From the IMG/VR virus record IMGVR_UViG_3300040801_001224, positions 248,001 to 312,000 of that record: DNA of 64,000 bases; one strand, written 5' to 3'. The notes under the pieces were generated by a model. The model saw only the letters and a program-made list of their open reading frames with translations, did no database searches and was not told where the DNA came from. The translations under genes were made by a program, and so were the position numbers. Of this stretch, positions 1-64,000 are shown piece after piece (positions within the stretch are counted from its first letter, which is position 1; each line of letters opens with the position of its first letter).

Positions 1-2
1 TG

Positions 3-155
3 GCCACAGGTTTCAATGTTGGCATGAATTATGGCGAATCTGCTGGCCAGACTGTTCCATATCCACATATACACTTAATTCCACGTAGAGATGGTGATAC
101 TGAAAACCCACGTGGTGGGATCCGTAACTGTATTCCAGGCAAGGGAGATTATTAA
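3..155 (+). CDS. HIT family hydrolase, C-terminal part (runs off window start)
   Basis: Hand translation ...GQTVPYPHIHLIPRRDGD...*, HIT HxHxHxx-type motif. Confidence 0.85.
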   Translation, partial: ATGFNVGMNYGESAGQTVPYPHIHLIPRRDGDTENPRGGIRNCIPGKGDY

Positions 156-334
156 TGTCAGAACCCAGGACATTTGACCATGAAGGTGGCACTGGTATTA
201 GTGCTTCTCCCATGTTAGCAAAGAAAGTTGCCGTATCTATTACGGAAGAACAAGCAAGGGAGTTGCTTGGGTTAGTTGATAGGGTAGCCGAATTAGAAAG
301 ACGAGTTAAGGAGCTATCTGATGAAAAGAGTTGA
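155..334 (+). CDS. hypothetical protein, 59 aa
   Basis: ATG overlaps HIT stop; open frame MSEPRTF...DEKS*; below ORF-track cutoff. Confidence 0.65.
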   Translation: MSEPRTFDHEGGTGISASPMLAKKVAVSITEEQARELLGLVDRVAELERRVKELSDEKS

Positions 335-560
335 GCGTTGGGCACCGGTATTTCTAATACTGCCTAAGAAAATATTAGGAGAATGGTATTGGCTCAGACG
401 TGTGATGCGTAAGGGTAATGTTTATATGACTGAAAAAGACTATTTGGGTATGGTTGAATCTCAAGAGCCAACTAAAGAGGATATATCAAAATTGTATCCG
501 TACACTGCGGATGACATATTAGAAATGGAGGACGATGATGAGTGTGAACAAAGACAATAG
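321..560 (+). CDS. hypothetical protein
   Basis: ORF track; coupled overlaps with neighbours. Confidence 0.6.
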   Translation: MKRVERWAPVFLILPKKILGEWYWLRRVMRKGNVYMTEKDYLGMVESQEPTKEDISKLYPYTADDILEMEDDDECEQRQ

Positions 561-945
561 TCTTGAAGCTATCAGAAAGAAAATCAAAGATTTCAATAAG
601 AAGTATAGTGAAGAACGTACAACTTGGGCATCAAGCGGAACAAATACTGATCCATTTGGCCTAGGATCTGGCGGTAACGCTGGTTGGCCATATGGTAATG
701 ATCCTTATATAGGATATCCACAGTATCCAGGGAACAGTGGATGGGATAGTTCAGGAACCGGAACTGTTGATATGACTGCCCTTCAACTCACACAGATCAT
801 GGCACGCCTAGACGCTATTGAAAAACGTTTGAGGATTATGGAAGATGCTGATCCAGATCTAGTGGAAGCACTCAAGGAAGCTTATGACCATTATAAATTC
901 ATTGAAAAACTTTGTGAAGATTCCCTGGCGGGGAGGGAAGACTAA
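535..945 (+). CDS. hypothetical protein with Gly/Pro-rich linker and C-terminal coiled coil
   Basis: ORF track; operon context. Confidence 0.65.
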   Translation: MMSVNKDNSLEAIRKKIKDFNKKYSEERTTWASSGTNTDPFGLGSGGNAGWPYGNDPYIGYPQYPGNSGWDSSGTGTVDMTALQLTQIMARLDAIEKRLRIMEDADPDLVEALKEAYDHYKFIEKLCEDSLAGRED

Positions 946-946
946 C

Positions 947-1393
947 ATGTCAGCCAAGCAATCTAGATATACTGTATTGGGACAAAATACTTGGAATAGT
1001 AGCAATAGCGGCACTGTAACAATAAATACAGGAACAACTACACCAGCCGGAACTGTATCTATCGGCACTACTAGTCAAAGACATCTGGCGATAGAGCCAA
1101 AAGATGATGAAGATAAGTTTTTTGAAAAACTGGGTGGCGGAGAATTAGCCTTAGAGATTTTGTCCTTTGATTTTGATCTAGTTAATAAAACAGCTAGGAT
1201 GGTATGTAGCTCAGCTAATAATATCGATATTGAATTATTTGTTGAAAGACTGGAAGGTTACAATGTTATTATGGGTGGGAATGTGATGGGTATTGATAAA
1301 GTGACAAGCGCATCGGCTAGGACAACAACATCAATATACGATGAAATAGAATGGACAATTGAATTTAAATATAACATTGACAAGCCACGTTAA
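947..1393 (+). CDS. hypothetical protein
   Basis: ORF 884..1393; ATG 947 follows upstream stop and GGGAGG. Confidence 0.65.
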   Translation: MSAKQSRYTVLGQNTWNSSNSGTVTINTGTTTPAGTVSIGTTSQRHLAIEPKDDEDKFFEKLGGGELALEILSFDFDLVNKTARMVCSSANNIDIELFVERLEGYNVIMGGNVMGIDKVTSASARTTTSIYDEIEWTIEFKYNIDKPR

Positions 1394-1426
1394 CATATGT
1401 TATAATACGCTATTAATGGAGAAAGT

Positions 1427-2344
1427 ATGAACAAGCATTATTATTCAGAAATATTTAGAAGTCTACAAGGCGAAGGCACATACACTGGTGCTAACAGCTT
1501 GTGGATTCGTTGGTTTCATTGTAACCTACAGTGTGACGGATTTGGACAAGATGATCCCACTAATCCAGACAGTTATGAACTACCCTACAAAGACTATGAT
1601 TTGATCAACACAAAGACAGTTGAAGATTTGCCAGTATTTGACAAAGGCTGTGATAGCTCATACACATGGAGTAAAAAGTACAAGCACTTAATGGCACACG
1701 AAGATGCGGTAACTATTGTTGACAAGCTAGAAGACACACTACGTGGCCCAGGTAATCCAAATGGCACGTTCCTACATCCAGTCAGTCATCAGGAAACCCA
1801 TATGTGTTTTACCGGTGGTGAGCCCATGCTTAAAAAGAATCAATTAGCTATTGTGGAAACAATGGAAGAGTTTGCTAAAAGACGCAATGCTCCACGTTTT
1901 GTGACTGTTGAAACTAATGGTACACAGAAACTTACAGATGATATGCTCAAACTTATAGGCGGGCATAACAGTTTATTTCCTTCAGGCACTACTAGTGAAT
2001 GGTTCTGGAGTGTTAGTCCTAAGTTATTTACAACATCGGGTGAAGAACGGAAGAAAGCAATTAAGCCAGAAGTTTTAGCTCAATATGCGGAGATAAGTAA
2101 TAGAGGACACTTAAAGTACGTTGTTAATGGTAGCAATGCTACGTGGCGTGAAGTGGATGAAGTAACGGCAATGTTTCGTGAAGTTGGCGTAACGTGGCCG
2201 GTATTCATTATGCCTGTTGGCGCAACTAAAGAATCGCAGGAAGGCAAGCATATTGCTGAGATATGTGATGAAGCACTGGCACGTGGGTTTAACGTTAGTG
2301 GTCGTCTCCACGCTTACATATACGGGAACGTTATCGGCACGTAA
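1427..2344 (+). CDS. queE: 7-carboxy-7-deazaguanine synthase-like radical SAM protein
   Basis: YSEIFRSLQGEG, CNLQC..GCDS, FTGGEPML, VETNGTQ, SVSPKL, RLHAYIYGN. Confidence 0.9.
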   Translation: MNKHYYSEIFRSLQGEGTYTGANSLWIRWFHCNLQCDGFGQDDPTNPDSYELPYKDYDLINTKTVEDLPVFDKGCDSSYTWSKKYKHLMAHEDAVTIVDKLEDTLRGPGNPNGTFLHPVSHQETHMCFTGGEPMLKKNQLAIVETMEEFAKRRNAPRFVTVETNGTQKLTDDMLKLIGGHNSLFPSGTTSEWFWSVSPKLFTTSGEERKKAIKPEVLAQYAEISNRGHLKYVVNGSNATWREVDEVTAMFREVGVTWPVFIMPVGATKESQEGKHIAEICDEALARGFNVSGRLHAYIYGNVIGT

Positions 2345-2355
2345 AATAAGGGAAT

Positions 2356-2604
2356 ATGATGGACGTACAAAAAATAAATATAGAGCTAGACGGTAGATTA
2401 GAAACAGGACCAATTAAGATTGGTGATGACTGGACTGGCATACATATACGTGGCGATGACGCTCTAGCAACGGCCATGTATTTACGTGAAGGATTACGTA
2501 ACAGTGAAGTAAGTGACCCAATACTTGAAAATATGATATTATCTCACATCAAGTTATTGGAGTCATGCGTAGAGGGAGAAAATTTTTATGAAGATTCCAT
2601 TTAA
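2356..2604 (+). CDS. hypothetical protein
   Basis: ORF track; AAGGGA SD. Confidence 0.65.
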   Translation: MMDVQKINIELDGRLETGPIKIGDDWTGIHIRGDDALATAMYLREGLRNSEVSDPILENMILSHIKLLESCVEGENFYEDSI

Positions 2605-3199
2605 ATTATTACCTGCGGCATGGGGGCTTAAAGGTAAGTCACGTGAAATAGCAGAAGCAGAATATTACTATACTGGTGAAGAACTGGATCGCAAGTTAGC
2701 TGATATCAATAACAGCGAAGGACAACAACGTGATCTAGCACACCTAGCACTAGACCTAAAGTACGGGAAAATTGATCTATTGGATCATGATGAAAAGTAC
2801 ATTGAACTAACAGCAAGTCCAGAAAGCAAGGCTTATAAGTTGGAAATGGCACGTATAGCTCATGCTCGTGGTAAAACCACTGATAATGAATATGAAAAAG
2901 AAGTAGCGACAATCAATGAAAAAGGCTGGGTCAACACTAAAGTTGATTCTGAAAACTATGCGTTTGAATTCGATTGGAATGAATATTTTATCGCAGAGCT
3001 AGAAGAAGCTGGTTTTGGTCCTGCTCCTAAAGAAGAGCAGATTGTAGAAGAATGGTTTAACGCCCTATGTAAAGATATTGCGCTAGACGCATTCCAGGGT
3101 GACGGTTCTATTGAAGATTTAGAAGATCAAGAAAAGGACCGCAAAGCAAATTTAGTCAACGTCGATGACTTAGGCGACGGAAGGAAGTCAGTAAGTTGA
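2588..3199 (+). CDS. hypothetical acidic phage protein
   Basis: ORF track, 203 aa. Confidence 0.7.
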   Translation: MKIPFKLLPAAWGLKGKSREIAEAEYYYTGEELDRKLADINNSEGQQRDLAHLALDLKYGKIDLLDHDEKYIELTASPESKAYKLEMARIAHARGKTTDNEYEKEVATINEKGWVNTKVDSENYAFEFDWNEYFIAELEEAGFGPAPKEEQIVEEWFNALCKDIALDAFQGDGSIEDLEDQEKDRKANLVNVDDLGDGRKSVS

Positions 3200-3340
3200 G
3201 TTTAAGTTTAATCGCACTTAAGGTCGTTATAGTGGCCTTATGTTGGTATAAATCTAGTAAACTTTTTAGAGAAAACGATTCACGCTGGTCTTGGTTTGCC
3301 TTGGCTGGCTTAGCGACATTAATCATATAAAGGAAAACTA

Positions 3341-4369
3341 ATGAGTAACACATATTTAATAGTAGACGTCCATAATTTGTTTCACAGATCCAAGCATTCG
3401 ACACGTGGTGATGTTGATACTAAAATTGGCATGGCATTTCATATCATGTTCATGTCATTACGTAAGATGTGGAAAAAGTTTGACGCGACACACATTATTT
3501 TCGCTAACGAAGGCAAGAGTTGGCGTTACACTGAAAGTCCAGAGTACAAACTAAATCGTAAGGTGGATCGTGCCGCAAAGACTGAGTTAGAGCAAGAAGA
3601 AGACACAATTATGTTTGAAGCTCTAGACGATTTAATTAATTTCCTGGACACAAAGACAAACGCATCTGTAGTACGTTGCCCTACAGCAGAAGCAGATGAT
3701 GTTATCGCGGTATGGACACAAGCACACCCGGATGACAACCACGTTATCATTAGTAGTGACTCAGACTTTGTCCAATTACTTGCTGATAACGTTAGTATTT
3801 ATGATGGTGTTAACGGACGTCTACTAAAGAAAGATGGCGTTTACAATGACAAGGACAGCAAACTAGAATTTACAATTAAGAGTGATAGCAAGATTAAAGT
3901 TGGTAAAACTAATCCAAATTTTGTCCCTGAACGTCCTGATTGGTATGAGTTCTCACTGTTCATTAAGTGTATACGTGGTGATAAGTCAGATAACGTATTT
4001 CCAGCATATCCAGGCGCAAGACTAAAAGGTACAAAGAATAAAATTGGTATAACAGAAGCATATGAAGACCGCAAAGAGAAAGGCTGGAACTTTAATAATT
4101 TCATGCTACAGAAATGGGTCGATCACAACGGTAATGAAATTCGTGTTAAAGACAAGTTTGAGCAGAACCGAAAGCTAATTGACTTAACGCTACAGCCAGA
4201 CAACGTTAAAGTAGATATTGCTGAAAGTATTGTAGAAAGCACTACAAAGCCGGTAGTGGGCCAAGTGGGTATTCACTTCTTAAAGTTTTGTTCACGTTGG
4301 AATCTAGTGAAGCTTTCCGAGTATCCGGATGACTTTGCTAATATGCTTAATGCCAAGTATGTCGATTAA
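3341..4369 (+). CDS. rnh: T4 RNase H-like 5'-3' exonuclease (FEN-like PIN fold)
   Basis: LIVDVHNLFHR, YKLNR, EADDVIA, ISSDSDFVQL, GDKSDNV motifs. Confidence 0.9.
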   Translation: MSNTYLIVDVHNLFHRSKHSTRGDVDTKIGMAFHIMFMSLRKMWKKFDATHIIFANEGKSWRYTESPEYKLNRKVDRAAKTELEQEEDTIMFEALDDLINFLDTKTNASVVRCPTAEADDVIAVWTQAHPDDNHVIISSDSDFVQLLADNVSIYDGVNGRLLKKDGVYNDKDSKLEFTIKSDSKIKVGKTNPNFVPERPDWYEFSLFIKCIRGDKSDNVFPAYPGARLKGTKNKIGITEAYEDRKEKGWNFNNFMLQKWVDHNGNEIRVKDKFEQNRKLIDLTLQPDNVKVDIAESIVESTTKPVVGQVGIHFLKFCSRWNLVKLSEYPDDFANMLNAKYVD

Positions 4370-4616
4370 GCTCAATACTTTCTACGATGACTTAACCGAA
4401 CAAGATGTAGCTTATCTGTTATTAAGATATGATACGTGTAAATACACAATTGATTATCACGACAGACTGGAAACGCTACTAATAAATTTTGATGAACCTA
4501 AGTCGTGGCCCGCACTATTTAGGTTTGATGATAACGGGCGCATCAGGTATGGTGTGTTTGAATCTAAAAAAGATATACAAATGGGATTTATCGAACGCAA
4601 TACAAGGAGAGATTAA
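4359..4616 (+). CDS. hypothetical protein
   Basis: ORF 4329..4616; ATG 4359 overlaps rnh end. Confidence 0.55.
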   Translation: MSIKLNTFYDDLTEQDVAYLLLRYDTCKYTIDYHDRLETLLINFDEPKSWPALFRFDDNGRIRYGVFESKKDIQMGFIERNTRRD

Positions 4617-5101
4617 TGTTTCGATTGAAGGAAGTAACTGACAATTCATGGTTGGTACAGGGTGACGATAGCAGTTACCTAGGTTTATTGTCTGAGTACA
4701 ACGACCAGTTAACGCTAATCATCCAGGATGCTGATCGCAATAGAGCTACGTTTGCTAGTCGCGAAGAAGCAGAACAGATGTTAGGTGAAGGTATTTTTGA
4801 TAATACCATCACAGTTCAAGAGCGCAACAAGGAAAGTTATGTGAACGGTTATCCGGTAAATTATGGCGAACCTCACCAGATTGATTCCGGTGATACAGAC
4901 TTGCCACTATACACTAAGACACCAACAAGTAAGGTGCCTTATTGTGCTGGACATTACATTATACATTTCCCTAAGAGCCCACTCACAGCATATTGCCCTA
5001 AACTAGCAACATTAGAAGAGCATGGTTTTGACGGCCCTTTTAAGACTGAGATGGAAATGAAGACATTCTTACGCCAATTAAAAATGAACTATCCAAATTA
5101 A
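4616..5101 (+). CDS. hypothetical protein
   Basis: ORF track; AGGAG SD. Confidence 0.7.
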   Translation: MFRLKEVTDNSWLVQGDDSSYLGLLSEYNDQLTLIIQDADRNRATFASREEAEQMLGEGIFDNTITVQERNKESYVNGYPVNYGEPHQIDSGDTDLPLYTKTPTSKVPYCAGHYIIHFPKSPLTAYCPKLATLEEHGFDGPFKTEMEMKTFLRQLKMNYPN

Positions 5102-5163
5102 CGTGTGTTTTAATTTATTTATGATAAATAAATAATATACGTTGTTAATAAAGGCAGACACAC

Positions 5164-5466
5164 ATGGCAAGACCAAAACCGAATATTTTGCTTGAGAATC
5201 TTGATAAGAAGACTTATAAAGCAGAACAAATACTTGAAGCAGATGCTGTATATGCGGTATTCTATCAGGGTAAGGCAATTAACTTGCGATCGCTAAACAA
5301 GTTAGTGAGCTACCCTGGCCCTAAGTATAAGAAGGTAAGTTTTGCCAATAAAGGATCTGCCTTCAACCTTGCTGACAAATTAAACGCAATGTTTCAAACA
5401 GATGAGTTCGAAGTGTTTATGTTAGTCAAGGGGGATAAAATCGTAGAACATGAACAAGATTCGTGA
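5164..5466 (+). CDS. hypothetical basic protein
   Basis: ORF track; GATAAATA upstream. Confidence 0.7.
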   Translation: MARPKPNILLENLDKKTYKAEQILEADAVYAVFYQGKAINLRSLNKLVSYPGPKYKKVSFANKGSAFNLADKLNAMFQTDEFEVFMLVKGDKIVEHEQDS

Positions 5467-5797
5467 AAAAATAGTTGACACTATATACGAGAACAACAAA
5501 GGTAAGTTTGATAGAAAGGACGTAGAAAACTTAGTATTCCTTAGACCGGACACAATACGTTTAAGGTATCATGGATTTATGTTACTGAAACGTTTGTTTG
5601 ATACATACACATTTCCTATAGATCCAGAACATCCAAAGCCGGCATTATATGCTAGAGACCTATTACACTTACACAGAGAGATGAAGTTTCCATATTACAT
5701 TTCTAAAACTGACATCCATTTGTTCAGTGAACAGGATGCTTTCATTATTAAAATATATGGGAACATAAGGACCTGGCTCGATAGTTTCGATAAATAG
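5450..5797 (+). CDS. hypothetical protein
   Basis: ORF track; overlap coupling. Confidence 0.7.
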   Translation: MNKIREKIVDTIYENNKGKFDRKDVENLVFLRPDTIRLRYHGFMLLKRLFDTYTFPIDPEHPKPALYARDLLHLHREMKFPYYISKTDIHLFSEQDAFIIKIYGNIRTWLDSFDK

Positions 5798-5816
5798 GTT
5801 TATGAGGGAGTAACTA

Positions 5817-7694
5817 ATGATTAAAACAGACATAAATGAGGCAGTTAACCTGCACTGTTTATTGAGTGTTACAGATGAGAATGGCATTATTATTGACGCC
5901 AATCGGAAGTTCTGCGAAACCACAGGTTACTCTCTCGAAGAAATCAAAGGCCAGAAGCATTCGATGTTTAAATCGAACCAGCATCCCAAAGCGTTTTACG
6001 AGGATTTATGGAAAACAATATCCACCGGCAACATATGGCAATCTGAGATATGTGACCTAAATAAAGCTGGTGAAGAATGGTGGGCTGAGACTACAATCCT
6101 CCCTCAAATGGATGAGCATGGCAAAATATATCAATATGTGTCAGTTAAAACTCATATAAGAAAACCAACCGCAGAATCTCCTCATCTGCCCAGAAATATC
6201 ATTCGTGATGTTTCAAATGAAATAGTATTATTCAATGAAGATACACTTAGAATCGTTGACGTTAATGCTAAGGTTTGCTGTAACACTGGTTACGTTGAAG
6301 ATGGTGAATTTGAAAAGTTAACACTCCTGGATATCCTTAGCGAGTATGACAACGATGGCATACAAGAAATAGTTTCAAAAGCAAAGTATAGAAATGAAAC
6401 AGTGGAATTTGAGACTGTCGTAGAAAGGAAAGACGGTACATATTATGATGCTCTTGTGAGAGTTCAAAACTACCAAAAAGAAGATAACAATACGTTTGTC
6501 GCTTCTATTAAAGACCTAACACAACAAAAAAAGCATGAAATGGAAATAAGCCAAGCTAAGAAGATGGAAGTACTCAGTGAGGTAACAAGCAACATTGCTC
6601 ATGACTTCAACAATCTTCTTGCCACTATACTTGGTTTTAATAAGCTAATTGAGATGCAGAGTATCAGTGGTGAGTTTGACCGCAATAAAATATTAAATTA
6701 TTCAAAGAATATTGTTGACGCAGGAAATAAATCAAAAGAACTAGTTGCTAGTATGGTTGAGTTCTCTAAGAAAGCTGACAGAGACATGACCAAATACAAA
6801 CTATACGAACTGTCTGGACTAGTTGAAGAATCACTTGATCTGTTGAGTGCTGTACTGCCTAGCGATATCACGCTATCAAAGAAACTTGATTCTAACTTAC
6901 ACGTAAAAACCAATAACATCAAATTACACCAGATTATCATGAATCTATGCTTGAACGCCAAAGACGCTATTGATCAAACTGATGGCACAATTGAAGTTGG
7001 CGTTAGAATATATACTGATGAAATAGACAAATGTACCTCATGTAGAGAAAACTTACAGGGATCTTACATTGAGTTATATGTCAAAGACAACGGCAAGGGG
7101 ATAAGTCAAGAAAAACTAAAAGATATATTCAAGCCATATTATACAACAAAGTCTGATTTGAATGGTACTGGGACAGGCCTTTCTACTGTACATAAAATTA
7201 TGCACGAACATGAAGGACACATAGTAGTTAAGTCTATTCCTCAGGTAGGAAGTGTGTTCAGCATGTTATTCCCGTTTGTCGAACAGCCAGCACATGAAAA
7301 TGATGAAGAGACTGAATATAAACCAATGCCAGGCGGTGGTCGACAACTTCTCATTGTTGATGATCAACCAGCATTAGGACTATTCCTGCAAGATCTCACA
7401 AAGGAACATGGTTATGAGCCAATATATTTTCAGGACGGCAACCAAGCCTATGATTACTATGTTGGCCACCATAACGAAATTTCAGCAGTTATTACTGACA
7501 TGGGTATGCCAGGTATGAATGGCGTCGAGCTCGTAAAGAAAATATTTGAAATTACATCAGACCCGAAGGTTATTGTATGTTCAGGCAATGTTGCTCAGAT
7601 TGACTTCAATGAATTGCCTAAAACCTGTGCTGTGCTACCAAAGCCCATTAACATCAGTGACTTCTTCCAGGAACTTGACAGTTTAATCTATTGA
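5817..7694 (+). CDS. cytoplasmic hybrid sensor histidine kinase (PAS-PAS-HisKA-HATPase-REC)
   Basis: PAS NRKFCETTGYSLEEIKG; H-box AHDFNNLL; N-box QIIMNLCLNAKDA; DNGKGI; YTTK..GTGTGL; receiver IVDDQ, TDMGMPGMNG, PKP. Confidence 0.95.
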   Translation: MIKTDINEAVNLHCLLSVTDENGIIIDANRKFCETTGYSLEEIKGQKHSMFKSNQHPKAFYEDLWKTISTGNIWQSEICDLNKAGEEWWAETTILPQMDEHGKIYQYVSVKTHIRKPTAESPHLPRNIIRDVSNEIVLFNEDTLRIVDVNAKVCCNTGYVEDGEFEKLTLLDILSEYDNDGIQEIVSKAKYRNETVEFETVVERKDGTYYDALVRVQNYQKEDNNTFVASIKDLTQQKKHEMEISQAKKMEVLSEVTSNIAHDFNNLLATILGFNKLIEMQSISGEFDRNKILNYSKNIVDAGNKSKELVASMVEFSKKADRDMTKYKLYELSGLVEESLDLLSAVLPSDITLSKKLDSNLHVKTNNIKLHQIIMNLCLNAKDAIDQTDGTIEVGVRIYTDEIDKCTSCRENLQGSYIELYVKDNGKGISQEKLKDIFKPYYTTKSDLNGTGTGLSTVHKIMHEHEGHIVVKSIPQVGSVFSMLFPFVEQPAHENDEETEYKPMPGGGRQLLIVDDQPALGLFLQDLTKEHGYEPIYFQDGNQAYDYYVGHHNEISAVITDMGMPGMNGVELVKKIFEITSDPKVIVCSGNVAQIDFNELPKTCAVLPKPINISDFFQELDSLIY

Positions 7695-7719
7695 CACCAC
7701 CACTTTTCTTTGTTATAAT
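7691..7719 (+). promoter_or_regulatory. sigma70-type early promoter with CCAC box
   Basis: TTGACA-17-TATAAT. Confidence 0.85.
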
Positions 7720-7725
7720 GTACGT

Positions 7726-7950
7726 ATGAATTATGATACGTTTGTAACAGAAGTTAAGAAGCTTGGTGTTAAAAAACTCCTAAAAGAGGTCACTGAGTAT
7801 GTCGGTATATCCCCCACACAACAACGCTACGCCGAGTACAAAGGACAGCTCGTGGGCGCATACAGTCCAGCACAAGGCGGGGTCATATTTAAAAAGCCAC
7901 CTAACCGTTGGTCAAAGAGTGGCCGCAAATTTGAGGATGTTGATATCTAA
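7726..7950 (+). CDS. hypothetical protein
   Basis: ORF track; directly after promoter. Confidence 0.7.
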   Translation: MNYDTFVTEVKKLGVKKLLKEVTEYVGISPTQQRYAEYKGQLVGAYSPAQGGVIFKKPPNRWSKSGRKFEDVDI

Positions 7951-8300
7951 TGCTAGTCTCTAAAAAAGATACAATGAAAAAAATCACTGCTCGGTGGCCT
8001 AAAGAACCAACCAATAAAATTCGAGCCATCAAAGCCGTGCGGTCTATAGCCGATGTTAACTTAAAGGACGCAAAGAATTGGATTGAAAACAATCGTGTCG
8101 ACTCAGTATCAGGTTGGGTTGAATCACATCGAGTAGAAGACATTAAAAATTTAGTGTTAAGTAGTGGCGGTGATTGCGTATCAAACTCACAATTTGACAA
8201 ATATCGGGACGACATCAAAGAAATAGCTATGGCCGCCATGCTTGCCGACGATACTGAAGTAGCTGAAGAAATACTTAATTTTATAAATAAGTTCAGTTAA
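7950..8300 (+). CDS. protein with ribosomal bL12 C-terminal-domain-like segment
   Basis: NKIRAIKAVRSIADVNLKDAKNWIE resembles the bL12 CTD signature. Confidence 0.6.
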   Translation: MLVSKKDTMKKITARWPKEPTNKIRAIKAVRSIADVNLKDAKNWIENNRVDSVSGWVESHRVEDIKNLVLSSGGDCVSNSQFDKYRDDIKEIAMAAMLADDTEVAEEILNFINKFS

Positions 8301-8759
8301 CTATTGCTTGATAATAGTCTTTACCACGCCTTGGTTAATCTCTGTATTACCTTTGGACTGTACGAAATGTTGCGCTCTAACACGATAGAACTCGCAGTTT
8401 AAAACACCAGCACTAAAACCTTCAATGCTACGTGGACACTGGGTTGCCGGAGAAGTTATTGTAATGTCTATATCAACTGACTCAGCACCATCACGCAATG
8501 ATGCCAATGGATTGGGTTCATCGTCAGGTAATAGATCAAAAGGTTCAGCAACATTCTTTCCGGTGAACGCTTCGTCAATAGTTAGTACTGCGGCCACACC
8601 AGCTTCGGCAGAGTTAAAGCTGATAAAATCATCCTGCATATTACCCGCCATCTTTAATTCTAATGTCGCATTAGTTGCCGCAAATACGCTAATGATTGTT
8701 AAAATAAGTAAGAATAATAGAGCAACTACTAGAGTCGCCCCTTGTTGATTTTGTTTCAT
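8301..8759 (-). CDS. pilX: type IV pilus minor pilin PilX-like protein
   Basis: Prepilin leader QQG|ATLVVALLFLLILTII, LELKMAGNMQD..F..AEAG; GATAAATA box at 8765-8772 on minus strand. Confidence 0.9.
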   Translation of the reverse strand: MKQNQQGATLVVALLFLLILTIISVFAATNATLELKMAGNMQDDFISFNSAEAGVAAVLTIDEAFTGKNVAEPFDLLPDDEPNPLASLRDGAESVDIDITITSPATQCPRSIEGFSAGVLNCEFYRVRAQHFVQSKGNTEINQGVVKTIIKQ

Positions 8760-8780
8760 AGTAGTATTTATCACGCATAC

Positions 8781-8809
8781 TTGACAAGGCCATACTTTTT
8801 TGCTATAAT
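8781..8809 (+). promoter_or_regulatory. sigma70-type early promoter
   Basis: TTGACA-17-TATAAT. Confidence 0.85.
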
Positions 8810-8842
8810 ATATGCTAACAAAAATAAGTGAGTGATTAGTTT

Positions 8843-9469
8843 ATGGATAGAACAGTTATAGGACTCCACGGTTGGGGTAGTACTGGTGAGGGGTCAGCTA
8901 CCCTACAACGTGCGAGAAAATATTTCGATAAAATCGGAGTTGAATTTATCACTCCCACCTACGATTGTACCGATCCAGATGGTACAGCAAAATTACTCTT
9001 GGAAACATTGAAAGACTGTAAGACTATTGATCCATTTATAATGGGTATTAGCTATGGTGGTTTCTGGGCTCGTTGGTTGGCTAACCAAGCCGAAGCGGCT
9101 TCCCTGTTCATGTTGAATCCTGCCCTTGATGCTTATGCTCAAACTAAAAAATATTTAGGCGAGAATAAACATTACGTCACTGGGCTCTCATACTGGTTCA
9201 TCCAGGCACGTAGATTCCAATTAAGAAAATATCAGATAACCGTAGACAAACCATGTATTCCAATGACAGCTATTATTGCGATGGATGATGACATTGTGCC
9301 ACCATTTGTCACAGAAAATATGATAGGTCCGGATCGATGTAACATAGAATACGTTACCGGCGGTCACCGATTAGAAAAACCAGAACTGTGGCTTCCAAAG
9401 TTAGCAGAAGCATTTAACGGATCTAATCCAACAATGAAAAAGTCAGGTGTTTGTCGGAATACAGCTTGA
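8843..9469 (+). CDS. YqiA/YcfP-like alpha/beta hydrolase
   Basis: LHGWGS, GISYGGFWA nucleophile elbow, LNPAL, DDIVP, GGH. Confidence 0.85.
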   Translation: MDRTVIGLHGWGSTGEGSATLQRARKYFDKIGVEFITPTYDCTDPDGTAKLLLETLKDCKTIDPFIMGISYGGFWARWLANQAEAASLFMLNPALDAYAQTKKYLGENKHYVTGLSYWFIQARRFQLRKYQITVDKPCIPMTAIIAMDDDIVPPFVTENMIGPDRCNIEYVTGGHRLEKPELWLPKLAEAFNGSNPTMKKSGVCRNTA

Positions 9470-9494
9470 CAAGACCACATTTTCTTGCTATAAT
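9466..9494 (+). promoter_or_regulatory. sigma70-type early promoter with CCAC box
   Basis: TTGACA-17-TATAAT. Confidence 0.85.
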
Positions 9495-9526
9495 ATGGTT
9501 TTACAACACACTATTGGGAGATAGTT

Positions 9527-9736
9527 ATGGAAGAGTTTAAAACTCTAGTTTTACGTATATTCAGAACTGGCAGTTTAAGTCGTGTATTTAGTGTCACACG
9601 TTTCTTATTCTTGTTAGTTGGTTTTTCAATTGCGGCCGTTTGGTTTGCCTTTGAGAACGTATTCATTTCAATTTTATTCGTATTGGTTGCGTTCGTATTC
9701 TACCGTTATGGACAAATCAAAGGTTACATTAAGTAA
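9527..9736 (+). CDS. small membrane protein
   Basis: two hydrophobic helices; GGGAG SD. Confidence 0.7.
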   Translation: MEEFKTLVLRIFRTGSLSRVFSVTRFLFLLVGFSIAAVWFAFENVFISILFVLVAFVFYRYGQIKGYIK

Positions 9737-9915
9737 TGACCAATTGGAATGGCGTAAGAGTGTATTCAAGAAAAAACCCTGATCAATATTTAGTAAACGC
9801 ACACGATCGCTGGTACTACTATGATTGGGGTTATAAATTGAACGGACCTTACGAATCACAAGAAGAAGCTATTGAAGCACTTCGCAAAGAGTGGGAGTGT
9901 CACAAGGGTGAGTAA
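9736..9915 (+). CDS. hypothetical protein, 59 aa
   Basis: hand translation MTNWNGVR...HKGE*; TAATG coupling. Confidence 0.6.
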   Translation: MTNWNGVRVYSRKNPDQYLVNAHDRWYYYDWGYKLNGPYESQEEAIEALRKEWECHKGE

Positions 9916-10165
9916 GGTTGTACATCACGACATCTTTGGTTATGAAATACCATTGAATGAAACTGTGTTAGTATCAGCACCTAGAATTGCCTTCAGAGAA
10001 ATCACAATATCCTACTTCACAGAAAAGTCTTGTGTTCAAGTTAAAAAGTACAAGACCCGCAAAGACAAAAAGATTTACCACAATCCAGACAGCATCATTG
10101 TTATGAACGATGAGCAACGAGAACGATATCAACAGAAAAAGTTCTGGTCACGTCTGAGTAAATAG
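9908..10165 (+). CDS. hypothetical protein
   Basis: ORF 9872..10165; GTG 9908 after GGGAG. Confidence 0.55.
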   Translation: MSKVVHHDIFGYEIPLNETVLVSAPRIAFREITISYFTEKSCVQVKKYKTRKDKKIYHNPDSIIVMNDEQRERYQQKKFWSRLSK

Positions 10166-10245
10166 CTCAAATTAACAGCCCAGTTATCAAAAATGTCTAA
10201 AACAGATAAATACATACAATAATGTAATAGTTGGGAGACTTTTAA

Positions 10246-11709
10246 ATGATTCGAGCAAATAATTGGTACGTGCCTCAAGGCCAGGTAATAATACGCAATG
10301 TTAGCGATTTTATTACGACATCAGGCGGCACTCTTGGCACTGACGTGAGAACGACACTGTGGACAGATCCAATCACACACGGGATGAACATATCATTTGG
10401 GGGATTGGTTAATGCTCAGGCTTTCTTTACTAACGGTGGGCAGATTCGCTTTAGCGCGGATCGTGTTGGCGGTAGCACCAATGACCAGAATACGTCAATC
10501 ACTAACATGCTTGCTAACATCGGCACAGTTATTCTTGATGCCAACGAAACGACTAAGACCGGTGTCCTGGGTTCCGGAACTACGATTGGCTATAACGACC
10601 TAACTAATACATACCAAACAATTTTTACCGCTAATAGCACAACGTCAAACTACACTCTTGATGAGTACAAAATTGAAGCAAAAATTTTCCCAGCATCAGG
10701 TGTTCTTGACGTACTGATTACGATTACTGATGACAGTGACAATGTTGTAGATGAGTCAGTAGATGGCACACTTACTTCCTACATTGACTATCGACGTAGC
10801 GTAAATGATGCTAATCCATCGTATGCTGTGACTGATCCGTTAGAAGGCCAGGAAGGCGGCGAAGGTGGTGAAGGCGGCCCAACTAGTTTCGACGAGGCAA
10901 TGGTTGCCGCAAGTCCTATTAACTGGTGGAGATTAGACGAAACTACAGGCACAGTGGCAGTTGATAGTCAGGGCAACTCCAACTTATCAACAGTTAATAC
11001 TGATTTCACAGATAGTTTCGACGGTTTCGTTGTTTCAACTTCGAGTACTAGAGCAGATGGTGTGGGTAAATCATTTACTCTTGCTAATGCTGATAATGTT
11101 GACAACGCAAGATTCGATATTGTAGGCACTCAAGTTCCGGTGACTGCGACCACAACATTACAAGATGGTGACTTCACGTTTACGTTAGCGGCAGAGAAAC
11201 ATAACTCTGCTGATTCGGGAGTATCTAACGCATCGCTAATCTCTCTTGTTAATACAACGATAAATGACTACCAATTTAGAATTTACTATCATGGCGGTAC
11301 GGATCAGTTACGAATTGAATCAAGAGCTGATAGTGTTTTAAGAACTGGTGTTCTAGTGTCAAACTGTAGCACGTGGCAGTCTCCAGTTAATTATGATGGC
11401 GATGTAGCAAAATTCATAACTATTGAATGTGATACTACAAATAACCAAATTCAAACATGGTTTGATTCAACACTTGCAGGCACACTAGATATCACTGGTT
11501 GGAGTTCTAATTGGAGATCGGACGATACAAATGAAATTGTGGTAACCGGCTTAAATATAGGTAATGATGACATACTGGGGTCAACCTGGTGGGGAGCAGT
11601 TGACGAAATTGCTTACTTCAACAAGACAATGACAGGCGGTATTGGAACTGGCACTGGCGGTGAATGGGAGTATATATATTCGTACTGGGCATCTAATACA
11701 GCGCCATAG
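10246..11709 (+). CDS. virion structural protein, N-terminal attachment domain plus LamG/concanavalin-like domain
   Basis: PINWWRLDET..A.D..G and GAVDEIAYFN LamG motifs; Thr/Gly/Asn-rich; GATAAATA upstream. Confidence 0.7.
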   Translation: MIRANNWYVPQGQVIIRNVSDFITTSGGTLGTDVRTTLWTDPITHGMNISFGGLVNAQAFFTNGGQIRFSADRVGGSTNDQNTSITNMLANIGTVILDANETTKTGVLGSGTTIGYNDLTNTYQTIFTANSTTSNYTLDEYKIEAKIFPASGVLDVLITITDDSDNVVDESVDGTLTSYIDYRRSVNDANPSYAVTDPLEGQEGGEGGEGGPTSFDEAMVAASPINWWRLDETTGTVAVDSQGNSNLSTVNTDFTDSFDGFVVSTSSTRADGVGKSFTLANADNVDNARFDIVGTQVPVTATTTLQDGDFTFTLAAEKHNSADSGVSNASLISLVNTTINDYQFRIYYHGGTDQLRIESRADSVLRTGVLVSNCSTWQSPVNYDGDVAKFITIECDTTNNQIQTWFDSTLAGTLDITGWSSNWRSDDTNEIVVTGLNIGNDDILGSTWWGAVDEIAYFNKTMTGGIGTGTGGEWEYIYSYWASNTAP

Positions 11710-11731
11710 CTGTTACTACACAGTGTAAGAT

Positions 11732-11759
11732 AAAGAGCCGGCTATAAGTCGGCTTTTTT
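11732..11759 (+). terminator. intrinsic terminator
   Basis: AGCCGGC-tataa-GTCGGCT followed by T6. Confidence 0.85.
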
Positions 11760-11771
11760 ATTGATGAAAGG

Positions 11772-11800
11772 TTGACAGGACCACTTTTTTAGCATATAAT
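11772..11800 (+). promoter_or_regulatory. sigma70-type early promoter with CCAC box
   Basis: TTGACA-17-TATAAT. Confidence 0.8.
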
Positions 11801-11864
11801 ACACGAAATTAACGTTTTTACCGTTATTAGATAGAAAAAAATTCGATAAAGGTAAATAAAAGTG

Positions 11865-11893
11865 TTGACAAGCACTATTTGTGGTGCTATAAT
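11865..11893 (+). promoter_or_regulatory. sigma70-type early promoter (tandem with 11772)
   Basis: TTGACA-17-TATAAT. Confidence 0.8.
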
Positions 11894-11930
11894 ACAACAC
11901 ATAAACTTAATGAAGGAATTGGTAAATTCA

Positions 11931-12089
11931 ATGAAAACTACAGCGATACAACATAACTTATTTAGACATTCGAATCAGGGATGGGCTATCGCTACGGTAC
12001 AACTTCGCGGCTCAGAGTGTGAGATGATTAGTCCGAAGTATGATGATACCAGAGCTTCTTTAATATGTGTGAGGGACATTAGAAAATAA
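11931..12089 (+). CDS. possible small protein
   Basis: part of ORF 11862..12089 downstream of promoters, AAGGA SD, terminator after. Confidence 0.4.
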   Translation: MKTTAIQHNLFRHSNQGWAIATVQLRGSECEMISPKYDDTRASLICVRDIRK

Positions 12090-12122
12090 ACCTCAAAGTC
12101 AACAAGAGAACATATATTAAAG

Positions 12123-12147
12123 AAGCAACCAGAAGGTTGCTTTTTTT
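12123..12147 (+). terminator. intrinsic terminator
   Basis: AAGCAACC-agaa-GGTTGCTT plus T-run. Confidence 0.85.
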
Positions 12148-12372
12148 ATGTCTACAGAAAAGTAGTAAAAATCCAGAGACCTAGGTCTGTAAGCTAGGGA
12201 GCATTAGAAGAGACATCTTCTATTCGGGGAGGGCAACAAGACTCTTGTGTCGGACACCAATCCTGCTATATTTTACATATTATTCTAAAATAGTGATAAA
12301 TAGGAATAAGCGTAAGATAAGGTGCTACCAACACCTTACCCTACTAAACATAACAATAATTGGAGTATTATT

Positions 12373-13242
12373 ATGCCTACTACTATTTATCAAGACTGGA
12401 ATCCACGTCACTATTATATTATAAGAAATAAAACCTCTGGAAAACTATACATTGGCCAAACTATAAGAATAATTTTAGAAGAATATTTAGGATCTGGAGA
12501 ATATTGGAAATCACACTGTGAACGCAATGGTGGCTATAATAAAGAAAATATTGAGGTATTATACAACAAATACTACGAAGATAAAAATAAAGCACAGCAG
12601 TTTTTAGACGAAGTATATGAGAAAGAAGGAAGATATTGGGATAAAGGAAACACTAAATGGGCAAATTTGATGCCTGAAACTACATCTGCATATGACCCAT
12701 TGGTTATGTCTGAGATACAAAAAAGAAGAATTGAAAATGGAACACATCATTTATTGAAAGAAAATCGCAAGGTTCTACATACTTCGACTGAATTAACTCC
12801 CGAGCAAGCAAGAAGTATGGCGTCAAAAAGAATTGAAGGCGGAACACATAACATTGGATGCGGGAAAGTATATTGTGTGACCAGAACTGGAGAAATTGTC
12901 AATATTGATGTAGATGTATACGAAGCACAGCAAGGAGAAATGTGCGATTGGGATTATGTTAGGCCTAACTCTAATGAGGGTAGAAACCGTACTGGAAAGG
13001 TAAAACCAGAAATATCTGATGAAACAAAGAACAAATTAAGGCACGTTCAAATGAAACAAATTGAGTCAGGTAACCACAACTTAAAAGGTAGTGTCACTTG
13101 CCGCAATAAAAAGGGAAAAGTAGTCCAGGTTCCAAAAGAAATATATTATGCCCAAGTTGGGACATATTGTGATAGAGAATATGTCACAATAGGATCTATT
13201 GAGGGTAGAAGAAGAGCAGGAAAACCTCCGCGCTATCAATAA
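12373..13242 (+). mobile_element. free-standing GIY-YIG (Seg-like) homing endonuclease gene
   Basis: YYIIRNKTSGKLYIGQT, YLGSG, WANL; repeated C-terminal G.HN/HL modules. Confidence 0.85.
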
Positions 13243-13343
13243 AAACTCGTGTAGTGATCCTGAAGAGTTGAATGCTGCCTGGTTAGTCAGCCAGGAATAA
13301 GGAGTAGTTGTAAAACTAAATTTAACTTTTTTATTTTATAAAG

Positions 13344-13536
13344 AGTTTATTTAAATATACTAAGTAGCAAACATCGTTTATATTAAAACCTTGGGTAAGA
13401 TGTTGGACATTAGTTTAATTGGCAGAACGCTTGCTGGCTGGATAAGACCTTAGGAGTCATGACCTATCGTTGCTCCGATAGCTGGCTTGAAGTGGGGTTC
13501 GAGTCCCCGTGCCCACTTAGTATATTTAAATAAACT
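13344..13536 (+). ncRNA. tRNA-like RNA with central insertion, enclosed by a 22-bp perfect inverted repeat
   Basis: 13344-13365 is the exact reverse complement of 13515-13536; D arm GTTTAATTGGCAGAAC and T arm GGGGTTCGAGTCCCC inside. Confidence 0.65.
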
Positions 13537-13542
13537 TTTAAT

Positions 13543-13621
13543 GGCGGCTATAGCTTAACAGGTTTAAAGCCCCTCTCTGTGAAAGAGGAAGATGTCGGGT
13601 CGGATCCGACTAGTCGCCCCA
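13543..13621 (+). tRNA. tRNA-His(GTG)
   Basis: G-1, C73, CCTCT-CTGTGAA-AGAGG, CCA; atypical T loop GTCGGAT. Confidence 0.9.
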
Positions 13622-13627
13622 AACAAC

Positions 13628-13703
13628 GGTAATGTAGCTCAGTGGTAGTAGCACATGATTCATACTCATGCGGTCGTTGGTTCAAATCCAACCATTACCA
13701 CCA
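13628..13703 (+). tRNA. tRNA with CAT anticodon (probably elongator Met)
   Basis: cloverleaf, CATGA-TTCATAC-TCATG, CCA. Confidence 0.9.
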
Positions 13704-13710
13704 AATTTAT

Positions 13711-13783
13711 ACTCTGTTGGAGAAACCGGTTATCTCGTCAGACTTTCAATCTGGAATTACGGGTTCGAGCCCCGTACAGAGTG
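13711..13783 (+). tRNA. tRNA-Glu(TTC), no encoded CCA
   Basis: ACTCTGT/ACAGAGT, TCAGA-CTTTCAA-TCTGG. Confidence 0.9.
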
Positions 13784-13794
13784 CAAACTATTAC

Positions 13795-13823
13795 TTGACA
13801 TTACCACTTTTTAATAGTATAAT
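13795..13823 (+). promoter_or_regulatory. sigma70-type early promoter with CCAC box
   Basis: TTGACA-17-TATAAT. Confidence 0.85.
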
Positions 13824-13842
13824 GTCAATATTAAGAAGTAAG

Positions 13843-14003
13843 TGTGTTTACAGGGTGTGAAGGCATGGGAAACGACATGCCGACAAATTCTCGAATGTCA
13901 GAGATAGGCACTGGTGTTTGAGAATGGATAAAGCCTCACCGCCTAAGAGCCATGAGCTCTATTGAGGTTGCTGGTTAGATTCCAGCCGCACCCTGTAAAC
14001 ACA
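13843..14003 (+). ncRNA. structured RNA with 15-bp closing stem and T-arm-like hairpin
   Basis: 13843-13857 pairs perfectly with 13989-14003; GGCATG/CATGCC; GCTGG-TTAGATT-CCAGC; own promoter. Confidence 0.7.
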
Positions 14004-14216
14004 TTAAGATAATGGTCTAAGCTGACCGTCGCGACAACCGATATGCTAAGTAACTGATTTAGCGGTTAGTGAAACACATAGAGGACAATGCTTCAAGGAG
14101 GATTTCCACTGCCTTGTAAAACAAAACGGTGGAGCCAAATTCAATGGGACCTCCCTGGTGATATATTACGCAAACGTCATAGTTTGTTAGCGCAACCATA
14201 GGCCCGCCAAATTTAA

Positions 14217-14293
14217 GGGGATGTAGCATAGTTGGTTAATGCGCCGGCCTGTCACGTCGGAGACCGCGAGTTCAAGTCTCGTCATTCCCGCCA
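14217..14293 (+). tRNA. tRNA-Asp(GTC)
   Basis: cloverleaf, CCGGC-CTGTCAC-GTCGG, CCA. Confidence 0.95.
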
Positions 14294-14300
14294 ATTTTAA

Positions 14301-14391
14301 GGAAGGTACCGCTAAGTGGCTGGCAACCTGGTTTGAACCCAGGGGCGTTGATTGAGAGTCGGCGGGGGTTCGATTCCTCTACCTTCCTCCA
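14301..14391 (+). tRNA. tRNA-Ser(TGA)
   Basis: CCTGG-TTTGAAC-CCAGG, long variable arm, CCA. Confidence 0.92.
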
Positions 14392-14559
14392 AACCGGTAA
14401 CCGTTAGTATCTAGACTATGTGAGGCACCACAGACGTGGCGAACGGTTAGCATAGTTGACCAATAGGTGGTGGAGAATGCCACTGGGACGGTTTAATGCT
14501 GTCGCAAGACCGCTATAGGGGAGCAACGATACTGAGAGTGCGAACCCCACCAATTTTAT

Positions 14560-14650
14560 AGTAGGTTGCCAGAGTTGGTCTATTGGCGCGGACTGCTAAT
14601 CCGTTGGGTTCTAACGAGCCACGTGGGTTCGAATCCCACACCTACTGCCA
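14560..14650 (+). tRNA. tRNA-Ser(GCT)
   Basis: GCGGA-CTGCTAA-TCCGT, long variable arm, GCCA. Confidence 0.92.
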
Positions 14651-14656
14651 AATAAT

Positions 14657-14743
14657 GTATGTGCGTCAGAGTTGGAGAGCTGAAGCGGACTGTAAACCCG
14701 TTGCCAAAGTGCTGAATAGGTTCGATTCCTATCACATACACCA
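14657..14743 (+). tRNA. tRNA-Tyr(GTA)
   Basis: GCGGA-CTGTAAA-CCCGT, long variable arm, CCA. Confidence 0.92.
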
Positions 14744-14820
14744 AATTTCGTTTACGTAGGCTTTCGATATAAGCCCGGGGGGAAGCATGAAACCCCCTCA
14801 AGAACATGCTTATCTTTAAT

Positions 14821-14898
14821 GCGTCTATAGTGTTCAACGGCTCAGCACGTTAGGCTTCCACCCTGAAAGTTTCGGTTCGAATCCGAATAGACGCTCCA
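14821..14898 (+). tRNA. tRNA-Gly(TCC)
   Basis: GCGTCTA/TAGACGC, CTTCCAC loop, TCCA. Confidence 0.92.
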
Positions 14899-14983
14899 AT
14901 TTTTCTTGCCGATGTGGTGTACAACACATCATTAAATAATGCCATACACGTAAAGTCACTGTGGGGGCAAGAACATTTTATAT

Positions 14984-15058
14984 GGGTCACGGTCTGGGTA
15001 ACCGGGTTGGTCTCCAAAACCGACTGTCTGCCAATTTCGATTATTGGGTGGCCCGCCA
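14984..15058 (+). tRNA. tRNA-Trp(CCA), degenerate D and T arms
   Basis: GGGTCAC/GTGGCCC, TTGGT-CTCCAAA-ACCGA, GCCA. Confidence 0.7.
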
Positions 15059-15143
15059 ATTTTAATGAGAGGAAACAAAGGATGAAACCTGGTAAGATCT
15101 AGGCGGACAACATACAGTCCGCCATATAAATTAAATATATGAC

Positions 15144-15220
15144 GGACTCATAGCTCAATTTGGTAGAGCCCCGGTCTTTTAAATCGGTTGTTCCAGGTTC
15201 GAGGCCTGGTGGGTCCACCA
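15144..15220 (+). tRNA. tRNA-Lys(TTT)
   Basis: CCGGT-CTTTTAA-ATCGG, CCA. Confidence 0.93.
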
Positions 15221-15336
15221 ATTTTTATCTTCGCAGACCTGTAACCATATTCTGCCTCCGCCGTCGACGAAAACAGGATGGGCTGTCGGCGCAAGGTTTG
15301 TAGTTATCCTGACCCAAAACTACATCCATTTTCTGT

Positions 15337-15419
15337 CGCAGGCGAGTGGAACGGATATATAAACCATACCGGGCTCATAACCCGTGTGATACTGGGTTCG
15401 ACTCCCAGGTCTGCTACCA
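15337..15419 (+). tRNA. initiator tRNA-fMet(CAT)
   Basis: unpaired C1, GGG/CCC anticodon stem, enlarged D loop. Confidence 0.85.
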
Positions 15420-15421
15420 AT

Positions 15422-15497
15422 GGAGAGTTAGCTTTGTAGGTCAAAGCGTCCGGTTGAAGCCCGGAAGAACCTGGTTCGAATCCTGGACTCTCCACCA
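15422..15497 (+). tRNA. tRNA-Phe(GAA)
   Basis: TCCGG-TTGAAGC-CCGGA, CCA. Confidence 0.9.
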
Positions 15498-15516
15498 AAT
15501 TTAGATAAATAGTGTT

Positions 15517-15993
15517 ATGCGATTAGATGAGATACTAAAAGAAGAAACACAGATACAATTCGGATCAGCATTTATGAATCCAGTGACTAAAGATAAGACG
15601 AAATTATTTTTAGACAGCGAATTGTATATAGACCAGGAAGGCAAAGAATTCAAAAGTTGGTGGAGCAATCCAGAACAACATTTTAAGAATGGCGGTGTTT
15701 TTGCTGTGGCATATGCAGATGGAGAACCAGTAGGCGTTGGTGTCATAAAACTACCTGACGAAGTGCTTAGTGGTGAAGTAGATGGCAAGGAAATCGCGTA
15801 TATAGGAGTAGTCGGATTCTTAGTAAAAGAAGAATTTAGAAACTATGGGTTAGCAACACGGTTGGCTTATCTACTCGAAAACAAAATACTTAGTGTATAC
15901 AATCTTCCAGACAATACTACGCCAATTGTAGTTTGTACTGGCAAAGCCTGTGAAGTAGCACAGAATTTCAAAAGAATACAAATCGAAAAATAA
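15517..15993 (+). CDS. GNAT-family acetyltransferase-like protein with short MRLDEILKE leader
   Basis: FLVKEEFRNYGLATRL resembles GNAT motif A; GATAAATA at 15504. Confidence 0.7.
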   Translation: MRLDEILKEETQIQFGSAFMNPVTKDKTKLFLDSELYIDQEGKEFKSWWSNPEQHFKNGGVFAVAYADGEPVGVGVIKLPDEVLSGEVDGKEIAYIGVVGFLVKEEFRNYGLATRLAYLLENKILSVYNLPDNTTPIVVCTGKACEVAQNFKRIQIEK

Positions 15994-16051
15994 CAATATA
16001 TTGACAACGCCACTTACTTGTGTTATTATAATAATATAAGGAGAAGATGTT

Positions 16052-16249
16052 ATGATATATGAAAGCTCAAAAGACTACGGTACCGGTGAAGTCACCCTAC
16101 TGTTTGATAATCGAACACCATCCTATACGGAAATATCAGAGCATGTTGAGGAGAACTATTCAATGACGTCCTTCTCATACATGATTGAGGAACCTACCGA
16201 ATATAATGGTCTGGTAAATCCTGGTATAGTGAGGGTAATTCAACAATGA
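16052..16249 (+). CDS. hypothetical protein
   Basis: ORF track; promoter TTGACA at 16001; AAGGAG SD. Confidence 0.65.
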   Translation: MIYESSKDYGTGEVTLLFDNRTPSYTEISEHVEENYSMTSFSYMIEEPTEYNGLVNPGIVRVIQQ

Positions 16250-16428
16250 AATTCCAAGTTACTGTAATAGAAAGCGAACGTGGCTGGGGTCAAAAGATTG
16301 ACGAAGTCCGTGAGTTCAACAGTGCTGACAAAGCATGGAAATTTTACGATGAAGTAAACAGCAGAAATACAGAACGTACTGCTCCAGACATATACTGGCA
16401 AGCACAGCCGCCAGTAAGAATAGAATAA
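16246..16428 (+). CDS. hypothetical protein
   Basis: ORF track; ATGA coupling. Confidence 0.65.
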   Translation: MKFQVTVIESERGWGQKIDEVREFNSADKAWKFYDEVNSRNTERTAPDIYWQAQPPVRIE

Positions 16429-16429
16429 T

Positions 16430-16505
16430 AGTCCCGTAGCTCAGTCAGGAGAGCGCAGAGCTGATAACTCTGAGGTCGCAGGAGCAAAGCCTGCCGGGAC
16501 TACCA
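16430..16505 (+). tRNA. tRNA-Ile(GAT), atypical T loop AGCAAAG
   Basis: CAGAG-CTGATAA-CTCTG, CCA. Confidence 0.85.
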
Positions 16506-16512
16506 ATTTAAC

Positions 16513-16587
16513 GCCGAGTGGTCTGGATGTTTAGGTGCTGGTCTGCAAAACCATGTTAACAGGGTTAGATTCCCTGACTCGGCTCCA
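16513..16587 (+). tRNA. tRNA-Cys(GCA)
   Basis: GCCGAGT/ACTCGGC, CTGCAAA loop, TCCA. Confidence 0.88.
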
Positions 16588-16588
16588 A

Positions 16589-16665
16589 GCCCCTATAGCT
16601 TAACTGGTTAAAGCGTCGAGCTCATAACTCGGGGAGTCCTTGTTCGAATCAAGGTGGGGGCACCA
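16589..16665 (+). tRNA. tRNA with CAT anticodon (probably Ile2)
   Basis: GCCCCTA acceptor resembles Ile2; CTCATAA loop. Confidence 0.88.
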
Positions 16666-16672
16666 ATTTTTT

Positions 16673-16830
16673 TAACTTGTGCCGGAACTGGTATACGGGG
16701 GTGTGGTCTCAGTCAATATGAATAGGGTTGTGAATAAAGAATAGCAACTCTTGTACCCAGGGCGAAAACCACCAGGCGGTAAGCAGTACAACGCAAAACG
16801 CCATTGTAGGTTCAAATCCTACCAAGTTAA
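16673..16830 (+). tRNA. class II (Leu/Ser-type) tRNA gene with about 53-nt insertion in the anticodon loop
   Basis: TAACTTG/CAAGTTA acceptor, Leu-type D arm, GTAGG-TTCAAAT-CCTAC, GTGGT/ACCAC stem enclosing 60 nt. Confidence 0.65.
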
Positions 16831-16902
16831 TTATGCGCGGTCCACGTTCCTCGCTGTAACTTTTGTTACATAGGTTGTGATTATGGCGGCGCACCATTTT
16901 AT

Positions 16903-16976
16903 AGGGTCATAGTGTAATGGTAACACCCGAGATTTTGATTCTCGTATTCCAGATTCGAGTTCTGGTGACCCTGCCA
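16903..16976 (+). tRNA. tRNA-Gln(TTG)
   Basis: CGAGA-TTTTGAT-TCTCG, GCCA. Confidence 0.93.
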
Positions 16977-17005
16977 ATTTTACGCAGTTCGTGGTAAATA
17001 CAGTT

Positions 17006-17392
17006 ATGTGTACCCTGACGAACTTTTGTGTATTAGATGACATCGACGGCATCACAATCATATGTTTAACAGACGATATGAGTCAACAAGATGCCATGCT
17101 TCTTATCGATCACTTGAGGGAACACGAACTGTACCATTATCGTCTGTTGGATTTTAATCAGTATCCATGTCAGATGTCTTCAAAAGACATTGAAGCACTT
17201 GCTGAATACGACAAGAAGTTTCCAGAAAAAAACTATGGTGCTCTGATTGCTAAAGACAACCTAACATATGGTTTAATGAGAAAATATGCGGCCCATCGTG
17301 AAATGGATGATCTAGCAACTATACGTGTATTTAGGACCATGCGTGAAGGCATAGCGTGGTTAAAAAAGAAAAGACACGATCAAGATAAATAA
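17006..17392 (+). CDS. STAS/SpoIIAA-like protein, copy 1
   Basis: LLDF...A(L/I)IA....YG..R...RVF....G..WL pattern; paralog of next gene. Confidence 0.65.
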   Translation: MCTLTNFCVLDDIDGITIICLTDDMSQQDAMLLIDHLREHELYHYRLLDFNQYPCQMSSKDIEALAEYDKKFPEKNYGALIAKDNLTYGLMRKYAAHREMDDLATIRVFRTMREGIAWLKKKRHDQDK

Positions 17393-17396
17393 TACT

Positions 17397-17780
17397 ATGC
17401 TAATACATGACTTATACGACTTTAACTATGTCGATGGTATTCTTATGACTACCCTTAAACATAGCCCGACACTTGAGACAATCAGACAATTGGTTGATTA
17501 TCAGATCAAGACAGACCGTTATCGTTATCGTTTATTTGATTTTAATGGTTTTACTCCTGCTGAAATGAGGGCAAGTGAAGTCAGAAGATTAGCAGACTAT
17601 GATCGAGCATATCCAGAAGAAAGTTACTCAGCTATCATAGCTGATGACGCACTATTGTTTGGCATTGAACGCATGTTTGAAACCTACAGAGACCGCAGTG
17701 GTTATTCTCGAGTAAGAGTATTCAACGATAAAGAAAATGGTCTAACCTGGCTTAAATTACTACAAGCCAATAATTCTTAA
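17397..17780 (+). CDS. STAS/SpoIIAA-like protein, copy 2
   Basis: YRYRLFDFN, AIIADDALLFGIERMF, RVFNDKENGLTWL. Confidence 0.65.
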   Translation: MLIHDLYDFNYVDGILMTTLKHSPTLETIRQLVDYQIKTDRYRYRLFDFNGFTPAEMRASEVRRLADYDRAYPEESYSAIIADDALLFGIERMFETYRDRSGYSRVRVFNDKENGLTWLKLLQANNS

Positions 17781-17798
17781 AATCTTTTGAAAAAAAGG

Positions 17799-17827
17799 TT
17801 GACAAACCCATTATACTCTAGTATAAT
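17799..17827 (+). promoter_or_regulatory. sigma70-type promoter of the giant ncRNA
   Basis: TTGACA-17-TATAAT. Confidence 0.85.
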
Positions 17828-17833
17828 ACAATT

Positions 17834-18697
17834 CAAAGTTAAGCAATGTCGCATATCGACGATAAGGCACTGAAAGGTGTCGAAGGATGGGAATCCAACA
17901 GCCCATCACCAGCAATGGTAGAGGTATGCAAGCCGAGACTCCAATAAGATATCAGTCATGCTGGTATTAGGAGACAAAGGCTCTCTTAGGGAAGTACCCC
18001 CAGGCCAACGGTGAGGGGCGAAAGTAACAGGTGAAGCTGACTACCTAGGGTTCAAAGAGCTAAGTTGACAGAGTCAAAGGGTAGTGTTACTTGTACAAGA
18101 CTTAGCGGTCGAGTGCTGTGACGCAGTCTTATAGGTAGTGTCCACAACCAGGGCATAATATCTAGAAAGACAACTGAAAAGTAACCTTAGCGGGTGAAAC
18201 AGTATTCGGTGTAGCGTATTCTGTACTCCAAAAGAGTATGGACCGTTTTAGAGGCGCACATCGAGGTTGGTTTAAGTTAGCTCAATTGGTTAGAGCAACG
18301 GCATTTTGGAGCCGTGGGTTCTTGGTTCAATTCCAAGACTTACATACAAAAACGCAAAGACGCCTCTACGTAGTAGTAACGATTAAATGACTTAATTGTC
18401 CGTACACTCCGGTGAATACGGAATAGGTTGAACTCGCAAGGTGACGCCTAGTTTGTTTGAAGTCGCACATTGGATTTAGCGATCCTTAACTGCTCGCAAG
18501 GCAGATGGAACACTGACAGCAGAAACGACTACTATAAAAGTGTAAACGCCAGCACTATAAAATGGGCAGTCATGCTTGATACCGAAAGACGAGACCACGG
18601 TCTGTCCAAGGGGAGTAGGGCTTAACTAGCAAGGTCGCACTTGTTAGGTACGAGTTCCGAATGATCAAGTGTAATACGTCCTAACTCTCAGACGTAT
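17834..18697 (+). ncRNA. probable GOLLD giant ncRNA with embedded tRNA-like domain
   Basis: about 860 nt with no ORF over 60 aa, GC-richer, many hairpins, two CTCGCAAGG motifs, 3' GTGTAAT..CTAACTCTCAG hairpin, tRNA-cluster context; family assignment from memory. Confidence 0.7.
18271..18344 (+). tRNA. tRNA-like domain (Gln TTG-like, 8-nt loop, no CCA) inside the giant RNA
   Basis: GCTCAATTGGTTAGAGC D arm, ACGGC/GCCGT, CTTGG-TTCAATT-CCAAG. Confidence 0.7.
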
Positions 18698-18783
18698 CTA
18701 ATTTATCATTTAGGCAAAAGTATTCATAAAGTTTTCAGTGTTAAATTTAAGATAGATAAATAACACTGTACTTAATAAGTAAT

Positions 18784-18870
18784 GCCGAGGTGGAGGAACT
18801 GGTAGACTCGCGGTCTTTAGGTGTCCGTTCCATATTTGGAGTGTGGGTTCGACTCCCACCCTCGGCACCA
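18784..18870 (+). tRNA. tRNA-Leu(TAG)
   Basis: GCCGAGG/CCTCGGC, TTTAGGT loop, long variable arm. Confidence 0.9.
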
Positions 18871-18886
18871 ATTGAAAAGTTTTAAT

Positions 18887-18962
18887 GCCACTATAGCTCA
18901 GCTGGTAGAGCGCCACACTTGTAATGTGGATGTCCCGTGTTCGATTCATGGTGGTGGCACCA
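18887..18962 (+). tRNA. tRNA-Thr(TGT)
   Basis: CCACA-CTTGTAA-TGTGG, CCA. Confidence 0.95.
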
Positions 18963-19090
18963 AACATAATGGTCCTGTTCCTATAATAGCAGGTATTGGT
19001 GGTAGAAATGTGTAAACGGTTTAAGGGCACCACCCTTCCTTAAACTCCGGACGATACGTAACCGGCCATAAATTTAAGGAGAATATTAAG

Positions 19091-19167
19091 GGGGCGGTAG
19101 CTCAATTTGGGAGAGCACCTGTTTTGCAGGCAGGCGGTTGCGGATTCAAGTTCCGCCCGCTCCACCA
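19091..19167 (+). tRNA. tRNA-Ala(TGC)
   Basis: G3:U70, CCTGT-TTTGCAG-GCAGG, CCA. Confidence 0.93.
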
Positions 19168-19217
19168 GTCCGACTCAATAAAACTCCACCAAAATTCCTA
19201 TATAGATAAATACTAAT

Positions 19218-20048
19218 ATGATAGGAAAATGCTCATGTGTTATATGTAAAAAACAGTACTCTGGAAAGGGGATACACACCCATGCCGACAGAACTCATGG
19301 TGACGAAGAGACAAAAGCCAAATATAGTTCAGGATATAATGGCAGATACAATGATCCAGAACATATGAAAAACTTAAAAAAGTCATTAAAAAAGTTTTAC
19401 GACAAAGAGTTAGGCCCTAAAAAAACATATAATGTTTCTTGCCATAAGTGTGGTAAAGATTTCGATGTAACCGAAAGAGAAAATCAATTTCCGTCTAAAG
19501 AAAAATATTTCTGTTCTGCAACTTGTAGAAATACTAGGTCGCATACAGAAGCCACAAAACAGAAAATAAAAAAATCACTCAGAAAATATAATGGGCCTGA
19601 AAAAATATATGAAAAGACATGCCCTTGGTGTAGTAAAATTCACACTACTAAGGAAAAAAATAAAAAATTCTGCTCGCGAGATTGTGCCACAAAACATAAA
19701 TCGGCAGAAGCCAGGAAACATCGTTCGGCATATAAGAACTACAGGGCAGATTGCGAATTTAGGTTTAATCTAAAAGATTATCCAGAAGAATTTAATTTCG
19801 CACTTATTGAAGAGCATGGATGGTATAGTGCGGCCAATAGAGGAAATAATCTATATGGTGTGAGCCGAGATCACATAGTAAGTGTGAAATACGGCTTTGA
19901 GAATAATATAGATCCAGCTATTATATCTCATCCAGCAAATTGCCAGTTAATGATACATTCGGACAATGTATCAAAATATACGAATAACGATTTAACAATC
20001 GACCAGCTTTTAGAGAAGATCGAAATCTGGAATAATAAATACATTTAA
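19218..20048 (+). mobile_element. HNH-type homing endonuclease gene with Zn-finger modules
   Basis: CxxC repeats, FCSxxC, SRDHIVSV..HPANCQLMIHSDNVSK. Confidence 0.85.
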
Positions 20049-20163
20049 CAACACCTTCTAAGCCTCTGTTTACATGCTCACCCCGGGAGGTTACTTAAAC
20101 GGCTCTCCAAGCCGCTCACGCTGAACAATTAGAGTTCATATGTCATGCTGTGGAGAGTTATTT

Positions 20164-20237
20164 GCGTCCATAGTTTAGTGGTAAAACGATAGCTTGCCAT
20201 GCTGTAGTCCCGAGTTCGACTCTCGGTGGACGCTCCA
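20164..20237 (+). tRNA. tRNA-Gly(GCC)
   Basis: GCGTCCA/TGGACGC, TTGCCAT loop, TCCA. Confidence 0.93.
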
Positions 20238-20371
20238 AACACGATGGTGGTCCGGGCTGATAAACTGGACGCCACCCAGTGTATTGTGGTGGATAGGCTG
20301 GAACCCTTTTGGAGCATGGTCCCAAAACTCTGAATAGAACGATCCTCTGCTCACATCACATAGTTTATATT

Positions 20372-21397
20372 ATGATAAAATACATTCTATTACTCTTATT
20401 ATTGGTTGGTTGCTCAGGTGATGATAACCCTGAGCCTGTTACTGAATTCGGCTTTACTATGCTTCAGCCCAATTCATACCAATTACAGTGGCCTGAAGAT
20501 CCAGATGCCACATATTACGTCATAGAAACAAACACAACGTCCAATATACTTAACATTGACTTATCAACTGTTGAATTGACTGATAACAAATATGTGTTTG
20601 AGTGGGATGTATTATTCAACGGCTCAGTACATCATAGGATAACGGCATGTACGATGAGTGGCTGTAAGGAGCCTGGAGAATGGTTATTAATATTTGAAGT
20701 GCCCCAATTTCCGGATACGCCATATCAGATAGACGTTCTAGCTGTATATGACAATAGAGCGTTTGATATAGACAACGGTATCGCAACTAAAATAAACAGG
20801 GACTTTGCTAAAATCAACGACATACTGCTCAATAACAATTTAGAGAGCTATGTAAAGTTTAACTTGGTGACAATGCGTCTGGACAGAACGTTTGATTGGC
20901 CACGTGACAACACAAGTGCTAATGAAGCGTTAATAAACGATCCTGAAATACAGGCATTGCGTGATGATGCTGGTGCAGATATAGTTATAGGTATAAACAC
21001 TGATCCGGGTTTCCCTGGTGGTGGTACCGGCAAAATGTATATGGATTCGGATAGAAAACAATTCTTCACGTTTTACACATACACCGAAATAGAACAACAG
21101 GCATACGCCACAGTAGCACAATATACGTTAGGTTCGGAAGATCACGTACTCTTACATGAGATGCTACACACATTTGGGTTACAGCATGACCTACAGACAG
21201 CGTTCATAGACTTCAATGTCAGTGCTGAATATTCTTATGCTCATGGTTTGCAGAGTGAACGGGAATGTACTATTATGGCAAGGGCGTGTCCACGTAATCT
21301 AATACTAGCAGATGAACCCACTAATACCGGTGGTTTTTCATCAAGTAACAAATTGCGTTTTATGGAAACAATTCCTGTTATAGCAGATTTTAGATAA
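20372..21397 (+). CDS. lipoprotein metzincin (reprolysin-like) zinc metallopeptidase
   Basis: lipobox LVG|C; HEMLHTFGLQHD; Met-turn CTIMA. Confidence 0.85.
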   Translation: MIKYILLLLLLVGCSGDDNPEPVTEFGFTMLQPNSYQLQWPEDPDATYYVIETNTTSNILNIDLSTVELTDNKYVFEWDVLFNGSVHHRITACTMSGCKEPGEWLLIFEVPQFPDTPYQIDVLAVYDNRAFDIDNGIATKINRDFAKINDILLNNNLESYVKFNLVTMRLDRTFDWPRDNTSANEALINDPEIQALRDDAGADIVIGINTDPGFPGGGTGKMYMDSDRKQFFTFYTYTEIEQQAYATVAQYTLGSEDHVLLHEMLHTFGLQHDLQTAFIDFNVSAEYSYAHGLQSERECTIMARACPRNLILADEPTNTGGFSSSNKLRFMETIPVIADFR

Positions 21398-21402
21398 AAC
21401 TA

Positions 21403-21431
21403 TTGACAATCCCACTATCCTGTAGTATAAT
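21403..21431 (+). promoter_or_regulatory. sigma70-type early promoter with CCAC box
   Basis: TTGACA-17-TATAAT. Confidence 0.85.
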
Positions 21432-21437
21432 ACCTAT

Positions 21438-21773
21438 ATGAAAGTTACAGGAACGCAAACTAAAGAAGTTAAGATTGAAATTAGTGATTATCAGATTGAA
21501 AAGATCATTAGAAAATCCAACTTACCCATTAAAGAATACGCAAATATATTAGAATCTAAATATATTAGAGAAGTATTCAAGGAAGATGGTTACAGCGAAT
21601 CCAACTACCCAGTATATGATTATGAACGTAAAAAATGGGAAATATGGGTTGAAGCATATCATGGTAGTGATTGGACTAATCCTGTTCGTGATGCAACAGA
21701 GAATGAAATTGCTGTAATGAATGCTATTCAAGAAATTAGAAATGTGTTCCTCGCAGAAGAGTTAATTAAATAA
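21438..21773 (+). CDS. hypothetical protein
   Basis: ORF track, after promoter. Confidence 0.7.
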   Translation: MKVTGTQTKEVKIEISDYQIEKIIRKSNLPIKEYANILESKYIREVFKEDGYSESNYPVYDYERKKWEIWVEAYHGSDWTNPVRDATENEIAVMNAIQEIRNVFLAEELIK

Positions 21774-21976
21774 TGGATAGAATACCAACCATAAATCATA
21801 CGGACCGTCCGGTTGGCCATGATAAATATGATGACATGCTATTCCGTACTCTAGATGAATTTATGGAAATGCATGATCAAGACTATCTCACAATATCTAG
21901 ATTTGATGGTGAGCTAGTTGCTCGTGTAGGTATTGAAGATTTATTTAAGTACATGAAAGAGTACATGGATCGGTAA
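21773..21976 (+). CDS. hypothetical protein
   Basis: TAATG coupling. Confidence 0.65.
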   Translation: MDRIPTINHTDRPVGHDKYDDMLFRTLDEFMEMHDQDYLTISRFDGELVARVGIEDLFKYMKEYMDR

Positions 21977-22161
21977 TGTTCTTTTTAGAGTTACCTAGAC
22001 CATGGTACACCTATACAGTCAAAGATCTAGGAGTGGTTGAAAGTACTGTTAAAAGGAATAGAAAGATTGTTTTTACGGCCATGATGGAGAGTGATAATCC
22101 TGAATGGTTGAGAAAGTTAAAGCAACAGGAAAGGTTGCTTGAAAGATTAAAGGGTGCGTAA
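21976..22161 (+). CDS. hypothetical protein
   Basis: TAATG coupling; stop lies inside tRNA-Asn. Confidence 0.6.
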   Translation: MFFLELPRPWYTYTVKDLGVVESTVKRNRKIVFTAMMESDNPEWLRKLKQQERLLERLKGA

Positions 22162-22226
22162 CTCAGTGGTAGAGTAGTCGGCTGTTAACCGATAGGTCGG
22201 ATGTTCGAATCATCCCGTGCCCGCCA
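22152..22226 (+). tRNA. tRNA-Asn(GTT)
   Basis: GTCGG-CTGTTAA-CCGAT, GCCA. Confidence 0.93.
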
Positions 22227-22230
22227 AATT

Positions 22231-22309
22231 TTGAAGTACCCTAGAAGCAAGGGAAACCAAGTCGGAGACATTTTATATGTTGGTCAGGCGACAGGCGAGG
22301 GTACTTCAA
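22231..22309 (+). ncRNA. small RNA cassette with 12-bp perfect closing stem
   Basis: TTGAAGTACCCT/AGGGTACTTCAA. Confidence 0.55.
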
Positions 22310-22328
22310 TTTTATATTAAGGTAGAAC

Positions 22329-22751
22329 ATGCAGATATTAACATTCATAGAAGACAGGGAAGCGTATGCCATTGACATAATGCAGGTCAAAGAAATTATA
22401 CGTTTAGATGAAAGTGCTGTGCGTCCTGTGCCTGGTGAAGGACCAGAGCATTATGGTTTAATGTATTTGCGTGAGACACCAATCAGTGTATTTAATGCCA
22501 ACATTGTGTTAGGATTAGCCGACACTGAAATAACAGATGAAACCCGTATTATTATATTGGAAGACGACGGACAGTTATATGGATTTTCATGTGACTCAAT
22601 ACGTGAAATATATCGGGTAGATGAAGGGGATATACAGAACCCTGTGGAACGTAGTAGATTTATACGTGGGGTTATATACTGTAAGGAACGTGATGAAACA
22701 GTCGTAATACTGGATCACGAAAACTTATTTGAATCCTTTTCAGAAAGATAA
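22329..22751 (+). CDS. cheW: chemotaxis coupling protein CheW
   Basis: YAIDIMQVKEII, GLMYLRETPISVF, RIIILE, GFSCDSIREI, FIRGVI, VVILDHENL. Confidence 0.9.
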   Translation: MQILTFIEDREAYAIDIMQVKEIIRLDESAVRPVPGEGPEHYGLMYLRETPISVFNANIVLGLADTEITDETRIIILEDDGQLYGFSCDSIREIYRVDEGDIQNPVERSRFIRGVIYCKERDETVVILDHENLFESFSER

Positions 22752-22752
22752 T

Positions 22753-22809
22753 CGGGGTGTAGCTCAGTCTGGTAGTGTTCACTATTTGAGCAAATTTTTA
22801 CTCCGACCA
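22753..22809 (+). pseudogene. internally deleted tRNA-Pro relic
   Basis: CGGGGTG-TAGCTCAGTCTGGTAG 5' part and TACTCCG-ACCA 3' end; anticodon and T arms absent. Confidence 0.7.
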
Positions 22810-22822
22810 GATAAATATATGT

Positions 22823-23422
22823 ATGGATTATAACGAATACATAAATGAAGATGGCACGTATACCTCTCCGAAAAACGGAAAAGTATATAAGTCAAAAAAA
22901 GCGTTAATATCGCATTTAAACTTTAAGAAATCTAAAACTACTGGATTCGCGGTAGTGAATAACACTAAAGTAAAATGTCAATATTGTGAGAAAGAAACTA
23001 CGCCACCGAATATTAAGAAGCATGAAGAATCATGTTATATGAATCCAAAAAATATTCGAGAATGTGTAGTTTGTGGGACGATCATTAAGAACAAGGAAAG
23101 TAAAGGAACTTGTTCACATGCTTGTTCAAACACGTATTACCGCCATGGTAAAGAAGGTGGAACGCAATATAAAACAGATGAAGAGCTTATATCAAGGAAT
23201 AGATATCAAGACCTTTGTTTTAGGCACCATGGTAAAGAATGTATCGTGTGTGGTGAAAAAAAGATTGTAGCGGCACACCATATAAACCACGACCACAATG
23301 ATAATCGTGTAGAAAATTTAGTTCCTCTATGTCCGACGCATCATCAGTACATACACAGTAGGTACGCAGATGAAGTACAACCATACATAGATGAATTTTT
23401 AGAAAAGTTAAACTCTCTGTAG
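22823..23422 (+). mobile_element. HNH homing endonuclease gene
   Basis: CIVCG..VAAHHINHDHNDNRVENLVPLCPTHH. Confidence 0.92.
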
Positions 23423-23488
23423 TGTAGTCTGGTAACACCCATGCTTTGGGAGCATGTATCTCAAGTTCGAATCTTGACAGAGAGACCA
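23413..23488 (+). tRNA. tRNA-Pro(TGG)
   Basis: CTCTCTG/CAGAGAG, CATGC-TTTGGGA-GCATG; overlaps HNH stop. Confidence 0.93.
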
Positions 23489-23495
23489 AAATTTA

Positions 23496-23572
23496 GGAAC
23501 GGTAGTTCAGTTGGTTAGAATACCGGCCTGTCACGCCGGGGGTCGCGGGTTCGAATCCCGTCCGTTCCGCCA
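23496..23572 (+). tRNA. tRNA-Asp(GTC), second copy
   Basis: canonical cloverleaf, GCCA. Confidence 0.96.
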
Positions 23573-23599
23573 AATTTAACAACATAAGGAAATGAAACA

Positions 23600-23932
23600 A
23601 TGAAATAGACTAAACCAACATTACGTTTGTGGAAATGGGGAGAAGATAGATTTTCCCATCTTGGATACAAAATATTCACAGTGTTTTACTGTAAGTACTT
23701 TGACTTTTATATATTTAAATATCAACCAGGTGCCTATATACCAAAACACAAAGATCCAGGAAAATGGCATTACAGATTAAATTTTATATTTGGTGGTGAT
23801 GGCAAGTTTATATGTAAAGGTGCGTTAATAAACACCAAGTACATAACACTGTTTAGAGCGGACAAGTATTACCATAAGACAACACCAACTTCCACGACAC
23901 GTTATGTTGTAAGTTTTGGTCTAAAGTTTTGA
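23600..23932 (+). CDS. 2OG-Fe(II) oxygenase-like protein with in-frame TAG at codon 3 from the best start (or TTG start at 23627)
   Basis: IPKHKDPG (HxD), HYRLNF, distal H and RYVVSFG; AAGGA-9nt-ATG AAA TAG in frame. Confidence 0.65.
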
Positions 23933-23999
23933 GCCATTGAGGCCAGCCTAAGGATTCTAAACCCAGAAGGCGCCGGTTCAAGTCCGGCATGGCTCACCA
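23931..23999 (+). tRNA. aberrant 69-nt tRNA-like gene, possible CTA anticodon
   Basis: GAGCCAT/ATGGCTC-ACCA and GCCGG-TTCAAGT-CCGGC perfect; tiny D arm; weak anticodon stem around TTCTAAA. Confidence 0.5.
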
Positions 24000-24012
24000 A
24001 ATTGTATAAGGA

Positions 24013-24288
24013 ATGATAATGGATAAATCATACGATATTTTAATTTATGGGCGACCGGGTTGTCCTTTTTGTACCCGAGCAGTTCAATTTGCAGAAGGTA
24101 CATCAGAGTCAAATCCAAAGTTTAACTTTGAATACACTGATATCTGGAAAGAAGGCATCACAATGGAACACTTGAGTGAATGTGCAGGCAAAGATGTTAG
24201 AACAGTGCCACAGATATTTGCTAATGAAAAGCATGTTGGTGGCTGTGATGATTTTGAACGTTTCCTTATACAGGAAGATTTAATATAG
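24013..24288 (+). CDS. grxA: glutaredoxin (GrxA-like)
   Basis: YGRPGCPFC, TVPQIF, GGCDDF. Confidence 0.92.
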   Translation: MIMDKSYDILIYGRPGCPFCTRAVQFAEGTSESNPKFNFEYTDIWKEGITMEHLSECAGKDVRTVPQIFANEKHVGGCDDFERFLIQEDLI

Positions 24289-24291
24289 AAT

Positions 24292-24626
24292 ATTTGCTCC
24301 TCGTTAAACACTAAGGTACCTGATGCGAGGCGAAGGGTTCAATTCCCGGGTGAGGACGTTGCACAACTATCCTTGCCTAGTACCAGAGCAAATTTTTTGA
24401 TACTGAGATGTAAAAACATGCGTGACGAGAATCGCCCCTTAAATGGGCTTGGAGAGAGCGATTTCCCTTTCAGTATTAACTTTTTAATGCGTACAGACCT
24501 CAAAGGTGTACCGCTGAAGCTTGGTCCAAGTAGACACGTAGAGCTTCATGTTGACTGGGTGAGAGGCCCTTTGCGTTGTAGGTAGGGATGCGGCCACCGG
24601 CTTTGAGGAAACCTTCTACGCATTAA
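24292..24626 (+). ncRNA. three tandem stem-enclosed RNA cassettes
   Basis: 24292-24393 (8 bp, internal GGGTTCAATTCCC), 24397-24479 (10 bp), 24484-24626 (10 bp plus CCTCAAAG/CTTTGAGG). Confidence 0.65.
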
Positions 24627-24637
24627 TTTATTTTATT

Positions 24638-24901
24638 ATGAAAGAAATATACTTAGTTATAGCAGGCGTTGACCATGGACACTCATTCCTCATGGGTGCC
24701 TTCCCGGACCGGGATGAAGCACAGCGTTTACTCAATGAATTGGAATTTCACCAGAAAGTGGGCGTGGCACCTTCTGACATGCCTTACAGAGCTAAGTATT
24801 TCGATTATGTCTATATACACGAAACAACGTTATATGACAATCGCAAGCAATTGGAAGATTCGGCACAAGAGTTCGAACCAATTCCACCTTTTAGAAAATA
24901 A
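24638..24901 (+). CDS. hypothetical protein
   Basis: ORF track. Confidence 0.65.
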   Translation: MKEIYLVIAGVDHGHSFLMGAFPDRDEAQRLLNELEFHQKVGVAPSDMPYRAKYFDYVYIHETTLYDNRKQLEDSAQEFEPIPPFRK

Positions 24902-24906
24902 TTATT

Positions 24907-24984
24907 ACCCCTGTAGCTCAGTGGAATTAGAGCAAGCGGCTTCTACCCGCTCGGTCGGGAGTTCGAATCTCTCCGGGGGTGCCA
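24907..24984 (+). tRNA. tRNA-Arg(TCT)
   Basis: AGCGG-CTTCTAC-CCGCT, GCCA. Confidence 0.94.
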
Positions 24985-25022
24985 AACATTCAGATAAATA
25001 TTAAAAACACAAGGAGAACGGC

Positions 25023-25928
25023 ATGAAACTAATCGTAATTTTATTCCTATCCTTATTCGTTGTATCCTGTGGGGGTGGAGGGAATAAGAGAGATGATACC
25101 AGACAGCCTCCAGTAATACCACCGCAGAAACCCTTTGTGGAAATATTTCCTGAATACAGGACTTATTTAAAAATGTATGGAACCCAGGATCAAATAAACA
25201 AAAACTCATGGGTATTCACAAGTCATAAAATCGACTATGAAGAATGTGAACGAAACGACACATCTCCCTGTCGGAAGACCAAAAAGCTATATTACTATGA
25301 CGCAAACCATGTTCCTGGTCGTGAAACAAAATGGACTTTTAACTTAACTGTTAATAAGTATAACATAATTGATCCACCTTACTGGATTATCATATTCCAA
25401 GATTGGTTCGATTATGATCCGAATGATTTTACTCCATCAGGCGCACAAGGCGGTAATCCACCATTTCAGACATTGAAGCTAAAAGAGTTTAGGGGTGCCT
25501 TACATTTAGGTGTGTTCAACAACAGGTGGCAATGGAACTATGACTATAACAATCCATATAATCCAACCGACCCAAGTGCCAATGACATTGACAAGCGACC
25601 AGTAAATGAACTAACAGGTTCCATACCGTTAGTCGTTGGAAGAACGTATCCAGTTGAAATAATCATTAGAGATGGCATAACACTTGAGCGTGGCAGTGTA
25701 CAGGTCAAGGTAAACGGTCGTCAGGTGAGCAACCAGTTTTACCGAACAAAGCCAGACAGATCTCCCCGCCCTGGTGCTGTTCAATTTGGACAATACTGGG
25801 ATAGAGAATACAATGGAAGAATTAATGGTTGTGTTGAAGCAACAGGCGAGTTAGAAAAGGACTGTAAGAGCAACACAGTAACTATAGAAAACTTCAGAGT
25901 ATTTGAGCGGAACGCTTTAACACAATAA
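25023..25928 (+). CDS. lipoprotein, possible polysaccharide-lyase-like beta-jelly roll
   Basis: lipobox VVS|CGGGG; WIIIFQDW and QFGQYW resemble lyase-fold strands; function tentative. Confidence 0.5.
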   Translation: MKLIVILFLSLFVVSCGGGGNKRDDTRQPPVIPPQKPFVEIFPEYRTYLKMYGTQDQINKNSWVFTSHKIDYEECERNDTSPCRKTKKLYYYDANHVPGRETKWTFNLTVNKYNIIDPPYWIIIFQDWFDYDPNDFTPSGAQGGNPPFQTLKLKEFRGALHLGVFNNRWQWNYDYNNPYNPTDPSANDIDKRPVNELTGSIPLVVGRTYPVEIIIRDGITLERGSVQVKVNGRQVSNQFYRTKPDRSPRPGAVQFGQYWDREYNGRINGCVEATGELEKDCKSNTVTIENFRVFERNALTQ

Positions 25929-25945
25929 AAAAACATAAGGAGAAC

Positions 25946-26398
25946 GTGATGTTCGACGAAAGCAAATTAGCCGAACTTAAAGAAGCTATTCAAAACTCAA
26001 GTAAGACTACAAAAGTTTATGTCGGTTCAGACAGCAAAAGAAACAAAGCAGGTAGAGTACGTTTCGCAACAATCGCAATTTTACATATAGATGGCAATAA
26101 GGGTGGACAAGTGTTTAGCTTTATTGATCATGAAATGGATTATTCTCCAAATAAAAATCCACGCTTACGTCTTGTTATGGAAGCTTACAGAGCGGCTGAT
26201 TTAGCGGCGGCTATCCTTCCTGAAGTTGGAGATCGTGACTTCGAAATACATCTTGACCTTAACTCTAATCCAGACTATAAGTCAAATACGGCTATACGTG
26301 AAGCGGCTGGTTATGTATTAGGTATGACTGGCATCAAACCAAAAATGAAGCCCCAGGCTTGGGCAGCCAGCCATTGTGCTGACGTATACACCAAATAA
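25946..26398 (+). CDS. YkuK-like ribonuclease H-fold protein
   Basis: VYVGSDS, RLVMEAYR, EIHLDLN, KP.AWAASHCAD. Confidence 0.85.
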   Translation: MMFDESKLAELKEAIQNSSKTTKVYVGSDSKRNKAGRVRFATIAILHIDGNKGGQVFSFIDHEMDYSPNKNPRLRLVMEAYRAADLAAAILPEVGDRDFEIHLDLNSNPDYKSNTAIREAAGYVLGMTGIKPKMKPQAWAASHCADVYTK

Positions 26399-26433
26399 TT
26401 GTTTGTATTGAAGTCTAAGTGATAAATAAAAGT

Positions 26434-27186
26434 ATGGACAAACCATATCACTACGTTTATCGCATCACAAATCTCCTGGAGTCAAAACATTATTATGGCT
26501 CCAGGAGTTCGATAAATAAACCACATGAAGATCTTGGAGTTGTGTATTTTTCGTCAAGTAGTGACGAGCAGTTCAAGAAGCTTCAGGTGTCACAGCCAGA
26601 AATATTTAAATATAAGGTAATAAAATCATTTAGTAGCAGAGAGGATGCGATTTTATTTGAAATAAAGTTACATAAAAGATTCAATGTCAGTAGTGAAGAC
26701 AAGTTCTATAACAAAGCAATTCAGTTGACTTCTGGTTTCAGTAACTACGGAAATAAAGAGATAGGAGACAAAATTTCCGACAAAGCCATCGGCCGTTTTA
26801 AGGGGCAAACTTATGAAGAAATTTACGGTGAAAACAAAGCAACAGAACTAAGGAAATTGCGTTCTGAAAACATGAAAAGTCATTTGAAACAAAATCCAGG
26901 AATCAGAGACGGTGAAAAAAATCCAAATTATGGAAAAAAATGGAATGATGAAAAACGAAAAAAAATGTCTAAAAGACAACAGGGTGAAAACCACACTCAA
27001 TATGGTTACTTTTGGGTTACAGATGGCAAAATAAATAAAAAATTACCGCCGAACTCTGAAATACCCAACGGCTTCACAAAGGGAAGAACTTGGCCTATTA
27101 CACAATGTCCTCACTGTGGTTACGAAGGCCGTGGACCAAATATGAAAAGAATACACTTTGATAGATGTGAAGACAAAAATAAATAA
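26434..27186 (+). mobile_element. GIY-YIG-type homing endonuclease gene with NUMOD3-like repeats
   Basis: YHYVYRITN..KHYYGSR, YFSSS, FYNKA, GEKNPNYGKK. Confidence 0.85.
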
Positions 27187-27196
27187 TTGCCCAATT

Positions 27197-27274
27197 AAGG
27201 GCGGGGGTCGTTTACACCAAACACCTTGAATGGTGACGGCCGGGGCATTGAAGGGGTGTCTGTACAAAGCCCTT
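27197..27274 (+). ncRNA. structured element sharing segments with tRNA-Val
   Basis: AAGGGC/GCCCTT ends; TCGTTTACACC identical to 27312-27322. Confidence 0.4.
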
Positions 27275-27284
27275 CGCACTTTCT

Positions 27285-27359
27285 AGTCCGGTAGCTCAGA
27301 GGCAGAGCACCTCGTTTACACCGAGGGGGTCGGGATCTCGGAATTCCCCCGGACTACCA
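27285..27359 (+). tRNA. tRNA-Val(TAC), atypical T loop
   Basis: CCTCG-TTTACAC-CGAGG, CCA; T loop CTCGGAA. Confidence 0.88.
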
Positions 27360-27374
27360 ATTTTTACGATAAAT

Positions 27375-27977
27375 ATGAGCATGAATACTCCTAACACCAT
27401 ACTGTGTATGTTTTCCGGTGGATTAGATTCCACTGGCATGCTCTACCGTCTATTAACAGATCCAGAGTATGGTGAGTATAATATACATGTTCACCACGTC
27501 AAGATGTGTAATAGAGAAAACCGCCAACAAGCAGAGTCGATTGCTGTTGAAAACATTATTGGATGGTTTCACAATAACGGCATGTCTAATTTTAGATATA
27601 CTGAAAACACCATTGATTTTGAATTCCTTAAACATGGAAACTTTCCCTGGGATTCGGATGTTACTAATTTTGTTGCCGGTAATATCGTTAAGAATAAGAA
27701 AAATACTTATAAGTATATCGCTTTTGGTAGAACTAAAAACGATACAAACAGGACTATTACGTCATTATCAAATGACATATTAGAAGGCGTCCTGAGAGGC
27801 CGTCCTGTTGAAAAAATATATCCTATAACTGACCTAACAAAGGAAGAGTTATGGGATTACCTTCCTGAGGAATTGCGGGAATACACGTGGTCATGCCGAC
27901 GCCCCAAATATATTGACGGTGTCCCTACAGCATGTGGTCGCTGTGTTCCCTGCAAAGATCTAAAACATATCAAATAA
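27375..27977 (+). CDS. queC: QueC-like PP-loop ATPase
   Basis: MFSGGLDST, WSC.......CGRCVPC zinc site. Confidence 0.8.
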   Translation: MSMNTPNTILCMFSGGLDSTGMLYRLLTDPEYGEYNIHVHHVKMCNRENRQQAESIAVENIIGWFHNNGMSNFRYTENTIDFEFLKHGNFPWDSDVTNFVAGNIVKNKKNTYKYIAFGRTKNDTNRTITSLSNDILEGVLRGRPVEKIYPITDLTKEELWDYLPEELREYTWSCRRPKYIDGVPTACGRCVPCKDLKHIK

Positions 27978-27982
27978 ATTAT

Positions 27983-28056
27983 CCCCCGGCCAACTGGATG
28001 GAGCTCTGGCTACGAACTAGATGTGCGTGTAGGTTCGAATCCTACCTGGGGGGCCA
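27983..28056 (+). tRNA. tRNA-Arg(ACG), truncated D arm
   Basis: TCTGG-CTACGAA-CTAGA, GTAGG-TTCGAAT-CCTAC, GCCA. Confidence 0.78.
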
Positions 28057-28062
28057 AACAAT

Positions 28063-28139
28063 GCTGTCGTAGCCCAATTGGCAGAGGCGTGGGATTCAAA
28101 ATCCCAATGTTGTGAGTTCGACTCTCACCGACAGTACCA
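28063..28139 (+). tRNA. tRNA with CAA (Leu) anticodon but short variable loop
   Basis: TGGGA-TTCAAAA-TCCCA, 5-nt variable loop, ACCA. Confidence 0.88.
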
Positions 28140-28145
28140 AACAAT

Positions 28146-28235
28146 GCCTAGGTGGTGGAATTCTGGTATACACATCGGGTTTAAATTTCGACGGCTGTAA
28201 TGGCCATGAGGGTTCGAGTCCCTCCCTAGGCACCA
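28146..28235 (+). tRNA. tRNA-Leu(TAA)
   Basis: GCCTAGG/CCTAGGC, TTTAAAT loop, long variable arm. Confidence 0.9.
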
Positions 28236-28296
28236 ATCTTGACACAACCACTCTTTTCCTGTACAATATAAACACAGTAAAAATATAGGTGAAACT

Positions 28297-28584
28297 ATGA
28301 AACTTAATATCCCACATTGTGGGCAAAAATTAGAATTAATAAACGGGAGGGATGTATTAATGGAAATAATAGAAAAGTCCTGGTTCAAGAGGCGTAAACC
28401 AACACAGGAGCCCAGGCCAGTAGACATAAGATTAGATGAATTTGAACAGGTACACAACCACTTGTGTATGATGTATGTTAAATTTGATAACGGTGCTGAA
28501 GCAGAATTTGTAGCACGAGTCATATACAATGACATGCAGGATGAGTGGATTGTGGATGCTGGGCATGTGGCAGTGAGATTATGA
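28297..28584 (+). CDS. hypothetical protein
   Basis: ORF track; promoter TTGACA..TACAAT at 28239-28267. Confidence 0.7.
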   Translation: MKLNIPHCGQKLELINGRDVLMEIIEKSWFKRRKPTQEPRPVDIRLDEFEQVHNHLCMMYVKFDNGAEAEFVARVIYNDMQDEWIVDAGHVAVRL

Positions 28585-28657
28585 GGACACAAATGAATGA
28601 GACACAAGGAATATGTATTAGGTGCCCTAACCCACGCATTATTAGATAAATAGTATT

Positions 28658-29065
28658 ATGAAAGTCAACGATATAATTAAAGAAGGTACTGAAATATTCA
28701 TCAACGGTGAAGACAATGCGTTTGCCAAGCGTATGTATGGTGGTCCGGAAAAAGGCGCCATTGTTAAAATGTTTGTCACACAGGATGAATGGGAAGATAT
28801 CCGAAAGAAACAAGCCAATGATGAAATTGGTTCTTATGATATTGCCAGTGCTGAAACGATTATATCTGATTTAGAGAATCAGGGCTATGGCATCGAGTGG
28901 CCAACATCAGCAAGCCTAAACCAATCAGCCCGAGACCTAGAACGTCTATCACAGGATCCACGTTACAAAGGCAACCAATATGGCCTTGGCATGGAAGACG
29001 AAGTAGCACAGCTACGTGATAGAGCCCGCAAGTTAGCCCGCCAGTCAATTAAACCGGTTGACTAA
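28658..29065 (+). CDS. late hypothetical protein with MKVNDIIKE leader
   Basis: GATAAATA at 28645. Confidence 0.7.
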   Translation: MKVNDIIKEGTEIFINGEDNAFAKRMYGGPEKGAIVKMFVTQDEWEDIRKKQANDEIGSYDIASAETIISDLENQGYGIEWPTSASLNQSARDLERLSQDPRYKGNQYGLGMEDEVAQLRDRARKLARQSIKPVD

Positions 29066-29117
29066 ACCACCTTTCTTTGTTATAATATACTTAACTTAAA
29101 TTAACTGTGAGTTGAAA

Positions 29118-29345
29118 ATGAAAGTATTTGATGACATGATTCGCAATAAGGTAAACTACCATATCGTTGATCCCTGGGTTAACGGGCAAGATGCTTACTT
29201 TGAAGAATTGGAAAAAAGTGATGTAAGCGGCAAGCTGGAATACGGTGGTGAAGTTTTCCATGTAGAATATCAATCTGGCGGTGGCCGTGGGATGGGAGAA
29301 TACCCAGCCACATACACTATCGCAATGTTACGCAAATTTTACTAA
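29118..29345 (+). CDS. hypothetical protein
   Basis: ORF 29112..29345; promoter 29058-29086. Confidence 0.65.
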   Translation: MKVFDDMIRNKVNYHIVDPWVNGQDAYFEELEKSDVSGKLEYGGEVFHVEYQSGGGRGMGEYPATYTIAMLRKFY

Positions 29346-29378
29346 ATAAGTTTTATTCGCATTTAGGTAAATAATAGC

Positions 29379-29561
29379 ATGATAGTCTGTGTTTGCGCTA
29401 ATAAACGTGAAAGAGAAATAATTGATTTTATTAGAGATGGCTCTACGTTTGAAGATCTACAGAAAGAACTGGGCGTATGCTGTAATTGTTGTTGCTGTAA
29501 AGAAGTACTAACTGAGATGATTGAAAAACATGGAAATATCGTCAACGGGCTACGAAGTTAA
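29379..29561 (+). CDS. bfd: Bfd-like (2Fe-2S)-binding protein
   Basis: MIVCVC...LGV..NC..CK. Confidence 0.85.
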   Translation: MIVCVCANKREREIIDFIRDGSTFEDLQKELGVCCNCCCCKEVLTEMIEKHGNIVNGLRS

Positions 29562-29718
29562 ATTCAACACTGATTGGGGCATTGACAAAGATCAGGCATT
29601 CATCCTCCTTGAAGACTATCAGGATGACATTAAAAGCATAAGAGAATGCTCTGGTAATCTATATGTTAGGTTCAAGGATAACGAAACCAAATTGGCATTC
29701 CTATTAGCACACCTCTAA
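29521..29718 (+). CDS. small protein of the FxxxxDxxxFxL family
   Basis: VRFKDNETKLAFLL. Confidence 0.65.
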   Translation: MKNMEISSTGYEVKFNTDWGIDKDQAFILLEDYQDDIKSIRECSGNLYVRFKDNETKLAFLLAHL

Positions 29719-29760
29719 AATTATCTTGACAGAATTCACAAAATAGCGTATAATAGACAT

Positions 29761-30561
29761 ATGAAAGTAGCAATTGTGGGCTATGGCTTTGTCGGGAGAG
29801 CTGTGGATGCCGCGTACATAAATACCGACGTTGAAATGCTTATTGTGGATCCCCACAGTTCTGACGCCACCCACACATTAGAACAAGCTTGTGCTGAAGC
29901 AGATGTGTTCTTTGTTTGTGTTCCTACCCCACCTAAAGAAGATGGTAGTTGTGATGCTAGTATAGTTGACGGAGTTTTACGCAAATTGAGCGCATGTAAG
30001 TGCCAGAAAAAACTGGTTATCCTAAAAAGCACATTAACGCCTGACTACCTGGAAGTAATGAAAGAGTACAAGCTTAAGCTCGTATATAATCCAGAGTTCT
30101 TGCGTGAAAGCCATTATGTTGAAGATTATTTGAATACAGAAGTACACATAATGGGTGGTCTCAAAGAACATGTTGACGAAGCAAAACAAATACTGGCACT
30201 GTCTAACTGTAGGAGCAACCGGGTATTCTGGTGCCACCAGGGAAACGCAAGTTTAGCAAAGTATGCGATAAACAGTTTTTTAGCTATGAAAACTGTGTTT
30301 ATGAATGAGATGTACGAACTACAAAAAAATATTGAAACAAAAGGTTCTTATGAAGAGTTCATACAACTCATGAGCCTAGATTCCAGAATCGGAGACAGTC
30401 ACATGAATGTGCCGGGACCAGATGGTTATTATGGCTTTGGGGGCAAGTGTTTCCCAAAAGACACGAAGGCATTGATTGAATATGCCAAGAAGTTAGGCTG
30501 TGAAGTACAGACCATTGAGCAAGCATGTATTAAAAACGAAAAAATTAGAAAGAAAGCGTGA
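29761..30561 (+). CDS. ugd: UDP-glucose/GDP-mannose dehydrogenase family protein, lacking C-terminal domain
   Basis: GYGFVG, FVCVPTP, KST, YNPEFLRE, KYAINSFLA, GFGGKCFPKD. Confidence 0.9.
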   Translation: MKVAIVGYGFVGRAVDAAYINTDVEMLIVDPHSSDATHTLEQACAEADVFFVCVPTPPKEDGSCDASIVDGVLRKLSACKCQKKLVILKSTLTPDYLEVMKEYKLKLVYNPEFLRESHYVEDYLNTEVHIMGGLKEHVDEAKQILALSNCRSNRVFWCHQGNASLAKYAINSFLAMKTVFMNEMYELQKNIETKGSYEEFIQLMSLDSRIGDSHMNVPGPDGYYGFGGKCFPKDTKALIEYAKKLGCEVQTIEQACIKNEKIRKKA

Positions 30562-30626
30562 CATAGTTCACATTAAATTACACGGTATTATGGATAAATA
30601 CGGGAAAGGTAACCAGGGAATTGGCA

Positions 30627-33600
30627 ATGAACAAGTTAAAACTACTGTTATTAACAGCATTTCTTACACTATCATTGGGTGCTGATGATACAGAAATATA
30701 TCAATCAAATGTAAATAATAATTCTGGCGAGAAACCAAAGGTCTTAATTATATTTGATAATTCATCAAGTATGGTGACTAACAACGTAACACAGCAAGCA
30801 GTTGCGTATAATCCAAGCATAGATTACAATGGCAGTTTTCGTGATGACCGAATATATTGGTCCACAACAGGGACACCATCTGGCAATAACTATTTTAATG
30901 CTGGCCGTAACCGTTGTGCTGAATCATACGGACCATTAGCGGCTGAAGGCTTCTTTCAGACCAGGGCGCAACGTTGGCGTAGTAGTGGGCGTTTTGGTGG
31001 GTCATGGCGAAACCTAAGTCGCCGGGTAACAACACCGGTTCACGTTGATTGTGAAGCAGATGTGATCGCTGGCAATGTTGGCAATGGCAGTGGACAGAGT
31101 GATGGTCTTCCCTCACCAACTGGTCCTTACGGCGGCACTGGTAACGTCAACTGGGGTGGCAACTCTTATACATTCTATACAGGCAACTACCTAAACTGGT
31201 TCTTTAACGCCAGCACAGTTGAATCGACACGTTTAGCAGTAGCACAAGACGTAATACGTGACCTGGTATCTGCTAATACTGGCATTGATTTTGGCCTGAT
31301 GATATTCAACAATAACTCTGACTCACGTTGGGACGGTGGTCGAATCGTTAACTCCATTGTAGAAGGTGACGACGGAACACAGAGACAGTCCATATTAAAC
31401 AACATTGGACTGATAAATCCAAAAACCGGATCGCCATCTACCTTCACCCCACTATGTGAAACAACGTATGAAGCGTATCGTTATATGAGTGGACAGAGTG
31501 TTGTATTTGCCAATGAGATAAGATTAGGTGAAGACACTATACCCAAGGACCCTAAGGCTGAAAGCCCACTAGGTGTATACGATTCACCTGCTACGGACTG
31601 TGCTTTTACGTATATCATTCTAATGACAGACGGACAGCCAACTCGCGATGAGTCAGCAAATCAGTTCATACGTGATCTGACAGGCAAGGATTGTCTAACA
31701 TATGGTAATACCACAAGTTGTCTACCAATAATCGCAGAATACATGGCTAATACTGATCTAGACAATGACACAACTAATGGTAACCAGTATGCTATTACGT
31801 ATACCATTGGATTTACTACTGACCAGGAACTTTTACAGGATACAGCACGTTTGGGCAAGGGACAATACTTTACTGCTAATGATACAGCAAGTCTAACGGC
31901 GGCTTTCCAGGGTGCTATTACAGCCATCCTATCCACTAATTCAGCATTCACTTCACCAGCAGTAGCAGTGGACACGTTCAGCCGAACAGAGTCACGTGAC
32001 GATATATTCTTTGCTATGTTTGAGCCAAGTGACACAACTAACTGGCCAGGCAACATCAAACGTCTACGATTAGCAGATAGTTCTGGTGATAAAATACTAG
32101 TGGATGTCAATGGAGATCCTGCCCTCGATCCTTCTACCGGACGTATCAGAGACACGGCACAGACGTACTGGTCACCAAACATAGATGGCAATCAGGTAAC
32201 TGAGGGTGGTGTGGGTGAGCTATTAGCTAGGCGTGATCCTGATACTCGTGAGATTTACACTAACACTGGAACCGGTGGTTCATTAGAAGACTTTGATGAT
32301 GTTGCGTTCGATGTTGGTGCGTTTGGTGTCACAGATATAAATCAAGTGTATGATGAATTTAACGTAACTAACGCCATACAACTAACAGATTTGATCCTTT
32401 GGTCAGCTGGTTATGATGTTGATGACGAAAATAACAATGGTGACCGAACTGATGCGAGACCCTGGATACTTGCCGACATGCTACACTCAAAGCCTCTAGC
32501 TATCAACTATGGCGCAACAGGCGGTGTGTACGATAAAGACAACCCAAATATCAAGCTAGTAGTAGGCACTAATGGCGGTTTCTTCCACATGTTCAGCACT
32601 GACACCGGTGTAGAAGATTGGGCATTCTTCCCTAAAGAACTCAGCAGTATGTTGTTGGAAAGACGTGCTGAACGTGTGACTGCTGATAACGTATATGGCA
32701 TTGATGCTTCACCAGTTGTTTATATACTGGACAAAGAGCTTGACGGCACTATTGACGCCAGTGACGGTGACCGAGTTTATGTGTACTTTGGGTTACGTAG
32801 AGGAGGTAGCATACTATACGCTTTAGATATCACTGACCCAGGTAGCCCAGAGTTCTTATTTAAAATCGACAGGAACACAACTGGTTTTAGTCTATTAGGA
32901 CAAACTTGGAGTGAGCCATTGGTGACTACAATATCAGGACACGATGGTCCAGTGCTAATCTTTGGTGCTGGCTACGACACAAATAAGGACGCAACTGGCG
33001 TTGGTACGCCAGACAGTGTGGGCTTGGGTGTCTATGTCGTTGACGCAATCACCGGTCAACTGTTACGCAGTGTGACGCCAGCCGCTACAACTAACACCAA
33101 CCTACAAGCACCTATACAGCACAGTGTACCAAGTAATATTGCTGGCATAGATTCAAATGGTGGTGGTAATACCGACAGACTATACTTTGGTGACACTGGC
33201 GGTAACTTATGGCGTGTGGATATGCTTGGTGACCTTGACGAACAGAAATGGCGTGTCACTAAACTGGCTGATGTTAATGACGGAACGACGGCTGGTGATA
33301 GACGTTTCTTCAACGAACCGGATGTTGTTAGAACTAAGAGTACGCTATGTTTAGACGACGAGTGTACCCAAGTCGCTAATGTAAACTATGATGCGGTATT
33401 GATCGGTAGTGGTGACAGGACAAATCCTAACGCCACTGATGTAGCCAACGAGTTCTATATGTTCCGTGACTTCCAAACTGGAGCTTACAGTACTGACATA
33501 GCGGATTGCGATGATGACACAATCGTTGAATACAGATGCGACCTACCAATCACACCTGATGATTTGTATGACGCAACCACTGACATTGTTGGCACTGACG

Positions 33601-34013
33601 AAATAGCAGAAAAGAAACTACGTAAGTCTATGGGATGGCGTATTGGATTGAATGCTGTTGGTGAAAAAGCATTGTCCGAAAGTATAACGTTAGGCGGCAC
33701 AGTGTTCTTCACAACGTTCTCACCAGACCCACAGTTAGTGAGTGTTTGTGTGCCATTGCCAGGACAGGGTCGCTTATATGCTGTTCGGGTTTCCGATGCA
33801 TCTGCAACCAAAGACTTCAACAATGACGGTAACTTGGATAGAGAGTCATTACTGGGTAGCTTAATACCAGATGCACCCAGCTTACACTTTGGTGATGATG
33901 GGTTTATCCGTTTATTATTCCCGAGTGGCGGTGGTTTATCAGACACCAACCCTGTTAACAGTGGGGAGAGTTTGCCTGGCTTATATAGCATATACTGGTG
34001 GAGAGCTGAATGA
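30627..34013 (+). CDS. pilY1: type IV pilus adhesin PilY1/PilC (vWA-like plus beta-propeller)
   Basis: signal peptide then DDTEIY; IIFDNSSSM; MTDGQP; LADMLHSKP; GTNGGFFH; GQTWSEP; DRLYFGDTGGNLWRVD; GSGDRTNP; FTTFSP. Confidence 0.93.
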   Translation: MNKLKLLLLTAFLTLSLGADDTEIYQSNVNNNSGEKPKVLIIFDNSSSMVTNNVTQQAVAYNPSIDYNGSFRDDRIYWSTTGTPSGNNYFNAGRNRCAESYGPLAAEGFFQTRAQRWRSSGRFGGSWRNLSRRVTTPVHVDCEADVIAGNVGNGSGQSDGLPSPTGPYGGTGNVNWGGNSYTFYTGNYLNWFFNASTVESTRLAVAQDVIRDLVSANTGIDFGLMIFNNNSDSRWDGGRIVNSIVEGDDGTQRQSILNNIGLINPKTGSPSTFTPLCETTYEAYRYMSGQSVVFANEIRLGEDTIPKDPKAESPLGVYDSPATDCAFTYIILMTDGQPTRDESANQFIRDLTGKDCLTYGNTTSCLPIIAEYMANTDLDNDTTNGNQYAITYTIGFTTDQELLQDTARLGKGQYFTANDTASLTAAFQGAITAILSTNSAFTSPAVAVDTFSRTESRDDIFFAMFEPSDTTNWPGNIKRLRLADSSGDKILVDVNGDPALDPSTGRIRDTAQTYWSPNIDGNQVTEGGVGELLARRDPDTREIYTNTGTGGSLEDFDDVAFDVGAFGVTDINQVYDEFNVTNAIQLTDLILWSAGYDVDDENNNGDRTDARPWILADMLHSKPLAINYGATGGVYDKDNPNIKLVVGTNGGFFHMFSTDTGVEDWAFFPKELSSMLLERRAERVTADNVYGIDASPVVYILDKELDGTIDASDGDRVYVYFGLRRGGSILYALDITDPGSPEFLFKIDRNTTGFSLLGQTWSEPLVTTISGHDGPVLIFGAGYDTNKDATGVGTPDSVGLGVYVVDAITGQLLRSVTPAATTNTNLQAPIQHSVPSNIAGIDSNGGGNTDRLYFGDTGGNLWRVDMLGDLDEQKWRVTKLADVNDGTTAGDRRFFNEPDVVRTKSTLCLDDECTQVANVNYDAVLIGSGDRTNPNATDVANEFYMFRDFQTGAYSTDIADCDDDTIVEYRCDLPITPDDLYDATTDIVGTDEIAEKKLRKSMGWRIGLNAVGEKALSESITLGGTVFFTTFSPDPQLVSVCVPLPGQGRLYAVRVSDASATKDFNNDGNLDRESLLGSLIPDAPSLHFGDDGFIRLLFPSGGGLSDTNPVNSGESLPGLYSIYWWRAE

Positions 34014-34210
34014 TAACACTTAAATTCTGTAAAAATGTAGATATGTGTTTTTCTGAATATACTGCTTTTGTCAAACATTACAATATAGATGAGACATGTG
34101 GCATTGACGAGGATGACCAGTATATACTCGTCACTGTTGATAAAGAATTCGCAGACGAAGATCTACTGGCTATGGCTCTAGTTCATGGAGTCATAGCTAC
34201 AAGGGATTGA
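34010..34210 (+). CDS. hypothetical protein
   Basis: ATGA coupling to pilY1. Confidence 0.6.
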   Translation: MITLKFCKNVDMCFSEYTAFVKHYNIDETCGIDEDDQYILVTVDKEFADEDLLAMALVHGVIATRD

Positions 34211-34235
34211 CACAACCACTATAATGCTGTATAAT
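34207..34235 (+). promoter_or_regulatory. sigma70-type early promoter with CCAC box
   Basis: TTGACA-17-TATAAT. Confidence 0.85.
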
Positions 34236-34264
34236 GTACTTATTGTATATTATGGAGTATTATA

Positions 34265-35299
34265 TTGACAACTAAACGTATCGGCTTTGCTTGTAAGTAT
34301 ATGGTTGAAGACCAGACGCAAACAAAGAAACTATTAGAAGAACAGCAACGTCCACTCAACACTCGCTCTACGACCAACACGTGGTTACAGAAGCAATCAT
34401 ATGGTGATGCTATAGAACGTTTATACAGCATTGTTAACCATAACTTAGACAGTGTTAAACGCCAGTTAGAATACGTTGATTCTCTGGGCAACGATAACCT
34501 ACGCATGATGCGTATTAGCAGTGACTTACTGCCATTCTATACACACGCTGATTGGCGTGATTTGTACAAGAATCGCACTTTTTTAGACGTTATTGAGCGC
34601 AAATTTGCCGACATTGGTAAATATTCACGTGACAAAGACATACGCCTCAGTTTCCACCCAGGACAATTCACATGCCTTGCCAGTGACAGACCCGAAGTTG
34701 TTGAACGCTCTATTGAAGAGTTTGAATACCATGTTGACATGGTGCGCTGGATGGGTTATGGTCAACGATTCCAAGACTTTAAGTGTAACGTACATATCGG
34801 CGGCCGTTTAGGTCCTGACGGTATTCGTGCCGTTTACCCACGTTTGAGTACAGAGGCTAAGAATGTCATCACGCTCGAGAATGACGAGATGTCATGGGGC
34901 TTAAACAGTGTCCTGTCACTGAGCGATATTATACCGGTGGTTATGGATCTACATCATCATTGGGTACGCAATGGTGAATATATACAGCCAGACGATGACC
35001 GGGTAAAGCAGGTTATAGATTCGTGGCGTGGTGTACGTCCTACGATGCACTATAGTTATAGTAGAGACGAAGCATTGCCCGAAGGTTTTGACCATACCAC
35101 ACTACCGGACATGGCCCAGTTACTTGAGCAAGGACATAAGAAGCAGAAGCTTAGAGCTCACAGTGATTTTTATCCGAACGAGTTGGCTAACCGGTGGGCG
35201 TTGAGCTTCTGGCCTTACTTTGACATTATGTGTGAGTCAAAGTGTAAGAACTTAGCAAGCATTAAATTGTATGAGTTCTGGGAAAATAACATAAAATAA
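34265..35299 (+). CDS. uvsE: UV damage endonuclease (UVDE)
   Basis: RIGFACK, RISSD, RLSFHPGQF, LENDE, DLHHHW, MHYS, HSDF, MCESKCKNLA. Confidence 0.95.
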   Translation: MTTKRIGFACKYMVEDQTQTKKLLEEQQRPLNTRSTTNTWLQKQSYGDAIERLYSIVNHNLDSVKRQLEYVDSLGNDNLRMMRISSDLLPFYTHADWRDLYKNRTFLDVIERKFADIGKYSRDKDIRLSFHPGQFTCLASDRPEVVERSIEEFEYHVDMVRWMGYGQRFQDFKCNVHIGGRLGPDGIRAVYPRLSTEAKNVITLENDEMSWGLNSVLSLSDIIPVVMDLHHHWVRNGEYIQPDDDRVKQVIDSWRGVRPTMHYSYSRDEALPEGFDHTTLPDMAQLLEQGHKKQKLRAHSDFYPNELANRWALSFWPYFDIMCESKCKNLASIKLYEFWENNIK

Positions 35300-35356
35300 G
35301 TATTGACAAAACGTTATACTTGTAGTATAATAGAATATAGAATTAAGGAGTGATAA

Positions 35357-35914
35357 ATGAAGATATCATTACGTAAGGCGAATGCCCTTCAGCATTCAAT
35401 TAACGAGGTCATCCGTGACCTAGATTTTAACGCTGGTGTCAGCATTAACGAGTTCGAAGATTTTCGTACTCAAATTAACACTGCTAATGAGCAGTATTCC
35501 ACGAACTTTGATCGTCGTGAATCACTGTTAAATGTTTTATTTGGCATTCGCAAGCTGGTTGCGAGAGCAAACGTTGAAGCTGGAATTTCAGACAAGCTGG
35601 CGGATGTCGCTCTATTGGAGAAGCGCATCCAGAACAGCAATGAAGTCGCTACAAAGAACGCACGTTTAAGTGATGCTGTAATCGAGGGTAAAGTTGAAAA
35701 ACTAAAGGCCAGTGAAGATCGTTACAGCTTCCGTGAAGGGGTTGACACCACTGTCTTTACAGACATTAACATATCGGATGCTCGTGACCGTGTGCGTAAG
35801 TTCAAGCGTCAGAAGCAACGATTACAGGACGAGCTATTAGAGCTCAATGTCCGAACTGAGATCGTTTTAGACGATGATTCAGTCAAAGTTTTAGAAGGCG
35901 AAAGCTTAATCTAA
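35357..35914 (+). CDS. coiled-coil phage protein (MKISLRKANALQ...)
   Basis: ORF track; promoter 35303-35331; AAGGAG. Confidence 0.8.
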   Translation: MKISLRKANALQHSINEVIRDLDFNAGVSINEFEDFRTQINTANEQYSTNFDRRESLLNVLFGIRKLVARANVEAGISDKLADVALLEKRIQNSNEVATKNARLSDAVIEGKVEKLKASEDRYSFREGVDTTVFTDINISDARDRVRKFKRQKQRLQDELLELNVRTEIVLDDDSVKVLEGESLI

Positions 35915-35936
35915 AAACGGCTCTGCGGAGCCACCC

Positions 35937-36189
35937 GAGTCAGGCAAGAAACGAGGATAGACAACCGTGTAGTTACGGAGAGTGTTTACACTCTATTAAC
36001 TAATACATATGATGAGATCGAGCCTGTATGTATGTGTGCTTAGATGAATGAAGACTTGCACATTGCTACACACGAATAGGCAGGCCCCTGCACATTGCGT
36101 TTTGTGTATTGCGCGAACAGTTTTTGAAGCCGAGTGCCTTAAACTGCCGATTGCACCTTGCTTTGTCTATTACTCACTTGCCTTGACTC
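35937..36189 (+). ncRNA. structured 3' RNA with three TGCAC(A/C)TTGC repeats
   Basis: GAGTCAGGCAAG/CTTGCCTTGACTC and ATAGACAA/TTGTCTAT long-range stems; repeats at 36056, 36088, 36151. Confidence 0.7.
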
Positions 36190-36207
36190 TTTTTATTATG
36201 GTGTTGT

Positions 36208-36477
36208 ATGTTATACGTTTATGAATGGCAGTTTATTTTTGATGATCCCTTACATCTATTTAAACCAGGATATATCGAAGAACTAAGCAAAACTGCCAGC
36301 AAATATCATGGTCAGTTAGTTCTCGCAAGAGACGAAGACTATGCCCTTGTGGAATTTGAGACTAAACAAGATGTTATGGCATTTATAATGTCTACTGACG
36401 CAAAAGGGACGGCTGAACGTAATCCACATTACGACACAATACTTGAATATCAGAAAACACATAGGGTAGTTAAATGA
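36208..36477 (+). CDS. small protein of the FxxxxDxxxFxL family
   Basis: VEFETKQDVMAFIM. Confidence 0.65.
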   Translation: MLYVYEWQFIFDDPLHLFKPGYIEELSKTASKYHGQLVLARDEDYALVEFETKQDVMAFIMSTDAKGTAERNPHYDTILEYQKTHRVVK

Positions 36478-36800
36478 GTGATTGGACACCAGATAGTTGG
36501 GTAGTAGTCAAACTACCAGATAGTATTGCGCCAGGAGCTTTCAAAGTAATAGGCGGTTGGTCTGGTGGCTATTTATATGGTGATAGTTGGCGTGTAAACA
36601 GTGGCATCAGCAAAGTTAAGCATGAAGGTGATTACTGGCTGTTTGAAGGATTTAGCGGTTCCACATATCGTTGCCACAAAGGCGCTTGCCGGGTGACAAT
36701 GGCAATGGGTGAACCAATTGCTACCTTTGAAAAACATGGTTCAGAAATAATGGAAGACCGGGATAATTGGTTAAGCCTTAATAAAGAAATTATAGCATGA
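36474..36800 (+). CDS. hypothetical phage protein
   Basis: PDSWVVV..GGWSGGYL.GDSWR.NSGI. Confidence 0.75.
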   Translation: MSDWTPDSWVVVKLPDSIAPGAFKVIGGWSGGYLYGDSWRVNSGISKVKHEGDYWLFEGFSGSTYRCHKGACRVTMAMGEPIATFEKHGSEIMEDRDNWLSLNKEIIA

Positions 36801-36885
36801 GCAAACATGGCACAGAATTTTATAAACTTGCGACTAAGATATTAGTTGTGTTTATTGTCTGTGTCGTTATTATGGAGAGCTTGTT

Positions 36886-37086
36886 TTGAACGTAAAAGAC
36901 GCCATTAAAATACTTGAAAAGTTAGATCCAGAATCCCAGTTACGCATAAAGACAAACGAGCCATCACTTGGTAGGCTATCTTCAACAGAAGTGTGTGGGA
37001 TTGTCAATGGCATAGATTGGGATGCTGGCAAAGTTTTCTTTTATCCTGCCACACCATTGTATAAGGAGAAACCAGAATGCGAGTAA
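36886..37086 (+). CDS. hypothetical protein
   Basis: ORF track. Confidence 0.55.
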   Translation: MNVKDAIKILEKLDPESQLRIKTNEPSLGRLSSTEVCGIVNGIDWDAGKVFFYPATPLYKEKPECE

Positions 37087-37289
37087 GGAGCTCAATTGGA
37101 GAGGCTGAGAACCCCACAGTTACAAAATACAAGAAGATGTTAGAAGCGATGCATTCTGAAAATAAGTTACTGAAAGCTAAACTTGCTATTGCTGAGGATT
37201 TATGTCGTGGTGAAGGTGGCGATCTACATAAGAGATTCCGCTCACGCACTAGCAATAAACATTTCATTAAAAAACACCTTAAGGGATGA
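37077..37289 (+). CDS. hypothetical protein
   Basis: ORF track; AAGGAG. Confidence 0.6.
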   Translation: MRVRSSIGEAENPTVTKYKKMLEAMHSENKLLKAKLAIAEDLCRGEGGDLHKRFRSRTSNKHFIKKHLKG

Positions 37290-37759
37290 TTATGAGAGTA
37301 ATAGACGAGGATGCCCGAACATTAGAAGATATTTTCACAAACTACACATCAGTGCCACTGCCCAATCAGATGACGCTTGGTGACATGATTAGAAAGTGTT
37401 ACTATATTGGCGAAAAGCTAATGGAGAAAAAGTTGTCTGGTGAACCTTTCTGGGATAAGGTCAGCTTTGATTTCGGAAACTATTCTCCTTCCGGTCTATG
37501 TAGTTGGCGAGGTTCTTACGAAGAACTGTCAATTGAACATTCAAATGATAGAATCACTTTTATTGAATTTCAGAAGATGATTGAAAACGCCAAGGGGCAA
37601 TCGTTCGAAGGATGGAAGGGCGGTGAGTATACAATGGATGAAAATACTCCGGTCTGGGTCGCTGAAGCAGGAACAATGGGACATACTGTGGTACATGATA
37701 TCATTCTAACTGAAAACAATGGTGTTATCATTGAGACTCGGTTTGGAGAATACTCATAG
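37286..37759 (+). CDS. hypothetical protein
   Basis: ORF track. Confidence 0.7.
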   Translation: MIMRVIDEDARTLEDIFTNYTSVPLPNQMTLGDMIRKCYYIGEKLMEKKLSGEPFWDKVSFDFGNYSPSGLCSWRGSYEELSIEHSNDRITFIEFQKMIENAKGQSFEGWKGGEYTMDENTPVWVAEAGTMGHTVVHDIILTENNGVIIETRFGEYS

Positions 37760-37874
37760 GTTTTGCCTATAGTCGCAATAGGAACAAACAGTTAAAAAAC
37801 CCCTTTTAATAGGTTTTATTTATTATAAATATGTGTTATAATACACACATAATTTATTAAAGGAGAAACTTATT

Positions 37875-38135
37875 ATGATCAGCCATAATTTAGACTTTAA
37901 CCGAGGAACATATGTGATAGGACACTACAAGTATCCTAAATGCCCGAGCTGTGATGACGCTAAACAATTATTATTGGATAACGATATCCAATACACTTTT
38001 GTTCAAGCAGACAAGCAATTGTTTGGTAAAGTGATAGGCGCAACAAAGTCACAAACAGTTCCGCAAATCTTCATGGACGGCGAGTTCATTGGAGGGTATG
38101 AAAACTTACAAGCTAAAATAGGAGAAAAGCAATGA
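37875..38135 (+). CDS. glutaredoxin
   Basis: CPSC, TVPQIFMDGEFIGGY. Confidence 0.9.
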   Translation: MISHNLDFNRGTYVIGHYKYPKCPSCDDAKQLLLDNDIQYTFVQADKQLFGKVIGATKSQTVPQIFMDGEFIGGYENLQAKIGEKQ

Positions 38136-38644
38136 AACAAGTACCATCAGTAACATTTAAAACTCGTGTTCGTGACGAGTCAATTGGGGGTGATAACCCA
38201 TTCCGTTGGCAGGACGTAACTTCAGAAGACTACTTCGCAGGTAAGCGTTCTATTGTATTCGCACTACCAGGTGCTTATACTCCGACGTGTAGCAATTTTC
38301 AATTGCCTAACTTTGAAAAGCTATATGAAGACTTTAAGGCTAAGGGCATTGACGAGATCTACTGCCTATCAGTCAATGACGCTTTCGTCATGTATCAGTG
38401 GGGTAAACAGCAGGGTGTTGAAAACATTAAACTAATCCCGGACGGCAACGGTGAATTCACTCGCAAGATGGGCATGTTAGTAGACAAGTCTAACCTAGGC
38501 TTTGGTATGCGCTCATGGCGTTATGCTATGGTTGTTAACGATATGGAAATTGAAAAGATCTTCTGTGAAGAAGGCTTTTGTGATCTAGCGCAAGACGATC
38601 CATATGAGTTAAGCTCACCGGAAAATATCTTAGAAAACTTATAA
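38132..38644 (+). CDS. peroxiredoxin (Prx5-like)
   Basis: LPGAYTPTCS, SVNDAFVM, DGNGEFT, GMRSWRYAM. Confidence 0.95.
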   Translation: MKQVPSVTFKTRVRDESIGGDNPFRWQDVTSEDYFAGKRSIVFALPGAYTPTCSNFQLPNFEKLYEDFKAKGIDEIYCLSVNDAFVMYQWGKQQGVENIKLIPDGNGEFTRKMGMLVDKSNLGFGMRSWRYAMVVNDMEIEKIFCEEGFCDLAQDDPYELSSPENILENL

Positions 38645-38730
38645 AAAAGTGGTCTAAAAGGTTGACATAGTGGTCAACATTGTGTATAATGTATTTATAA
38701 ATTAATAAAACAGTACACGAAGGAACCACT

Positions 38731-39474
38731 ATGTCACTTAACTGGTATAACGAAGACGACAAAGACATCTTCATGTCCCTCAAGGGCCTTGTTAATAACA
38801 ACAACGGCTTCTGGAAATCTATTAAGCAACGTTCCTTCCTCATCGAAAAGAAAATGGGTGGCAAAATCCGAGAGCCACACTCATTCATCAAAGAAAACTT
38901 TGGCATGGATTATCGTGATGGTCACCGTTATGTGATTGTTGACGCCATTGCTCAATGGTCCACGTATGGTTCACGTGGTCAAGTGCCAGTGTACTGGGGT
39001 TTCGAACTTGACGACTATGGTATCACTCGTCATTATAAGATTGGCAACAAGGGTAACCTACGTCAGGGGGCTCGTCCAGATGCTGGCAAAACAAAATTGT
39101 TATGGGAACGTCCTGAAGAAGCCGTTTCAGAACTTAAAACTGAAATCGACGAAGCTGTTGAAGAGGCTCGTCTAGCAGAATTCAATCACCTAATGGGCAT
39201 TCGTTATGGTGATCACATTGGTAACATTGGTGATAAGAAATACGAGTTCGGAACAGTAACACTTGTTGCTAAAAGCCAGACAACTAACTTCCGCGGTGAA
39301 TACGTTACTTGGCAACGTTTCAAGGATTCTGACGGCAACCTTATCGACTACACAGGCAAAAGTCTGGGTCTTGAACGTGGTGACCAGGCCAACCTCATTG
39401 GTAACATCAAAGCACATTTCGAATCAAAGAAAGACGAGTGTATCACACGCATTATCTATCCTAAAGTAGCGTAA
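38731..39474 (+). CDS. hypothetical protein, possible C-terminal OB fold
   Basis: ORF track; promoter 38662-38690. Confidence 0.7.
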   Translation: MSLNWYNEDDKDIFMSLKGLVNNNNGFWKSIKQRSFLIEKKMGGKIREPHSFIKENFGMDYRDGHRYVIVDAIAQWSTYGSRGQVPVYWGFELDDYGITRHYKIGNKGNLRQGARPDAGKTKLLWERPEEAVSELKTEIDEAVEEARLAEFNHLMGIRYGDHIGNIGDKKYEFGTVTLVAKSQTTNFRGEYVTWQRFKDSDGNLIDYTGKSLGLERGDQANLIGNIKAHFESKKDECITRIIYPKVA

Positions 39475-39526
39475 CTTTCGCAGTAACATAGATAAATACA
39501 ACTATAATAACTATAGGGTATTTACT

Positions 39527-39784
39527 ATGAATGACATGAGAAAATTAATGGAAGCAGTAGAATTAGACGAAGTCTATCACAAATCTATTGGCTACGAACA
39601 AGTTGAAAATTCAATCTACAAATTAAGAAAGGCTCTACGTCCCGACAGTGTTCTGTGTAGAAAAATTTCAGAAAATGCTGATAACGTTGAAGCTGAATTT
39701 GCCGAAATGAGTCAAGCGATTGAACGAATCGCTGAGATATGGGATGAAGTAGATTATATCATTGGCATAAATGGAGAAGAGTGA
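39527..39784 (+). CDS. late acidic protein with MNDMRKLMEAVEL leader
   Basis: GATAAATA at 39491. Confidence 0.75.
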   Translation: MNDMRKLMEAVELDEVYHKSIGYEQVENSIYKLRKALRPDSVLCRKISENADNVEAEFAEMSQAIERIAEIWDEVDYIIGINGEE

Positions 39785-39785
39785 T

Positions 39786-40091
39786 ATGTCTGACATGAGA
39801 AAACTAATGGAAGCAGTTGAACTTAATGAGTTCGATATGGAAGCTTCAGAAGCCGTACATGAGCTTGAAGACATCAAGCAACAAATCGCAAATCTACTAG
39901 ACGAAGCAAAGCAGGTTCTACGCAGTGTGGGTAACGAAGGTGTTTCAGAACGTGCGAGACGTACCTGGTTAGCGCATATGACTACCGCATTATCTAATGA
40001 TCATGAATGGATGGGTAGGGATATGAACACAATGCAGGATACTATCGAAGAACTCTACCAGATGAACGATGAGTCAGGTGAGGAATACTAG
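39786..40091 (+). CDS. late acidic protein with MSDMRKLMEAVEL leader
   Basis: N-terminus near-identical to previous gene. Confidence 0.75.
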   Translation: MSDMRKLMEAVELNEFDMEASEAVHELEDIKQQIANLLDEAKQVLRSVGNEGVSERARRTWLAHMTTALSNDHEWMGRDMNTMQDTIEELYQMNDESGEEY

Positions 40092-40523
40092 ATGCGTATA
40101 TTTGAAATGACAGACTATGAGTTGGTTGAGGTAACACTAACTGAGTCAGCAGTTGTAGAAGACATCCCGGAGCCAGATGACCCGAATGCTATGGGCAAAC
40201 ATGAATTCTTCATTAAGCGTCCAAGTGGTGAGTCATCATATTACACAACAAAGGGTGACATGCCCTTCGCCAAAGCCAAAGAACTTGCCAAAAAATTATC
40301 ACAGGGTGGCGAAGTACAATACAGCTCAATGAATGCTGGCGGCTATGCTGATCCAATGGCTGATCAGTTCAGCATGAACCCACGTGATATAGAACCAGAA
40401 TTTGAGAATCCAAAACCATCTGGCATGTTAGACCGAACTGGCATAAAGACTAAGAAAGTCCCAGCATCAACTAAAGCAGGACTGTTAGATCGTTTACGTG
40501 CCGCAAAAAAGGAGATTGAATGA
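40092..40523 (+). CDS. hypothetical protein
   Basis: ORF track; GAGGA SD. Confidence 0.7.
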   Translation: MRIFEMTDYELVEVTLTESAVVEDIPEPDDPNAMGKHEFFIKRPSGESSYYTTKGDMPFAKAKELAKKLSQGGEVQYSSMNAGGYADPMADQFSMNPRDIEPEFENPKPSGMLDRTGIKTKKVPASTKAGLLDRLRAAKKEIE

Positions 40524-40756
40524 TGAGTGAACTACCAGGAAAAGATTTATCCGAAAAAGAATATAGCATTTGGAAAAAACTACAATCAAGACGATTCACA
40601 ATGGCAATGCTTGTTATCATCGTTTCATCTCTAATGCTATACAAGGGACTTATACAGCCAGAAAACTATGAAACACTAATGATATGGATTAGTGGCATCT
40701 ACATTATTGGCAAACCATTCGGTGATATGATTGGTGAAATATTAGCAAAGAAATAA
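40520..40756 (+). CDS. small two-helix membrane protein
   Basis: SRRF..hydrophobic helices, possible holin-like. Confidence 0.65.
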   Translation: MMSELPGKDLSEKEYSIWKKLQSRRFTMAMLVIIVSSLMLYKGLIQPENYETLMIWISGIYIIGKPFGDMIGEILAKK

Positions 40757-40757
40757 C

Positions 40758-42788
40758 ATGCGCCTAAACGACATCCTATTAGAACTAAACTTTAACAAGA
40801 GTGATGTTCGCCAACTAGCACTTAACAGTAAAGTTGATTGCGGCTTTGAAGCTGAGTTAGTCTGGCCTATAGACGATGGCGGCATGGATTCATCAACTAT
40901 TCAAGATATGGACTGGGATGATCTGCAAAACGCCATATATAACCAGGAAGGGCAACGGGGTGTTGATTCAGTCAGACAAGTGTATGACCAATGGGTCATG
41001 GACTATGCGTATGATGAAGTATACTCTAGTCACCTTGAATCTATAATAGAGAATAATACCGAAAGCTGGCACTGGACCGAGTTCGTAGAAGAAGACGAGG
41101 ACAAGTTCAGGGACTGGTGCGAAGATAACGATAAAGAGTTTGACGTACAGGATCAGGCAACTATCGAAGAGTGGATAGAAGATGATGTCGTAGCAAATGA
41201 TGAATGGCGTGAATGGATTCGTGAAAAGCTAGACTATGATGGCACGTTATCGGATGCCATATTTGAAATCGTAAATGAAGAATACGATATAGACTACTGG
41301 CTATCAAGAAATAATGTATATGATATTTTAAGCGATGCTGAAGTTTATGTGGACGAGTTTGATGAAGATGTTTATATAGAACAAATAGCAGAAGAAATAG
41401 GCCCTATACTAGAACGCTATAGTCAGTTTGACAGTTACGTGTATGGTGGTTACCACAGCAACACGGGCTCAACAGCTATGTGGCGTATTGAAACTGATAG
41501 CTCAATTGAATCGAACACGTATAGTGACGGTGAATTTGTCGGTGTAGAAATAATTAGTCCTGTATTTGAAACGCCTGGCGACATGTTGGAGGAAATGGAA
41601 ATGCTATTCAACAATCTGCCAGCCACAGTTGGAACAAATTCAAGCACAGGTTTACACGTTACAATGAGTATGCCACGTAAGACAGACTCTAAACCAAATA
41701 AACTAAAGATGGCCTTACTGTTGGGTGAGAAGTTTATCCTAGATATATTCAGCCGTCGTGGCAATTCATACACACTACCACATGGTGACAAAATCTTACA
41801 AAAACTACTACAAATGGATCCAGCTGAAATTAATGACTTGCGCTTTGAAAAGCTAGAAAAATTAGTTACAAGCCAAATGGAACAAGCCAAGTATAGCACT
41901 ATTAACTTCAAGAGTGAAGAGAACGAATATGGCAATCAGCTTATTGAATTCCGTGTTGCGGGCGGAACAGACTACGAAGTATACATGGATAAAATTGAAA
42001 AGACTGTGGTGCGTTATGCGACTGTTATGCGAGCTGGCTATTCGGACTTTTACAAAGAAGATTACGCAAAGGCACTCACACGTTTTGTACACAAGATATC
42101 AAAAGTTACCAAACAAGCTACTGGTGACGATCCTATCCTAAAGGCATTCGTTGCCATGGGCAGTCCAAATAATGCTAAATCTATTGACCAACAGTATAAA
42201 GATGCTAAGGCAAACGAAATGGAAGGCTTCATGACTGAAGCTGAAGAAAGGCTGTATAACATGGTACGTGTGGCCCTGGAAAATGTTGATGTGCAGAAGT
42301 TTAAAAAGGACGTTAACCCTAGTGTGTCACGTGGTGTGAAAATGGCGTTTAAGCGTTTCAACGGCCATCCAAAGAGATTTTTAGAAAGGCACCCCAGAGC
42401 TCTAAAAGAATACTATGCCCTACAACGTGTATTCAGACAGCCAGATCAGATAGAAGCTTTCGTTGATAAGCCCTGGGAAAAAGTATTCATACTAACTAAC
42501 AATGCCCTGGAAAACTTAAAGCAGGGCAAGCCTGTTGGTTATGATCAGATCCATGTGGGACACAAGTCACTCATGTATTCCTGGGATGATGCCGTTAAGT
42601 TTAGACAGCACAATTCAGAAGACAAGGTAGAAAAATCTAAAAAAGAACTCACAGATAAATTCAATGTAGACTATGATTGGGATTTAACCGGTGAACCGAA
42701 CAAATGGGTAGTCATTGACGGTGGCCGTATAGACTCGAAGTTCATGCAGGCACTATTCATGATGAAAATATTAGTACTGAGTACTTGA
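40758..42788 (+). CDS. putative amidoligase (COOH-NH2 ligase fold) with acidic insertion
   Basis: GFEAE, WRIETDSSI, EIISP, STGLHVTMS, KYSTINF, IEFRVAGG. Confidence 0.85.
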   Translation: MRLNDILLELNFNKSDVRQLALNSKVDCGFEAELVWPIDDGGMDSSTIQDMDWDDLQNAIYNQEGQRGVDSVRQVYDQWVMDYAYDEVYSSHLESIIENNTESWHWTEFVEEDEDKFRDWCEDNDKEFDVQDQATIEEWIEDDVVANDEWREWIREKLDYDGTLSDAIFEIVNEEYDIDYWLSRNNVYDILSDAEVYVDEFDEDVYIEQIAEEIGPILERYSQFDSYVYGGYHSNTGSTAMWRIETDSSIESNTYSDGEFVGVEIISPVFETPGDMLEEMEMLFNNLPATVGTNSSTGLHVTMSMPRKTDSKPNKLKMALLLGEKFILDIFSRRGNSYTLPHGDKILQKLLQMDPAEINDLRFEKLEKLVTSQMEQAKYSTINFKSEENEYGNQLIEFRVAGGTDYEVYMDKIEKTVVRYATVMRAGYSDFYKEDYAKALTRFVHKISKVTKQATGDDPILKAFVAMGSPNNAKSIDQQYKDAKANEMEGFMTEAEERLYNMVRVALENVDVQKFKKDVNPSVSRGVKMAFKRFNGHPKRFLERHPRALKEYYALQRVFRQPDQIEAFVDKPWEKVFILTNNALENLKQGKPVGYDQIHVGHKSLMYSWDDAVKFRQHNSEDKVEKSKKELTDKFNVDYDWDLTGEPNKWVVIDGGRIDSKFMQALFMMKILVLST

Positions 42789-42813
42789 CAAACCACTTCT
42801 ACTATAGTATAAT
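42785..42813 (+). promoter_or_regulatory. sigma70-type early promoter with CCAC box
   Basis: TTGACA-17-TATAAT. Confidence 0.85.
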
Positions 42814-42838
42814 ACTTCTATTAAATAAATAAACGTAT

Positions 42839-42925
42839 GCCGTCATGGAGAAATTGGTAGACTCAGGAGACTTAAAATCTCCCGCTGTTAAAGGCGTCCT
42901 GGTTCGAGTCCAGGTGGCGGCACCA
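42839..42925 (+). tRNA. tRNA-Leu(TAA), second copy
   Basis: GGAGA-CTTAAAA-TCTCC, long variable arm, ACCA. Confidence 0.95.
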
Positions 42926-42929
42926 AGAA

Positions 42930-43692
42930 TTTAACAATGCGTCACAATTAGGACCAGGTAAGACTGGCGAGGAGCCGAACCCTTAATCTAGTAATAGGCA
43001 AGGCACACAAATCATAGGAACTTGACAGGTTCCCGTTGTTAAACAATTTAGCAGGGTTACATCAGTCGACGGGTGGCCTTTCGGTGGAGGAGATTTACCT
43101 TTATGGGGAAAAACCGAACCTGCTAAAACTTATTTAAGTCCACATCCTTTAAATAGGACACGTCCGGCTGGTAGCGTTGAGAGTGGCATAAGTCTGTAAG
43201 GACAAGCCCGGTCGCTTTTTATTTTTGCTTATGTTGAGGTAGTTTAAGTGCGTAGTAACTGACTACGTATGTCGACTACAAAGTAGGTAAGGCAGGGAGG
43301 ACCGTATCCTATATGTATCCAAAGGCCACGGAATACGCTAGGACTAATCTTGCTCATCAGAGTCGAAAAGTGAGCCAGAAGTAACATAGCAGTATGTTGC
43401 GAATATAAGCAAATATTTTTTTATTGAGTAGTAGTCGTGCTATGATCCGCCGGTCTTAAAGACGTGTAGATGGGGAGTATGTTAAATGGTTCATGGTAGC
43501 CAACGAGTTGACTTAGAGTCACCAGAAGCTAACCTATTAGTGGTTTAGAAGGTTACACGCCCGCTGAACATACTATTCAATAACTTATACTACAATGGCG
43601 GTAGACCGCTGGGTTCACCAGAGCCGACTACAATGCTGGTACCGAAAGGGAAGATGCCATGATCAAATAAAATCGCCGGACTAGTTCCGGCG
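42930..43692 (+). ncRNA. array of about six stem-enclosed structured RNA cassettes
   Basis: closing stems 42930/43043, 43047/43127, 43224/43413 (12 bp), 43421/43583 (13 bp), 43595/43660; no ORF of 60 aa or more. Confidence 0.7.
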
Positions 43693-43714
43693 TCATCTTT
43701 CGATAAATATAGCT

Positions 43715-43975
43715 ATGGCTATGAGAAACAATCACTGGTTAAATAAAATAAGCATGGAGCTGATGCACAAGCTTGATGAGATCCCGTATTCAGAGGATAT
43801 GGATCAAATTAAGTCCGAGCTTATTAAAGAATATATGACTAAGGTTCCAGAATATATATTAGGCGGAGCATACGAGAATATTAAATTTCCGGAACCCGAG
43901 CCTGAACCAGAAAAACCCAAACCTTTTGATATATCCAAATTAAGTAGCAGTATCCTACGTCCAGTCAAAGATTGA
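43715..43975 (+). CDS. hypothetical protein
   Basis: ORF track; GATAAATA upstream. Confidence 0.65.
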   Translation: MAMRNNHWLNKISMELMHKLDEIPYSEDMDQIKSELIKEYMTKVPEYILGGAYENIKFPEPEPEPEKPKPFDISKLSSSILRPVKD

Positions 43976-44006
43976 CTCAACCACTTATTCATAGTATAAT
44001 GTCACT

Positions 44007-44342
44007 ATGATTTTAAAAATACACAAAGACGAAAACACTTTGCTGATAGACCAGGAAAGACGTATTCTGATTACTAAGAACGACCGTCCGCCGCCTTACA
44101 ATGGGCGTGGCTTACTTTCTTTTCATTCTAAGTCAGTTGCTAACATTATACTTGAATATAAGACGGGTGATTTGGCAAACTATTTTCAAGTACTCAAGAA
44201 CAGAGACGAATACCCGCAGTACTTAATTGATTCCATATTTAATGCTTTTGGTTTTAAATTAAAGTGTAGTGCTGGTCCAAGTGAGAAATACTTTTTTGAA
44301 TCCAAAGAAGATGAATTACTATTTAATTTAATGAAAGGTTGA
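44007..44342 (+). CDS. protein with C-terminal FxxxxDxxxFxL motif
   Basis: FFESKEDELLFNL; promoter 43972-44000. Confidence 0.65.
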   Translation: MILKIHKDENTLLIDQERRILITKNDRPPPYNGRGLLSFHSKSVANIILEYKTGDLANYFQVLKNRDEYPQYLIDSIFNAFGFKLKCSAGPSEKYFFESKEDELLFNLMKG

Positions 44343-44414
44343 CAGGACCACTTTTTTATAATATAATACATACACTAACTAAACAAACAGACATTAACAA
44401 AGAGGACAAAAACT

Positions 44415-45575
44415 ATGTCAGAACGAGAACGTTTCGTAAGACCTTCAGTAGCAAAGACACTTATATCTGTTGCTATGCGAGCCCGCCGCCCAGTTTTCCT
44501 ATGGGGACCTCCTGGTATCGGTAAGTCAGACCTAATCGAACAGATTGGTCGTTCATTCCAACGCTTCAACGAGAATGGTGATGAGATTTCTAAGCCACGT
44601 CCAATCGTTGACATGCGCTTACTCCTAATGGATCCTACAGACATCAAGGGTATTCCTTATTACAACCCTGAGTCTAAGACTATGATCTGGGCACAGCCTG
44701 GTGAACTTCCTACTGAGGAAAATGGCTTAGAGAACGCTATCTTGTTCCTGGACGAGATGAATGCGGCTCCACCAAGTGTACAGGCCGCGGCTTACCAGCT
44801 GATCCTGAACCGTCGTGTTGGTGAGTACGTTCTGCCAGAAGGCGTTGACATTGTTGCCGCTGGTAACCGTGAGTCGGATCGTGGTGTTACTTACCGTATG
44901 CCTAGCCCACTGGCTAACCGTTTTGTTCACTTAGATATGGAATCTAACTTTGAAGATTGGCAGTTATGGGCAATTGAAAACGGTGTTCATGAGGACGTTG
45001 TTGGTTTCTTGAGTAAGCATACACAGAAACTGTTTACGTTTGACGCCAAGTCACCTGACAAGGCATTTGCTACTCCACGTTCATGGGTATTCGCAAGTGA
45101 ACTGTTATTCGAAGCTATTGAAAGTGGCTTAGGTAATCAGGAGCAGACTACCCTGGTAGCCGGTACTGTTGGTGAAGGCTTAGCTATTGAGTTTAACCAA
45201 CACCGTAAGTTTGCGGCGCAACTGCCTGACCCAATCGACGTATTGGAAGGCAAGGTTAAGAACCTTAACGTTGAGGAAGTATCTGCACACTACTCACTGG
45301 TTATTAGCTTATGCTACCGTTTGAAAGAGCTGGCTGGTATTGCTGGTGAGACTGAGGAAAACCGTCCGGAGAACCGTAAGGACCTGGATATGGACAAGTG
45401 GCATGAACTGGTTGACAACTTCCTGAAGTATATGTTGGACAACCTACAGCCAGAAATGGTTATCCTGGGTGCTCGTACAGCACTGAAAGACTTCAAACTT
45501 CCGGTCAAGCACCGTAAGCTGAAGCACTTCACAACCCTGTTTAAAGAATATGGTGACATGGTCCTCGGTCACTAG
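44415..45575 (+). CDS. MoxR-like AAA+ ATPase
   Basis: WGPPGIGKS Walker A, LFLDEMNAA Walker B, VAAGNR, PLANRFVH; promoter 44339-44367. Confidence 0.93.
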   Translation: MSERERFVRPSVAKTLISVAMRARRPVFLWGPPGIGKSDLIEQIGRSFQRFNENGDEISKPRPIVDMRLLLMDPTDIKGIPYYNPESKTMIWAQPGELPTEENGLENAILFLDEMNAAPPSVQAAAYQLILNRRVGEYVLPEGVDIVAAGNRESDRGVTYRMPSPLANRFVHLDMESNFEDWQLWAIENGVHEDVVGFLSKHTQKLFTFDAKSPDKAFATPRSWVFASELLFEAIESGLGNQEQTTLVAGTVGEGLAIEFNQHRKFAAQLPDPIDVLEGKVKNLNVEEVSAHYSLVISLCYRLKELAGIAGETEENRPENRKDLDMDKWHELVDNFLKYMLDNLQPEMVILGARTALKDFKLPVKHRKLKHFTTLFKEYGDMVLGH

Positions 45576-45589
45576 TAGGGGGAGACAGA

Positions 45590-45614
45590 AAAGCCCGGGC
45601 AACCGGGCTTTTTT
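45590..45614. terminator. bidirectional intrinsic terminator
   Basis: AAAGCCCGG-gcaa-CCGGGCTTT between convergent genes. Confidence 0.9.
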
Positions 45615-45630
45615 GTGGTTATCGGAAAGA

Positions 45631-46023
45631 TTAGTCTTTATCAATCATGTACCAGGGTTCACCGGACTCATAACCTGAAACAGCTACGAACTCATAACCC
45701 TCATCTGTAAGCCAATCGTTACTAACAACTTGCTCATATCTATTATCTAATATCCAGCCTTCCACTTCTAATACAGCGTGGCCTTCACCTTCTTCTGTAT
45801 AACAAAATACTAGGCGTGAATCCAAACCGGCGTCACGTACTAATTTACGACAAGCTAGAGCAAAGTCTTCGCAGTCACCAACAATACGTGATGATCCGTC
45901 ATAATCAGCGTCTGGCATTACCCAATACTCATCCATGCCATATTGCTTCTCATCAAGCTTGTATGTAAATCTACGAAATACTTTGCGGTGTATTTTATCC
46001 AGGGTGTCCAATAAGTCGCTCAT
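45631..46023 (-). CDS. transglutaminase-like cysteine proteinase (BTLCP/LapG-like) catalytic domain
   Basis: GDCEDFAL, HAVL, ILDNR Cys-His-Asp triad. Confidence 0.88.
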   Translation of the reverse strand: MSDLLDTLDKIHRKVFRRFTYKLDEKQYGMDEYWVMPDADYDGSSRIVGDCEDFALACRKLVRDAGLDSRLVFCYTEEGEGHAVLEVEGWILDNRYEQVVSNDWLTDEGYEFVAVSGYESGEPWYMIDKD

Positions 46024-46032
46024 ATGATTCCC

Positions 46033-46560
46033 TTATAAAGTAACAACTACGTCTTCAAAGGCACTGGCTGGAGTTAATGGACCGATGTCAGTCCAGGATA
46101 CTCCGTCATCTGAGTATTGTACTTGCCAACCTGATCCAGCAGGTTTGTCTGCCGGCCAACCTGGTGGTCTCCAACCATTAATTAAGTTCACACGTTTAAT
46201 GTTTTTCTCATTACCAGCACCAAAATCTTGACCAACCCAACCTTGACCATCATTTCTTAATGAACTCCAGCGATTGCCACTTGCAACGACATTGCTTTTA
46301 TCGATTACATCATTAAACGCATTTTCTTTTAAGAATCTACTATCTAATTCACTGTCAGCAATAGCAAATGAAGTGCCAGTTACATCTGAGCCACCCGTAG
46401 TCTGTTCAAACATCTCAATCTCAATGATATCTAAGTCATTACTGCCTGCGTCAGGTATCCCATTAATTCTCCAATAACGGTGAGCACCACCTGATGATCC
46501 CTCTGCTATTGACTTTGTTTGGCCGCTCTGTTTAATCTGCCCTGCTATTTTTATACTCAT
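46033..46560 (-). CDS. discoidin/F5-8-like carbohydrate-binding virion protein
   Basis: HRYWRI, GWVGQDFG, WQVQYSDDGVSWTD. Confidence 0.7.
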   Translation of the reverse strand: MSIKIAGQIKQSGQTKSIAEGSSGGAHRYWRINGIPDAGSNDLDIIEIEMFEQTTGGSDVTGTSFAIADSELDSRFLKENAFNDVIDKSNVVASGNRWSSLRNDGQGWVGQDFGAGNEKNIKRVNLINGWRPPGWPADKPAGSGWQVQYSDDGVSWTDIGPLTPASAFEDVVVTL

Positions 46561-46573
46561 ATTTTATTTTTCC

Positions 46574-46774
46574 TTAGCAATCAGCTACCTTTGGTTTCTT
46601 ATCTGGATTCTTTTCATTCCATTCTTTTACACGTTTCTTTAGATCTTCACAACCCTGAAGCTTAATTGTTTCTTCTGTAGTCTGAAATTGTGTGGGTGTG
46701 GTTCGCTTCTTGCTCGGGTTAGTACCACAAGCTACGAGCGTGAATATTAATAATAGTGTAACCAGTATTTTCAT
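46574..46774 (-). CDS. small lipoprotein with a Cys pair
   Basis: lipobox LVA|C; GCEDLKKR...ADC*. Confidence 0.75.
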   Translation of the reverse strand: MKILVTLLLIFTLVACGTNPSKKRTTPTQFQTTEETIKLQGCEDLKKRVKEWNEKNPDKKPKVADC

Positions 46775-46787
46775 TATTTATTTTGTT

Positions 46788-47462
46788 CTAACTTGCAGGC
46801 CAACCCGCTGTAAAGCCTGATGGCACAGTATAAACAAAAGGCGAATCCCCAAAGTTTATAGTCTGTGTAAAACCGAGTGAGTTTGACGAAGTGTCTGACA
46901 GAGCAATATGATATGGAACATCCGCTACTGGGTTTGTCGTTGTTGTTTTGTTGGCAGTATTACCTGCTTCAATTTCAGATATAGTTGCGCCTTCCAAATA
47001 AACACCATTGCGTGATAGCCATATAGCATTATTGTCTAAGTCGATCGCCAATCCGAATACATCTCCTGCAACTGCCTGCAAGATAGAGTCGATATCTCTA
47101 CCCACGCCAGTGCCTAGGTCATGTATGCCAAAGGATGCCCAATTACTCTGTGTGCCTGAATACAGATACCCTGTGGTACGTACAAGACCAAACCACAGAC
47201 TGTTATCTGGGTTAGTGTCCAGCGTGAGCTCCACATAGTATTTGCCAGTTTCGTAAGTTGACACTGACCGAACTCCGCCGCGGCCGCCACCCACTTTGCT
47301 TGCCTGTAATCCTGACACAGACCAGTAGTCTGTTGGGCTGGGGAATGCTCCGGCTGGAGCTGGATAATCCCATGAATCTCCTGATGGTGGTGGTGGTGGC
47401 TGATCACCTGCTTTAAAGCTTCCCGATGGTACCTTGAAGCTTCCTGATAATTTTAAAGTCAT
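46788..47462 (-). CDS. SPRY/B30.2-like domain protein
   Basis: GKYYVELT, GDVFGLAIDLD..IW..RNG, INFG.SPF...PSGF. Confidence 0.8.
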   Translation of the reverse strand: MTLKLSGSFKVPSGSFKAGDQPPPPPSGDSWDYPAPAGAFPSPTDYWSVSGLQASKVGGGRGGVRSVSTYETGKYYVELTLDTNPDNSLWFGLVRTTGYLYSGTQSNWASFGIHDLGTGVGRDIDSILQAVAGDVFGLAIDLDNNAIWLSRNGVYLEGATISEIEAGNTANKTTTTNPVADVPYHIALSDTSSNSLGFTQTINFGDSPFVYTVPSGFTAGWPAS

Positions 47463-47578
47463 AGTTTGTTCCTCTTGGTTATGTTACACTTATTTATCAT
47501 AAAAACGCATAACCCATCAGGAAAGCTATATTACAAGACTTTAGATAAATACTACTATTATTAACGGGTTTTATTTAT

Positions 47579-48181
47579 ATGTTTAGATTTACTGGCCGTA
47601 ACAATGTTACAGGCGGACAAGTATTTGTCAAGTCACAACAATTTATAACTACATTCGATGGTGAGGTGCTGACATTCTCAACACCCAGCAACTGGACTGA
47701 ACCGGACGTGGTTGAATTTACTGTGTCATTTCCTGACGCAGTGGCCAGATCAGACTTCTATTCACTAGGCGGTCAAACTCGTGTCAGCTTATCGCAGACT
47801 GACGCCACGCCTAACCAACAAAACGCATCTATCGAATCGATGCTGGACTCAATTGGCCTAATTATATTTGGTGATGATGATACCATCAACTCTGGCGTAA
47901 ACGGTGTGAGTGCCGGGTTAGGGTTCATTGACTTAACGACAGCTTACCAGACTATCTTTAGCGCAACATCAATTGTTGGTGGTAACTATGTGAACGACAG
48001 CATCACAATTGACGCAAGACTCGACAATGACAACTTTGCTGTCGTATTCAGAATCACAATCGTTGATGGCTTTGATGGTGTTATTGACGAGCCAGTTGAC
48101 GGCACCTTAAACGTATTTGTTGATGAGCGTAGATTCTACGCACAGCCAAGCCCAACATATACTATTGGTCTACTCCCATAG
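47579..48181 (+). CDS. virion protein, paralog of the 10246 N-terminal domain
   Basis: shared GGQ.R, QN.SI..ML..IG, YQTIF, DE.VDGTL motifs. Confidence 0.75.
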   Translation: MFRFTGRNNVTGGQVFVKSQQFITTFDGEVLTFSTPSNWTEPDVVEFTVSFPDAVARSDFYSLGGQTRVSLSQTDATPNQQNASIESMLDSIGLIIFGDDDTINSGVNGVSAGLGFIDLTTAYQTIFSATSIVGGNYVNDSITIDARLDNDNFAVVFRITIVDGFDGVIDEPVDGTLNVFVDERRFYAQPSPTYTIGLLP

Positions 48182-48228
48182 ACACTCCTTGATTCCTATT
48201 TGACATAACCACTTTATCGTGCTATAAT

Positions 48229-48630
48229 ATGGCTATGAGTATGATACATGGTGACAATAAATATCGTCCTAGGCGCAAGTCTAAAAAGATGAAAGCTAAA
48301 GAGCAAGAGCTTAAGGCCATACAGCGTCAACGAGCTCGTGAGCGTAAGGACGATATCAAGAATATGAAAACATGGACGCCATCTGCCGGCAACTATCGCC
48401 GTGATGCTGGAGTACATATCCCCTCGCACCAGAGGCGTGAAACAGCACAGCAGGATAAGCTAAAAACGGCACAACACAATACACTGGAAATGAGTCCGGA
48501 AATGATTGAACGTGAAGAAGCCGCGCAGGCTGAGATAGAACGTAAAAAGAAATGTGTTGCTCCGCTATATAACAAAGGAACATACCAACCTGTATGGACT
48601 GAAGATCAAGCTAAGGACGTAGGCCGGTGA
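48229..48630 (+). CDS. basic hypothetical protein
   Basis: ORF track; promoter 48200-48228. Confidence 0.7.
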   Translation: MAMSMIHGDNKYRPRRKSKKMKAKEQELKAIQRQRARERKDDIKNMKTWTPSAGNYRRDAGVHIPSHQRRETAQQDKLKTAQHNTLEMSPEMIEREEAAQAEIERKKKCVAPLYNKGTYQPVWTEDQAKDVGR

Positions 48631-48836
48631 TTGACGATTACACAATATACTACAAGCCAGCACCAATAGGCTCGTCAACACATACGATACGAGACGGCTA
48701 CCTGGGTATGTTGGATTGGAGAGATGACAACAAGGTTGATATGAAAATATTCGCTCCAAACAAGCGCAAGGGTTATAGGTTAGTATTTAAGAATAAAGAA
48801 GACCTACTAGCATTCAAATTGACATTTAGTGTGTGA
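48627..48836 (+). CDS. small protein of the FxxxxDxxxFxL family
   Basis: LVFKNKEDLLAFKLTF. Confidence 0.65.
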   Translation: MIDDYTIYYKPAPIGSSTHTIRDGYLGMLDWRDDNKVDMKIFAPNKRKGYRLVFKNKEDLLAFKLTFSV

Positions 48837-48856
48837 AATAAATTAAAAGGTGAATA

Positions 48857-49939
48857 ATGGAAACTATATTACTGTTAGTATTTATACCAATCACTATTGC
48901 CATCATAGCAAAGGTGTGGCTTAAAGCTACTATTACATGGCAAGAGTTTGCTATACAAGCAGTGGCTTGTTTTGTGATTATTGCTGTCGTGTACGGCTTA
49001 GGACGTTTCGGACAAACGATGGACACACAATTAATTACAGGTGAAGTAGTGGATAAAGTGAGGCATCACGACTCCTATGTCCGATCTTATCGATGTAATT
49101 GTTATACGACATGCTCTGGCAGTGGTAATAACAGGACTTGTACTGAGACATGTAGCACTTGCTATGAAGACCGGTACACGGTGGACTGGTATTTGAAGAC
49201 TACCATTGGACGTATTAATATTGACTCACTTGATAGATCCAGCAGAAGCGTTTATAATAGGCCAGACCCATCAGCGTATACCAATGCTGTCATTGGTGAA
49301 GCGTGTTCAAAGACTGATATGTATACAAACTATATTAAGGCAGTGCCTGAAAGCTTGTTTAGTAAGGAATCTGCTATCGATGACTCACAGTTTTCACTAC
49401 CGGAATACCCACGGGTGCATTCAATCTATAAGGTAAATCGTGTTATTGGAGCTGGTTCAACTAAAGAGTTACGTGATCGCTTGGATGAACATATGAAAAC
49501 CATTGGCCCTAACAAGCAGGCCAACATAATTTTTGTGGGTACCAATAGTCCCGACCCAAGTTACCGATATGCTCTAGAGCGCAAGTGGGTTGGTGGTAAG
49601 AAAAATGACCTCATTGTTGTCGTTGGCTTAGATGATAAAAAAATAACCTGGGCAGATGTCATTACACTAGGCGGCAACGCGGGTAACGAATTAACCACTG
49701 TTAAAATACGTGATATCCTAACAGGCACAAACTATAGCACAAAATCTATTGACGATGTCGCTGATATCGTCACAAAGCATTTCGATAGGAAGCCAATGGC
49801 TGACTACGAATACCTAAAGGATGAGATTGAACCACCAACATGGGTATTGGTCTTAGCCTTTATATTAGGAACAATTGTTAGCATAGGCCTAACATATGTT
49901 TTCCATGTAAATGATATCAGAAACTACAGGAGATACTGA
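48857..49939 (+). CDS. membrane protein with Cys-rich periplasmic region, possibly TPM-like
   Basis: two N-terminal TM helices, CNCYTTC..CTETCSTC, GGKKNDLIVVVG, C-terminal TM. Confidence 0.75.
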   Translation: METILLLVFIPITIAIIAKVWLKATITWQEFAIQAVACFVIIAVVYGLGRFGQTMDTQLITGEVVDKVRHHDSYVRSYRCNCYTTCSGSGNNRTCTETCSTCYEDRYTVDWYLKTTIGRINIDSLDRSSRSVYNRPDPSAYTNAVIGEACSKTDMYTNYIKAVPESLFSKESAIDDSQFSLPEYPRVHSIYKVNRVIGAGSTKELRDRLDEHMKTIGPNKQANIIFVGTNSPDPSYRYALERKWVGGKKNDLIVVVGLDDKKITWADVITLGGNAGNELTTVKIRDILTGTNYSTKSIDDVADIVTKHFDRKPMADYEYLKDEIEPPTWVLVLAFILGTIVSIGLTYVFHVNDIRNYRRY

Positions 49940-50496
49940 TGAAAACCGCACTATTTGGAGTTATTGGATTTATTGTATTACTTATTGGCGTTGTTGTGAC
50001 AAGCTACATTAGCAACTATAACTATGGTAATCGAATTGAAAAGCAAATTGAAGCTGAGTACGAGAATACACAGAACATCTTGTCACAGTATTCAAACAAA
50101 ATTGCTGAGATTGCCCAGGTACCAGGCATGGCACGTGACGACCTTAAAGAAGTTTACACTGAGGTAATGGGTGGACGTTATGGCGACAATGGTTCTAAGG
50201 CTATGATGCAATGGATCACTGAGCAGAACCCACAACTAGATGCGTCACTGTACACAAACATCCAGCAAGCTATGGAAGCTGGACGTACCAAATTTGAGAA
50301 CGCACAGACTAAATTGATTGATCACAAACGACAGTATGAAACTAACCTGGGTTACTTGTGGAAAGGTACTTGGTTACGTATTGCCGGTTATCCTAAACTT
50401 GATTTAGATGAGATTAAGATCATTAAGAGTGATTACTCAAACGAAGCATACGAGTCTGGTGTTGAAAACGGCATCCAGTTACGCAAGGAGCAGTAA
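49939..50496 (+). CDS. LemA-like membrane-anchored protein
   Basis: N-terminal TM, YN....., helical body, LRIAGYP tail. Confidence 0.6.
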   Translation: MKTALFGVIGFIVLLIGVVVTSYISNYNYGNRIEKQIEAEYENTQNILSQYSNKIAEIAQVPGMARDDLKEVYTEVMGGRYGDNGSKAMMQWITEQNPQLDASLYTNIQQAMEAGRTKFENAQTKLIDHKRQYETNLGYLWKGTWLRIAGYPKLDLDEIKIIKSDYSNEAYESGVENGIQLRKEQ

Positions 50497-50861
50497 TGGA
50501 CTTTGAGTCTGTCGGCGATGATATGCTGGACACCATATTAATTTTTATTGTGTATGGGTATCATCCTGGCAGTTGCGCTGAAGCTCTATTGCGTGAAGAT
50601 TTAGAAGGCGCCATGGCCAAGGCACATCCCTGGCTTAAGCATAGAGCAGACAAACACGATACTTATGTAGAATACTACCTTGATATTGTGAAAAGTTGTG
50701 TTCCAGACTATTGTAAGAAGGAAAACTTTGATACATGGCGTGGTTTTGATGGAAACAAATCTAAGGCGTTAGAAGAAGAAGTATTCGTTGAAATGTTAAA
50801 TGGTATGAGTAAATCAGAAGCAGTATTACACGTATTAATTGAAGAGGGTAGAATAGAATGA
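50496..50861 (+). CDS. hypothetical protein
   Basis: ORF track; coupling. Confidence 0.65.
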   Translation: MDFESVGDDMLDTILIFIVYGYHPGSCAEALLREDLEGAMAKAHPWLKHRADKHDTYVEYYLDIVKSCVPDYCKKENFDTWRGFDGNKSKALEEEVFVEMLNGMSKSEAVLHVLIEEGRIE

Positions 50862-51307
50862 GATGTTATCATTTTGGTAATATGTATATGTCAAGTATAC
50901 AACAGGGCATACAAGCGGCCCACGCACAAATGGAGTTATTTGTGAAGTATAATCCTTGTGGTCAGTCTGAAGATCCGCATTTTGACCAGGCACTAAGTTC
51001 ATTGTATGATTGGGCTGAGAGCTACAAGACAATGATCTGTCTGAATGGTGGCATGGATTTGAATCTAAAGGAGATTAAGGAATATTTTGAACTTCCGGAA
51101 AATCCTTATCCTTGGGCATACTTTAATGAAAGCCACGACGCAATGGATGGCATGCTAACAAATGTTGCCATTGTTTTGCCTGAAGAGATTTATGAAGCCG
51201 CAAAAGAAGCCAAAAAGAATGGTGACGGTACGTTACTGTATAAGGGATTGAAATCTTATGATCTGGGGATCATAAGATTACTCAATGGTTGTGGGCTGGC
51301 TCGATAA
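50858..51307 (+). CDS. peptidyl-tRNA hydrolase 2-like protein
   Basis: IQQGIQAAHA, KTMICLNG, F.E..D....TNVAIV resemble Pth2 fold. Confidence 0.55.
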   Translation: MRCYHFGNMYMSSIQQGIQAAHAQMELFVKYNPCGQSEDPHFDQALSSLYDWAESYKTMICLNGGMDLNLKEIKEYFELPENPYPWAYFNESHDAMDGMLTNVAIVLPEEIYEAAKEAKKNGDGTLLYKGLKSYDLGIIRLLNGCGLAR

Positions 51308-51319
51308 GCTTGGCTTTAA

Positions 51320-51970
51320 GTGAATATAGGAGATATCATGAGACGTTTTAGAATAGATGGCGGGAAATATGGTGGCGAGATAGTGTTAGGCACTGTGTCT
51401 GCTGAGTTTGTGGAGTATTGGCAAGGTCGTGACCCAGAAGAATTAGTTGAGTACATCCAAACTGAGGGTGAATCAGATCCTGACAGCCCTGAACTAGATG
51501 GCTACATCTGGGACTGTGACGATTACGAGCATGTCAGCACAGTGTACGCAGATGGTGAATTGTTCGTCACTGAGGTTCCAGCAGATGGTTCAGACGATTG
51601 GGATTACGGTGAAGTACTAACCCGCTCAAATATGTTTGAATCACACTACTCACGTGAAGCATACCATTATGAAGAACCAGTGAACGACAGCGATGATCCA
51701 ATCGTGGCTTATCATAGTTCAGAAAAAGGTGACCACGTATCCTGGTTCCTAGACGCCGAGGATTTCGATCCAGAGTTGATCACGTTAGGTGTTGTCGAAA
51801 CTGAGTTTGGTGAATTCATCGAAGCATTATATTATGATGGCATAGAACTTGACATGAACTTGGATAATGCGGGAACTCACACCAACTATGTTGTTGCAGG
51901 TGTTGGTTACATGAATCGCGAAGATCATGAGTCACAAGAAGATGCGCTGGAGTGGTTGGAAGATGAGTGA
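51320..51970 (+). CDS. very acidic hypothetical protein
   Basis: ORF track. Confidence 0.7.
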   Translation: MNIGDIMRRFRIDGGKYGGEIVLGTVSAEFVEYWQGRDPEELVEYIQTEGESDPDSPELDGYIWDCDDYEHVSTVYADGELFVTEVPADGSDDWDYGEVLTRSNMFESHYSREAYHYEEPVNDSDDPIVAYHSSEKGDHVSWFLDAEDFDPELITLGVVETEFGEFIEALYYDGIELDMNLDNAGTHTNYVVAGVGYMNREDHESQEDALEWLEDE

Positions 51971-52199
51971 AACATTAATGAAGGCCAAGTTAGAAGGCGT
52001 CCGGCTCTGCGAAATTGTTATTGATGGCGACCTCATGACTATTGAAGAATATGATGACTGTTTGCGAGATGGGTGCATCATACCAAGTGATGGTGTCGGC
52101 ACTTATGTAATTGATAATATGGAATCCGATGTCTGGGCTTCATTTACTGTAGGTGACCATCCTGACTGGGCAACACATGTGTTATGGTTTAACACATAA
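51963..52199 (+). CDS. hypothetical protein
   Basis: ORF 51927..52199; DGVGTY, W.FN. Confidence 0.6.
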   Translation: MSETLMKAKLEGVRLCEIVIDGDLMTIEEYDDCLRDGCIIPSDGVGTYVIDNMESDVWASFTVGDHPDWATHVLWFNT

Positions 52200-52519
52200 T
52201 GGTAGCATCTGATTGTAATCCAGCAGTTATTGAAACGATAACTCAGAACGTAGAAAAGCTCAAAAGGTTTCAGGTATATGAGCAGACCTTTGAATTTGAA
52301 AGATCAGATACCCTGGAAAAATATGTAACACTTGTGACACCGGGGTTGTATTGTGTAACAACTCACATGGATATCCTTCCACTTGTAACATTTTTACATG
52401 AATCGGCCATAAGCTTGTGGGCAGTAGGTGCTTATAAGGACTCAGATCCCTTGACGGCTGTATTCACTAATCCGGAAGATACGTTCTTATTTAAGATACT
52501 GGGGGGTGGCATTAAATGA
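52199..52519 (+). CDS. protein of the FxxxxDxxxFxL family
   Basis: VFTNPEDTFLFKI. Confidence 0.6.
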   Translation: MVASDCNPAVIETITQNVEKLKRFQVYEQTFEFERSDTLEKYVTLVTPGLYCVTTHMDILPLVTFLHESAISLWAVGAYKDSDPLTAVFTNPEDTFLFKILGGGIK

Positions 52520-52719
52520 AACGCATTGTGTTTAACAGTAAATCACAAAAAGAATGTATGGGAGTAATAGAACATCTTGAAGAAGCAGGAATAGACTTTG
52601 CCCCCTACAACATGGATTATGTCGCAACGGGCAAGTGGGCATTAAAGCTTACATTTAGAACTAAAGAAGATGAATTCTTATTTAAGATGATGTATAAGTC
52701 TAAGTCACTCTTACCTTGA
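52516..52719 (+). CDS. small protein of the FxxxxDxxxFxL family
   Basis: LTFRTKEDEFLFKM. Confidence 0.65.
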   Translation: MKRIVFNSKSQKECMGVIEHLEEAGIDFAPYNMDYVATGKWALKLTFRTKEDEFLFKMMYKSKSLLP

Positions 52720-52744
52720 CAAGATCACTTTTCTATTGTATAAT
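52716..52744 (+). promoter_or_regulatory. sigma70-type early promoter of NAD operon
   Basis: TTGACA-17-TATAAT. Confidence 0.85.
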
Positions 52745-52820
52745 GTATACATTAGATAAATAATATTAGTAAAGGGATAGACCCATTACTAATCAAAACA
52801 TTAATTATAGGGAGTCTATA

Positions 52821-53867
52821 ATGTCTAAACAATACGATCTAATCGTCTTTATAGGGCGATGTGAGCCTAACCATATAGGTCACAATAAAATTATCCGCAA
52901 AGCTACAGAAATGTCCAACAGTGTTCTAGTACTGTTGGGAAGCGCAAATCGACCACGTTCAATTAAAAACCCATTTACTTTTGAAGAAAGAAAGAAGTTC
53001 ATCCAAAGAATATTTGGTTCTGCTAAAGTTGAAGGTATCATTGATTACGACTACCAGGATACACTGTGGACTGAGCAAGTCTACCAAGCAGTAGACAACA
53101 ACCTTAAGGACCGTGGGTTAAATCCACGTGATGCTAAAATTGCTGTCCTTGGTCATGAGAAAGATGAATCATCATACTACTTACAATTATTTCCTACCTG
53201 GAAGTTCTTAGACTTTGGAAAGTTTACTGGAGATGGTAATCAATTAATCGACGCCACCAAAATACGTGAACTTTACTTTGAAGGTCATTTAGAATATTTG
53301 CGTGGTGTACTTGATCGCACTACTTATAACGAAATGTCTGCTTTTATGATTACCAAAGAGTATAAGCAGTTGGTTAAAGAGTATGAGTTCATTAAAAAGT
53401 ATAAAGAGCAATGGGCCGATAGTCCTTATCCACCAACATTTATGACTGTGGATGCCATTGTTATTCAAGGCAGTCACGTACTACTCATCAAGCGTAAGTC
53501 AGAACCAGGCAAAGGGCTGTGGGCCATGCCAGGTGGTTTCATACAGCCTTATGAAGTATGTAAGGATGCTATGTTGCGTGAGCTTAAGGAAGAAACAAAG
53601 CTAAAAGTACCTACTCCAATATTAGAAAAGAGCATTGTACACCAGCAATTGTTTGATGATCCAGGCCGTTCAACGCGGGGGAGAACATTCACACAGGCGT
53701 TCTTAATTCATCTAACAGGCGGTAACGGTGAGTTACCAAAAGTCAAAGGTGCTGACGATGCTGAAGAAGCACGTTGGGTTCCACTACACGAATTTGAGAA
53801 CATGAGTGCAGAAATGTATGAGGATCATTACTCAATTGTACACTTAATGAAAGGTTTTATAAACTAA
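52821..53867 (+). CDS. nadM: bifunctional NMN adenylyltransferase / ADP-ribose pyrophosphatase
   Basis: FIGRCEPNHIGH, LGSAN, KNPFTFEER, DAT.IR; Nudix GG......A..REL.EET. Confidence 0.95.
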   Translation: MSKQYDLIVFIGRCEPNHIGHNKIIRKATEMSNSVLVLLGSANRPRSIKNPFTFEERKKFIQRIFGSAKVEGIIDYDYQDTLWTEQVYQAVDNNLKDRGLNPRDAKIAVLGHEKDESSYYLQLFPTWKFLDFGKFTGDGNQLIDATKIRELYFEGHLEYLRGVLDRTTYNEMSAFMITKEYKQLVKEYEFIKKYKEQWADSPYPPTFMTVDAIVIQGSHVLLIKRKSEPGKGLWAMPGGFIQPYEVCKDAMLRELKEETKLKVPTPILEKSIVHQQLFDDPGRSTRGRTFTQAFLIHLTGGNGELPKVKGADDAEEARWVPLHEFENMSAEMYEDHYSIVHLMKGFIN

Positions 53868-53916
53868 AGTCCTAAGAATAGACTTGGGCAATCAACCAAT
53901 AAAGGGAGACTTTATT

Positions 53917-55413
53917 ATGAAAAACTTCGAAAACGGCCTACTGAGCCAAATCAGAAACACATATGGTATCGCAAGCGATACTGACTCTTACAAACTATCT
54001 CACCACGTCCAATACAAGTTGGGTGCTGACATGATGATTTCATATATTGAATCACGTGGCGGTGAGTTTGATGAAACTGTATGGTTTGGCCTACAGTTAA
54101 TCATTAAAGAATACTTGATGCAACCTATTACCAGCGAACAAGTTGATAACATGATTGCGTTTGAAAAAACACACCTTGGCGGTAACGTTACTGGTGACTT
54201 GGAAATTGCTCTACGCACTGTAGTCGAAGATTATGATGGCATGTTGCCAATTCGCATACGTGCTGTGGAAGAAGGTTCAATCATCCCAGTTAAAAATGTG
54301 CTGGCAACCATTGAAACCAGTGTTCCAGACCCACGCATCTTTAGCTTAGTTTCTTACTTTGAGACTAAGATCCTACGTGTTTGGGCACCAACTACTGTAG
54401 CCACTATGAGCTACAATATCCGCAAGCATATCCTTGCTGGCTTAGAACTAACGAGTGAAGATCCACAAGGACAAATTCCATTCAAGTTACACGACTTCGG
54501 TGCTCGAGGTGTGAGCTCATTGGAGACTGCGGCATTTGCTGGTGCTGGACACTTAGTTTCATTCCTGGGTAGTGATACAACCATTGCTATCATGGCCGCT
54601 AACTTGGGGTACAATGAAGAAATGAGTGCTTTTAGCATCCCAGCTTCAGAACACAGCACAACCACAATGTGGGGTCCTGATGGTGAGCAAGCGTTCGTAG
54701 ACAACATGTTTAAGAACTACGCTAAAGAAGGAGCTATCTTTGCTACAGTAGCAGACAGCTTTGATATTCTTAACTTCGTAGATCGGATTGCGCCTAAGAT
54801 GAAAGACCGTTTGATTGAGTCTGGTGCTACATGGGTTATACGCCCTGACAGTGGTGATCCAGTACTCACTCCGATTAACGTTGTTGAAAAGCTCGCCGAA
54901 CACTTTGGTTACGAAGTCAATGCTAAGGGCTTTAAAGTTCTTAACAATGTACGTGTTATCCAGGGTGACGGCATCAATATTGATGATGTACGTGACATTG
55001 TTGATATCATGATCCAGAAGGGTTGGAGTATTGACAACATTGCGTTTGGTATGGGCGGTGGCCTGTTACAAAAGAACAACCGTGATACACAGAAGTTCGC
55101 AATGAAATGCTGTGCCGCACGTATTGATGGCGAATGGGTTGATGTGTACAAAGACCCTAAGATCTACGATCCAAACACTTGGGGCGTAATCAACAAGCAG
55201 GGTGACAACGGCTTTAAAACATCCAAGAAAGGACGCTTAGAGCTTATGTACAACTCACAGACTGACACTTGGGAGACTATGCCTAAGAGTATTGCCAACG
55301 ATTACAATGGCAAGTTTGGGTGGACTAAGAAGCTGGAAACAGTATATGAAAACGGCAGATTAGTCAAAGACCTAACCCTGGCGCAGGTCCGTGCCAACGC
55401 CGGAACATTCTAA
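53917..55413 (+). CDS. nadV: nicotinamide phosphoribosyltransferase
   Basis: DTDSYK.SH, LHDFGARG, PASEHS, VADSFD, IRPDSGDP, IQGDG, GMGGGLLQ. Confidence 0.95.
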   Translation: MKNFENGLLSQIRNTYGIASDTDSYKLSHHVQYKLGADMMISYIESRGGEFDETVWFGLQLIIKEYLMQPITSEQVDNMIAFEKTHLGGNVTGDLEIALRTVVEDYDGMLPIRIRAVEEGSIIPVKNVLATIETSVPDPRIFSLVSYFETKILRVWAPTTVATMSYNIRKHILAGLELTSEDPQGQIPFKLHDFGARGVSSLETAAFAGAGHLVSFLGSDTTIAIMAANLGYNEEMSAFSIPASEHSTTTMWGPDGEQAFVDNMFKNYAKEGAIFATVADSFDILNFVDRIAPKMKDRLIESGATWVIRPDSGDPVLTPINVVEKLAEHFGYEVNAKGFKVLNNVRVIQGDGINIDDVRDIVDIMIQKGWSIDNIAFGMGGGLLQKNNRDTQKFAMKCCAARIDGEWVDVYKDPKIYDPNTWGVINKQGDNGFKTSKKGRLELMYNSQTDTWETMPKSIANDYNGKFGWTKKLETVYENGRLVKDLTLAQVRANAGTF

Positions 55414-55462
55414 ATCTCCGGTAACCACTCGAAATGGGAGGGTAATTTATCCTCCCATTCCC

Positions 55463-55491
55463 TTGACATAACCACTTTTCTGTAGTATAAT
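55463..55491 (+). promoter_or_regulatory. sigma70-type early promoter with CCAC box
   Basis: TTGACA-17-TATAAT. Confidence 0.85.
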
Positions 55492-55524
55492 ATGTATAAA
55501 TAATATTAAAGAGGACTTTATTAT

Positions 55525-56754
55525 ATGGCAACTTACGGCAAATCAGGACTATCACCAGAGATGGAACGTACCATCATATCAGCTCGTGTACGTATGCTGA
55601 TTAGTGCTCCTTTCTTTGGTACCCTTGCCACACGCCTAATCATCAAGAAAGCTGGTGATTGGTGCCCTACATTTGCTACTGATGGCAAATATCTGTATGT
55701 TAATCCAGAGTTTATGAAAGAGCTCGACAAGCATGAATTAGAGTTTGTTGTTGGTCATGAGGTGATGCACTGTGTTTATGACCACATGGGCCGACGTGGT
55801 GGACGTGATCCCAAGCTATGGAATGCGGCCGCAGACTTTGTTATTAACCTTGAGCTTGTAGATCAGAACGTTGGCAAAATGCCCAAGATGGGTCTGCTGG
55901 ACGAGAAGTATCGTGGCTTAAGTTCAGACGAGGTTTACGAACTGCTTGAAGAAGAGCAAGACAAGAACGGCGACCAGGGTTATGAAACACTGGACGTTCA
56001 CATGGAGCCTAACAGTGGTGGTGGTGATGGTGATGGTGATGGTGATGCTACCAACGGTCCTATCTCAATCTCAGAAGAAGAGCGTAAAGCTTTAAGCGAT
56101 GAAATTAAACAGGCTGTGATGGAAGCCGCTAAGGCCGCCGGTGCTGGCAATGTTCCAGGTGGTGTCAAGCGTATGATTAAAGATTTGGTTGAGCCTGAAA
56201 TGGACTGGCGTGAGCTATTACAAGCTGAACTGCCAAGCATGTTTAAAGATGACTTTACTTTCTCACGTCCTTCACGTAAGAATAGTTCTTTAGGTGGTAT
56301 CTACTTGCCTGGACAGGACCAAGCTAATCGTGTAGAATGTGCTATTGCTATTGACACATCAGGTTCCATTGGTGAGTCAATGCTACGTGACTTTATTTCA
56401 GAAATTAAAGGCATCATGGACCAGTTCGATGACTTTGTTATCACCATGTGGTTCTTTGATACGCAGACATACACCGTACACAAGTTCAATCCAGATAACT
56501 TACATGACATTCTGGAAGTTGAAATTGAAGGTGGCGGTGGTACTGACTTCGTCTGTAACTTTGACTTAATGAAAGAAATGGATTTAGTTCCTGAGAAGTA
56601 TATTTGCTTTACAGATGGATTTCCGTGGGACAGTTGGGGTGATCCGGATTATTGCTCCACAATCTTTGTAGTACATGGGAGTCCAGATATCACTGCTCCT
56701 TTCGGACAGACCGTTTACTACGATCACAAGAAAGAAGGAACAACTAAGGGTTAA
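55525..56754 (+). CDS. metallopeptidase-like plus vWA domain protein (DUF2201-type MoxR partner)
   Basis: ATDG, HEVMH, WN.A.DFVIN, DTSGS MIDAS, GGGGTDF, FTDG. Confidence 0.92.
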   Translation: MATYGKSGLSPEMERTIISARVRMLISAPFFGTLATRLIIKKAGDWCPTFATDGKYLYVNPEFMKELDKHELEFVVGHEVMHCVYDHMGRRGGRDPKLWNAAADFVINLELVDQNVGKMPKMGLLDEKYRGLSSDEVYELLEEEQDKNGDQGYETLDVHMEPNSGGGDGDGDGDATNGPISISEEERKALSDEIKQAVMEAAKAAGAGNVPGGVKRMIKDLVEPEMDWRELLQAELPSMFKDDFTFSRPSRKNSSLGGIYLPGQDQANRVECAIAIDTSGSIGESMLRDFISEIKGIMDQFDDFVITMWFFDTQTYTVHKFNPDNLHDILEVEIEGGGGTDFVCNFDLMKEMDLVPEKYICFTDGFPWDSWGDPDYCSTIFVVHGSPDITAPFGQTVYYDHKKEGTTKG

Positions 56755-56767
56755 AACCAAAGGGCCG

Positions 56768-57763
56768 TCAGGCCCTTTTCCATCCTTTGTAATATTCTTG
56801 TTTTCCATTCCACACCAAACCTAATCCATTTGGTTTTAACTCGGGAAACTCACGTACTATATCTTTAATCATTCTGCCATATATCATATCGCCGTCATCA
56901 TTTATAAACTTGTATTTACTGTAACTACATTCTTCATAAGGGATACCGATCAACCTTTCGTCATATTTTCTCCAGCCTTTATATTCTAATCGGGCACCGG
57001 TATTAATTGAACTCAAAACGCTGAGACTCATAGGAAGTTTATTGGACAACTCAGTTAGATTGGCCACCACAACTACATTGCCTTCAGGATCAATGAACTT
57101 ATACTCATTGGTTTCTATACGACCAGGAACACATTTAGGTGGGCATGAAAATTCAATATAGTTCCTTTCGCCATCATTATACCATTTCTTGCCACTGTTT
57201 AGATCTCCTCCCGACCCATTTTCTTTGGATCGTATGCTACAGGCCTTTCTAAATTCTTCTGATCGCTTCAAATCCTTGTTTGCTTTGGAAATCTTTTGTT
57301 TGGTTTCTTCGGTGTGAGACCTTTTTGGATTTGATTCATTGTGTTTTTTAACTTTTTCAGATATCAAAGTCCTTGTTTCCTGACTATGTGACTTGCCATA
57401 CATTGGATTTCCTTTCCCTGAGAGTGTCTTAGAGCATTGCTCCCTAATGTAATCATATGTTCTACTGTTGGGAACATAACGGTTACCATTGTGTGTAATA
57501 CTACTTGATAGCATTTTAGAGATAGCCAATACCATTTTACTTCGGGCTTTTCCTTTTGTCATTTTAGTTAAAAGTCTATGACATATAAAATGTTCCCTGG
57601 CCGTTAGCAGGATCATGTTATCTTTAACATCCTCACCACCCAGTGATTTAGGTATAATATGGTGTCCCTCATAGTATCTTTCACCACGGGTACGGTTTTC
57701 TTGTTGAGCTTTTTGAATAATCGAATAATATGTTCGAGTGTATTTGTTTTGTATAAATAACAT
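56768..57763 (-). mobile_element. HNH homing endonuclease gene with NUMOD3-like repeats
   Basis: EGHHIIPKSLGG.D...LTAREHFICHRLL; SGKGNPMYGKSHS, HTEETKQKIS. Confidence 0.92.
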
Positions 57764-57898
57764 TGCTGATACTCCTGTTTAGTATTAGAGTAGTCGGAAC
57801 TGCCATTCGCGGACTACACTTCTATTTACCACTTCTACTTGACATAACCACTATTTCCTGCTATAATATACATAATATAAATTAACAGTGAGTATTCA

Positions 57899-58192
57899 AT
57901 GAGAACTCAATTCCAAATACAGAAAGACATTAATGCCGTTTCAAGACAGATCGGAGAGCTTGAAGCTGAACTTGAATCCCTAATGGATGAAATGAATCAG
58001 GTAAAATTAGCACAGCCATCGGCACCATTGAATGAATCAGAACAGCATTTATTCGATTGGCTTGAAGTAGAAGATAGTGAATTACTATTAGCATGTATGG
58101 CGATGCGAAAGCAACGAGATGGCTGGGATCTAATGGACTGCTGTGACGATCTTGACTCCCGAACTTATCATGAATACTGCGAGGGATGGTAG
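57899..58192 (+). CDS. hypothetical protein
   Basis: ORF track; promoter 57839-57867. Confidence 0.7.
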   Translation: MRTQFQIQKDINAVSRQIGELEAELESLMDEMNQVKLAQPSAPLNESEQHLFDWLEVEDSELLLACMAMRKQRDGWDLMDCCDDLDSRTYHEYCEGW

Positions 58193-58710
58193 AGACCATG
58201 GATTATCTTAGGAACCATTGCTGGTGCAGTAGTTCACACTGGGATAACAAAATGTTTGATTGCCAGATTATGGTCTCACTTTTTTCTTACAAACACGGGT
58301 ATAAAGAAGATTGGAATAACCTAACACGTGAAGTTGAGGCGTTTAGTCAGGATAGAGCAGACCTACATGCCCGAGCAGTAGAAGCTATGAGGGAACAAGG
58401 GTTTGATTGTCCAGATGATCCTAAAGCAGGATACGTTAGAATAAGAAAGCTCAAGCCTGAAGTGATCGAATGGTTAGAGAACAATGTTGAAGACTACGAG
58501 GGTGGCAAGGGTTGGTGTGTTGGTAGTGATGAATATATCGTAGGTGATTCCAGTACAAGCTTGTCAGTGTTCCTACAACGCAGGAAAGATGCTATGAACT
58601 TCATTAAAACGTGGAGCAAGTATAAGAAGCCTATTAACTACTGTCAGTATTTCACAGACGTTCGTAAGCGACTTAACTTGGAAACTCTAAAGTATGAGAT
58701 AATACAATGA
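58186..58710 (+). CDS. hypothetical protein
   Basis: ORF track. Confidence 0.7.
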   Translation: MVETMDYLRNHCWCSSSHWDNKMFDCQIMVSLFSYKHGYKEDWNNLTREVEAFSQDRADLHARAVEAMREQGFDCPDDPKAGYVRIRKLKPEVIEWLENNVEDYEGGKGWCVGSDEYIVGDSSTSLSVFLQRRKDAMNFIKTWSKYKKPINYCQYFTDVRKRLNLETLKYEIIQ

Positions 58711-58916
58711 CCGAATTGGATATTGATAAAGTTAAAGACTACATGGATAAGCAACCTACCATTGATGAAATGGCGGCTGACTTTGCTGATGAGAGCAAGT
58801 GTTCTAATTGTGGTAGAGAGATTAAAGATCCAAGACAAGCACATAAGATTATGGGTGGTTTAGTTGTTATATGTAATCACCGTAAAGGTGCATTCAACAG
58901 AATGACAGGAGTTTAA
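58707..58916 (+). CDS. small Cys-containing protein
   Basis: CSNC...C.H. Confidence 0.6.
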   Translation: MTELDIDKVKDYMDKQPTIDEMAADFADESKCSNCGREIKDPRQAHKIMGGLVVICNHRKGAFNRMTGV

Positions 58917-58918
58917 CA

Positions 58919-59089
58919 ATGAAAGAACTTATTGAAAGAATTAATACTCTCAAAGAAAATAGAGAGAATGGTGAACGAGGTTTGGATCCAGCGATTGAAT
59001 TTTATGAGCGTATCGCTACAGAGATTGCTGGTTTAGAATCTGAAATTGAAAGACTTAGAAATACATGCGAGGGTAGAGACAAAGAATGA
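58919..59089 (+). CDS. hypothetical protein, 56 aa
   Basis: hand translation; AGGAG SD; ATGA coupling to next gene. Confidence 0.6.
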   Translation: MKELIERINTLKENRENGERGLDPAIEFYERIATEIAGLESEIERLRNTCEGRDKE

Positions 59090-59301
59090 TTACTATTACG
59101 CTATTTGAAGGCATTAAGCAATTTGAATGTGACCTTCCTGAATTGCCGGAAGCCGGTATTCCTATTCGGGTAAAAGCATATAGGCCTGGTGACGACGACA
59201 ATCCTGTGGTTATTGATGCGATAATCGAAACCTACCTTGGTGTAGACTATGTTGAAAACACAGCTATGGCCAAGTGTGGATTAATTAAAGCAGTGGGATA
59301 A
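59086..59301 (+). CDS. hypothetical protein
   Basis: ORF track. Confidence 0.6.
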   Translation: MITITLFEGIKQFECDLPELPEAGIPIRVKAYRPGDDDNPVVIDAIIETYLGVDYVENTAMAKCGLIKAVG

Positions 59302-59310
59302 TAACTTACA

Positions 59311-59487
59311 ATGAATGAATATCAAAAAATTGCTGGCAAGGTCGCCACTGTAAACAAGCCTGGAGCTGTTACTCACGGAAAGCAATGTGTTGTTGAAGCA
59401 TATGACAAAGAAGCAAAGAAATACAGGGTGGGATTTGATGAGTCGTGGCAGGGCTGGTACAAGAGAAGTGAGTTGGAGATAGAGTAA
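59311..59487 (+). CDS. hypothetical protein, 58 aa, SH3-like size
   Basis: hand translation MNEYQK...LEIE*; TAATG coupling. Confidence 0.6.
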   Translation: MNEYQKIAGKVATVNKPGAVTHGKQCVVEAYDKEAKKYRVGFDESWQGWYKRSELEIE

Positions 59488-59759
59488 TGAGTTTTCAACC
59501 TGTAGGCTATACGCCTGAAGTTAAAGAAGCCATTAAAAAGGCTCACGACCGTATCGCATCACTCAGAGGCGAGAGAAATACATTTCGTGGTCAGTGTAAG
59601 TCACTTGAAGCACAGCTTAAAGAAGCTAATGATCGCATTCAAATATTAAACTTAGCACTGGGTGAAGCAGTTAAAGATATGCCTTATGAAAGTGATACTT
59701 ATTGTGTATCACTTGATTGCAAGTATAGTGATATATTAATTAATGATGAAGACAAATGA
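59487..59759 (+). CDS. coiled-coil hypothetical protein
   Basis: ORF track. Confidence 0.65.
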   Translation: MSFQPVGYTPEVKEAIKKAHDRIASLRGERNTFRGQCKSLEAQLKEANDRIQILNLALGEAVKDMPYESDTYCVSLDCKYSDILINDEDK

Positions 59760-59956
59760 ACGAACCTCTAAAAATTGTTATTAGTGTAGACGAATATGAA
59801 CATTTCAAAAATCTTTTGAATGGGCACGGTATTGAGTTCAAAGCATACCAGGGTCCTAAGATTTCATTGATGGTGATAGAGATTGAAGATGAGCAGGATG
59901 CCGCATTTGTTAAACTTAAATATTTTGGAAAGAGTGACGGATTTTATGGTGGATGA
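59756..59956 (+). CDS. small protein of the FxxxxDxxxFxL family
   Basis: IEDEQDAAFVKLKYFG. Confidence 0.65.
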   Translation: MNEPLKIVISVDEYEHFKNLLNGHGIEFKAYQGPKISLMVIEIEDEQDAAFVKLKYFGKSDGFYGG

Positions 59957-60176
59957 AGAATTATTATATAAAACGTTGGCTGGGTTCACAGCCATCGAAG
60001 ACGACGGTTACTTACTTGACAACGGTTATTTAAAACATATATCAAGTGATAACTTTTTTAGTGCCGGCAATTTCATAGAATACAAAGCCCTTAAAGACTT
60101 TACGTTTAATGGCATAACTGTATTGGAAGGTAACCGGGTCAACATATATTCAGATGGATCAATATTAGTAAAATGA
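59883..60176 (+). CDS. hypothetical protein (true start probably internal)
   Basis: ORF track. Confidence 0.5.
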   Translation: MKMSRMPHLLNLNILERVTDFMVDEELLYKTLAGFTAIEDDGYLLDNGYLKHISSDNFFSAGNFIEYKALKDFTFNGITVLEGNRVNIYSDGSILVK

Positions 60177-60400
60177 GAATGACAATAACAGTTGACGGAC
60201 ATAGAGTCCCAGCAATCTTAGACCAAATGCCATGTGGCGGGACACCAATATTTGACCATGAGTCAGGTACATATTCCTACAGATGTGATTCATGCTTTGC
60301 GGTGATCGGTAGCATAGGCCAGCCACAGTCCTGTAAAGACATAAATGAGTTTGCAGAGAAAATGGGTTTTGAAAATGCTAACAGTACCGCATGTGATTAG
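60173..60400 (+). CDS. small Cys-rich protein
   Basis: PCGG...YRCDSCFAVIGSIGQP..C. Confidence 0.65.
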   Translation: MRMTITVDGHRVPAILDQMPCGGTPIFDHESGTYSYRCDSCFAVIGSIGQPQSCKDINEFAEKMGFENANSTACD

Positions 60401-60460
60401 ATACCACATACACTTTGGTGATCAGTTGCCACTGTTTAGTATTTATGATTGGGAGTTTGA

Positions 60461-60682
60461 TTGATGGCAGTGATAATGGCCACAATACCAAGTGACCGAA
60501 GTCCCGGTTGCTGGGCTAGAGTTAAAGAAGCTCTTAAGGAGCAAGGGTATAATGTAGATCGATACTTCATTAACCACAGAAACATGATGGTATTCGATAC
60601 AGATCCTGAATCAGCACTGGCGTTTAAATTAACATACGGCAGTAACAGCACAGTTAACGCCGATGATATACTAGATAAATAG
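60461..60682 (+). CDS. small protein of the FxxxxDxxxFxL family
   Basis: VFDTDPESALAFKLTYG. Confidence 0.6.
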   Translation: MMAVIMATIPSDRSPGCWARVKEALKEQGYNVDRYFINHRNMMVFDTDPESALAFKLTYGSNSTVNADDILDK

Positions 60683-60686
60683 AGTT

Positions 60687-60866
60687 ATGGAAGTACAACA
60701 AACTAATTCAACAGCTAATACTCCACCGCCAACAGCGTCGACTGACAATGTCCAGAAAGAAGCTGAGATTGCGGTCGATGTTCAGCGCAAGCGTGAACAG
60801 GTAGAAGAAGTGACTGAAGCCAGTTCTGACAGCCAACTCGGCACAAACATTGACGTATACGCCTAA
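60687..60866 (+). CDS. 59-aa protein with YjfB-like (putative motility) C-terminus
   Basis: hand translation ending QLGTNIDVYA*; GATAAATA at 60674. Confidence 0.6.
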   Translation: MEVQQTNSTANTPPPTASTDNVQKEAEIAVDVQRKREQVEEVTEASSDSQLGTNIDVYA

Positions 60867-60908
60867 TAATCTTCTTGACAATCCGTCCTTTGTATAGTAT
60901 AATAACGT

Positions 60909-61589
60909 ATGACTTATTGGAATCATAGAGAACTGACAACCGAACAGCCCTGGGCCAACAATAGACGGGCATGGGTTCAGGCCATTTATGATGGTAACAC
61001 AACAATACTTGACTTGCTCCCAGAAGCTCTCCCAAAAATGAAAGTTTCATATTTAAACTTCATTATGGAATATGGGATTAATCGTAGACAATGGGCTCAA
61101 AGGAAACAGGAAATCTGCGATAAAGTCAAAATATTAATCTTTGACGAATATAAAAGACGTGACCATAGAGTGCCAGTTGTCTCTCAGGACCAAGCAGAAC
61201 TTATCATAACTCGAGGACTCAAGTGGGATCATTTCACAAACGTCAGTGGCATTGTTAATCTCTATTATAAGTTTAAGCAACTAGGGTTCAAGGACCAGGC
61301 TGATGAAGCGTTTAATATGATTATGAACTTTAAGCCTGGGCAGGTTAAGAAACTATTGAAAACGTGGCCAGACTTTGTACAGTATGCTGAAGAAGGCAAG
61401 TTCCATGAGAAGATGGATAACATTAAAATACTCAGCGTATACTATAGAAACCCAGAGTTACGCAAACATCTAAACAAAGAATACTACGAGCTACTCAAAT
61501 CAGGCACATTTGCTGAGGCTTTAACTGCTGATAAGAAACGAACATATAGAGAAATAAAGTTCTTTGATAAGGAGTTTGGTTGTGAGTGA
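60909..61589 (+). CDS. helical hypothetical protein
   Basis: ORF track; promoter 60875-60903. Confidence 0.7.
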   Translation: MTYWNHRELTTEQPWANNRRAWVQAIYDGNTTILDLLPEALPKMKVSYLNFIMEYGINRRQWAQRKQEICDKVKILIFDEYKRRDHRVPVVSQDQAELIITRGLKWDHFTNVSGIVNLYYKFKQLGFKDQADEAFNMIMNFKPGQVKKLLKTWPDFVQYAEEGKFHEKMDNIKILSVYYRNPELRKHLNKEYYELLKSGTFAEALTADKKRTYREIKFFDKEFGCE

Positions 61590-61842
61590 TAACTTTATTA
61601 AAATTACGAAGCGTAACGCAATACACAGAAGCGACTTCCTGGGGCTCATAGAAGACCCGGCCACCCACGTCAGGTTCCTACGCTTCAGGATACTGATTGA
61701 GACTAACACTGATATACAGGACGTCTTAGAAGAGATTGAAGAGCTTTCAACAGATATATATTATGTAGACATGGTTAACGCAAACACTACTGCCTACGTT
61801 TATTTTTACAGCGAAAAAGACTTCGCACAATTCAGGAGATAA
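61564..61842 (+). CDS. hypothetical protein
   Basis: ORF track; YFYSEKDFAQF. Confidence 0.6.
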   Translation: MIRSLVVSDNFIKITKRNAIHRSDFLGLIEDPATHVRFLRFRILIETNTDIQDVLEEIEELSTDIYYVDMVNANTTAYVYFYSEKDFAQFRR

Positions 61843-61843
61843 T

Positions 61844-62197
61844 ATGGATACCCTACAGAAATATGAGTTCTTTGCTATTATGGCCTTCACCAATGGCGTC
61901 ATGGGAATGCTTAACTTACTAGGCCAAGGCTTTAACGCTGAAGGGCTCATGGTCATATGTATTGCTATTGCGTGTCAGTTAGTGGCAGGCACAATGAAAG
62001 ACAAAGCCATGTTAATCCGTATCATCAAACGTGCTGGCAAAGTAGCAGAAAAATCCTGTGAACCAGGATTTACTAAAGCACAATACAGACAAGCATATCA
62101 AAATGAACTGGAAATTCTCCTAGAAGAGAAAGGTTATGAGAATCCCCGCCAATTGGCTAGGGAGTTAGTTCAAGGATCCAGCGAATCATCCGAATAA
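61844..62197 (+). CDS. membrane protein
   Basis: two hydrophobic helices; AGGAG. Confidence 0.65.
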   Translation: MDTLQKYEFFAIMAFTNGVMGMLNLLGQGFNAEGLMVICIAIACQLVAGTMKDKAMLIRIIKRAGKVAEKSCEPGFTKAQYRQAYQNELEILLEEKGYENPRQLARELVQGSSESSE

Positions 62198-62299
62198 TTT
62201 ACTCAGTTTTATCAGGCTTTCGTACAGGTATCTGGTAAATAATATTGAATCGGAGCAGAAATGCTCTGGAATGCCAACATACTACACAAGGAGAAGGAA

Positions 62300-62614
62300 A
62301 TGGCAAAGGAAAAAGCAAAAGTTGAAGAAACAGAAGTTGACGCAACTGAAACGGTAGAAGTAACTGACGCACCAGAAGTTGGCGCAGATGCTACTCTAGA
62401 GCCAGTTCAATTACAGATCGCAGACCTACAGGGTCTTGGTCAGATTATTGATCTAGCATTTAAGCGTGGCGCATTCGCGGCTAATGAAGCGGCAGTGATC
62501 GGTACAGCTTACAATAAACTAAATGCTTTCTTAGGCTACGTTGCGTCTCAGCAGTCACTTGCTAAAGGTGAAGAGAACGCTGACGGTGAAGAAGCAACTA
62601 CAGAGTCTGAGTAA
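62300..62614 (+). CDS. hypothetical phage protein
   Basis: LQIADL....IID.A..RGAF.A.E...IG..YNKL; AAGGA SD. Confidence 0.75.
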   Translation: MAKEKAKVEETEVDATETVEVTDAPEVGADATLEPVQLQIADLQGLGQIIDLAFKRGAFAANEAAVIGTAYNKLNAFLGYVASQQSLAKGEENADGEEATTESE

Positions 62615-62639
62615 GGGAAAATTCATAAGGAGGTGACTT

Positions 62640-63413
62640 ATGGCTAAGTTAACCAGACATGTAGGAAGATTAAGTAATAGTGGTGTACGCTGTGCGGTTG
62701 TATTTCGTTCACTACCTGACGAGCCAGATAACTGTTTAGTTATTGAGACTGACGCATTATCAGATATGCTACAGGACGATTTAATGAAGATAGTTGAAGG
62801 CAAAGTATCACAAGAAGAAGTTGATTTATATAAGGCTTTAGAGCGTTCACAATTAACAGGTGGCGCAAATGCTCTAACTTATATGCACCAGGCTGGACAC
62901 ATTAAGAAAGTGCCAATCTCTAACGTTGAGATGATACCTTTCCCAAATCGTCCAGTACCTTTAGCGGACATCAACGCACAGATTGATGGCACTACGCCAG
63001 TAGAAGAAGTGGTAACTGCTTCTACTCAAACTGAAGCTGATGTAACTGCCCAGGAAGCTCCGGCTAACGCTGGAACTGACGAAGGCAAGGCCCAAGCGGC
63101 AAGTCTTATTAGACAAGCTGAAATGATGGAAGATGATGCGGCTAAGAAGCGTGAAGCGGCTTACCAATTGGATCCTTCATTGAAGCCTACTAAGACTAAG
63201 ACTAAAGCTAAGACTAAAGCAGAAACTAAGACAACTCAAAAAAAAGATAAGCGTGTAAAAAGCGAAGCTGAAAAGCAAGCCACACGTGAAGCTCGTAATG
63301 AGCGTAGACGTCAAGCATATGCGGCTAAGAAAGCCTCAGAAACAGATGCTAAGATTGAAGCGCAAATTGCTGAAAAAGTTGTTCGTGATGCAGAGAGAGT
63401 AGACGCGGAATAA
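62640..63413 (+). CDS. hypothetical phage protein with Lys/Thr-rich tail
   Basis: ORF track; AAGGAGG SD. Confidence 0.8.
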   Translation: MAKLTRHVGRLSNSGVRCAVVFRSLPDEPDNCLVIETDALSDMLQDDLMKIVEGKVSQEEVDLYKALERSQLTGGANALTYMHQAGHIKKVPISNVEMIPFPNRPVPLADINAQIDGTTPVEEVVTASTQTEADVTAQEAPANAGTDEGKAQAASLIRQAEMMEDDAAKKREAAYQLDPSLKPTKTKTKAKTKAETKTTQKKDKRVKSEAEKQATREARNERRRQAYAAKKASETDAKIEAQIAEKVVRDAERVDAE

Positions 63414-63434
63414 CATCCGTTTACTATTATATTG

Positions 63435-63462
63435 AAAAAACCCACTTCATGTGGGTTTTTTT
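63435..63462 (+). terminator. intrinsic terminator
   Basis: AAAAAACCCAC-ttcat-GTGGGTTTTTT. Confidence 0.85.
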
Positions 63463-63495
63463 ATGATAAATATTAATAGCAGTTAGGAGGAATGT

Positions 63496-63825
63496 ATGTC
63501 CGAAAAAGGTCGCGTTGATCGTATGATGAAAAACATTGGCAAGCCTAACATATACAATGAGCTTATAAAGCAGATAACACCCACACAAATACCAGCAGAG
63601 CTTGTCCAATCCGTCATTATTTTTTATAAGAATGGCACAACATTTGAATTGAGTGGCACAGACTTAACGGAGCCTGTACCAGTTAAACACAAGCAGTCGC
63701 CTGAAGAAAGGGGACAGACACGTGAAAACATAGATGATATTAAAATATACGTTAATACAGAAATGTTAGCAGAAAAAATTGATCCTGTAATTAATGAATT
63801 ATTTGATGAATTAAATCTTCTTTAA
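63496..63825 (+). CDS. hypothetical phage protein
   Basis: ORF track; GATAAATA and AGGAGG upstream. Confidence 0.75.
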   Translation: MSEKGRVDRMMKNIGKPNIYNELIKQITPTQIPAELVQSVIIFYKNGTTFELSGTDLTEPVPVKHKQSPEERGQTRENIDDIKIYVNTEMLAEKIDPVINELFDELNLL

Positions 63826-64000
63826 AACATAGACATTCTGCCCAAAGGTATCCCTATACCAATCACTGACTATTTCAAATCCAAACTTTAGATAGGCATA
63901 GTGTGAACCTTTACGTGGGTAAGACCATATTCTATCACAGCCTTCTTCTCGAGCTTGCTCCTCTAATGCTTTGAATAATAGTTGAGCAATGCCTTGCTTG
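63811..64000 (-). CDS. GNAT acetyltransferase, C-terminal part (runs off window end)
   Basis: hand translation KQGIAQLLFKALEEQA..GC..IW......Y.KFGFE. Confidence 0.75.
   Translation of the reverse strand, partial: KQGIAQLLFKALEEQAREEGCDRIWSYPRKGSHYAYLKFGFEIVSDWYRDTFGQNVYVLKKI

Follow-up and report, generated by a model that had tools for sequence, protein, structure and literature searches.

The window, a 64,000-nt stretch of DNA, was taken from the complete 328-kb genome of an uncultured jumbo phage with terminal repeats, recovered from a microbial mat. This phage is distantly related to Pseudomonas phage PA5oct, with whose large terminase its own shares 62.5% identity. The window carries a tRNA array; ARAGORN called 26 tRNAs, all on one strand, and neighbouring true tRNAs of the array are separated by gaps of 6–7 nt. 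A number of further units, designated here by u and a number, are found in and close to the array. The features considered are listed in the order of their position.

u11, 12174–12259, plus strand: structured RNA of about 86 nt with an ACA-CCA end
u7, 13341–13539, plus strand: tRNA-like core inside a 25-bp A/U-rich closing stem; no CCA
tRNA array, 13.4 to 28.2 kb of the window
Promoter, 13795–13823, plus strand: sigma-70-type, perfect TTGACA-17-TATAAT, 12/12 consensus matches
u0, 13841–14005, plus strand: RNA with four arms, closed by a 19-bp stem and including a T-arm-like hairpin, GCUGG-UUAGAUU-CCAGC; no CCA
u1, 14014–14137, plus strand: conserved RNA of 124 nt, not a tRNA, with a G-CCA end
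u2, 14146–14209, plus strand: rod hairpin of 64 nt in a tRNA slot, closed by GGG(A)CCU/AGGCCC and followed by G-CCA
u3, 14392–14552, plus strand: unit spanning about 160 nt, flanked by two tRNA-Ser genes, with a GGGG...CCCC-A-CCA end; 5' end uncertain
u10, 14984–15058, plus strand: degenerate cloverleaf with a Trp anticodon (CCA), a T stem rich in A/T and a G-CCA end
u6, 15233–15419, plus strand: tRNA-like RNA with a 7-bp acceptor stem, CAU anticodon arm, T arm and A-CCA
u5, 16672–16830, plus strand: 8-bp acceptor-like closing stem, D-like hairpin and canonical T arm GUAGG-UUCAAAU-CCUAC; no encoded CCA
u4, 16835–16896, plus strand: rod hairpin of 62 nt in the slot before tRNA-Gln, closed by GCGC-G-GUC/GGC-G-GCGC and followed by A-CCA
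u13, 18971–19068, plus strand: conserved structured RNA ending in GG-CCA, then TAAATTT

The promoter at 13795–13823 heads a transcription unit comprising u0, u1, u2, tRNA-Asp, tRNA-Ser, u3, tRNA-Ser and tRNA-Tyr, followed by further genes. Additional sigma-70-type promoters lie at 11772, 11865 and 17799, and an 11/12 match at 16001; promoters matching the consensus at 12/12 positions number four. The content of the array turns over rapidly. In the relative fragment L099, a GNAT gene directly follows tRNA-Lys, neither u6 nor tRNA-Phe being present between them, and the order Ile-Gly-Gln in the fragment L110 corresponds to Ile-Cys-Met-u5-u4-Gln in the window.

An earlier note on this DNA had described u1, u2, u3, u4 and u11 as CCA-ended units, and the NCCA ends of all five were found at the positions it gave. 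The 3' end of u1 is GGUGGAG-CCA, followed by AATTCAAT; u2 reads GGGACCU...AGGCCC-G-CCA, then AATTTAAG; u3 ends in CCCC-A-CCA, then ATTTTAT; and u4 reads GCGC...GCGC-A-CCA, then TTTTATAG. The tRNA-type spacer reported behind most of them follows four of the five, the exception being u11, where GGACA-CCA runs into ATCCTG, unlike the usual spacer. The plus strand of the 328-kb genome contains the pattern CCAA[AT]TT 61 times, including 14 occurrences within 13380–17000 (0.52 expected). Among the 1,398 bases of this interval that are neither tRNA nor CDS, three were counted against 0.20 expected (Poisson P about 0.001). This punctuation by CCA and spacer is real and not random, and the tRNAs of PA5oct show the same CCA-AUUUU grammar. 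The rod hairpins are spaced closely: u2 begins 8 nt past the preceding unit and ends 7 nt before the next tRNA, the corresponding distances for u4 being 4 and 6 nt.

That these five units are not cloverleaf tRNAs was borne out. ARAGORN made no tRNA call on any of them and Rfam RF00005 gave no match at its gathering score, nor at E ≤ 5 across 11.7–29 kb; canonical tRNA identity was therefore rejected for all five. In a comparison with 94 tRNAs, u1, u2 and u4 displayed no similarity (z -0.39, 0.52 and 0.05, all below 1). The termini of u2 pair over 6 bp with one bulged A, followed by G-CCA, and those of u4 over 4+3 bp flanking a G-G mismatch, followed by A-CCA. The predicted folds of u1 and u3 contain no pairing between the 5' and 3' termini, hence their 5' ends would not be set by RNase P. 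The proposal that stems and CCA persisted while the arms were replaced thus fits u2 and u4 only, acceptor pairing between the termini being absent elsewhere in the set. None of the stems has the alanine determinant G3:U70, position 3:70 reading G-C in u2 and u4 and, in the u1 3' hairpin, C-G.

The unit u1 consists of a 5' hairpin, a central multi-stem domain, the single-stranded, invariant segment CUUCAAGGAGGAU and a 3' hairpin, a local 7-bp stem (UCCACUG/CGGUGGA) behind which the NCCA sits. A counterpart at 2280–2405 of L110 is 92.9% identical, and the final 51 nt are invariant. By comparison, tRNAs with the same anticodon are only 54–72% identical between the window phage and L110, the sole shared neighbouring gene has 72.7% DNA identity, and of 10 L110 proteins only one has any homologue in the window genome. 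Every difference between the two u1 copies lies in a loop or keeps a pair, including a complementary G/C co-insertion. A covariance model (R3) scored these copies at 152 and 159 bits and gave no other matches. In the window, u1 is flanked by u0 and u2; in L110 its neighbours are the stop codon of an ORF and tRNA-Met. The sequence was kept though both neighbours differ, which argues for a self-contained unit. Instead of long-term selection, however, the high identity could stem from a module recently passed horizontally between mosaic phages.

Two further units have counterparts in relatives. In the window, u11 lies behind a small ORF and its terminator, with a GIY-YIG homing endonuclease gene downstream, and its fold as a single sequence is not significant (z -0.14). 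A counterpart is located at 3945–4048 on the minus strand of the fragment L115, behind the homologous ORF and terminator. RNAalifold alignment of the two predicted 17 pairs, seven of them compensatory, with both sides changed and the pair kept; ACCAAU is conserved. The second unit, u13, had been outside the list of the earlier note. It shows 85–87% identity in L110 and L115, with three compensatory pairs across the three phages, and in all three it lies directly 5' of tRNA-Ala, while the upstream neighbour varies between tRNA-Thr, an intron-bearing tRNA-Thr and tRNA-Ile. Both the window copy of u13 and that of L115 (GGU-CCA-AAUU) carry the terminal CCA, whereas the L110 copy lacks it (GGU-AAG-AAUUU). 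Taken across u1, u11 and u13, the differences between phages mostly keep the predicted structures, a comparison that covers two or three sequences per unit, with structures predicted from those same sequences. These three units look like working RNAs rather than dead tRNA genes. By such comparison they are putative selected RNAs, and the set of units as a whole is mixed.

The two rod hairpins, u2 and u4, were analyzed in the same way. The apical loop of u2 measures 6 nt and its minimum free energy (MFE) is -17.4 kcal/mol (z -1.32); for u4 the values are 4 nt and -22.7 kcal/mol (z -2.43), and 76% of the ensemble adopts the MFE structure. No homologue of u2 was found in IMG/VR. A pattern search of IMG/VR for u4 returned 32 matches, all of them chance occurrences in high-GC coding DNA. 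Orthologues of u2, u3 and u4, whose fold z-scores are modest, were found in none of the relative fragments, and in L110 the slot just upstream of tRNA-Gln is occupied not by u4 but by tRNA-Gly(TCC), which shows no similarity to it. L115 contains two rod hairpins of its own, ending in UCCA and ACCA (z -3.79 and -3.27), which are analogous to u2 and u4 but non-homologous, and a 206-nt unit with a 7-bp closing stem followed by G-CCA-AUUUAUG. The two hairpins u2 and u4 probably belong to the same class as the conserved units.

Several units are tRNA-like. The predicted fold of u0, which directly follows the promoter, has an MFE of -75.2 kcal/mol (z -8.15), and none of 200 shuffled sequences folded as well. 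The core of u7 comprises a canonical T arm, GGGGUUCGAGUCCCC, and a hairpin resembling a D arm; the fold z of the unit is -4.39, and blastn detected an inverted repeat between 13350–13365 and 13515–13530. The stretch from u11 to tRNA-His contains the endonuclease gene and u7 in the window and a short hairpin alone in L115. In u6 the predicted fold places a rod of about 125 nt in the position of the D arm, and u5 contains about 100 nt of inserted structure (fold z -1.08).

The evidence differs for u3 and u10. In u3, a 4-bp GGGG/CCCC hairpin alone precedes the CCA, and the unit gave no fold signal (z -0.39). Its 3' end aligns marginally with tRNA-Ser genes over their T arm and lacks the 3' strand of the acceptor (z 2.2–2.4). 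In view of the missing fold signal and this marginal likeness, decay is plausible for u3, which may be a remnant of tRNA-Ser. The MFE structure of u10 is a cloverleaf, but ARAGORN did not call it and its sole Rfam match was tRNA-Sec (26.2 bits, E 0.18); u10 probably represents a tRNA-Trp gene, weak or in decay.

Phage T4 offers the closest comparison. Its RNA C and RNA D are real RNAs without a known role (PMC3014915, PMC9697503). T4 RNA D (species 2 RNA, rnaD) is encoded within the tRNA cluster, directly after tRNA-Arg, and does not form a cloverleaf. Its layout is that of u1: a small 5' hairpin, a long hairpin domain and the 3' end. This end reads GGCGCA-CCA, then AAUUAU; T4 RNA D and u4 are identical over the final 9 nt (GGCGCACCA). 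T4 RNA D and the window units are alike in being non-tRNA genes in a tRNA cluster that abut a tRNA and share its 3' punctuation, even though they come from different phage families, Straboviridae and a PA5oct-like jumbo phage, respectively. A covariance model (R1) was derived from five T4-type RNA D genes, whose conserved core is a 5' hairpin, CCGG-GUCGCUA-CCGG, and a 3' GAAACGGCGCAC. With filters off, R1 did not match u1–u4 at E ≤ 10, and membership of the RNA D family was rejected for them; its best match in the window (14.4 bits) lies across tRNA genes. The CCA is not encoded in four of the five T4-type RNA D genes. Together with its absence from one of three u13 copies, this indicates that an encoded CCA is not essential to this kind of RNA.

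T4 RNA C (species 1 RNA, rnaC), also within the tRNA cluster, has a shape derived from tRNA: it combines a closing stem with an anticodon-like hairpin and a canonical T arm, and a long rod occupies the position of the D arm. One annotated homologue carries the label tRNA-Met. The plan of T4 RNA C is matched exactly by u6, with u5 and u0 as variants; A-CCA and a CAU anticodon loop of 7 nt are encoded in u6 but not in T4 RNA C. The RNA C model (R2) gave no match to u1–u4 and found its best window match in u6 (16.6 bits, E about 0.007, a rough value), the alignment spanning the anticodon-like arm, the T arm and the closing stem. However, R2 scores u6 about as it does ordinary tRNAs (tRNA-Gly, 13.2 bits), so that the match reflects shared tRNA-like parts and homology is not demonstrated. 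Bacterial Y RNAs of the YrlA type resemble u7 and u0 in combining a long stem formed by both ends with tRNA-like arms, and YrlA of M. smegmatis is cut by RNase P and receives a CCA (PMC4201824). YrlA membership was rejected, since no Ro/TROVE gene (PF05731) was found in the complete genome and the Ro-binding motif GNCGAA (G.CGAA) does not occur in u0, u7, u1, u2 or u4; u0 and u7 had no Rfam match.

On this evidence, we put the probability at roughly 55% that the units are small stable non-coding RNA genes in a jumbo phage tRNA array, of the same kind as T4 RNA C and RNA D. The units would be transcribed from the strong sigma-70-type promoters in polycistronic precursors shared with tRNAs. A tRNA maturation endonuclease would then cut the A/U-rich spacer behind the CCA, an exonuclease would remove the remainder as far as the protected NCCA end, and RNase P would cut on the 5' side of any helix that precedes NCCA. 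The minimal feature set of bacterial RNase P is a helix, a single-stranded RCCA and a U at -1, and u2, u4 and the 3' hairpin of u1 present this arrangement. The contact of RNase P with RCCA has been discussed (PMC12710915). Nucleases and the CCA-repair enzyme would take the 3' ends for those of tRNAs, allowing the RNAs to persist. We infer these processing steps, the stability of the products and any function in trans; engagement of proteins that recognise the tRNA acceptor end is our guess at that function.

The units might instead be decayed tRNA genes or junk spacers, functionless in themselves, in which CCA and A/U-rich spacer were kept solely for the release of neighbouring tRNAs. We consider this unlikely, although u3, lodged between two tRNA-Ser genes with its weak T-arm alignment, the visibly degenerate u10, the absence of orthologues of u2 and u4 and the turnover seen in the L099 and L110 gene orders would all agree with it. 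Conservation speaks against decay: u1 exceeds every tRNA of the same anticodon, and u11 and u13 carry compensatory changes. Nor do u1, u2 and u4 retain residual tRNA similarity, their closing helices are well formed, and in L115 NCCA-tailed rod hairpins with strong fold z-scores recur independently. In the relatives, an intact tRNA orthologue was recognisable for none of the units. The earlier view that they are not decay products is backed by comparison with relatives for u1 and u11. It is distinctly unlikely that the units act in cis, as processing or leader elements that order or time the cleavage or expression of the adjacent tRNA within the precursor. Such a role would suit the fixed place of u13 immediately 5' of tRNA-Ala despite differing upstream neighbours, the position of u0 behind the promoter, and the perfect or near-perfect closing duplexes of u0 and u7, which would serve as sites for double-strand-specific nucleases. 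It is at odds with u1, which kept its sequence next to different neighbours, and with T4 RNA C and RNA D, which build up as stable RNAs (PMC9697503).

A further reading, which we regard as very unlikely, takes the units as mimics of the acceptor end, either minihelices charged by an aminoacyl-tRNA synthetase or decoys that titrate host enzymes by which the acceptor stem or 3' end of tRNA is attacked or modified, for example tRNA-directed defence toxins. Phage tRNA arrays are generally linked to translation and counter-defence, and the units sit in such an array. The helix, single-stranded G/A-CCA and U at -1 of u2 and u4 would fit, as would the u1 3' hairpin, invariant between phages with its 7-bp stem and G-CCA. 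However, no stem has the G3:U70 determinant, the CCA is dispensable in u13 and T4-type RNA D, and genes for a CCA-adding enzyme, RtcB or a Ro partner, which would suggest a dedicated pathway, are absent from the complete phage genome. Likewise, apical loops of 4 nt in u4 and 6 nt in u2 exclude decoding by these hairpins. Known minihelices are laboratory model substrates in which a T loop caps 12 bp of coaxially stacked helix, whereas the window units are natural genes with helices of 16–20 bp containing bulges and internal loops. If there is a decoy set, it would comprise the u1 3' hairpin, u2, u4 and the L115 analogues as abundant look-alikes of tRNA ends, charged or soaking up host enzymes by which the 3' end of tRNA is attacked or blocked, a prospect to which we likewise give little credence. 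Were it true, translation would be protected during infection and the class of T4 RNA C and RNA D would gain a function.

For about fifty years, RNA C and RNA D have stood in the T4 tRNA cluster without a known role (PMC3014915). Taking the units as small stable RNA genes of that kind, a jumbo-phage lineage from a family unrelated to T4 has a much richer set, with at least three conserved units and several that are hairpin- or tRNA-shaped. This suggests that large tRNA arrays of phages generally include "passenger" RNAs, which use the processing pathway of the tRNAs. With its invariant, exposed segment containing AAGGAGG and its invariant CCA-tailed hairpin, u1 is a concrete molecule to test. 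In annotation, such stretches should not be dismissed as spacers or pseudogenes.

The source virus record, of which the window covers bases 248,001-312,000, is a complete genome of 328,096 bp with direct terminal repeats, assembled from a microbial-mat metagenome. PHROG profiles match a portal protein, a large terminase, a tail sheath and a RIIA homologue, and the nearest cultured match of the large terminase is that of the Pseudomonas jumbo phage PA5oct (Arenbergviridae), at 62.5% identity. ARAGORN detected 26 tRNAs from 13.4 to 28.2 kb, every one of them on the + strand, to which Rfam adds a tRNA-Tyr (14657-14740) and further tRNAs at 23931-23996 and 27285-27356. The array is broken up by two GIY-YIG homing endonuclease genes, one GNAT gene and other small ORFs.

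An earlier note had named five RNAs within and near this array that end in CCA without forming a cloverleaf (u1, u2, u3, u4 and u11). All five 3' ends are indeed present, and in four cases the A/T-rich spacer that is typical of tRNAs comes next. None was recognised by any tRNA finder or model applied; these units are not tRNAs. CCA-ended non-tRNA units are a real, non-random feature of this region. The whole genome has 61 copies of the motif CCAA[AT]TT on its + strand, 14 of which fall in 13380-17000 against 0.52 expected; the 1,398 bases of this interval that are neither tRNA nor coding sequence hold 3, against 0.20 expected (P ~0.001). The five units, together with six further unusual units of the array and the promoters, are listed below.

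Promoters and unusual units of the tRNA array (window positions; units on the + strand; z, fold z-score)
11772, 11865, 13795 and 17799: perfect TTGACA-17-TATAAT promoters, each heading a transcription unit
16001: 11/12-match promoter, heading a transcription unit
ends at 12259: u11, not within the tight array, preceded by a small ORF with terminator; single-sequence fold unremarkable (z -0.14)
13341-13539: u7, predicted tRNA-like core within a 25-bp stem (z -4.39)
13841-14005: u0, four predicted arms, 19-bp closing stem, T-like arm (z -8.15)
14014-14137: u1, predicted fold with 5' hairpin, central domain, single-stranded CUUCAAGGAGGAU, 3' hairpin and G-CCA
14146-14209: u2, 64-nt rod hairpin, its own ends paired as GGG(A)CCU/AGGCCC, then G-CCA (z -1.3)
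about 14392-14552: u3, only a 4-bp hairpin before CCA; fold not significant (z -0.39)
14984-15058: u10, degenerate tRNA-Trp
15233-15419: u6, complete acceptor stem, CAU anticodon arm, T arm and A-CCA, the D arm replaced by a 125-nt rod
16672-16830: u5, predicted fold with acceptor-like stem and canonical T arm, without CCA
16835-16896: u4, 62-nt rod hairpin, its own ends paired as GCGC-G-GUC/GGC-G-GCGC, then A-CCA (z -2.4)
18971-19068: u13, structured RNA of about 98 nt directly 5' of tRNA-Ala

Judged by their predicted folds, the five CCA-ended units are heterogeneous and of several kinds. The rods u2 and u4 start 8 and 4 nt past the preceding unit, immediately after a U, and stop 7 and 6 nt short of the next tRNA; by this spacing they occupy tRNA slots. 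Their apical loops of 6 and 4 nt make decoding impossible. In u1, the 3' hairpin consists of a 7-bp and a 4-bp stem with G-CCA following directly, and the 5' and 3' ends are mutually unpaired. An invariant single-stranded segment of u1 (14090-14102) holds AAGGAGG, a perfect Shine-Dalgarno-like sequence; it does not lead into a usable ORF, a UUG 12 nt downstream being succeeded at once by UAA. A putative antisense target of u1 at 29602 (13-nt perfect complement) was dropped, as chance alone would give about one. None of the units has a paralogue in the genome.

Since most array proteins are without relatives, comparators were hard to find. An exception is a 276-aa protein (19218-20048), a 70%-identical homologue of which is encoded on L110, a 6.9-kb Logan contig of a related phage (run SRR22808019). 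This is the only one of ten L110 proteins with any homologue in the window phage genome. Three RNA elements are common to both, namely a GOLLD-like RNA (74% identity), u13 and u1. Over its full length u1 is 92.9% identical between the two phages and its last 51 nt are invariant, while tRNAs with the same anticodon are merely 54-72% identical. Two paired positions differ, and both changes preserve the pair (U-A becomes U-G, and U-G becomes C-G); one inserted G and one inserted C pair with each other, and the remaining changes fall in loops. In the window u1 is flanked by u0 and u2, in L110 by the stop codon of an ORF and a tRNA-Met, so that u1 is a self-contained unit. An exact look-up of two L110 proteins, aimed at extending the contig, returned only L110 itself.

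The GOLLD-like RNA lies within 17799-18700 of the window, directly after a perfect promoter, and at 632-1516 of L110. The RF02032 matches (81.8 bits, E 3.6e-20, at window 18206-18694; 130.5 bits, E 4e-35, in L110) both stay below the gathering score of 150. Each copy encloses a tRNA: an odd one with an 8-nt anticodon loop in the window (18270-18347) and a tRNA-Lys(UUU) in L110. L110 also carries, at 4141-4450, a tRNA-Thr(UGU) with a group I intron in the anticodon loop (RF00028, 103 bits) beside an HNH-like ORF; the window tRNA-Thr (18887-18962) has no interruption.

A pattern derived from u13 located a second comparator, L115. This IMG/VR contig of 40.6 kb (JGI sample 3300002231) shares its source metagenome with the contig L013, which encodes a terminase 80% identical to that of the window phage. 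The three copies of u13 (window 18971-19068, L110 4459-4556 and L115 2664-2762 on the - strand) are 85-87% identical, with three compensatory pairs, and lie immediately 5' of tRNA-Ala in all three phages. No Rfam family matches u13, which may serve this tRNA specifically, as a leader or regulatory element. The last bases of tRNA-Ala are themselves repeated (CUCCACCA then AAA) about 25 nt beyond its 3' end (window 19168-19195), a repeat kept in L110 at 4650-4675. L115 also contains a homologue of u11, placed after a homologous small ORF and terminator, with ACCAAU conserved and seven predicted compensatory pairs. Between this homologue and tRNA-His L115 has a short hairpin only, where the window has the first GIY-YIG gene (12373-13242) and u7 (13341-13539), a block that looks like an insertion and echoes segB in the tRNA cluster of phage T4. 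The second endonuclease gene (GIY-YIG/NUMOD3) lies at 26419-27186.

L115 additionally holds NCCA-tailed units that are neither tRNAs nor homologous to those of the window: two rod hairpins, one with UCCA behind it (z -3.79) and one with ACCA (z -3.27), a unit of 206 nt with a 7-bp closing stem and G-CCA-AUUUAUG behind it, and a tRNA-like unit into which about 140 nt are inserted.

These comparative data argue against u1, u11 and u13 being dead tRNAs. No residual tRNA similarity was found in u1, u2 or u4 when aligned to 94 tRNAs of the window and its relatives (z <1). According to the earlier note, relatives carrying intact tRNAs in place of the units would indicate simple pseudogenisation; no intact tRNA homologous to a unit was encountered in them. 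The slot before tRNA-Gln holds tRNA-Gly(TCC) in L110 and u4 in the window, the two being unrelated, and the arrays differ by entire cassettes (Ile-Gly-Gln in L110 versus Ile-Cys-Met-u5-u4-Gln in the window; Lys-GNAT in L099, a further related contig, versus Lys-u6-Phe-GNAT). Decay may apply to u3, possibly a tRNA-Ser remnant: it is flanked by two tRNA-Ser genes, and its 3' end aligns to the tRNA-Ser T arm without the acceptor 3' strand (z ~2.2-2.4). A minor possibility is that the CCA and spacer after a hairpin unit are a target-site duplication left by insertion of a small palindromic element, which fits one of the L115 hairpins (hairpin B) and, loosely, u2; it does not fit u1, the left side of which lacks CCA in both phages. 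The conservation patterns favour a mixed population containing three selected structured RNAs (u1, u11 and u13). The rods u2 and u4, of which no orthologues were found, are probably members of the same class.

At the end of the T4 tRNA cluster lie the genes of two stable RNAs, annotated as rnaD (species 2) and rnaC (species 1). Both have been detected by northern blots as late RNAs (PMC9697503), and neither has a known biological role (PMC3014915). RNA D follows tRNA-Arg, is not a cloverleaf and ends in GGCGCA-CCA followed by AAUUAU; its layout is that of u1 and its end sequence that of u4. RNA C, with a closing stem, a long rod, an anticodon-like hairpin and a T arm, shares its plan with u6 and u5. 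CCA is not encoded in four of five T4-type RNA D genes, and of the three copies of u13 one lacks it as well. Covariance models were built from five phages each; the RNA D model had no match in the window, and the RNA C model scored 16.6 bits on u6, scarcely above ordinary tRNAs. The window RNAs would therefore resemble the T4 class in the way they work, homology to either T4 family not being demonstrable. A YrlA-type Y RNA was rejected as an identity for u0 and u7, since both lack the Ro-binding motif and the phage encodes no Ro; Ro/TROVE protein, CCA-adding enzyme and RtcB are all missing from the phage genome.

The units are co-oriented with the tRNAs and share with them promoters, CCA and A/U punctuation; in u2 and u4 the helix runs into RCCA and is preceded by U at -1. 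By analogy with established bacterial tRNA maturation, RNase E-type cleavage within the A/U spacer, exonucleolytic trimming back to CCA, RNase P cleavage 5' of such an RCCA-bearing helix, and CCA repair would together yield stable CCA-ended small RNAs. A double-strand-specific nuclease could in addition cut the long duplexes of u0 and u7. Our favoured guess is that the targets of the mature RNAs are proteins recognising tRNA acceptor ends. The RNA set of the window would be a new, richer instance of a known, still unexplained kind, that of T4 RNA C and RNA D. The analysis relied on no alternative genetic code, and genes for toxins or effectors played no part in it.

Megablast revealed no close relatives among public phage genomes, and distant blastn against them gave tRNA matches only. 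No usable loci in IMG/VR or JGI metagenomes were obtained with the GNAT gene, a metallopeptidase gene or a two-sequence alignment of GNAT proteins; a 133-aa protein and the GNAT protein retrieved only identical contigs of sister samples and two tiny relatives. Runs containing this stretch consist only of DNA contigs from one microbial-mat sample, identical to the window, so neither variants nor RNA ends are obtainable from them. Pattern scans for u1 gave no match in IMG/VR or JGI metagenomes, and a single match in GTDB genomes (an Elusimicrobia MAG), within GC-rich coding DNA, was dismissed as chance. The u2 pattern had no match in IMG/VR, and all 32 IMG/VR matches to the u4 pattern lie in coding sequence of 58-72% GC, unrelated to u4. 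For u2, u3 and u4 there was no orthologue in PA5oct, G003 (a 369-kb IMG/VR relative with a 62%-identical terminase), L110 or L115, nor, for u2 and u4, in the IMG/VR scans. Neither PA5oct nor G003 has a sequence homologue of any unit. Array gaps in PA5oct are short and A/T-rich only, and its four published ncRNAs, located outside the tRNA array, were set aside as not comparable. In G003 (L094-L096) and L111, jumbo phages more distantly related, whose terminase or marker protein is ~58-62% identical to that of the window phage, GC-rich structured units of 50-240 nt lie between tRNAs, several with long closing stems and T-arm-like hairpins, none CCA-ended.

The GNAT acetyltransferase gene (15517-15993) is embedded among tRNAs, and its 50%-identical relative in L099 (369-842) has tRNAs on both flanks; its substrate may be tRNA or aminoacyl-tRNA. 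Unusual proteins encoded elsewhere in the window are a PAS/histidine-kinase/receiver hybrid (5817-7694), a CheW-like protein (22329-22751), a PilY1-like protein of 1,130 aa (30621-34013) and an NAD salvage pair (52821-55413) composed of a NAMPT-type phosphoribosyltransferase and a cytidylyltransferase-NUDIX protein.

Follow-up and report, generated by a model that had tools for sequence, protein, structure and literature searches.

Mullaney and Black reportedly described in 1996 the T4 capsid-targeting sequence carried by IPI, IPII, IPIII and Alt, and this sequence is used for loading foreign proteins into T4 capsids. T4 capsid-targeting sequences are propeptides of 10-20 residues removed by cleavage after Glu (ITE-6 in the case of Alt), and the internal proteins have only the targeting sequence in common (PMC5694885, PMC3012670). 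The propeptides of ejection proteins in phiKZ, 201phi2-1 and SPN3US are thought to target these proteins into the prohead (Thomas et al.; PMC5694885). Polyvalent proteins and injected phage GNAT/ART enzymes enter with the DNA (Iyer et al. 2017, 2021; PMC7824862), and injected modifying enzymes target the RNA polymerase, the translation or the immune signalling of the host (PMC7824862).

Here, we describe a window of 64,000 nucleotides belonging to the 328-kb genome of a T4-related jumbo phage known only from a microbial-mat metagenome. About ten unrelated proteins of this genome have in common a tag of 8-9 N-terminal residues with a hydrophobic-x-Glu end. These leaders are very probably T4-type capsid-targeting propeptides, because the motif is non-random, is associated with virions in relatives, ends in a Glu that is invariant in the amidoligase family and, in one of the proteins, is followed by the point at which a phiM9 homologue starts; the packaged cargo would then be ejected into the next host. 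As in T4, a short leader ending in hydrophobic-x-Glu stands on otherwise unrelated proteins, in a genome that has gp55 late promoters and encodes a protease of the gp21 family, a core of the gp22 type and a gp23 capsid protein; an enzyme is among the putative cargo (in T4 this is Alt), and leader-protein genes lie beside a tRNA cluster, as they do in T4. T4 IPII and IPIII begin with MKTYQEFIAE, and the T4 pattern M-K-x-x-(x)-E-F-I-x-E resembles MKVNDIIKE of the window and MRAHEFITE, which in a second jumbo-phage contig stands on two adjoining unrelated proteins beside an amidoligase (MRAKEFITE being found on a third protein there). The consensus differs from that of T4 and is shorter by one residue, the carriers number about 10-20 rather than about 5, and the phage that encodes them is a jumbo phage with a 328-kb genome, belonging to the PA5oct/Rak2/Atu_ph07 lineage.

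It was suggested from the sequence alone that late genes of this window carry T4-like capsid-targeting leaders, and the core of that proposal is strongly supported by the encoded machinery, the portability of the leader, the leader on a core protein and the virions of relatives. The six N-termini on which it was built are all encoded as proposed, and each is preceded by a GATAAATA box or belongs to the one operon led by such a box (Table 1). The window contains 25 copies of this box, whereas 4.2 would be expected (sd 2) and 100 shuffles never gave more than 9; boxes are located 5 nt ahead of 22 genes and 14-45 nt ahead of structural genes. An over-represented ATAAATA box upstream of structural and late genes and a gp55 homologue together identify T4-type late promoters (gp55-dependent TATAAATA). 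Within the operon 39527-42788 the genes abut or overlap, and nothing resembling a terminator is found on the + strand. The ATG at 39786 sits within an ORF of 39771-40091 and is favored as the start because GGAG is found 8-14 nt upstream.

Table 1. Late-promoter boxes, leader-bearing genes and operon members in the window.
Feature	Position	Strand	Remarks
GATAAATA late-promoter box	15504..15511	+	5 nt ahead of GNAT start (ATG at 15517); without Shine-Dalgarno; predicted leaderless transcript
GNAT acetyltransferase, 158 aa	15517..15993	+	Leader MRLDEILKE encoded 15517-15543
GATAAATA box	28645..28652	+	5 nt ahead of ATG (28658) of 135-aa gene
135-aa putative cargo protein, phrog_38700	28658..29065	+	Leader MKVNDIIKE encoded 28658-28684
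GATAAATA box	39491..39498	+	Heads five-gene operon 39527-42788; 28 nt ahead of ATG at 39527
85-aa protein	39527..39784	+	Second leader type MNDMRKLMEAVEL; L-M-E and A-V-E sites
101-aa protein	39786..40091	+	Leader MSDMRKLMEAVEL; unrelated past leader to upstream gene
143-aa acidic protein	40092..40523	+	MRIFEM, short leader form; I-F-E at residues 3-5
77-aa protein, hydrophobic core	40523..40756	+	Operon member without leader; sequence only
Predicted carboxylate-amine ligase, glutamine-synthetase/PafA-like (Amidoligase_2), 676 aa	40758..42788	+	Leader MRLNDILLE encoded 40758-40784

The leader consensus is M-[KR]-hydrophobic-x-[DE]-hydrophobic-hydrophobic-x-E, and a second type reads M-[NS]-D-M-[RK]-K...hydrophobic-x-E. 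Column shuffles were made with the first 12 residues of the 508 predicted proteins, preserving position-specific composition. The six-residue pattern M-[KR]-hydrophobic-x-[DE]-hydrophobic is present in 21 of the 508 proteins, against a mean of 2.2 and a maximum of 8 in 2000 shuffles. The long pattern, with its hydrophobic-x-Glu ending at residue 8-9, is present in 9-10 proteins (ten with the ending scored as [LIVMA]-x-E at residue 8-9), against 0.06-0.1 expected and a shuffle maximum of 2. Because the shuffles fall far below the observed counts, a chance origin is excluded. The leader pattern follows just 5 of 2179 internal Met residues, and the control phages contain the six-residue form in 2 of 273 (T4), 1 of 183 (T5), 1 of 368 (phiKZ) and 0 of 177 (SPO1) proteins. 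The long pattern was found in no protein of these four phages with the identical gene caller; it is found in PA5oct and Atu_ph07.

All-against-all BLASTP of the leader proteins, with the first 12 residues trimmed, gave no pair at E < 0.1. Judging from sequence comparisons, the leader is an add-on: the homologue of the 135-aa protein in the Sinorhizobium phage phiM9 has 120 aa, lacks the leader and starts in alignment with position 10-11, and the fold or profile matches of the GNAT and of Acb1 begin at about residue 10-11, past the leader. A cytidylyltransferase carries the six-residue form as well; its homologue in PA5oct, gp307, was undetected in virions.

The genome encodes machinery of the T4 type, namely a gp21-family prohead protease (T4-type Peptidase_S77, PF03420, E 1e-27), a gp23-type capsid protein (PF07068, E 2e-81) and a scaffolding core, in addition to a late sigma factor of the gp55 type (phrog_12791, E 4e-73). 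The gene order is portal, gp67-like protein, 262-aa protein, protease, 370-aa scaffold homologue and capsid protein. An L-R-E at residue 42 of the capsid protein aligns with L-T-E of T4 gp23, the Glu-65 maturation site. Moreover, the small core protein adjoining the portal (at 77648 of the genome) bears the leader MKAKDLLVE, and its counterparts PA5oct gp150 (MKINDIITE) and Atu_ph07 gp199 (MKLTELF..LTE) were both detected in virions.

In published virion proteomes, which are noisy (that of PA5oct includes ribonucleotide reductase, ClpP and ligase) and do not separate head from tail, 8 of the 11 motif proteins of PA5oct are present, versus 93 of 461 proteins overall (p = 2e-4), and 12 of the 14 of Atu_ph07, versus 131 of 714 (p = 6e-8). 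Three motif proteins of PA5oct and two of Atu_ph07 were undetected in these lists. Leaders like that of the 85-aa protein are found on the virion proteins PA5oct gp261 and Atu_ph07 gp594; no PA5oct homologues of the six window proteins were found. Since the tag marks virion proteins in two relatives, its most likely role is to bring cargo into the head, as in T4.

Amidoligase_2 was reportedly placed by Iyer et al. in 2009 among PafA/Dop and the glutamine synthetase/gamma-glutamyl ligases. The predicted ligase of the window belongs to this family by profile (Pfam PF12224, E 4e-9, residues 207-366; 37.1 bits versus a cut-off of 22), by its glutamine-synthetase-like fold and by conserved metal/ATP-binding residues. 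Its AF2 model has a pLDDT of 80, with residues 1-7 below 50, that is, disordered. Foldseek gave no significant match for the ligase; VIA-align gave Z scores of 10.9-9 to glutamine synthetases, 9.8 to Dop and 8.5 to PafA over about 200 aligned residues. Like these enzymes, it has the fold, the G-x-E-x-E strand (GFEAE, residues 29-33, the first catalytic strand) and conserved Asp/Glu/His/Arg columns, the invariant residues being G29, E31, E33, D247, S249, E264, H300, R333, R399 and R419. Unlike them, it carries a 190-residue acidic helical insert past the first strand, and its C-terminal half is helical and unrelated to theirs. The final Glu of the leader, E9, is invariant in the alignment of 23 homologues; across the family the stretch ahead of it is variable and 9 to about 230 residues long, usually beginning MRLxE/MKFxD. 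The homologue Atu_ph07 gp196 was detected in virions as a 57.94 kDa protein with 14 unique peptides and 30% coverage. Packaging of the amidoligase, one of the two enzymes that the sequence-only reading placed in the virion, is thus well supported by proxy.

For the other enzyme, the acetyltransferase, the leader makes packaging plausible. Its assignment to the GNAT family follows from a profile match above the curated cut-off (Pfam PF00583, E 3.9e-7, 30.8 bits versus 20.7) and from R-N-Y-G-L-A at residues 108-113, which matches the acetyl-CoA pyrophosphate-binding motif R/Q-x-x-G-x-G/A (here R-x-x-G-x-A). The AF2 model is poor (pLDDT 48). All structural neighbours in the Atlas are GNATs, and because these matches mostly start at residues 8-12 the leader would fall outside the fold. 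The sole relative found, P0042, is 50% identical and has the leader MKIHEITE, of the same pattern and different sequence; no characterised relative was found.

A T4-type pathway would begin with host RNA polymerase and the phage gp55-type sigma factor transcribing the genes late from (G/T)ATAAATA promoters. Guided by its leader, the protein would then join the scaffolding core while the prohead assembles, and the gp21-family (S77) protease would cut after the Glu of hydrophobic-x-Glu, and the mature cargo would remain in the head with the DNA and enter the next host with it. In this way we infer that the cargo binds the core, is cleaved after Glu, lies in the head, is ejected and acts on host targets. 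The cargo encoded in the window would be the GNAT, the amidoligase and four small proteins. On the precedent of T4 Alt, the packaged enzymes may modify the host immediately on infection, as was proposed.

An alternative is that prohead entry is real and that the tagged proteins are expelled core or scaffold, or enzymes acting in the producing cell or capsid (modifying, for example, virion proteins or packaged DNA), rather than effectors in the next host. The leader on the gp67-like core protein, the leader-like N-termini of the scaffold (MTKKFEQILSE) and of the gp68-position protein, and the absence of the PA5oct scaffold gp153 from the virion list are in line with such a role, and in T4 the proteins gp22, gp67 and gp68 end up as cleavage fragments (PMC5694885). 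However, mature virions of Atu_ph07 yielded many peptides of gp196 and of eleven further tagged proteins, and T4 internal proteins and Alt stay in the head and are then ejected. We regard this alternative as unlikely.

Far less probable is a generic gene-start feature, such as an amphipathic first helix or an mRNA initiation signal, with no targeting role. A Lys or Arg as second residue is frequent in many proteomes, and several carriers are predicted to be translated from leaderless mRNAs, with the box 5 nt ahead of the ATG. However, such a feature does not explain the excess over column shuffles (21 versus 2.2 for the short pattern, 10 versus 0.1 for the long one), the absence of the long motif from the four control phages, the Glu kept across distant amidoligases or the strong tie to virion proteomes; furthermore, synonymous codon use differs from leader to leader, and the motif is also found on Shine-Dalgarno-led and operon-internal genes. 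We give equally little credence to the leader being a tag for phage Clp/FtsH/DnaJ proteostasis, a degron or chaperone handle that times protein abundance. Homologues of PA5oct ClpX, ClpP, ClpS, ClpA/B and DnaJ are indeed encoded, but this role would leave unexplained the hydrophobic-x-Glu ending, which matches the aligned maturation site of the capsid protein, the leader on the core protein beside the portal and the recovery of tagged proteins from virions.

The capsid-targeting reading can also be compared with other ejected sets. As in phiKZ, 201phi2-1 and SPN3US, head proteins would be processed after Glu by a gp21-related protease, and N-termini of paralogues are conserved; the phiKZ-type propeptides differ in having A/S/G-x-E motifs, mostly more than 100 residues and a protease of family S80. 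Certain homologues of the amidoligase, whose propeptides run to about 200 residues, are similar to that style. The notion of acetyltransferases and other modifying enzymes entering with the DNA is shared with the polyvalent proteins and injected GNAT/ART enzymes; those are large multidomain fusions, whereas the enzymes here are single-domain, each with a small portable tag. The putative cargo includes a GS/PafA-like amidoligase, a GNAT and possibly Acb1, types that to our knowledge are not known as T4 head cargo.

A broader and more doubtful possibility is that the leader is a clade-wide address code for the whole ejected set of PA5oct/Rak2/Atu_ph07-type phages, with the ligase and counter-defence enzymes pre-packaged. 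Within the first seconds of infection the ligase, the conserved cargo of these phages, might then covalently tag a protein or an amine of the host in an attack delivered with the DNA, by a pupylation-like reaction or by gamma-glutamylation, and the GNAT and an Acb1-type anti-CBASS phosphodiesterase might be pre-loaded counter-defence enzymes.

Should the tag function as it does in T4, it would provide a simple sequence handle listing the head-carried, DNA-delivered proteins of many jumbo phages, including the therapy candidate PA5oct and phages of plant pathogens such as Atu_ph07 and RsoM2USA, and this short portable tag could load foreign proteins into jumbo-phage capsids. Most tagged proteins are ORFans beyond the reach of homology searches. 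Head-delivered proteins act before phage gene expression and are therefore prime candidates for anti-defence and host takeover. The analysis also points to a conserved family of virion-borne predicted GS/PafA-like ligases.

The 143-aa protein has no relatives in the phage collection. A homologue of the 101-aa protein is encoded directly upstream of an amidoligase in the metagenome contig L021, and one amidoligase homologue (P0031) is fused to a gamma-glutamyl cyclotransferase domain.

All six N-termini quoted in the sequence-only reading were found at their positions, on a 158-aa GNAT (PF00583; 15517), a 135-aa protein (28658), three small proteins (39527, 39786 and 40092) and a 676-aa amidoligase (Amidoligase_2 at residues 207-366; 40758). 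The late-promoter boxes and the box-led operon described with them are also present. The T4-type box GATAAATA, present in 25 copies in the window where 4.2 are expected, lies 5 nt ahead of the start codons at 15517 and 28658 and 28 nt ahead of that at 39527, and genes 39527-42788 are tightly packed with no + strand terminator. The ATG at 39786 lies within ORF 39771, and it has the better Shine-Dalgarno sequence. Directly past the amidoligase stop and ahead of a tRNA-Leu gene there is a perfect sigma-70 promoter (TTGACA-17-TATAAT), because of which the tRNA-Leu seems driven by host-type transcription and the flanking cargo genes by late boxes.

Genes were called across the whole genome with our own gene caller (home-made calls, n=508). 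The short form of the leader, M-[KRH]-[LIVFA]-x-[DE]-[LIVMF], starts 21 of the 508 predicted proteins, and 10 of these extend to the long form, in which [LIVMA]-x-E or [LIVMA]-E closes at residue 8-9. Shuffling within columns, which preserves composition at each N-terminal position, gave 2.2 of the short form (maximum 8) and 0.1 of the long form (maximum 2), and the leader pattern follows internal Met residues in 5/2179 cases. When the first 12 residues are removed, no similarity is detectable between any two carriers (all E > 0.1), and this holds for the two neighbouring genes with M[NS]DMRKLMEAVEL in common. Leader codons differ from carrier to carrier, so spread of the leader by DNA duplication was rejected. 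The Sinorhizobium phage phiM9 homologue of the 135-aa protein has no leader and its first residue aligns with position 10-11, which is also about where fold and profile matches of the GNAT and of an Acb1-family protein begin. The latter, an anti-CBASS phosphodiesterase (PF23474, E 1e-16), is encoded outside the window (G000:C1:232773-233225, phage genome coordinates; L019:2774-3226 on its locus). It has a leader-like MRLYEIDSEP, in the short motif form only, ahead of the profile match, and might be a pre-packaged counter-defence enzyme.

The phage record (328,096 bp, G+C 40%), of which the 64-kb window is bases 248001-312000, has direct terminal repeats, and its DNA was found solely in runs of one microbial-mat metagenome study, no RNA run being among them. 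Its genes include those for a prohead protease of the T4 type (genome 78837-79466; Peptidase_S77, E 1e-27), a major capsid protein of the gp23 type (E 2e-81) and a late sigma factor of the gp55 type (phrog_12791, E 4e-73). The capsid protein shares 79% identity with its counterpart in the Pseudomonas jumbo phage PA5oct and 68-70% with those of Rak2-like phages. The leader region of the window is an accessory stretch with at least 26 tRNA genes, and megablast of 30000-42800 against the phage collection gave no match. It also encodes a 1128-aa protein with a PilY1 beta-propeller domain (PF05567, E 1e-7) and a signal-peptide-like N-terminus, unusual for a phage, followed by a UvdE UV-damage endonuclease (E 4e-46).

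Published virion proteomes are available for the jumbo-phage relatives PA5oct and Atu_ph07. In tblastn of all predicted proteins against PA5oct, none of the six window proteins had a homologue, and the homologue-in-virion check was therefore confined to the amidoligase, via Atu_ph07. The PA5oct virion set was taken from the 'ESI-MS/MS' notes in its GenBank record (93/461 proteins). For Atu_ph07, the whole genome was scanned, with W or Y allowed at position 3, and genes were paired with Supplementary Table S5 (Attai et al. 2018) by molecular weight (0.02 kDa) and genome order, which recovered 134/140 table rows. In these lists, which contain noise and pool head with tail proteins, 8/11 PA5oct genes with the 6-residue pattern are marked ESI-MS/MS (Fisher p = 2e-4) and 12/14 Atu_ph07 pattern genes belong to the virion proteome (p = 6e-8), namely gp43, 46, 47, 53, 196, 199, 381, 482, 487, 548, 561 and 672. 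MRLIDLLE is identical in three of these 12. The second leader type, M-[NS]-D-M-[RK]-K...hydrophobic-x-Glu, as in genes 39527 and 39786, is likewise found in virion proteins, PA5oct gp261 (MNDSIKKYISIAE) and Atu_ph07 gp594 (MSDLRKFINILNE, 15 peptides). Outside the window, small tagged proteins (MRLDQI, MRLDEIAQT, MLVSEVLFE, MRLIEIAE, MKITEIIIE and MRLSELVLE) cluster at G000:C1:161465-172009 (locus L017), syntenic with PA5oct gp230-239, nearly all of them virion proteins; one 95-aa member resembles a T4 internal protein in being extremely basic.

The sequence-only reading had both enzymes packaged, and this is well supported by proxy for the amidoligase. Its Atu_ph07 homologue, AUZ94978.1, has the N-terminus MRWQDISSKKLTE and is encoded two genes away from the portal; it corresponds to gp196 when accession numbers are calibrated on the portal (gp198), protease (gp204) and capsid protein (gp215), and virions yielded 14 unique peptides of it (30% coverage). 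For RsoM2USA, virion data consist of ten gel bands, ORF26 not among them. A word-based homology search yielded 38 amidoligase relatives, several on 289-344 kb contigs; IMG/VR scans for amidoligase and GNAT relatives gave nothing usable. E9, the final leader residue, is invariant in a 23-sequence alignment, as are G29, E31, E33, D247, S249, E264, H300, R333, R399 and R419. Most family members start MRLxE, MRAxEF or MKFxDV. The stretch ahead of the conserved Glu is of variable length (9 to about 230 residues), with retention of hydrophobic-x-Glu and a following [ILV]-[NK], as would be expected of a processing site that is conserved while the propeptide before it varies. In some homologues (P0015, P0017, P0018, P0019 and P0031) the Phe/Leu-x-Glu site lies behind an N-terminal extension, basic and of low complexity, of about 200 residues. 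On another jumbo contig, a GATAAATA box lies ahead of the amidoligase and neighbours start MRAHEFITE (twice), MKIKDIILE and MRAKEFITE.

The pLDDT of the amidoligase AF2 model is 80, falling below 50 at residues 1-7. Foldseek of the model against PDB gave no match with E <= 0.001. In VIA-align, Z is 10.9-9 for its core against glutamine synthetases, 10.4 against gamma-glutamylmethylamide synthetase, 9.8 against Dop, 8.5 against PafA and 8-7 against glutamate-cysteine ligases. Homologue P0031 carries fused gamma-glutamyl cyclotransferase domains (PF13772, PF06094), a hint of gamma-glutamyl chemistry.

For the GNAT, the 135-aa protein and the small operon proteins, the leader is the evidence, and it suggests that they may be packaged. 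The sole GNAT relative, 50% identical, has MKIHEITE in place of MRLDEILKE, keeping the pattern with a different sequence. Searches of the phage collection, PDB sequences and NCBIfam with the GNAT gave no match. A Mom-type DNA-modifying GNAT was considered, with evidence pointing neither way, structural matches being to generic GNATs only. The AF2 model of the GNAT, built from two sequences, has pLDDT 48.

The gene at the position of T4 gene 67, between those for portal and protease, encodes 81 aa and starts MKAKDLLVE, and its counterparts PA5oct gp150 (MKINDIITE) and Atu_ph07 gp199 (MKLTELFNPLTE) are both virion proteins. In the capsid-protein alignment, L-R-E-42 of the phage stands opposite L-T-E of T4 gp23, which we take to be the maturation site, with L-V-E in PA5oct and L-M-E in Atu_ph07. 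The T4 gp23 propeptide has 65 residues (PMC5694885). T4 capsid-targeting sequences are propeptides of 10-20 residues, the sole thing common to T4 internal proteins, and the prohead protease cuts invariably after Glu, in Alt at ITE-6 (PMC5694885, PMC3012670). T4 IPII and IPIII start MKTYQEFIAE (T4 record), and ipI, ipII and ipIII flank a tRNA cluster, as the tagged genes of the window do. Our gene caller also found two small T4 ORFs with capsid-targeting-type starts in NC_000866, at 18966-19130 (-; MKTFKEFIKE, 54 aa) and, adjoining alt, at 123265-123450 (-; MELITELFDG, 61 aa).

The best explanation of the leader, and in our judgement a probable one, is a T4-style capsid-targeting and processing signal. 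A generic feature of translation or of the first helix is less likely. With the same gene caller, the short pattern occurs in 2/273 T4, 1/183 T5, 1/368 phiKZ and 0/177 SPO1 proteins, the long pattern in none of these phages, and PA5oct has 9 short and 3 long, Atu_ph07 7 short and 4 long; the leader is therefore specific to this lineage and not a general gene-start property. Carriers include genes with the box 5 nt upstream, Shine-Dalgarno-led genes and operon-internal genes, and these varied initiation contexts argue that the constraint acts on the peptide. Such a peptide could also be a Clp/FtsH tag, and tagged proteins, frequent as they are in the virion lists, could be core components later degraded or enzymes active in the producing cell; we consider each of these less likely than capsid targeting.

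After targeting by the leader, proteins would be processed as in T4, cleavage being a proposal for the jumbo-phage clade. By analogy with T4 Alt, and from predictions for phage GNATs (PMC7824862), the tagged enzymes may then be ejected and modify the host. The mechanism itself is already known from T4. A literature search found no paper connecting a capsid-targeting sequence with Rak2-like phages. Extension of the mechanism to this group of jumbo phages appears undescribed, as do the consensus and the cargo, which comprises a conserved GS/PafA-like ligase, a GNAT and possibly Acb1.

The box also keeps a fixed spacing to the start codon. ATAAATA-N5-ATG occurs 26 times in the whole genome, against 2-7 at spacings 0-11, and 22 called genes begin exactly 5 nt past the box, with no space for a Shine-Dalgarno sequence. 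Such genes are predicted to yield a class of leaderless late mRNAs. The N5 spacing occurs 8 times in PA5oct (modal spacing the same), 5 in Atu_ph07, 2 in T4 and 0 in T5 and SPO1; the phiKZ count of 5 equals its own control.

Coordinates of promoter, gene and tRNA features in the window
Feature	Position	Strand	Remarks
ATAAATA-N5-ATG, ATG	8759	-	
ATAAATA-N5-ATG, ATG	15517	+	
ATAAATA-N5-ATG, ATG	17397	+	
ATAAATA-N5-ATG, ATG	19218	+	
ATAAATA-N5-ATG, ATG	22823	+	
ATAAATA-N5-ATG, ATG	26434	+	
ATAAATA-N5-ATG, ATG	27381	+	
ATAAATA-N5-ATG, ATG	28658	+	
ATAAATA-N5-ATG, ATG	43715	+	
ATAAATA-N5-ATG, ATG	60687	+	
tRNA gene, four-base anticodon	18270-18347	+	Rfam 49 bits
tRNA-like gene	23931-23996	+	Rfam 29.5 bits; not listed by ARAGORN
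tRNA-like gene	27285-27356	+	Rfam 48 bits; not listed by ARAGORN
PilY1-domain protein	30627-34013	+	
UvdE endonuclease	34265-35299		
sigma-70 promoter	42785-42813	+	
tRNA-Leu	42839-42925		

Among the tRNA genes, ARAGORN gave one a four-base anticodon (tttg) with no amino acid assigned; it was confirmed by Rfam and may be frameshift-suppressor-like or otherwise unusual.

What the first reader, a model, noticed from the sequence alone, without database searches (positions are those of the whole stretch)
17799..18697. Probable GOLLD giant RNA carrying a defective tRNA-like domain on a hairpin tip
Seen: promoter, about 860-nt structured RNA, and a tRNA-like insert (18271-18344) framed by TAGAGGCG/CGCCTCTA. 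Known: some GOLLD RNAs embed tRNAs and GOLLD function is unknown. Here the insert has an 8-nt loop, an acceptor mismatch and no CCA, so it looks like a retained structural display rather than a source of tRNA.
Basis: partly seen in the sequence, partly recalled or inferred. Interest (0 to 1): 0.7.

Follow-up and report, generated by a model that had tools for sequence, protein, structure and literature searches.

The report
Phage GOLLD RNA with decayed tRNA
A 328-kb T4-like marine phage makes an abundant ~860-nt GOLLD RNA (a family known to self-assemble into RNA cages) whose internal linker holds a tRNA-Gln that has lost its decoding features; this is a new, well-documented member of a known family, not a new kind of RNA.

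Summary
A perfect sigma-70 promoter (17799-17827) precedes an ORF-free, ~863-nt structured RNA (about 17835-18697). A tRNA-shaped insert lies at 18271-18345. It is a GOLLD RNA. The Rfam GOLLD model matches end to end (81.8 bits, E about 1e-22, below the curated 150-bit cut-off). The RNA also aligns over both domains with environmental GOLLDs that pass the cut-off (135-196 bits). Both domains show conserved structure against shuffled controls (z -6.5 and -7.7). Three microbial-mat metatranscriptomes contain RNA contigs for 17857-18691 only. These run straight through the insert, and flanking genes read zero. The insert sits in GOLLD's variable linker, which is closed by a strongly covarying pseudoknot helix rather than a simple hairpin. 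A ~93%-identical marine-sediment relative carries a canonical tRNA-Gln(UUG) with CCA at the same spot. The window's copy has an 8-nt anticodon loop and no CCA, although 24 of the phage's 26 tRNAs encode CCA. More distant relatives hold further-decayed tRNA remnants or none. Embedded tRNAs, and even an unexpressed pseudo-tRNA, are already published for GOLLD. So this is a new member of a known kind. Whether the tRNA shape is kept for a purpose or is just decaying is unresolved.

The parts
17799..17827 (+). Sigma-70-type promoter: TTGACA (17799-17804), 17-nt spacer, TATAAT (17822-17827). Expected transcription start is near 17834-17836.
   Evidence: 12 of 12 consensus matches. The X6 relative differs only at 17809 in the spacer. 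RNA contigs begin at 17857.
17835..18697 (+). GOLLD RNA transcript, about 863 nt.
   Evidence: RNA contigs cover 17857-18691 at word depth ~40-65 in three metatranscriptomes. Flanks read 0 in RNA and ~4x in DNA. No ORF longer than 51 aa. Fold z = -2.85.
17835..18205 (+). GOLLD 5' domain (variable domain of the family). It includes a GNRA hairpin at 17867-17880 and a 25-nt block at 18176-18200 that is identical in the relatives.
   Evidence: Aligns with L003's 5' domain. Consensus fold z = -6.5; 29 compensatory pairs against 13 +/- 3.5 in column shuffles. Natural variants keep pairs: 17950/17966 U-A to C-G, 17980/18060 G-C to A-U, 17868/17879 C-G to U-A.
18206..18264 (+). First hairpin of the Rfam GOLLD model. 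Outer stem 18206-18212 pairs with 18258-18264. Middle stem 18213-18216 pairs with 18244-18247. Inner stem-loop is 18221-18241 with an invariant CAAAA loop (18229-18233).
   Evidence: Rfam alignment. The outer stem covaries in five sequences, including two double changes in the X6 relative (18206/18264 and 18207/18263). The A-rich loop corresponds to the conserved A-run loop L14 described in the cryo-EM paper.
18249..18256 (+). 5' strand of the linker-closing pseudoknot helix (UAGAGGCG).
   Evidence: Pairs with 18361-18368. Five of seven pairs show compensatory changes among window, L003, L008 and L009.
18265..18360 (+). Variable linker. It starts with the invariant GGUUGGUU (18265-18272) and ends with AAACGCAAAG (18350-18359).
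   Evidence: Alignment of the subclade. It corresponds to the unstructured linker of the Rfam model, which the cryo-EM work places in the cage interior.
18271..18345 (+). tRNA-Gln-derived, tRNA-shaped module. D, anticodon and T helices are intact and the elbow bases are present. It has an 8-nt anticodon loop (18303-18310), a U18272/C18343 mismatch and no CCA.
   Evidence: Rfam tRNA 49 bits. ARAGORN calls an anticodon of tttg. The X6 relative at the same site is a canonical tRNA-Gln(UUG)+CCA. 7 of 8 differences lie in unpaired positions, P = 0.0115. The cloverleaf is 5 kcal/mol less stable than an alternative fold.
18361..18368 (+). 3' strand of the linker-closing pseudoknot helix (CGCCUCUA).
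18361..18697 (+). Conserved GOLLD 3' domain, ending in a hairpin (18673-18692) whose loop UAACUCUCA is conserved.
   Evidence: The Rfam GOLLD match ends at 18694. Four-sequence consensus fold z = -7.65; 31 compensatory pairs against 6.7 +/- 3.1. In the X6 relative the terminal stem is swapped while the loop is kept.

Best explanation
The locus is the GOLLD RNA gene of a complete 328-kb T4-like jumbo phage. It sits inside the phage's tRNA array.

Proposed mechanism, step by step:
1. Host sigma-70 RNA polymerase transcribes the gene from a consensus promoter into a discrete, stable, abundant ~860-nt RNA (shown).
2. By homology to the solved GOLLD structures, the RNA folds into a separate 5' domain and a conserved 3' domain. 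It then self-assembles into a closed 12- to 14-subunit RNA cage (inferred, not tested here).
3. The two domains are joined by a variable linker closed by a covarying pseudoknot helix (shown). In the solved structures this linker points into the cage lumen (inferred).
4. In this lineage a tRNA-Gln(UUG) gene became lodged in that linker. A ~93%-identical relative still has it in canonical form with CCA (shown).
5. In this phage the copy has gained one base in the anticodon loop, changed positions 37 and 38, and has no CCA. So it most likely cannot decode. It is redundant with the free-standing tRNA-Gln(UUG) at 16903-16976.
6. It stays covalently inside the mature RNA. It is best read as a pseudo-tRNA, a passenger in a permissive site, whose helices have not yet eroded.
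For: GOLLD identity:
- Full-length Rfam match, E about 1e-22.
- Shares an exact 20-mer, and alignment over both domains, with GOLLDs scoring 186.8, 196.4 and 135 bits.
- Structure conservation z = -6.5 for the 5' domain and -7.65 for the 3' domain.

Phage context:
- 26 tRNA calls in the genome.
- Gp23 capsid match of 270.8 bits; complete genome with terminal repeats.

Expression:
- RNA contigs cover 17857-18691 only, in three runs, with 0 mismatches.
- One 760-nt contig spans the insert.
- Flanks read 0 in RNA but are present in DNA.
- Capsid-gene words are also present in the RNA runs, so infection was active.

Linker helix: covaries in five of seven pairs.

Degradation of the tRNA:
- The relative's insert is called tRNA-Gln(ttg) with CCA, while the window's has an 8-nt loop and no CCA.
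- 24 of 26 phage tRNAs encode CCA.
- 24 of 26 close their acceptor stem in the minimum-energy fold; the insert does not.

Passenger reading:
- L003 has no tRNA in its linker.
- L009 and L008 have progressively more degenerate tRNA-like remnants with different anticodons.

Literature:
- The linker lies in the cage interior, and tRNAs are sometimes present in it (10.1101/2024.12.08.627333).
- A pseudo-tRNA inside a GOLLD gene gave no separate transcript (PMC6582537).
Against: - The Rfam score (81.8) is below the curated cut-off (150).
- Cage formation and lumen orientation rest on homology alone.
- Assembled contigs show that unprocessed molecules exist, not what fraction is processed. A released ~75-nt tRNA would not be captured in such libraries; the neighbouring genuine tRNA genes also read 0.
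- All cloverleaf helices are intact and differences from the relative avoid stems (P = 0.0115). That is not what fully relaxed decay predicts, although the constraint could come entirely from the relative's branch.
- The direction of the CCA change is ambiguous. The more distant L009 and L003 share the window's AUAC tail, so the relative's CCA might be the derived state.
- An 8-nt anticodon loop does not by itself rule out decoding, because frameshift-suppressor tRNAs have one (general knowledge).
Confidence: 0.72

Rival explanations
1. The tRNA-shaped module is kept for its shape. Each cage would hold 12-14 L-shaped modules in its lumen. They would serve as a handle or decoy for a tRNA-binding factor, such as a host anticodon nuclease, a modification enzyme, RNase P or the ribosome, or they would tether cargo. 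On this view the remodelled anticodon loop and missing CCA are tolerated or even adaptive, while the helices and elbow are under selection.
For: - 7 of 8 differences from the ~93% relative lie in unpaired positions, and the one stem change keeps a U.G pair (P = 0.0115).
- The elbow bases (GG in the D-loop, UUC in the T-loop) are intact.
- tRNA-like remnants with an intact T-arm sit at exactly the same offset from GGUUGGUU in L008 and L009.
- Transcripts retain the module.
- The cryo-EM authors propose cages that expose covalently linked tRNAs.
- A published review proposes 'inhibited storage' of embedded tRNA (PMC12990946).
Against: - L003/L010, close relatives with an above-threshold GOLLD, have no tRNA-like fold in the linker. 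So the module is dispensable for GOLLD as such.
- The stem-sparing pattern could be due to selection on the relative's still-canonical tRNA alone.
- The acceptor stem is weak and loses to an alternative fold by 5 kcal/mol.
- L008's D-arm is replaced by a long hairpin, which would break the L-shape.
- No binding partner is known.
Confidence: 0.2
2. GOLLD acts as a tRNA precursor or store. The insert would be released by RNase P and 3' processing, receive CCA from the host enzyme, and function. With its 8-nt loop it would then act as a +1 frameshift or quadruplet decoder, or as a tRNA-Gln or tRNA-Lys variant.
For: - The insert passes the Rfam tRNA threshold at 49 bits.
- The sister copy is a canonical tRNA-Gln with CCA, so release may occur in that lineage.
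- ARAGORN reads a 4-base anticodon, which fits quadruplet decoding in principle.
- RNA-seq of this kind would not detect a released tRNA.
Against: - Contigs in all three RNA runs are continuous across both tRNA borders.
- The insert has no CCA in a phage where 24 of 26 tRNAs encode it.
- It has a U.C mismatch and only one G-C pair in the acceptor stem, and the cloverleaf is not the stable fold.
- G18270 can pair with the discriminator U18345, which is unfavourable for normal 5' cleavage (sequence; general knowledge of RNase P).
- A normal tRNA-Gln(UUG) already exists 1.3 kb upstream.
- The Northern blot in M. aubagnense found no released pseudo-tRNA.
Confidence: 0.05
3. It is not a true GOLLD but a new giant RNA class that only resembles GOLLD in part, since the score is below Rfam's gathering score.
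For: - 81.8 bits against a 150-bit gathering score; the default Rfam scan does not report it.
- No similar RNA among 50,697 cultured-phage records by blastn.
Against: - E about 1e-22 over the entire model.
- It shares long exact blocks and both domains with sequences scoring 186.8 and 196.4 bits.
- The shared helices covary.
- Part of the score deficit is the 75-nt insertion in the linker. L009, which also has an insert, scores 135.
Confidence: 0.03

Closest known systems
GOLLD RNA (Rfam RF02032), e.g. env-38 (14-mer cage, PDB 9MEE) and Streptococcus agalactiae GOLLD (12-mer, 9L0R)
   Same: - Full-length match to the family model.
- Conserved 3' domain with an A-rich first hairpin loop, GNRA-type CGCAAG loops, a long-range helix and a terminal UAAnUCUCA loop.
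- Large, separate 5' domain.
- Variable linker between the domains.
- Phage location inside a tRNA array.
- More than 800 nt and abundantly expressed during phage activity.
   Different: - Scores below the curated cut-off.
- Comes from a T4-like 328-kb jumbo phage of a marine or microbial-mat habitat, with no close relative among cultured phages.
- Oligomeric state not tested.
- The linker carries a tRNA derivative.
Mycobacterial GOLLDs with an embedded tRNA: tRNA-Phe in J13/15 of Mycolicibacterium (Morgado 2020, cited in PMC12990946), and the predicted pseudo-tRNA in M. aubagnense GOLLD (PMC6582537)
   Same: - A tRNA or pseudo-tRNA lies in the same variable linker of a GOLLD gene inside a horizontally moving tRNA array.
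- In M. aubagnense no separate tRNA transcript was detected, which parallels the unprocessed contigs seen here.
   Different: - Different host group and a different tRNA identity (Gln-derived here).
- Here a near-identical relative with the canonical tRNA-Gln+CCA shows exactly which changes separate a working-looking copy from the degraded one.
- The expression evidence here is environmental RNA-seq rather than a Northern blot.
ROOL RNA (Rfam RF03087)
   Same: Large phage or prophage RNA near tRNA islands. It forms a cage with a disordered variable linker in the lumen.
   Different: Unrelated sequence and fold. No ROOL match in the region even at E <= 10.
tRNA-like structures embedded in larger RNAs (the tRNA-like domain of tmRNA, plant-virus 3' TLS, MALAT1 mascRNA); named from general knowledge
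   Same: A tRNA-shaped module within a longer RNA that is recognised, or could be, by tRNA-handling proteins.
   Different: Those modules are terminal and demonstrably functional, being aminoacylated or cleaved. This one is internal, closed by a pseudoknot and lacks CCA, and no function has been shown for it.

Membership tests
GOLLD (RF02032) | Significant end-to-end match to the family covariance model | tested here: met
   Model positions 1-416 matched at 18206-18694. E 2.7e-21 for the region and 1.6e-22 for the genome. The cryo-EM study collected family members at E < 1e-5.
GOLLD (RF02032) | Score at or above Rfam's curated gathering score (150 bits). This is an operational cut-off, not a structural feature. 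| tested here: not met
   81.8 bits. Homologues sharing both domains score 186.8 (L003), 196.4 (L008) and 135 (L009, which also has an insert).
GOLLD (RF02032) | Conserved 3'-domain secondary structure supported by covariation | tested here: met
   Four-sequence consensus fold z = -7.65 against column shuffles. 31 compensatory pairs against 6.7 +/- 3.1, maximum 17.
GOLLD (RF02032) | Large structured but more variable 5' domain | tested here: met
   About 370 nt aligned with L003. z = -6.5; 29 compensatory pairs against 13 +/- 3.5. Natural variants are compensatory.
GOLLD (RF02032) | Hairpin with a conserved A-run loop (L14) just before a variable linker | tested here: met
   The CAAAA loop at 18229-18233 is invariant in five sequences while its stem varies. 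The feature is described.
GOLLD (RF02032) | Encoded by phages or prophages, typically beside or within tRNA clusters | tested here: met
   Complete 328-kb virus record with a T4-type capsid gene and 26 tRNA calls. The GOLLD gene lies between tRNA-Gln (16903) and tRNA-Leu (18784).
GOLLD (RF02032) | Expressed as a discrete RNA of about 800 nt or more | tested here: met
   RNA contigs cover 17857-18691 in three metatranscriptomes and flanks read 0.
GOLLD (RF02032) | Self-assembly into a closed homo-oligomeric cage with the linker inside | not testable with these tools
   Known only from cryo-EM of env-38 and S. agalactiae GOLLD. Inferred here by homology.
tRNA (RF00005), functional decoder | Cloverleaf recognised by the tRNA model | tested here: met
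   49 bits against a gathering score of 29. D, anticodon and T helices are all Watson-Crick.
tRNA (RF00005), functional decoder | Seven-nucleotide anticodon loop with U33 and a purine at position 37 | tested here: not met
   The loop is 8 nt, AUUUUGGA (18303-18310), and ARAGORN gives no amino acid. The relative has the 7-nt UUUUGAU.
tRNA (RF00005), functional decoder | Stable 7-bp acceptor stem | tested here: inconclusive
   6 of 7 pairs with a U.C mismatch and one G-C pair. The cloverleaf is at -17.1 against an alternative at -22.1 kcal/mol. 24 of the phage's 26 tRNAs close the stem in the minimum-energy fold.
tRNA (RF00005), functional decoder | 3' CCA, encoded in this phage's tRNAs | tested here: not met
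   The tail is U-ACA. 24 of 26 phage tRNAs encode CCA. Post-transcriptional addition cannot be excluded.
tRNA (RF00005), functional decoder | Released from the precursor and aminoacylated | not testable with these tools
   Contigs show that unprocessed molecules exist. Small RNAs are not captured in these libraries.
ROOL (RF03087) | Match to the family model | tested here: not met
   No ROOL match among hits up to E = 10 on 17600-18900.

The most novel reading that the evidence does not exclude
The linker tRNA of this GOLLD lineage is under selection for its L-shape rather than for decoding. The assembled cage would then present a dozen or so tRNA-shaped modules in its lumen as a decoy, sponge or docking site for a tRNA-recognising factor, for example a host anticodon nuclease used in anti-phage defence. 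The remodelled anticodon loop would be adaptive. That would give GOLLD its first concrete molecular function.
Probability: 0.12. Interest if true: 0.8.

Novelty: new member of a known kind. Interest (0 to 1): 0.42.

Why it matters
GOLLD is one of the largest and most elaborate bacterial or phage RNAs. Its function is unknown even though cage structures have now been solved. This copy adds four things:

1. **Detection.** It belongs to a divergent marine, T4-like-phage branch that the default Rfam threshold misses.
2. **Expression in nature.** In a natural community the full-length RNA is by far the most completely assembled transcript of its neighbourhood, and it keeps its embedded tRNA.
3. **A natural comparison.** A near-identical relative carries a canonical tRNA-Gln+CCA, this phage carries a copy with broken decoding features, and more distant relatives carry further-decayed remnants or none.
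4. **An explicit linker structure.** A covarying pseudoknot helix closes the linker.

Together these turn the open question, whether embedded tRNAs are cargo, a tRNA supply, a structural display or mere passengers, into a comparison that can be tested on two almost identical RNAs. It does not reveal a new class or mechanism.

Tried and rejected
- **Default Rfam scan of the window:** only tRNAs were reported. GOLLD appears only with the permissive threshold.
- **blastn against 50,697 phage records:** only a 60-nt tRNA-Lys-like hit, with no related GOLLD.
- **Neighbouring ORF (17397-17780) as a handle for related phages:** one weak, uninformative locus.
- **'Relatives' search:** not available for virus records.
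- **18-mer of the anticodon arm in viral contigs:** four hits, none a tRNA or GOLLD.
- **5'-domain degenerate motif in viral contigs:** returned only L003 again.
- **18-mer of the conserved block in 185,579 prokaryote genomes:** 15 hits, all chance matches without GOLLD context, so no prophage copy and no host clue.
- **Three-block pattern in viral contigs:** three more chance hits.
- **Recent duplication of the free-standing tRNA-Gln:** rejected, as identity is only about 50%.
- **RNAalifold's long-range pairing of 17867-17870 with 18084-18087:** rejected in favour of the local GNRA hairpin at 17867-17880. The natural variants support the hairpin, and one variant breaks the long-range pairing.
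- **RT-6 match on the minus strand at the promoter (27.8 bits against 46.7):** treated as spurious.
- **Morgado 2020 (PMC7549688):** could not be read because it is not held.
- **Not obtainable:** direct comparison of read depth across the tRNA borders, because the runs are held only as assembled contigs.

Full report
**1. What is in the sequence.**

The window is bases 248001-312000 of a complete 328,096-bp virus record with direct terminal repeats. The record encodes a T4-type major capsid protein (Pfam Gp23, 270.8 bits).

It also carries 26 tRNA calls, all on the + strand. Homing-endonuclease genes are scattered among the tRNA genes, and NAD-salvage genes lie further along the window.

Between the stop of an ORF at 17780 and tRNA-Leu at 18784 there is no ORF longer than 51 aa.

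A perfect TTGACA-17-TATAAT promoter lies at 17799-17827.

- Rfam's tRNA model matches 18271-18345 at 49 bits.
- ARAGORN reports 'tRNA-???' with a four-base anticodon, meaning an 8-nt loop.
- U18272 faces C18343 in the acceptor stem.
- The bases after the discriminator are ACA, not CCA.
- TAGAGGCG (18249-18256) and CGCCTCTA (18361-18368) flank the insert.

**2. Is it GOLLD?**

At Rfam's gathering thresholds only tRNAs are reported. With permissive settings, the GOLLD model RF02032 matches 18206-18694 over its entire length (positions 1-416). The score is 81.8 bits with E 2.7e-21, or 1.6e-22 for the whole genome. That is below the curated cut-off of 150. No ROOL match appears.

Homology settles the question.
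- A 20-mer from just upstream of the Rfam match (18181-18200) occurs in one other viral contig, L003.
- It also occurs in three metagenome contigs, L008-L010.
- Each of these carries a GOLLD: 186.8, 196.4, 135 and 186.8 bits.
- The three loci that extend well beyond the GOLLD (L003, L008 and L010) show it among tRNA genes.

The window and L003 align over the whole RNA, including the 5' domain that the Rfam model does not cover.

Column-shuffle controls show conserved structure in both domains:

| Domain | Sequences | z-score | Compensatory pairs observed | In shuffles |
|---|---|---|---|---|
| 5' | window, L003 | -6.5 | 29 | 13 +/- 3.5 (max 23) |
| 3' | window, L003, L008, L009 | -7.65 | 31 | 6.7 +/- 3.1 (max 17) |

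Near-identical variants in other public runs change paired positions together:
- 17950/17966 changes from U-A to C-G.
- 17980/18060 changes from G-C to A-U.
- 17868/17879 changes from C-G to U-A in a GNRA hairpin.
- 18206/18264 and 18207/18263 both change together in the first 3'-domain helix.

I therefore file this as a GOLLD of a divergent branch. The 75-nt insertion lowers its score; L009, which also has an insert, scores 135.

**3. Expression.**

Three metatranscriptome runs from one microbial-mat sample hold 80-87% of the sampled words of the region.

Laid on 16000-20500, their contigs cover only 17857-18691. They are 100% identical to the window, at word depths of about 40-65. The upstream ORFs and the downstream tRNA genes read 0 in RNA. 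The DNA run of the same sample covers everything at about 4x.

The ends fit the promoter and the end of the GOLLD model.

One 760-nt contig (17857-18616) and two others (from 18174 to 18691 and to 18621) run straight through the insert.

What this does and does not show:
- It shows that a discrete RNA is made.
- It shows that molecules retaining the insert exist in all three runs.
- It does not give the processed fraction, because contigs carry one mean depth.
- A free tRNA would not be captured in these libraries.

The capsid gene is also present in the RNA runs, with 0.39-0.40 of its words against 0.55 in DNA. So the phage was active in that mat. This agrees with reports that GOLLD rises during phage production (cited).

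**4. Where the insert sits.**

The framing 8-mers do pair, and the helix covaries:

| Sequence | 5' strand | 3' strand |
|---|---|---|
| window and X6 relative | AGAGGCG | CGCCUCU |
| L003 | CGGGGCG | CGCUCCG |
| L008 | GGCUACG | CGUAGUC |
| L009 | GGCAACG | CGUUGCC |

Five of the seven pairs show double changes.

The 5' strand of this helix lies inside another covarying helix, 18206-18212 paired with 18258-18264. The arrangement is therefore a pseudoknot that closes the linker, not a hairpin with the tRNA at its tip.

The linker always begins with GGUUGGUU and ends with AAA(A)YGYAAAG.

In the Rfam model this is the unstructured variable region. In the cryo-EM structure of env-38 GOLLD the linker is unresolved, but its flanks place it in the interior of the 14-mer cage. 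The authors note that phage tRNAs are sometimes present there. A review places a Mycolicibacterium tRNA-Phe in the same junction.

**5. What the insert is.**

A 254-nt contig from a marine-sediment DNA run covers 18133-18388 with 15 substitutions and 4 indels. Rebuilding it from the listed differences gives exactly 254 nt. ARAGORN then calls a 75-nt tRNA-Gln(ttg) ending in CCA.

The window differs from that relative as follows:
- One extra base in the anticodon loop (A18303).
- G and A instead of A and U at positions 37 and 38 (18309, 18310).
- Two extra D-loop bases.
- One change in the variable loop and one in the T-loop.
- One stem change that keeps a wobble pair.
- ACA in place of CCA-A.

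The window's copy is thus a tRNA-Gln derivative that has lost the features needed for decoding.

Supporting points:
- 24 of the phage's 26 tRNAs encode CCA.
- 24 of 26 close their acceptor stem in the minimum-energy fold, but the insert does not. Its cloverleaf is at -17.1 kcal/mol against -22.1 for the alternative. The same is true of the relative, so the weak acceptor stem with its U.C mismatch is old.
- The insert is not a recent copy of the free-standing tRNA-Gln(UUG) at 16903-16976, at about 50% identity. That gene does make it redundant.

Other subclade members vary:
- L009 has an Arg(UCU)-like element with two acceptor mismatches and no CCA. ARAGORN calls it, but the Rfam tRNA model gives no hit at E < 1e-3.
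- L008 has an element found only at a relaxed threshold, with its D-arm replaced by a 7-bp hairpin.
- L003 has no tRNA-like fold.

**6. Interpretation.**

The most economical reading is that the lumen-facing linker is a permissive site. tRNA genes from the surrounding array occasionally lodge there and then decay, and this copy is an early stage of that decay.

The rival reading is that the tRNA shape itself is kept. Its support:
- 7 of 8 differences fall in unpaired positions (P = 0.0115).
- T-arms are retained at a fixed position in L008 and L009.

Its weaknesses:
- The constraint could come from the relative's branch alone.
- L003 does without the module.

Polarity is also not fully clear. 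L009 and L003 share the window's AUAC tail, so the relative's CCA could be secondary.

A working tRNA, for example a quadruplet decoder, is unlikely for the reasons given in section 5.

**7. Novelty.**

The following are all published:
- GOLLD itself.
- Its phage and tRNA-array context.
- tRNAs in its linker.
- A predicted pseudo-tRNA inside a GOLLD gene, with no separate transcript on a Northern blot.

New here:
- The divergent T4-like marine branch, which default thresholds miss.
- The environmental expression evidence.
- The explicit covarying pseudoknot around the linker.
- The canonical-versus-degraded pair of near-identical relatives.

This makes it a new member of a known kind. Interest is moderate, mainly as a natural experiment on what embedded tRNAs do in GOLLD.

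Noticed in passing
window 18174-18203 (RNA runs X1, X3): A 97-nt RNA contig (depth 24-35) shares only these 30 bases with the window and then differs upstream. A second, related GOLLD variant seems to be expressed in the same microbial mat.
   Followed up: no
window 18176-18240 (run X8, seawater metatranscriptome): An 859-nt RNA contig at depth 27.6 matches only this conserved block, with 6 differences. This is a more distant GOLLD that is expressed in seawater.
   Followed up: no
window 17768 and 18671 (run X6): The ~93-95% relative is a mosaic. Its sequence becomes unlike the window upstream of 17768 and behind 18671. There the terminal hairpin stem is fully swapped (ACGUC/GACGU to AGCU/AGCU) while the loop UAACUCUCA is kept.
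   Followed up: partly
L008:40-391 (metagenome contig Ga0265303_10029876): A GOLLD-bearing contig also carries a permuted (two-piece) tmRNA. It scores 123 bits on RF04321, and ARAGORN gives the tag ANDDVYNMPMAA. It lies about 2.6 kb from the GOLLD, among tRNA genes.
   Followed up: no
window 13711-13784: tRNA-Glu(UUC) is the only other tRNA call of this phage without an encoded CCA.
   Followed up: no
window 27285-27356 and 23931-23996: Rfam's tRNA model hits these two places (48 and 29.5 bits) but ARAGORN does not call them. Conversely, ARAGORN calls tRNAs at 14301, 27982 and 42839 that the Rfam gathering scan did not list.
   Followed up: no
window 12322-13242, 26419-27186, 55525-56754: GIY-YIG (two) and HNH endonuclease ORFs lie in or near the tRNA array, as is usual for mobile tRNA regions of large phages.
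   Followed up: no
window 20309-21397: An ORF inside the tRNA array matches M12/reprolysin-type metallopeptidase domains (Reprolysin_5, E 7.5e-09).
   Followed up: no
window 52821-55413: An NAD-salvage gene pair: a cytidyltransferase/NMNAT-NUDIX-like ORF and a nicotinamide phosphoribosyltransferase (phrog_448, E 5.8e-134).
   Followed up: no
window 18101-18108, 18186-18193 and about 18486-18491: The motif CUUAGCGG occurs twice in the 5' domain, and UUAGCG recurs as a hairpin loop in the 3' domain. All are conserved in L003. They may be repeated tertiary-contact modules.
   Followed up: no
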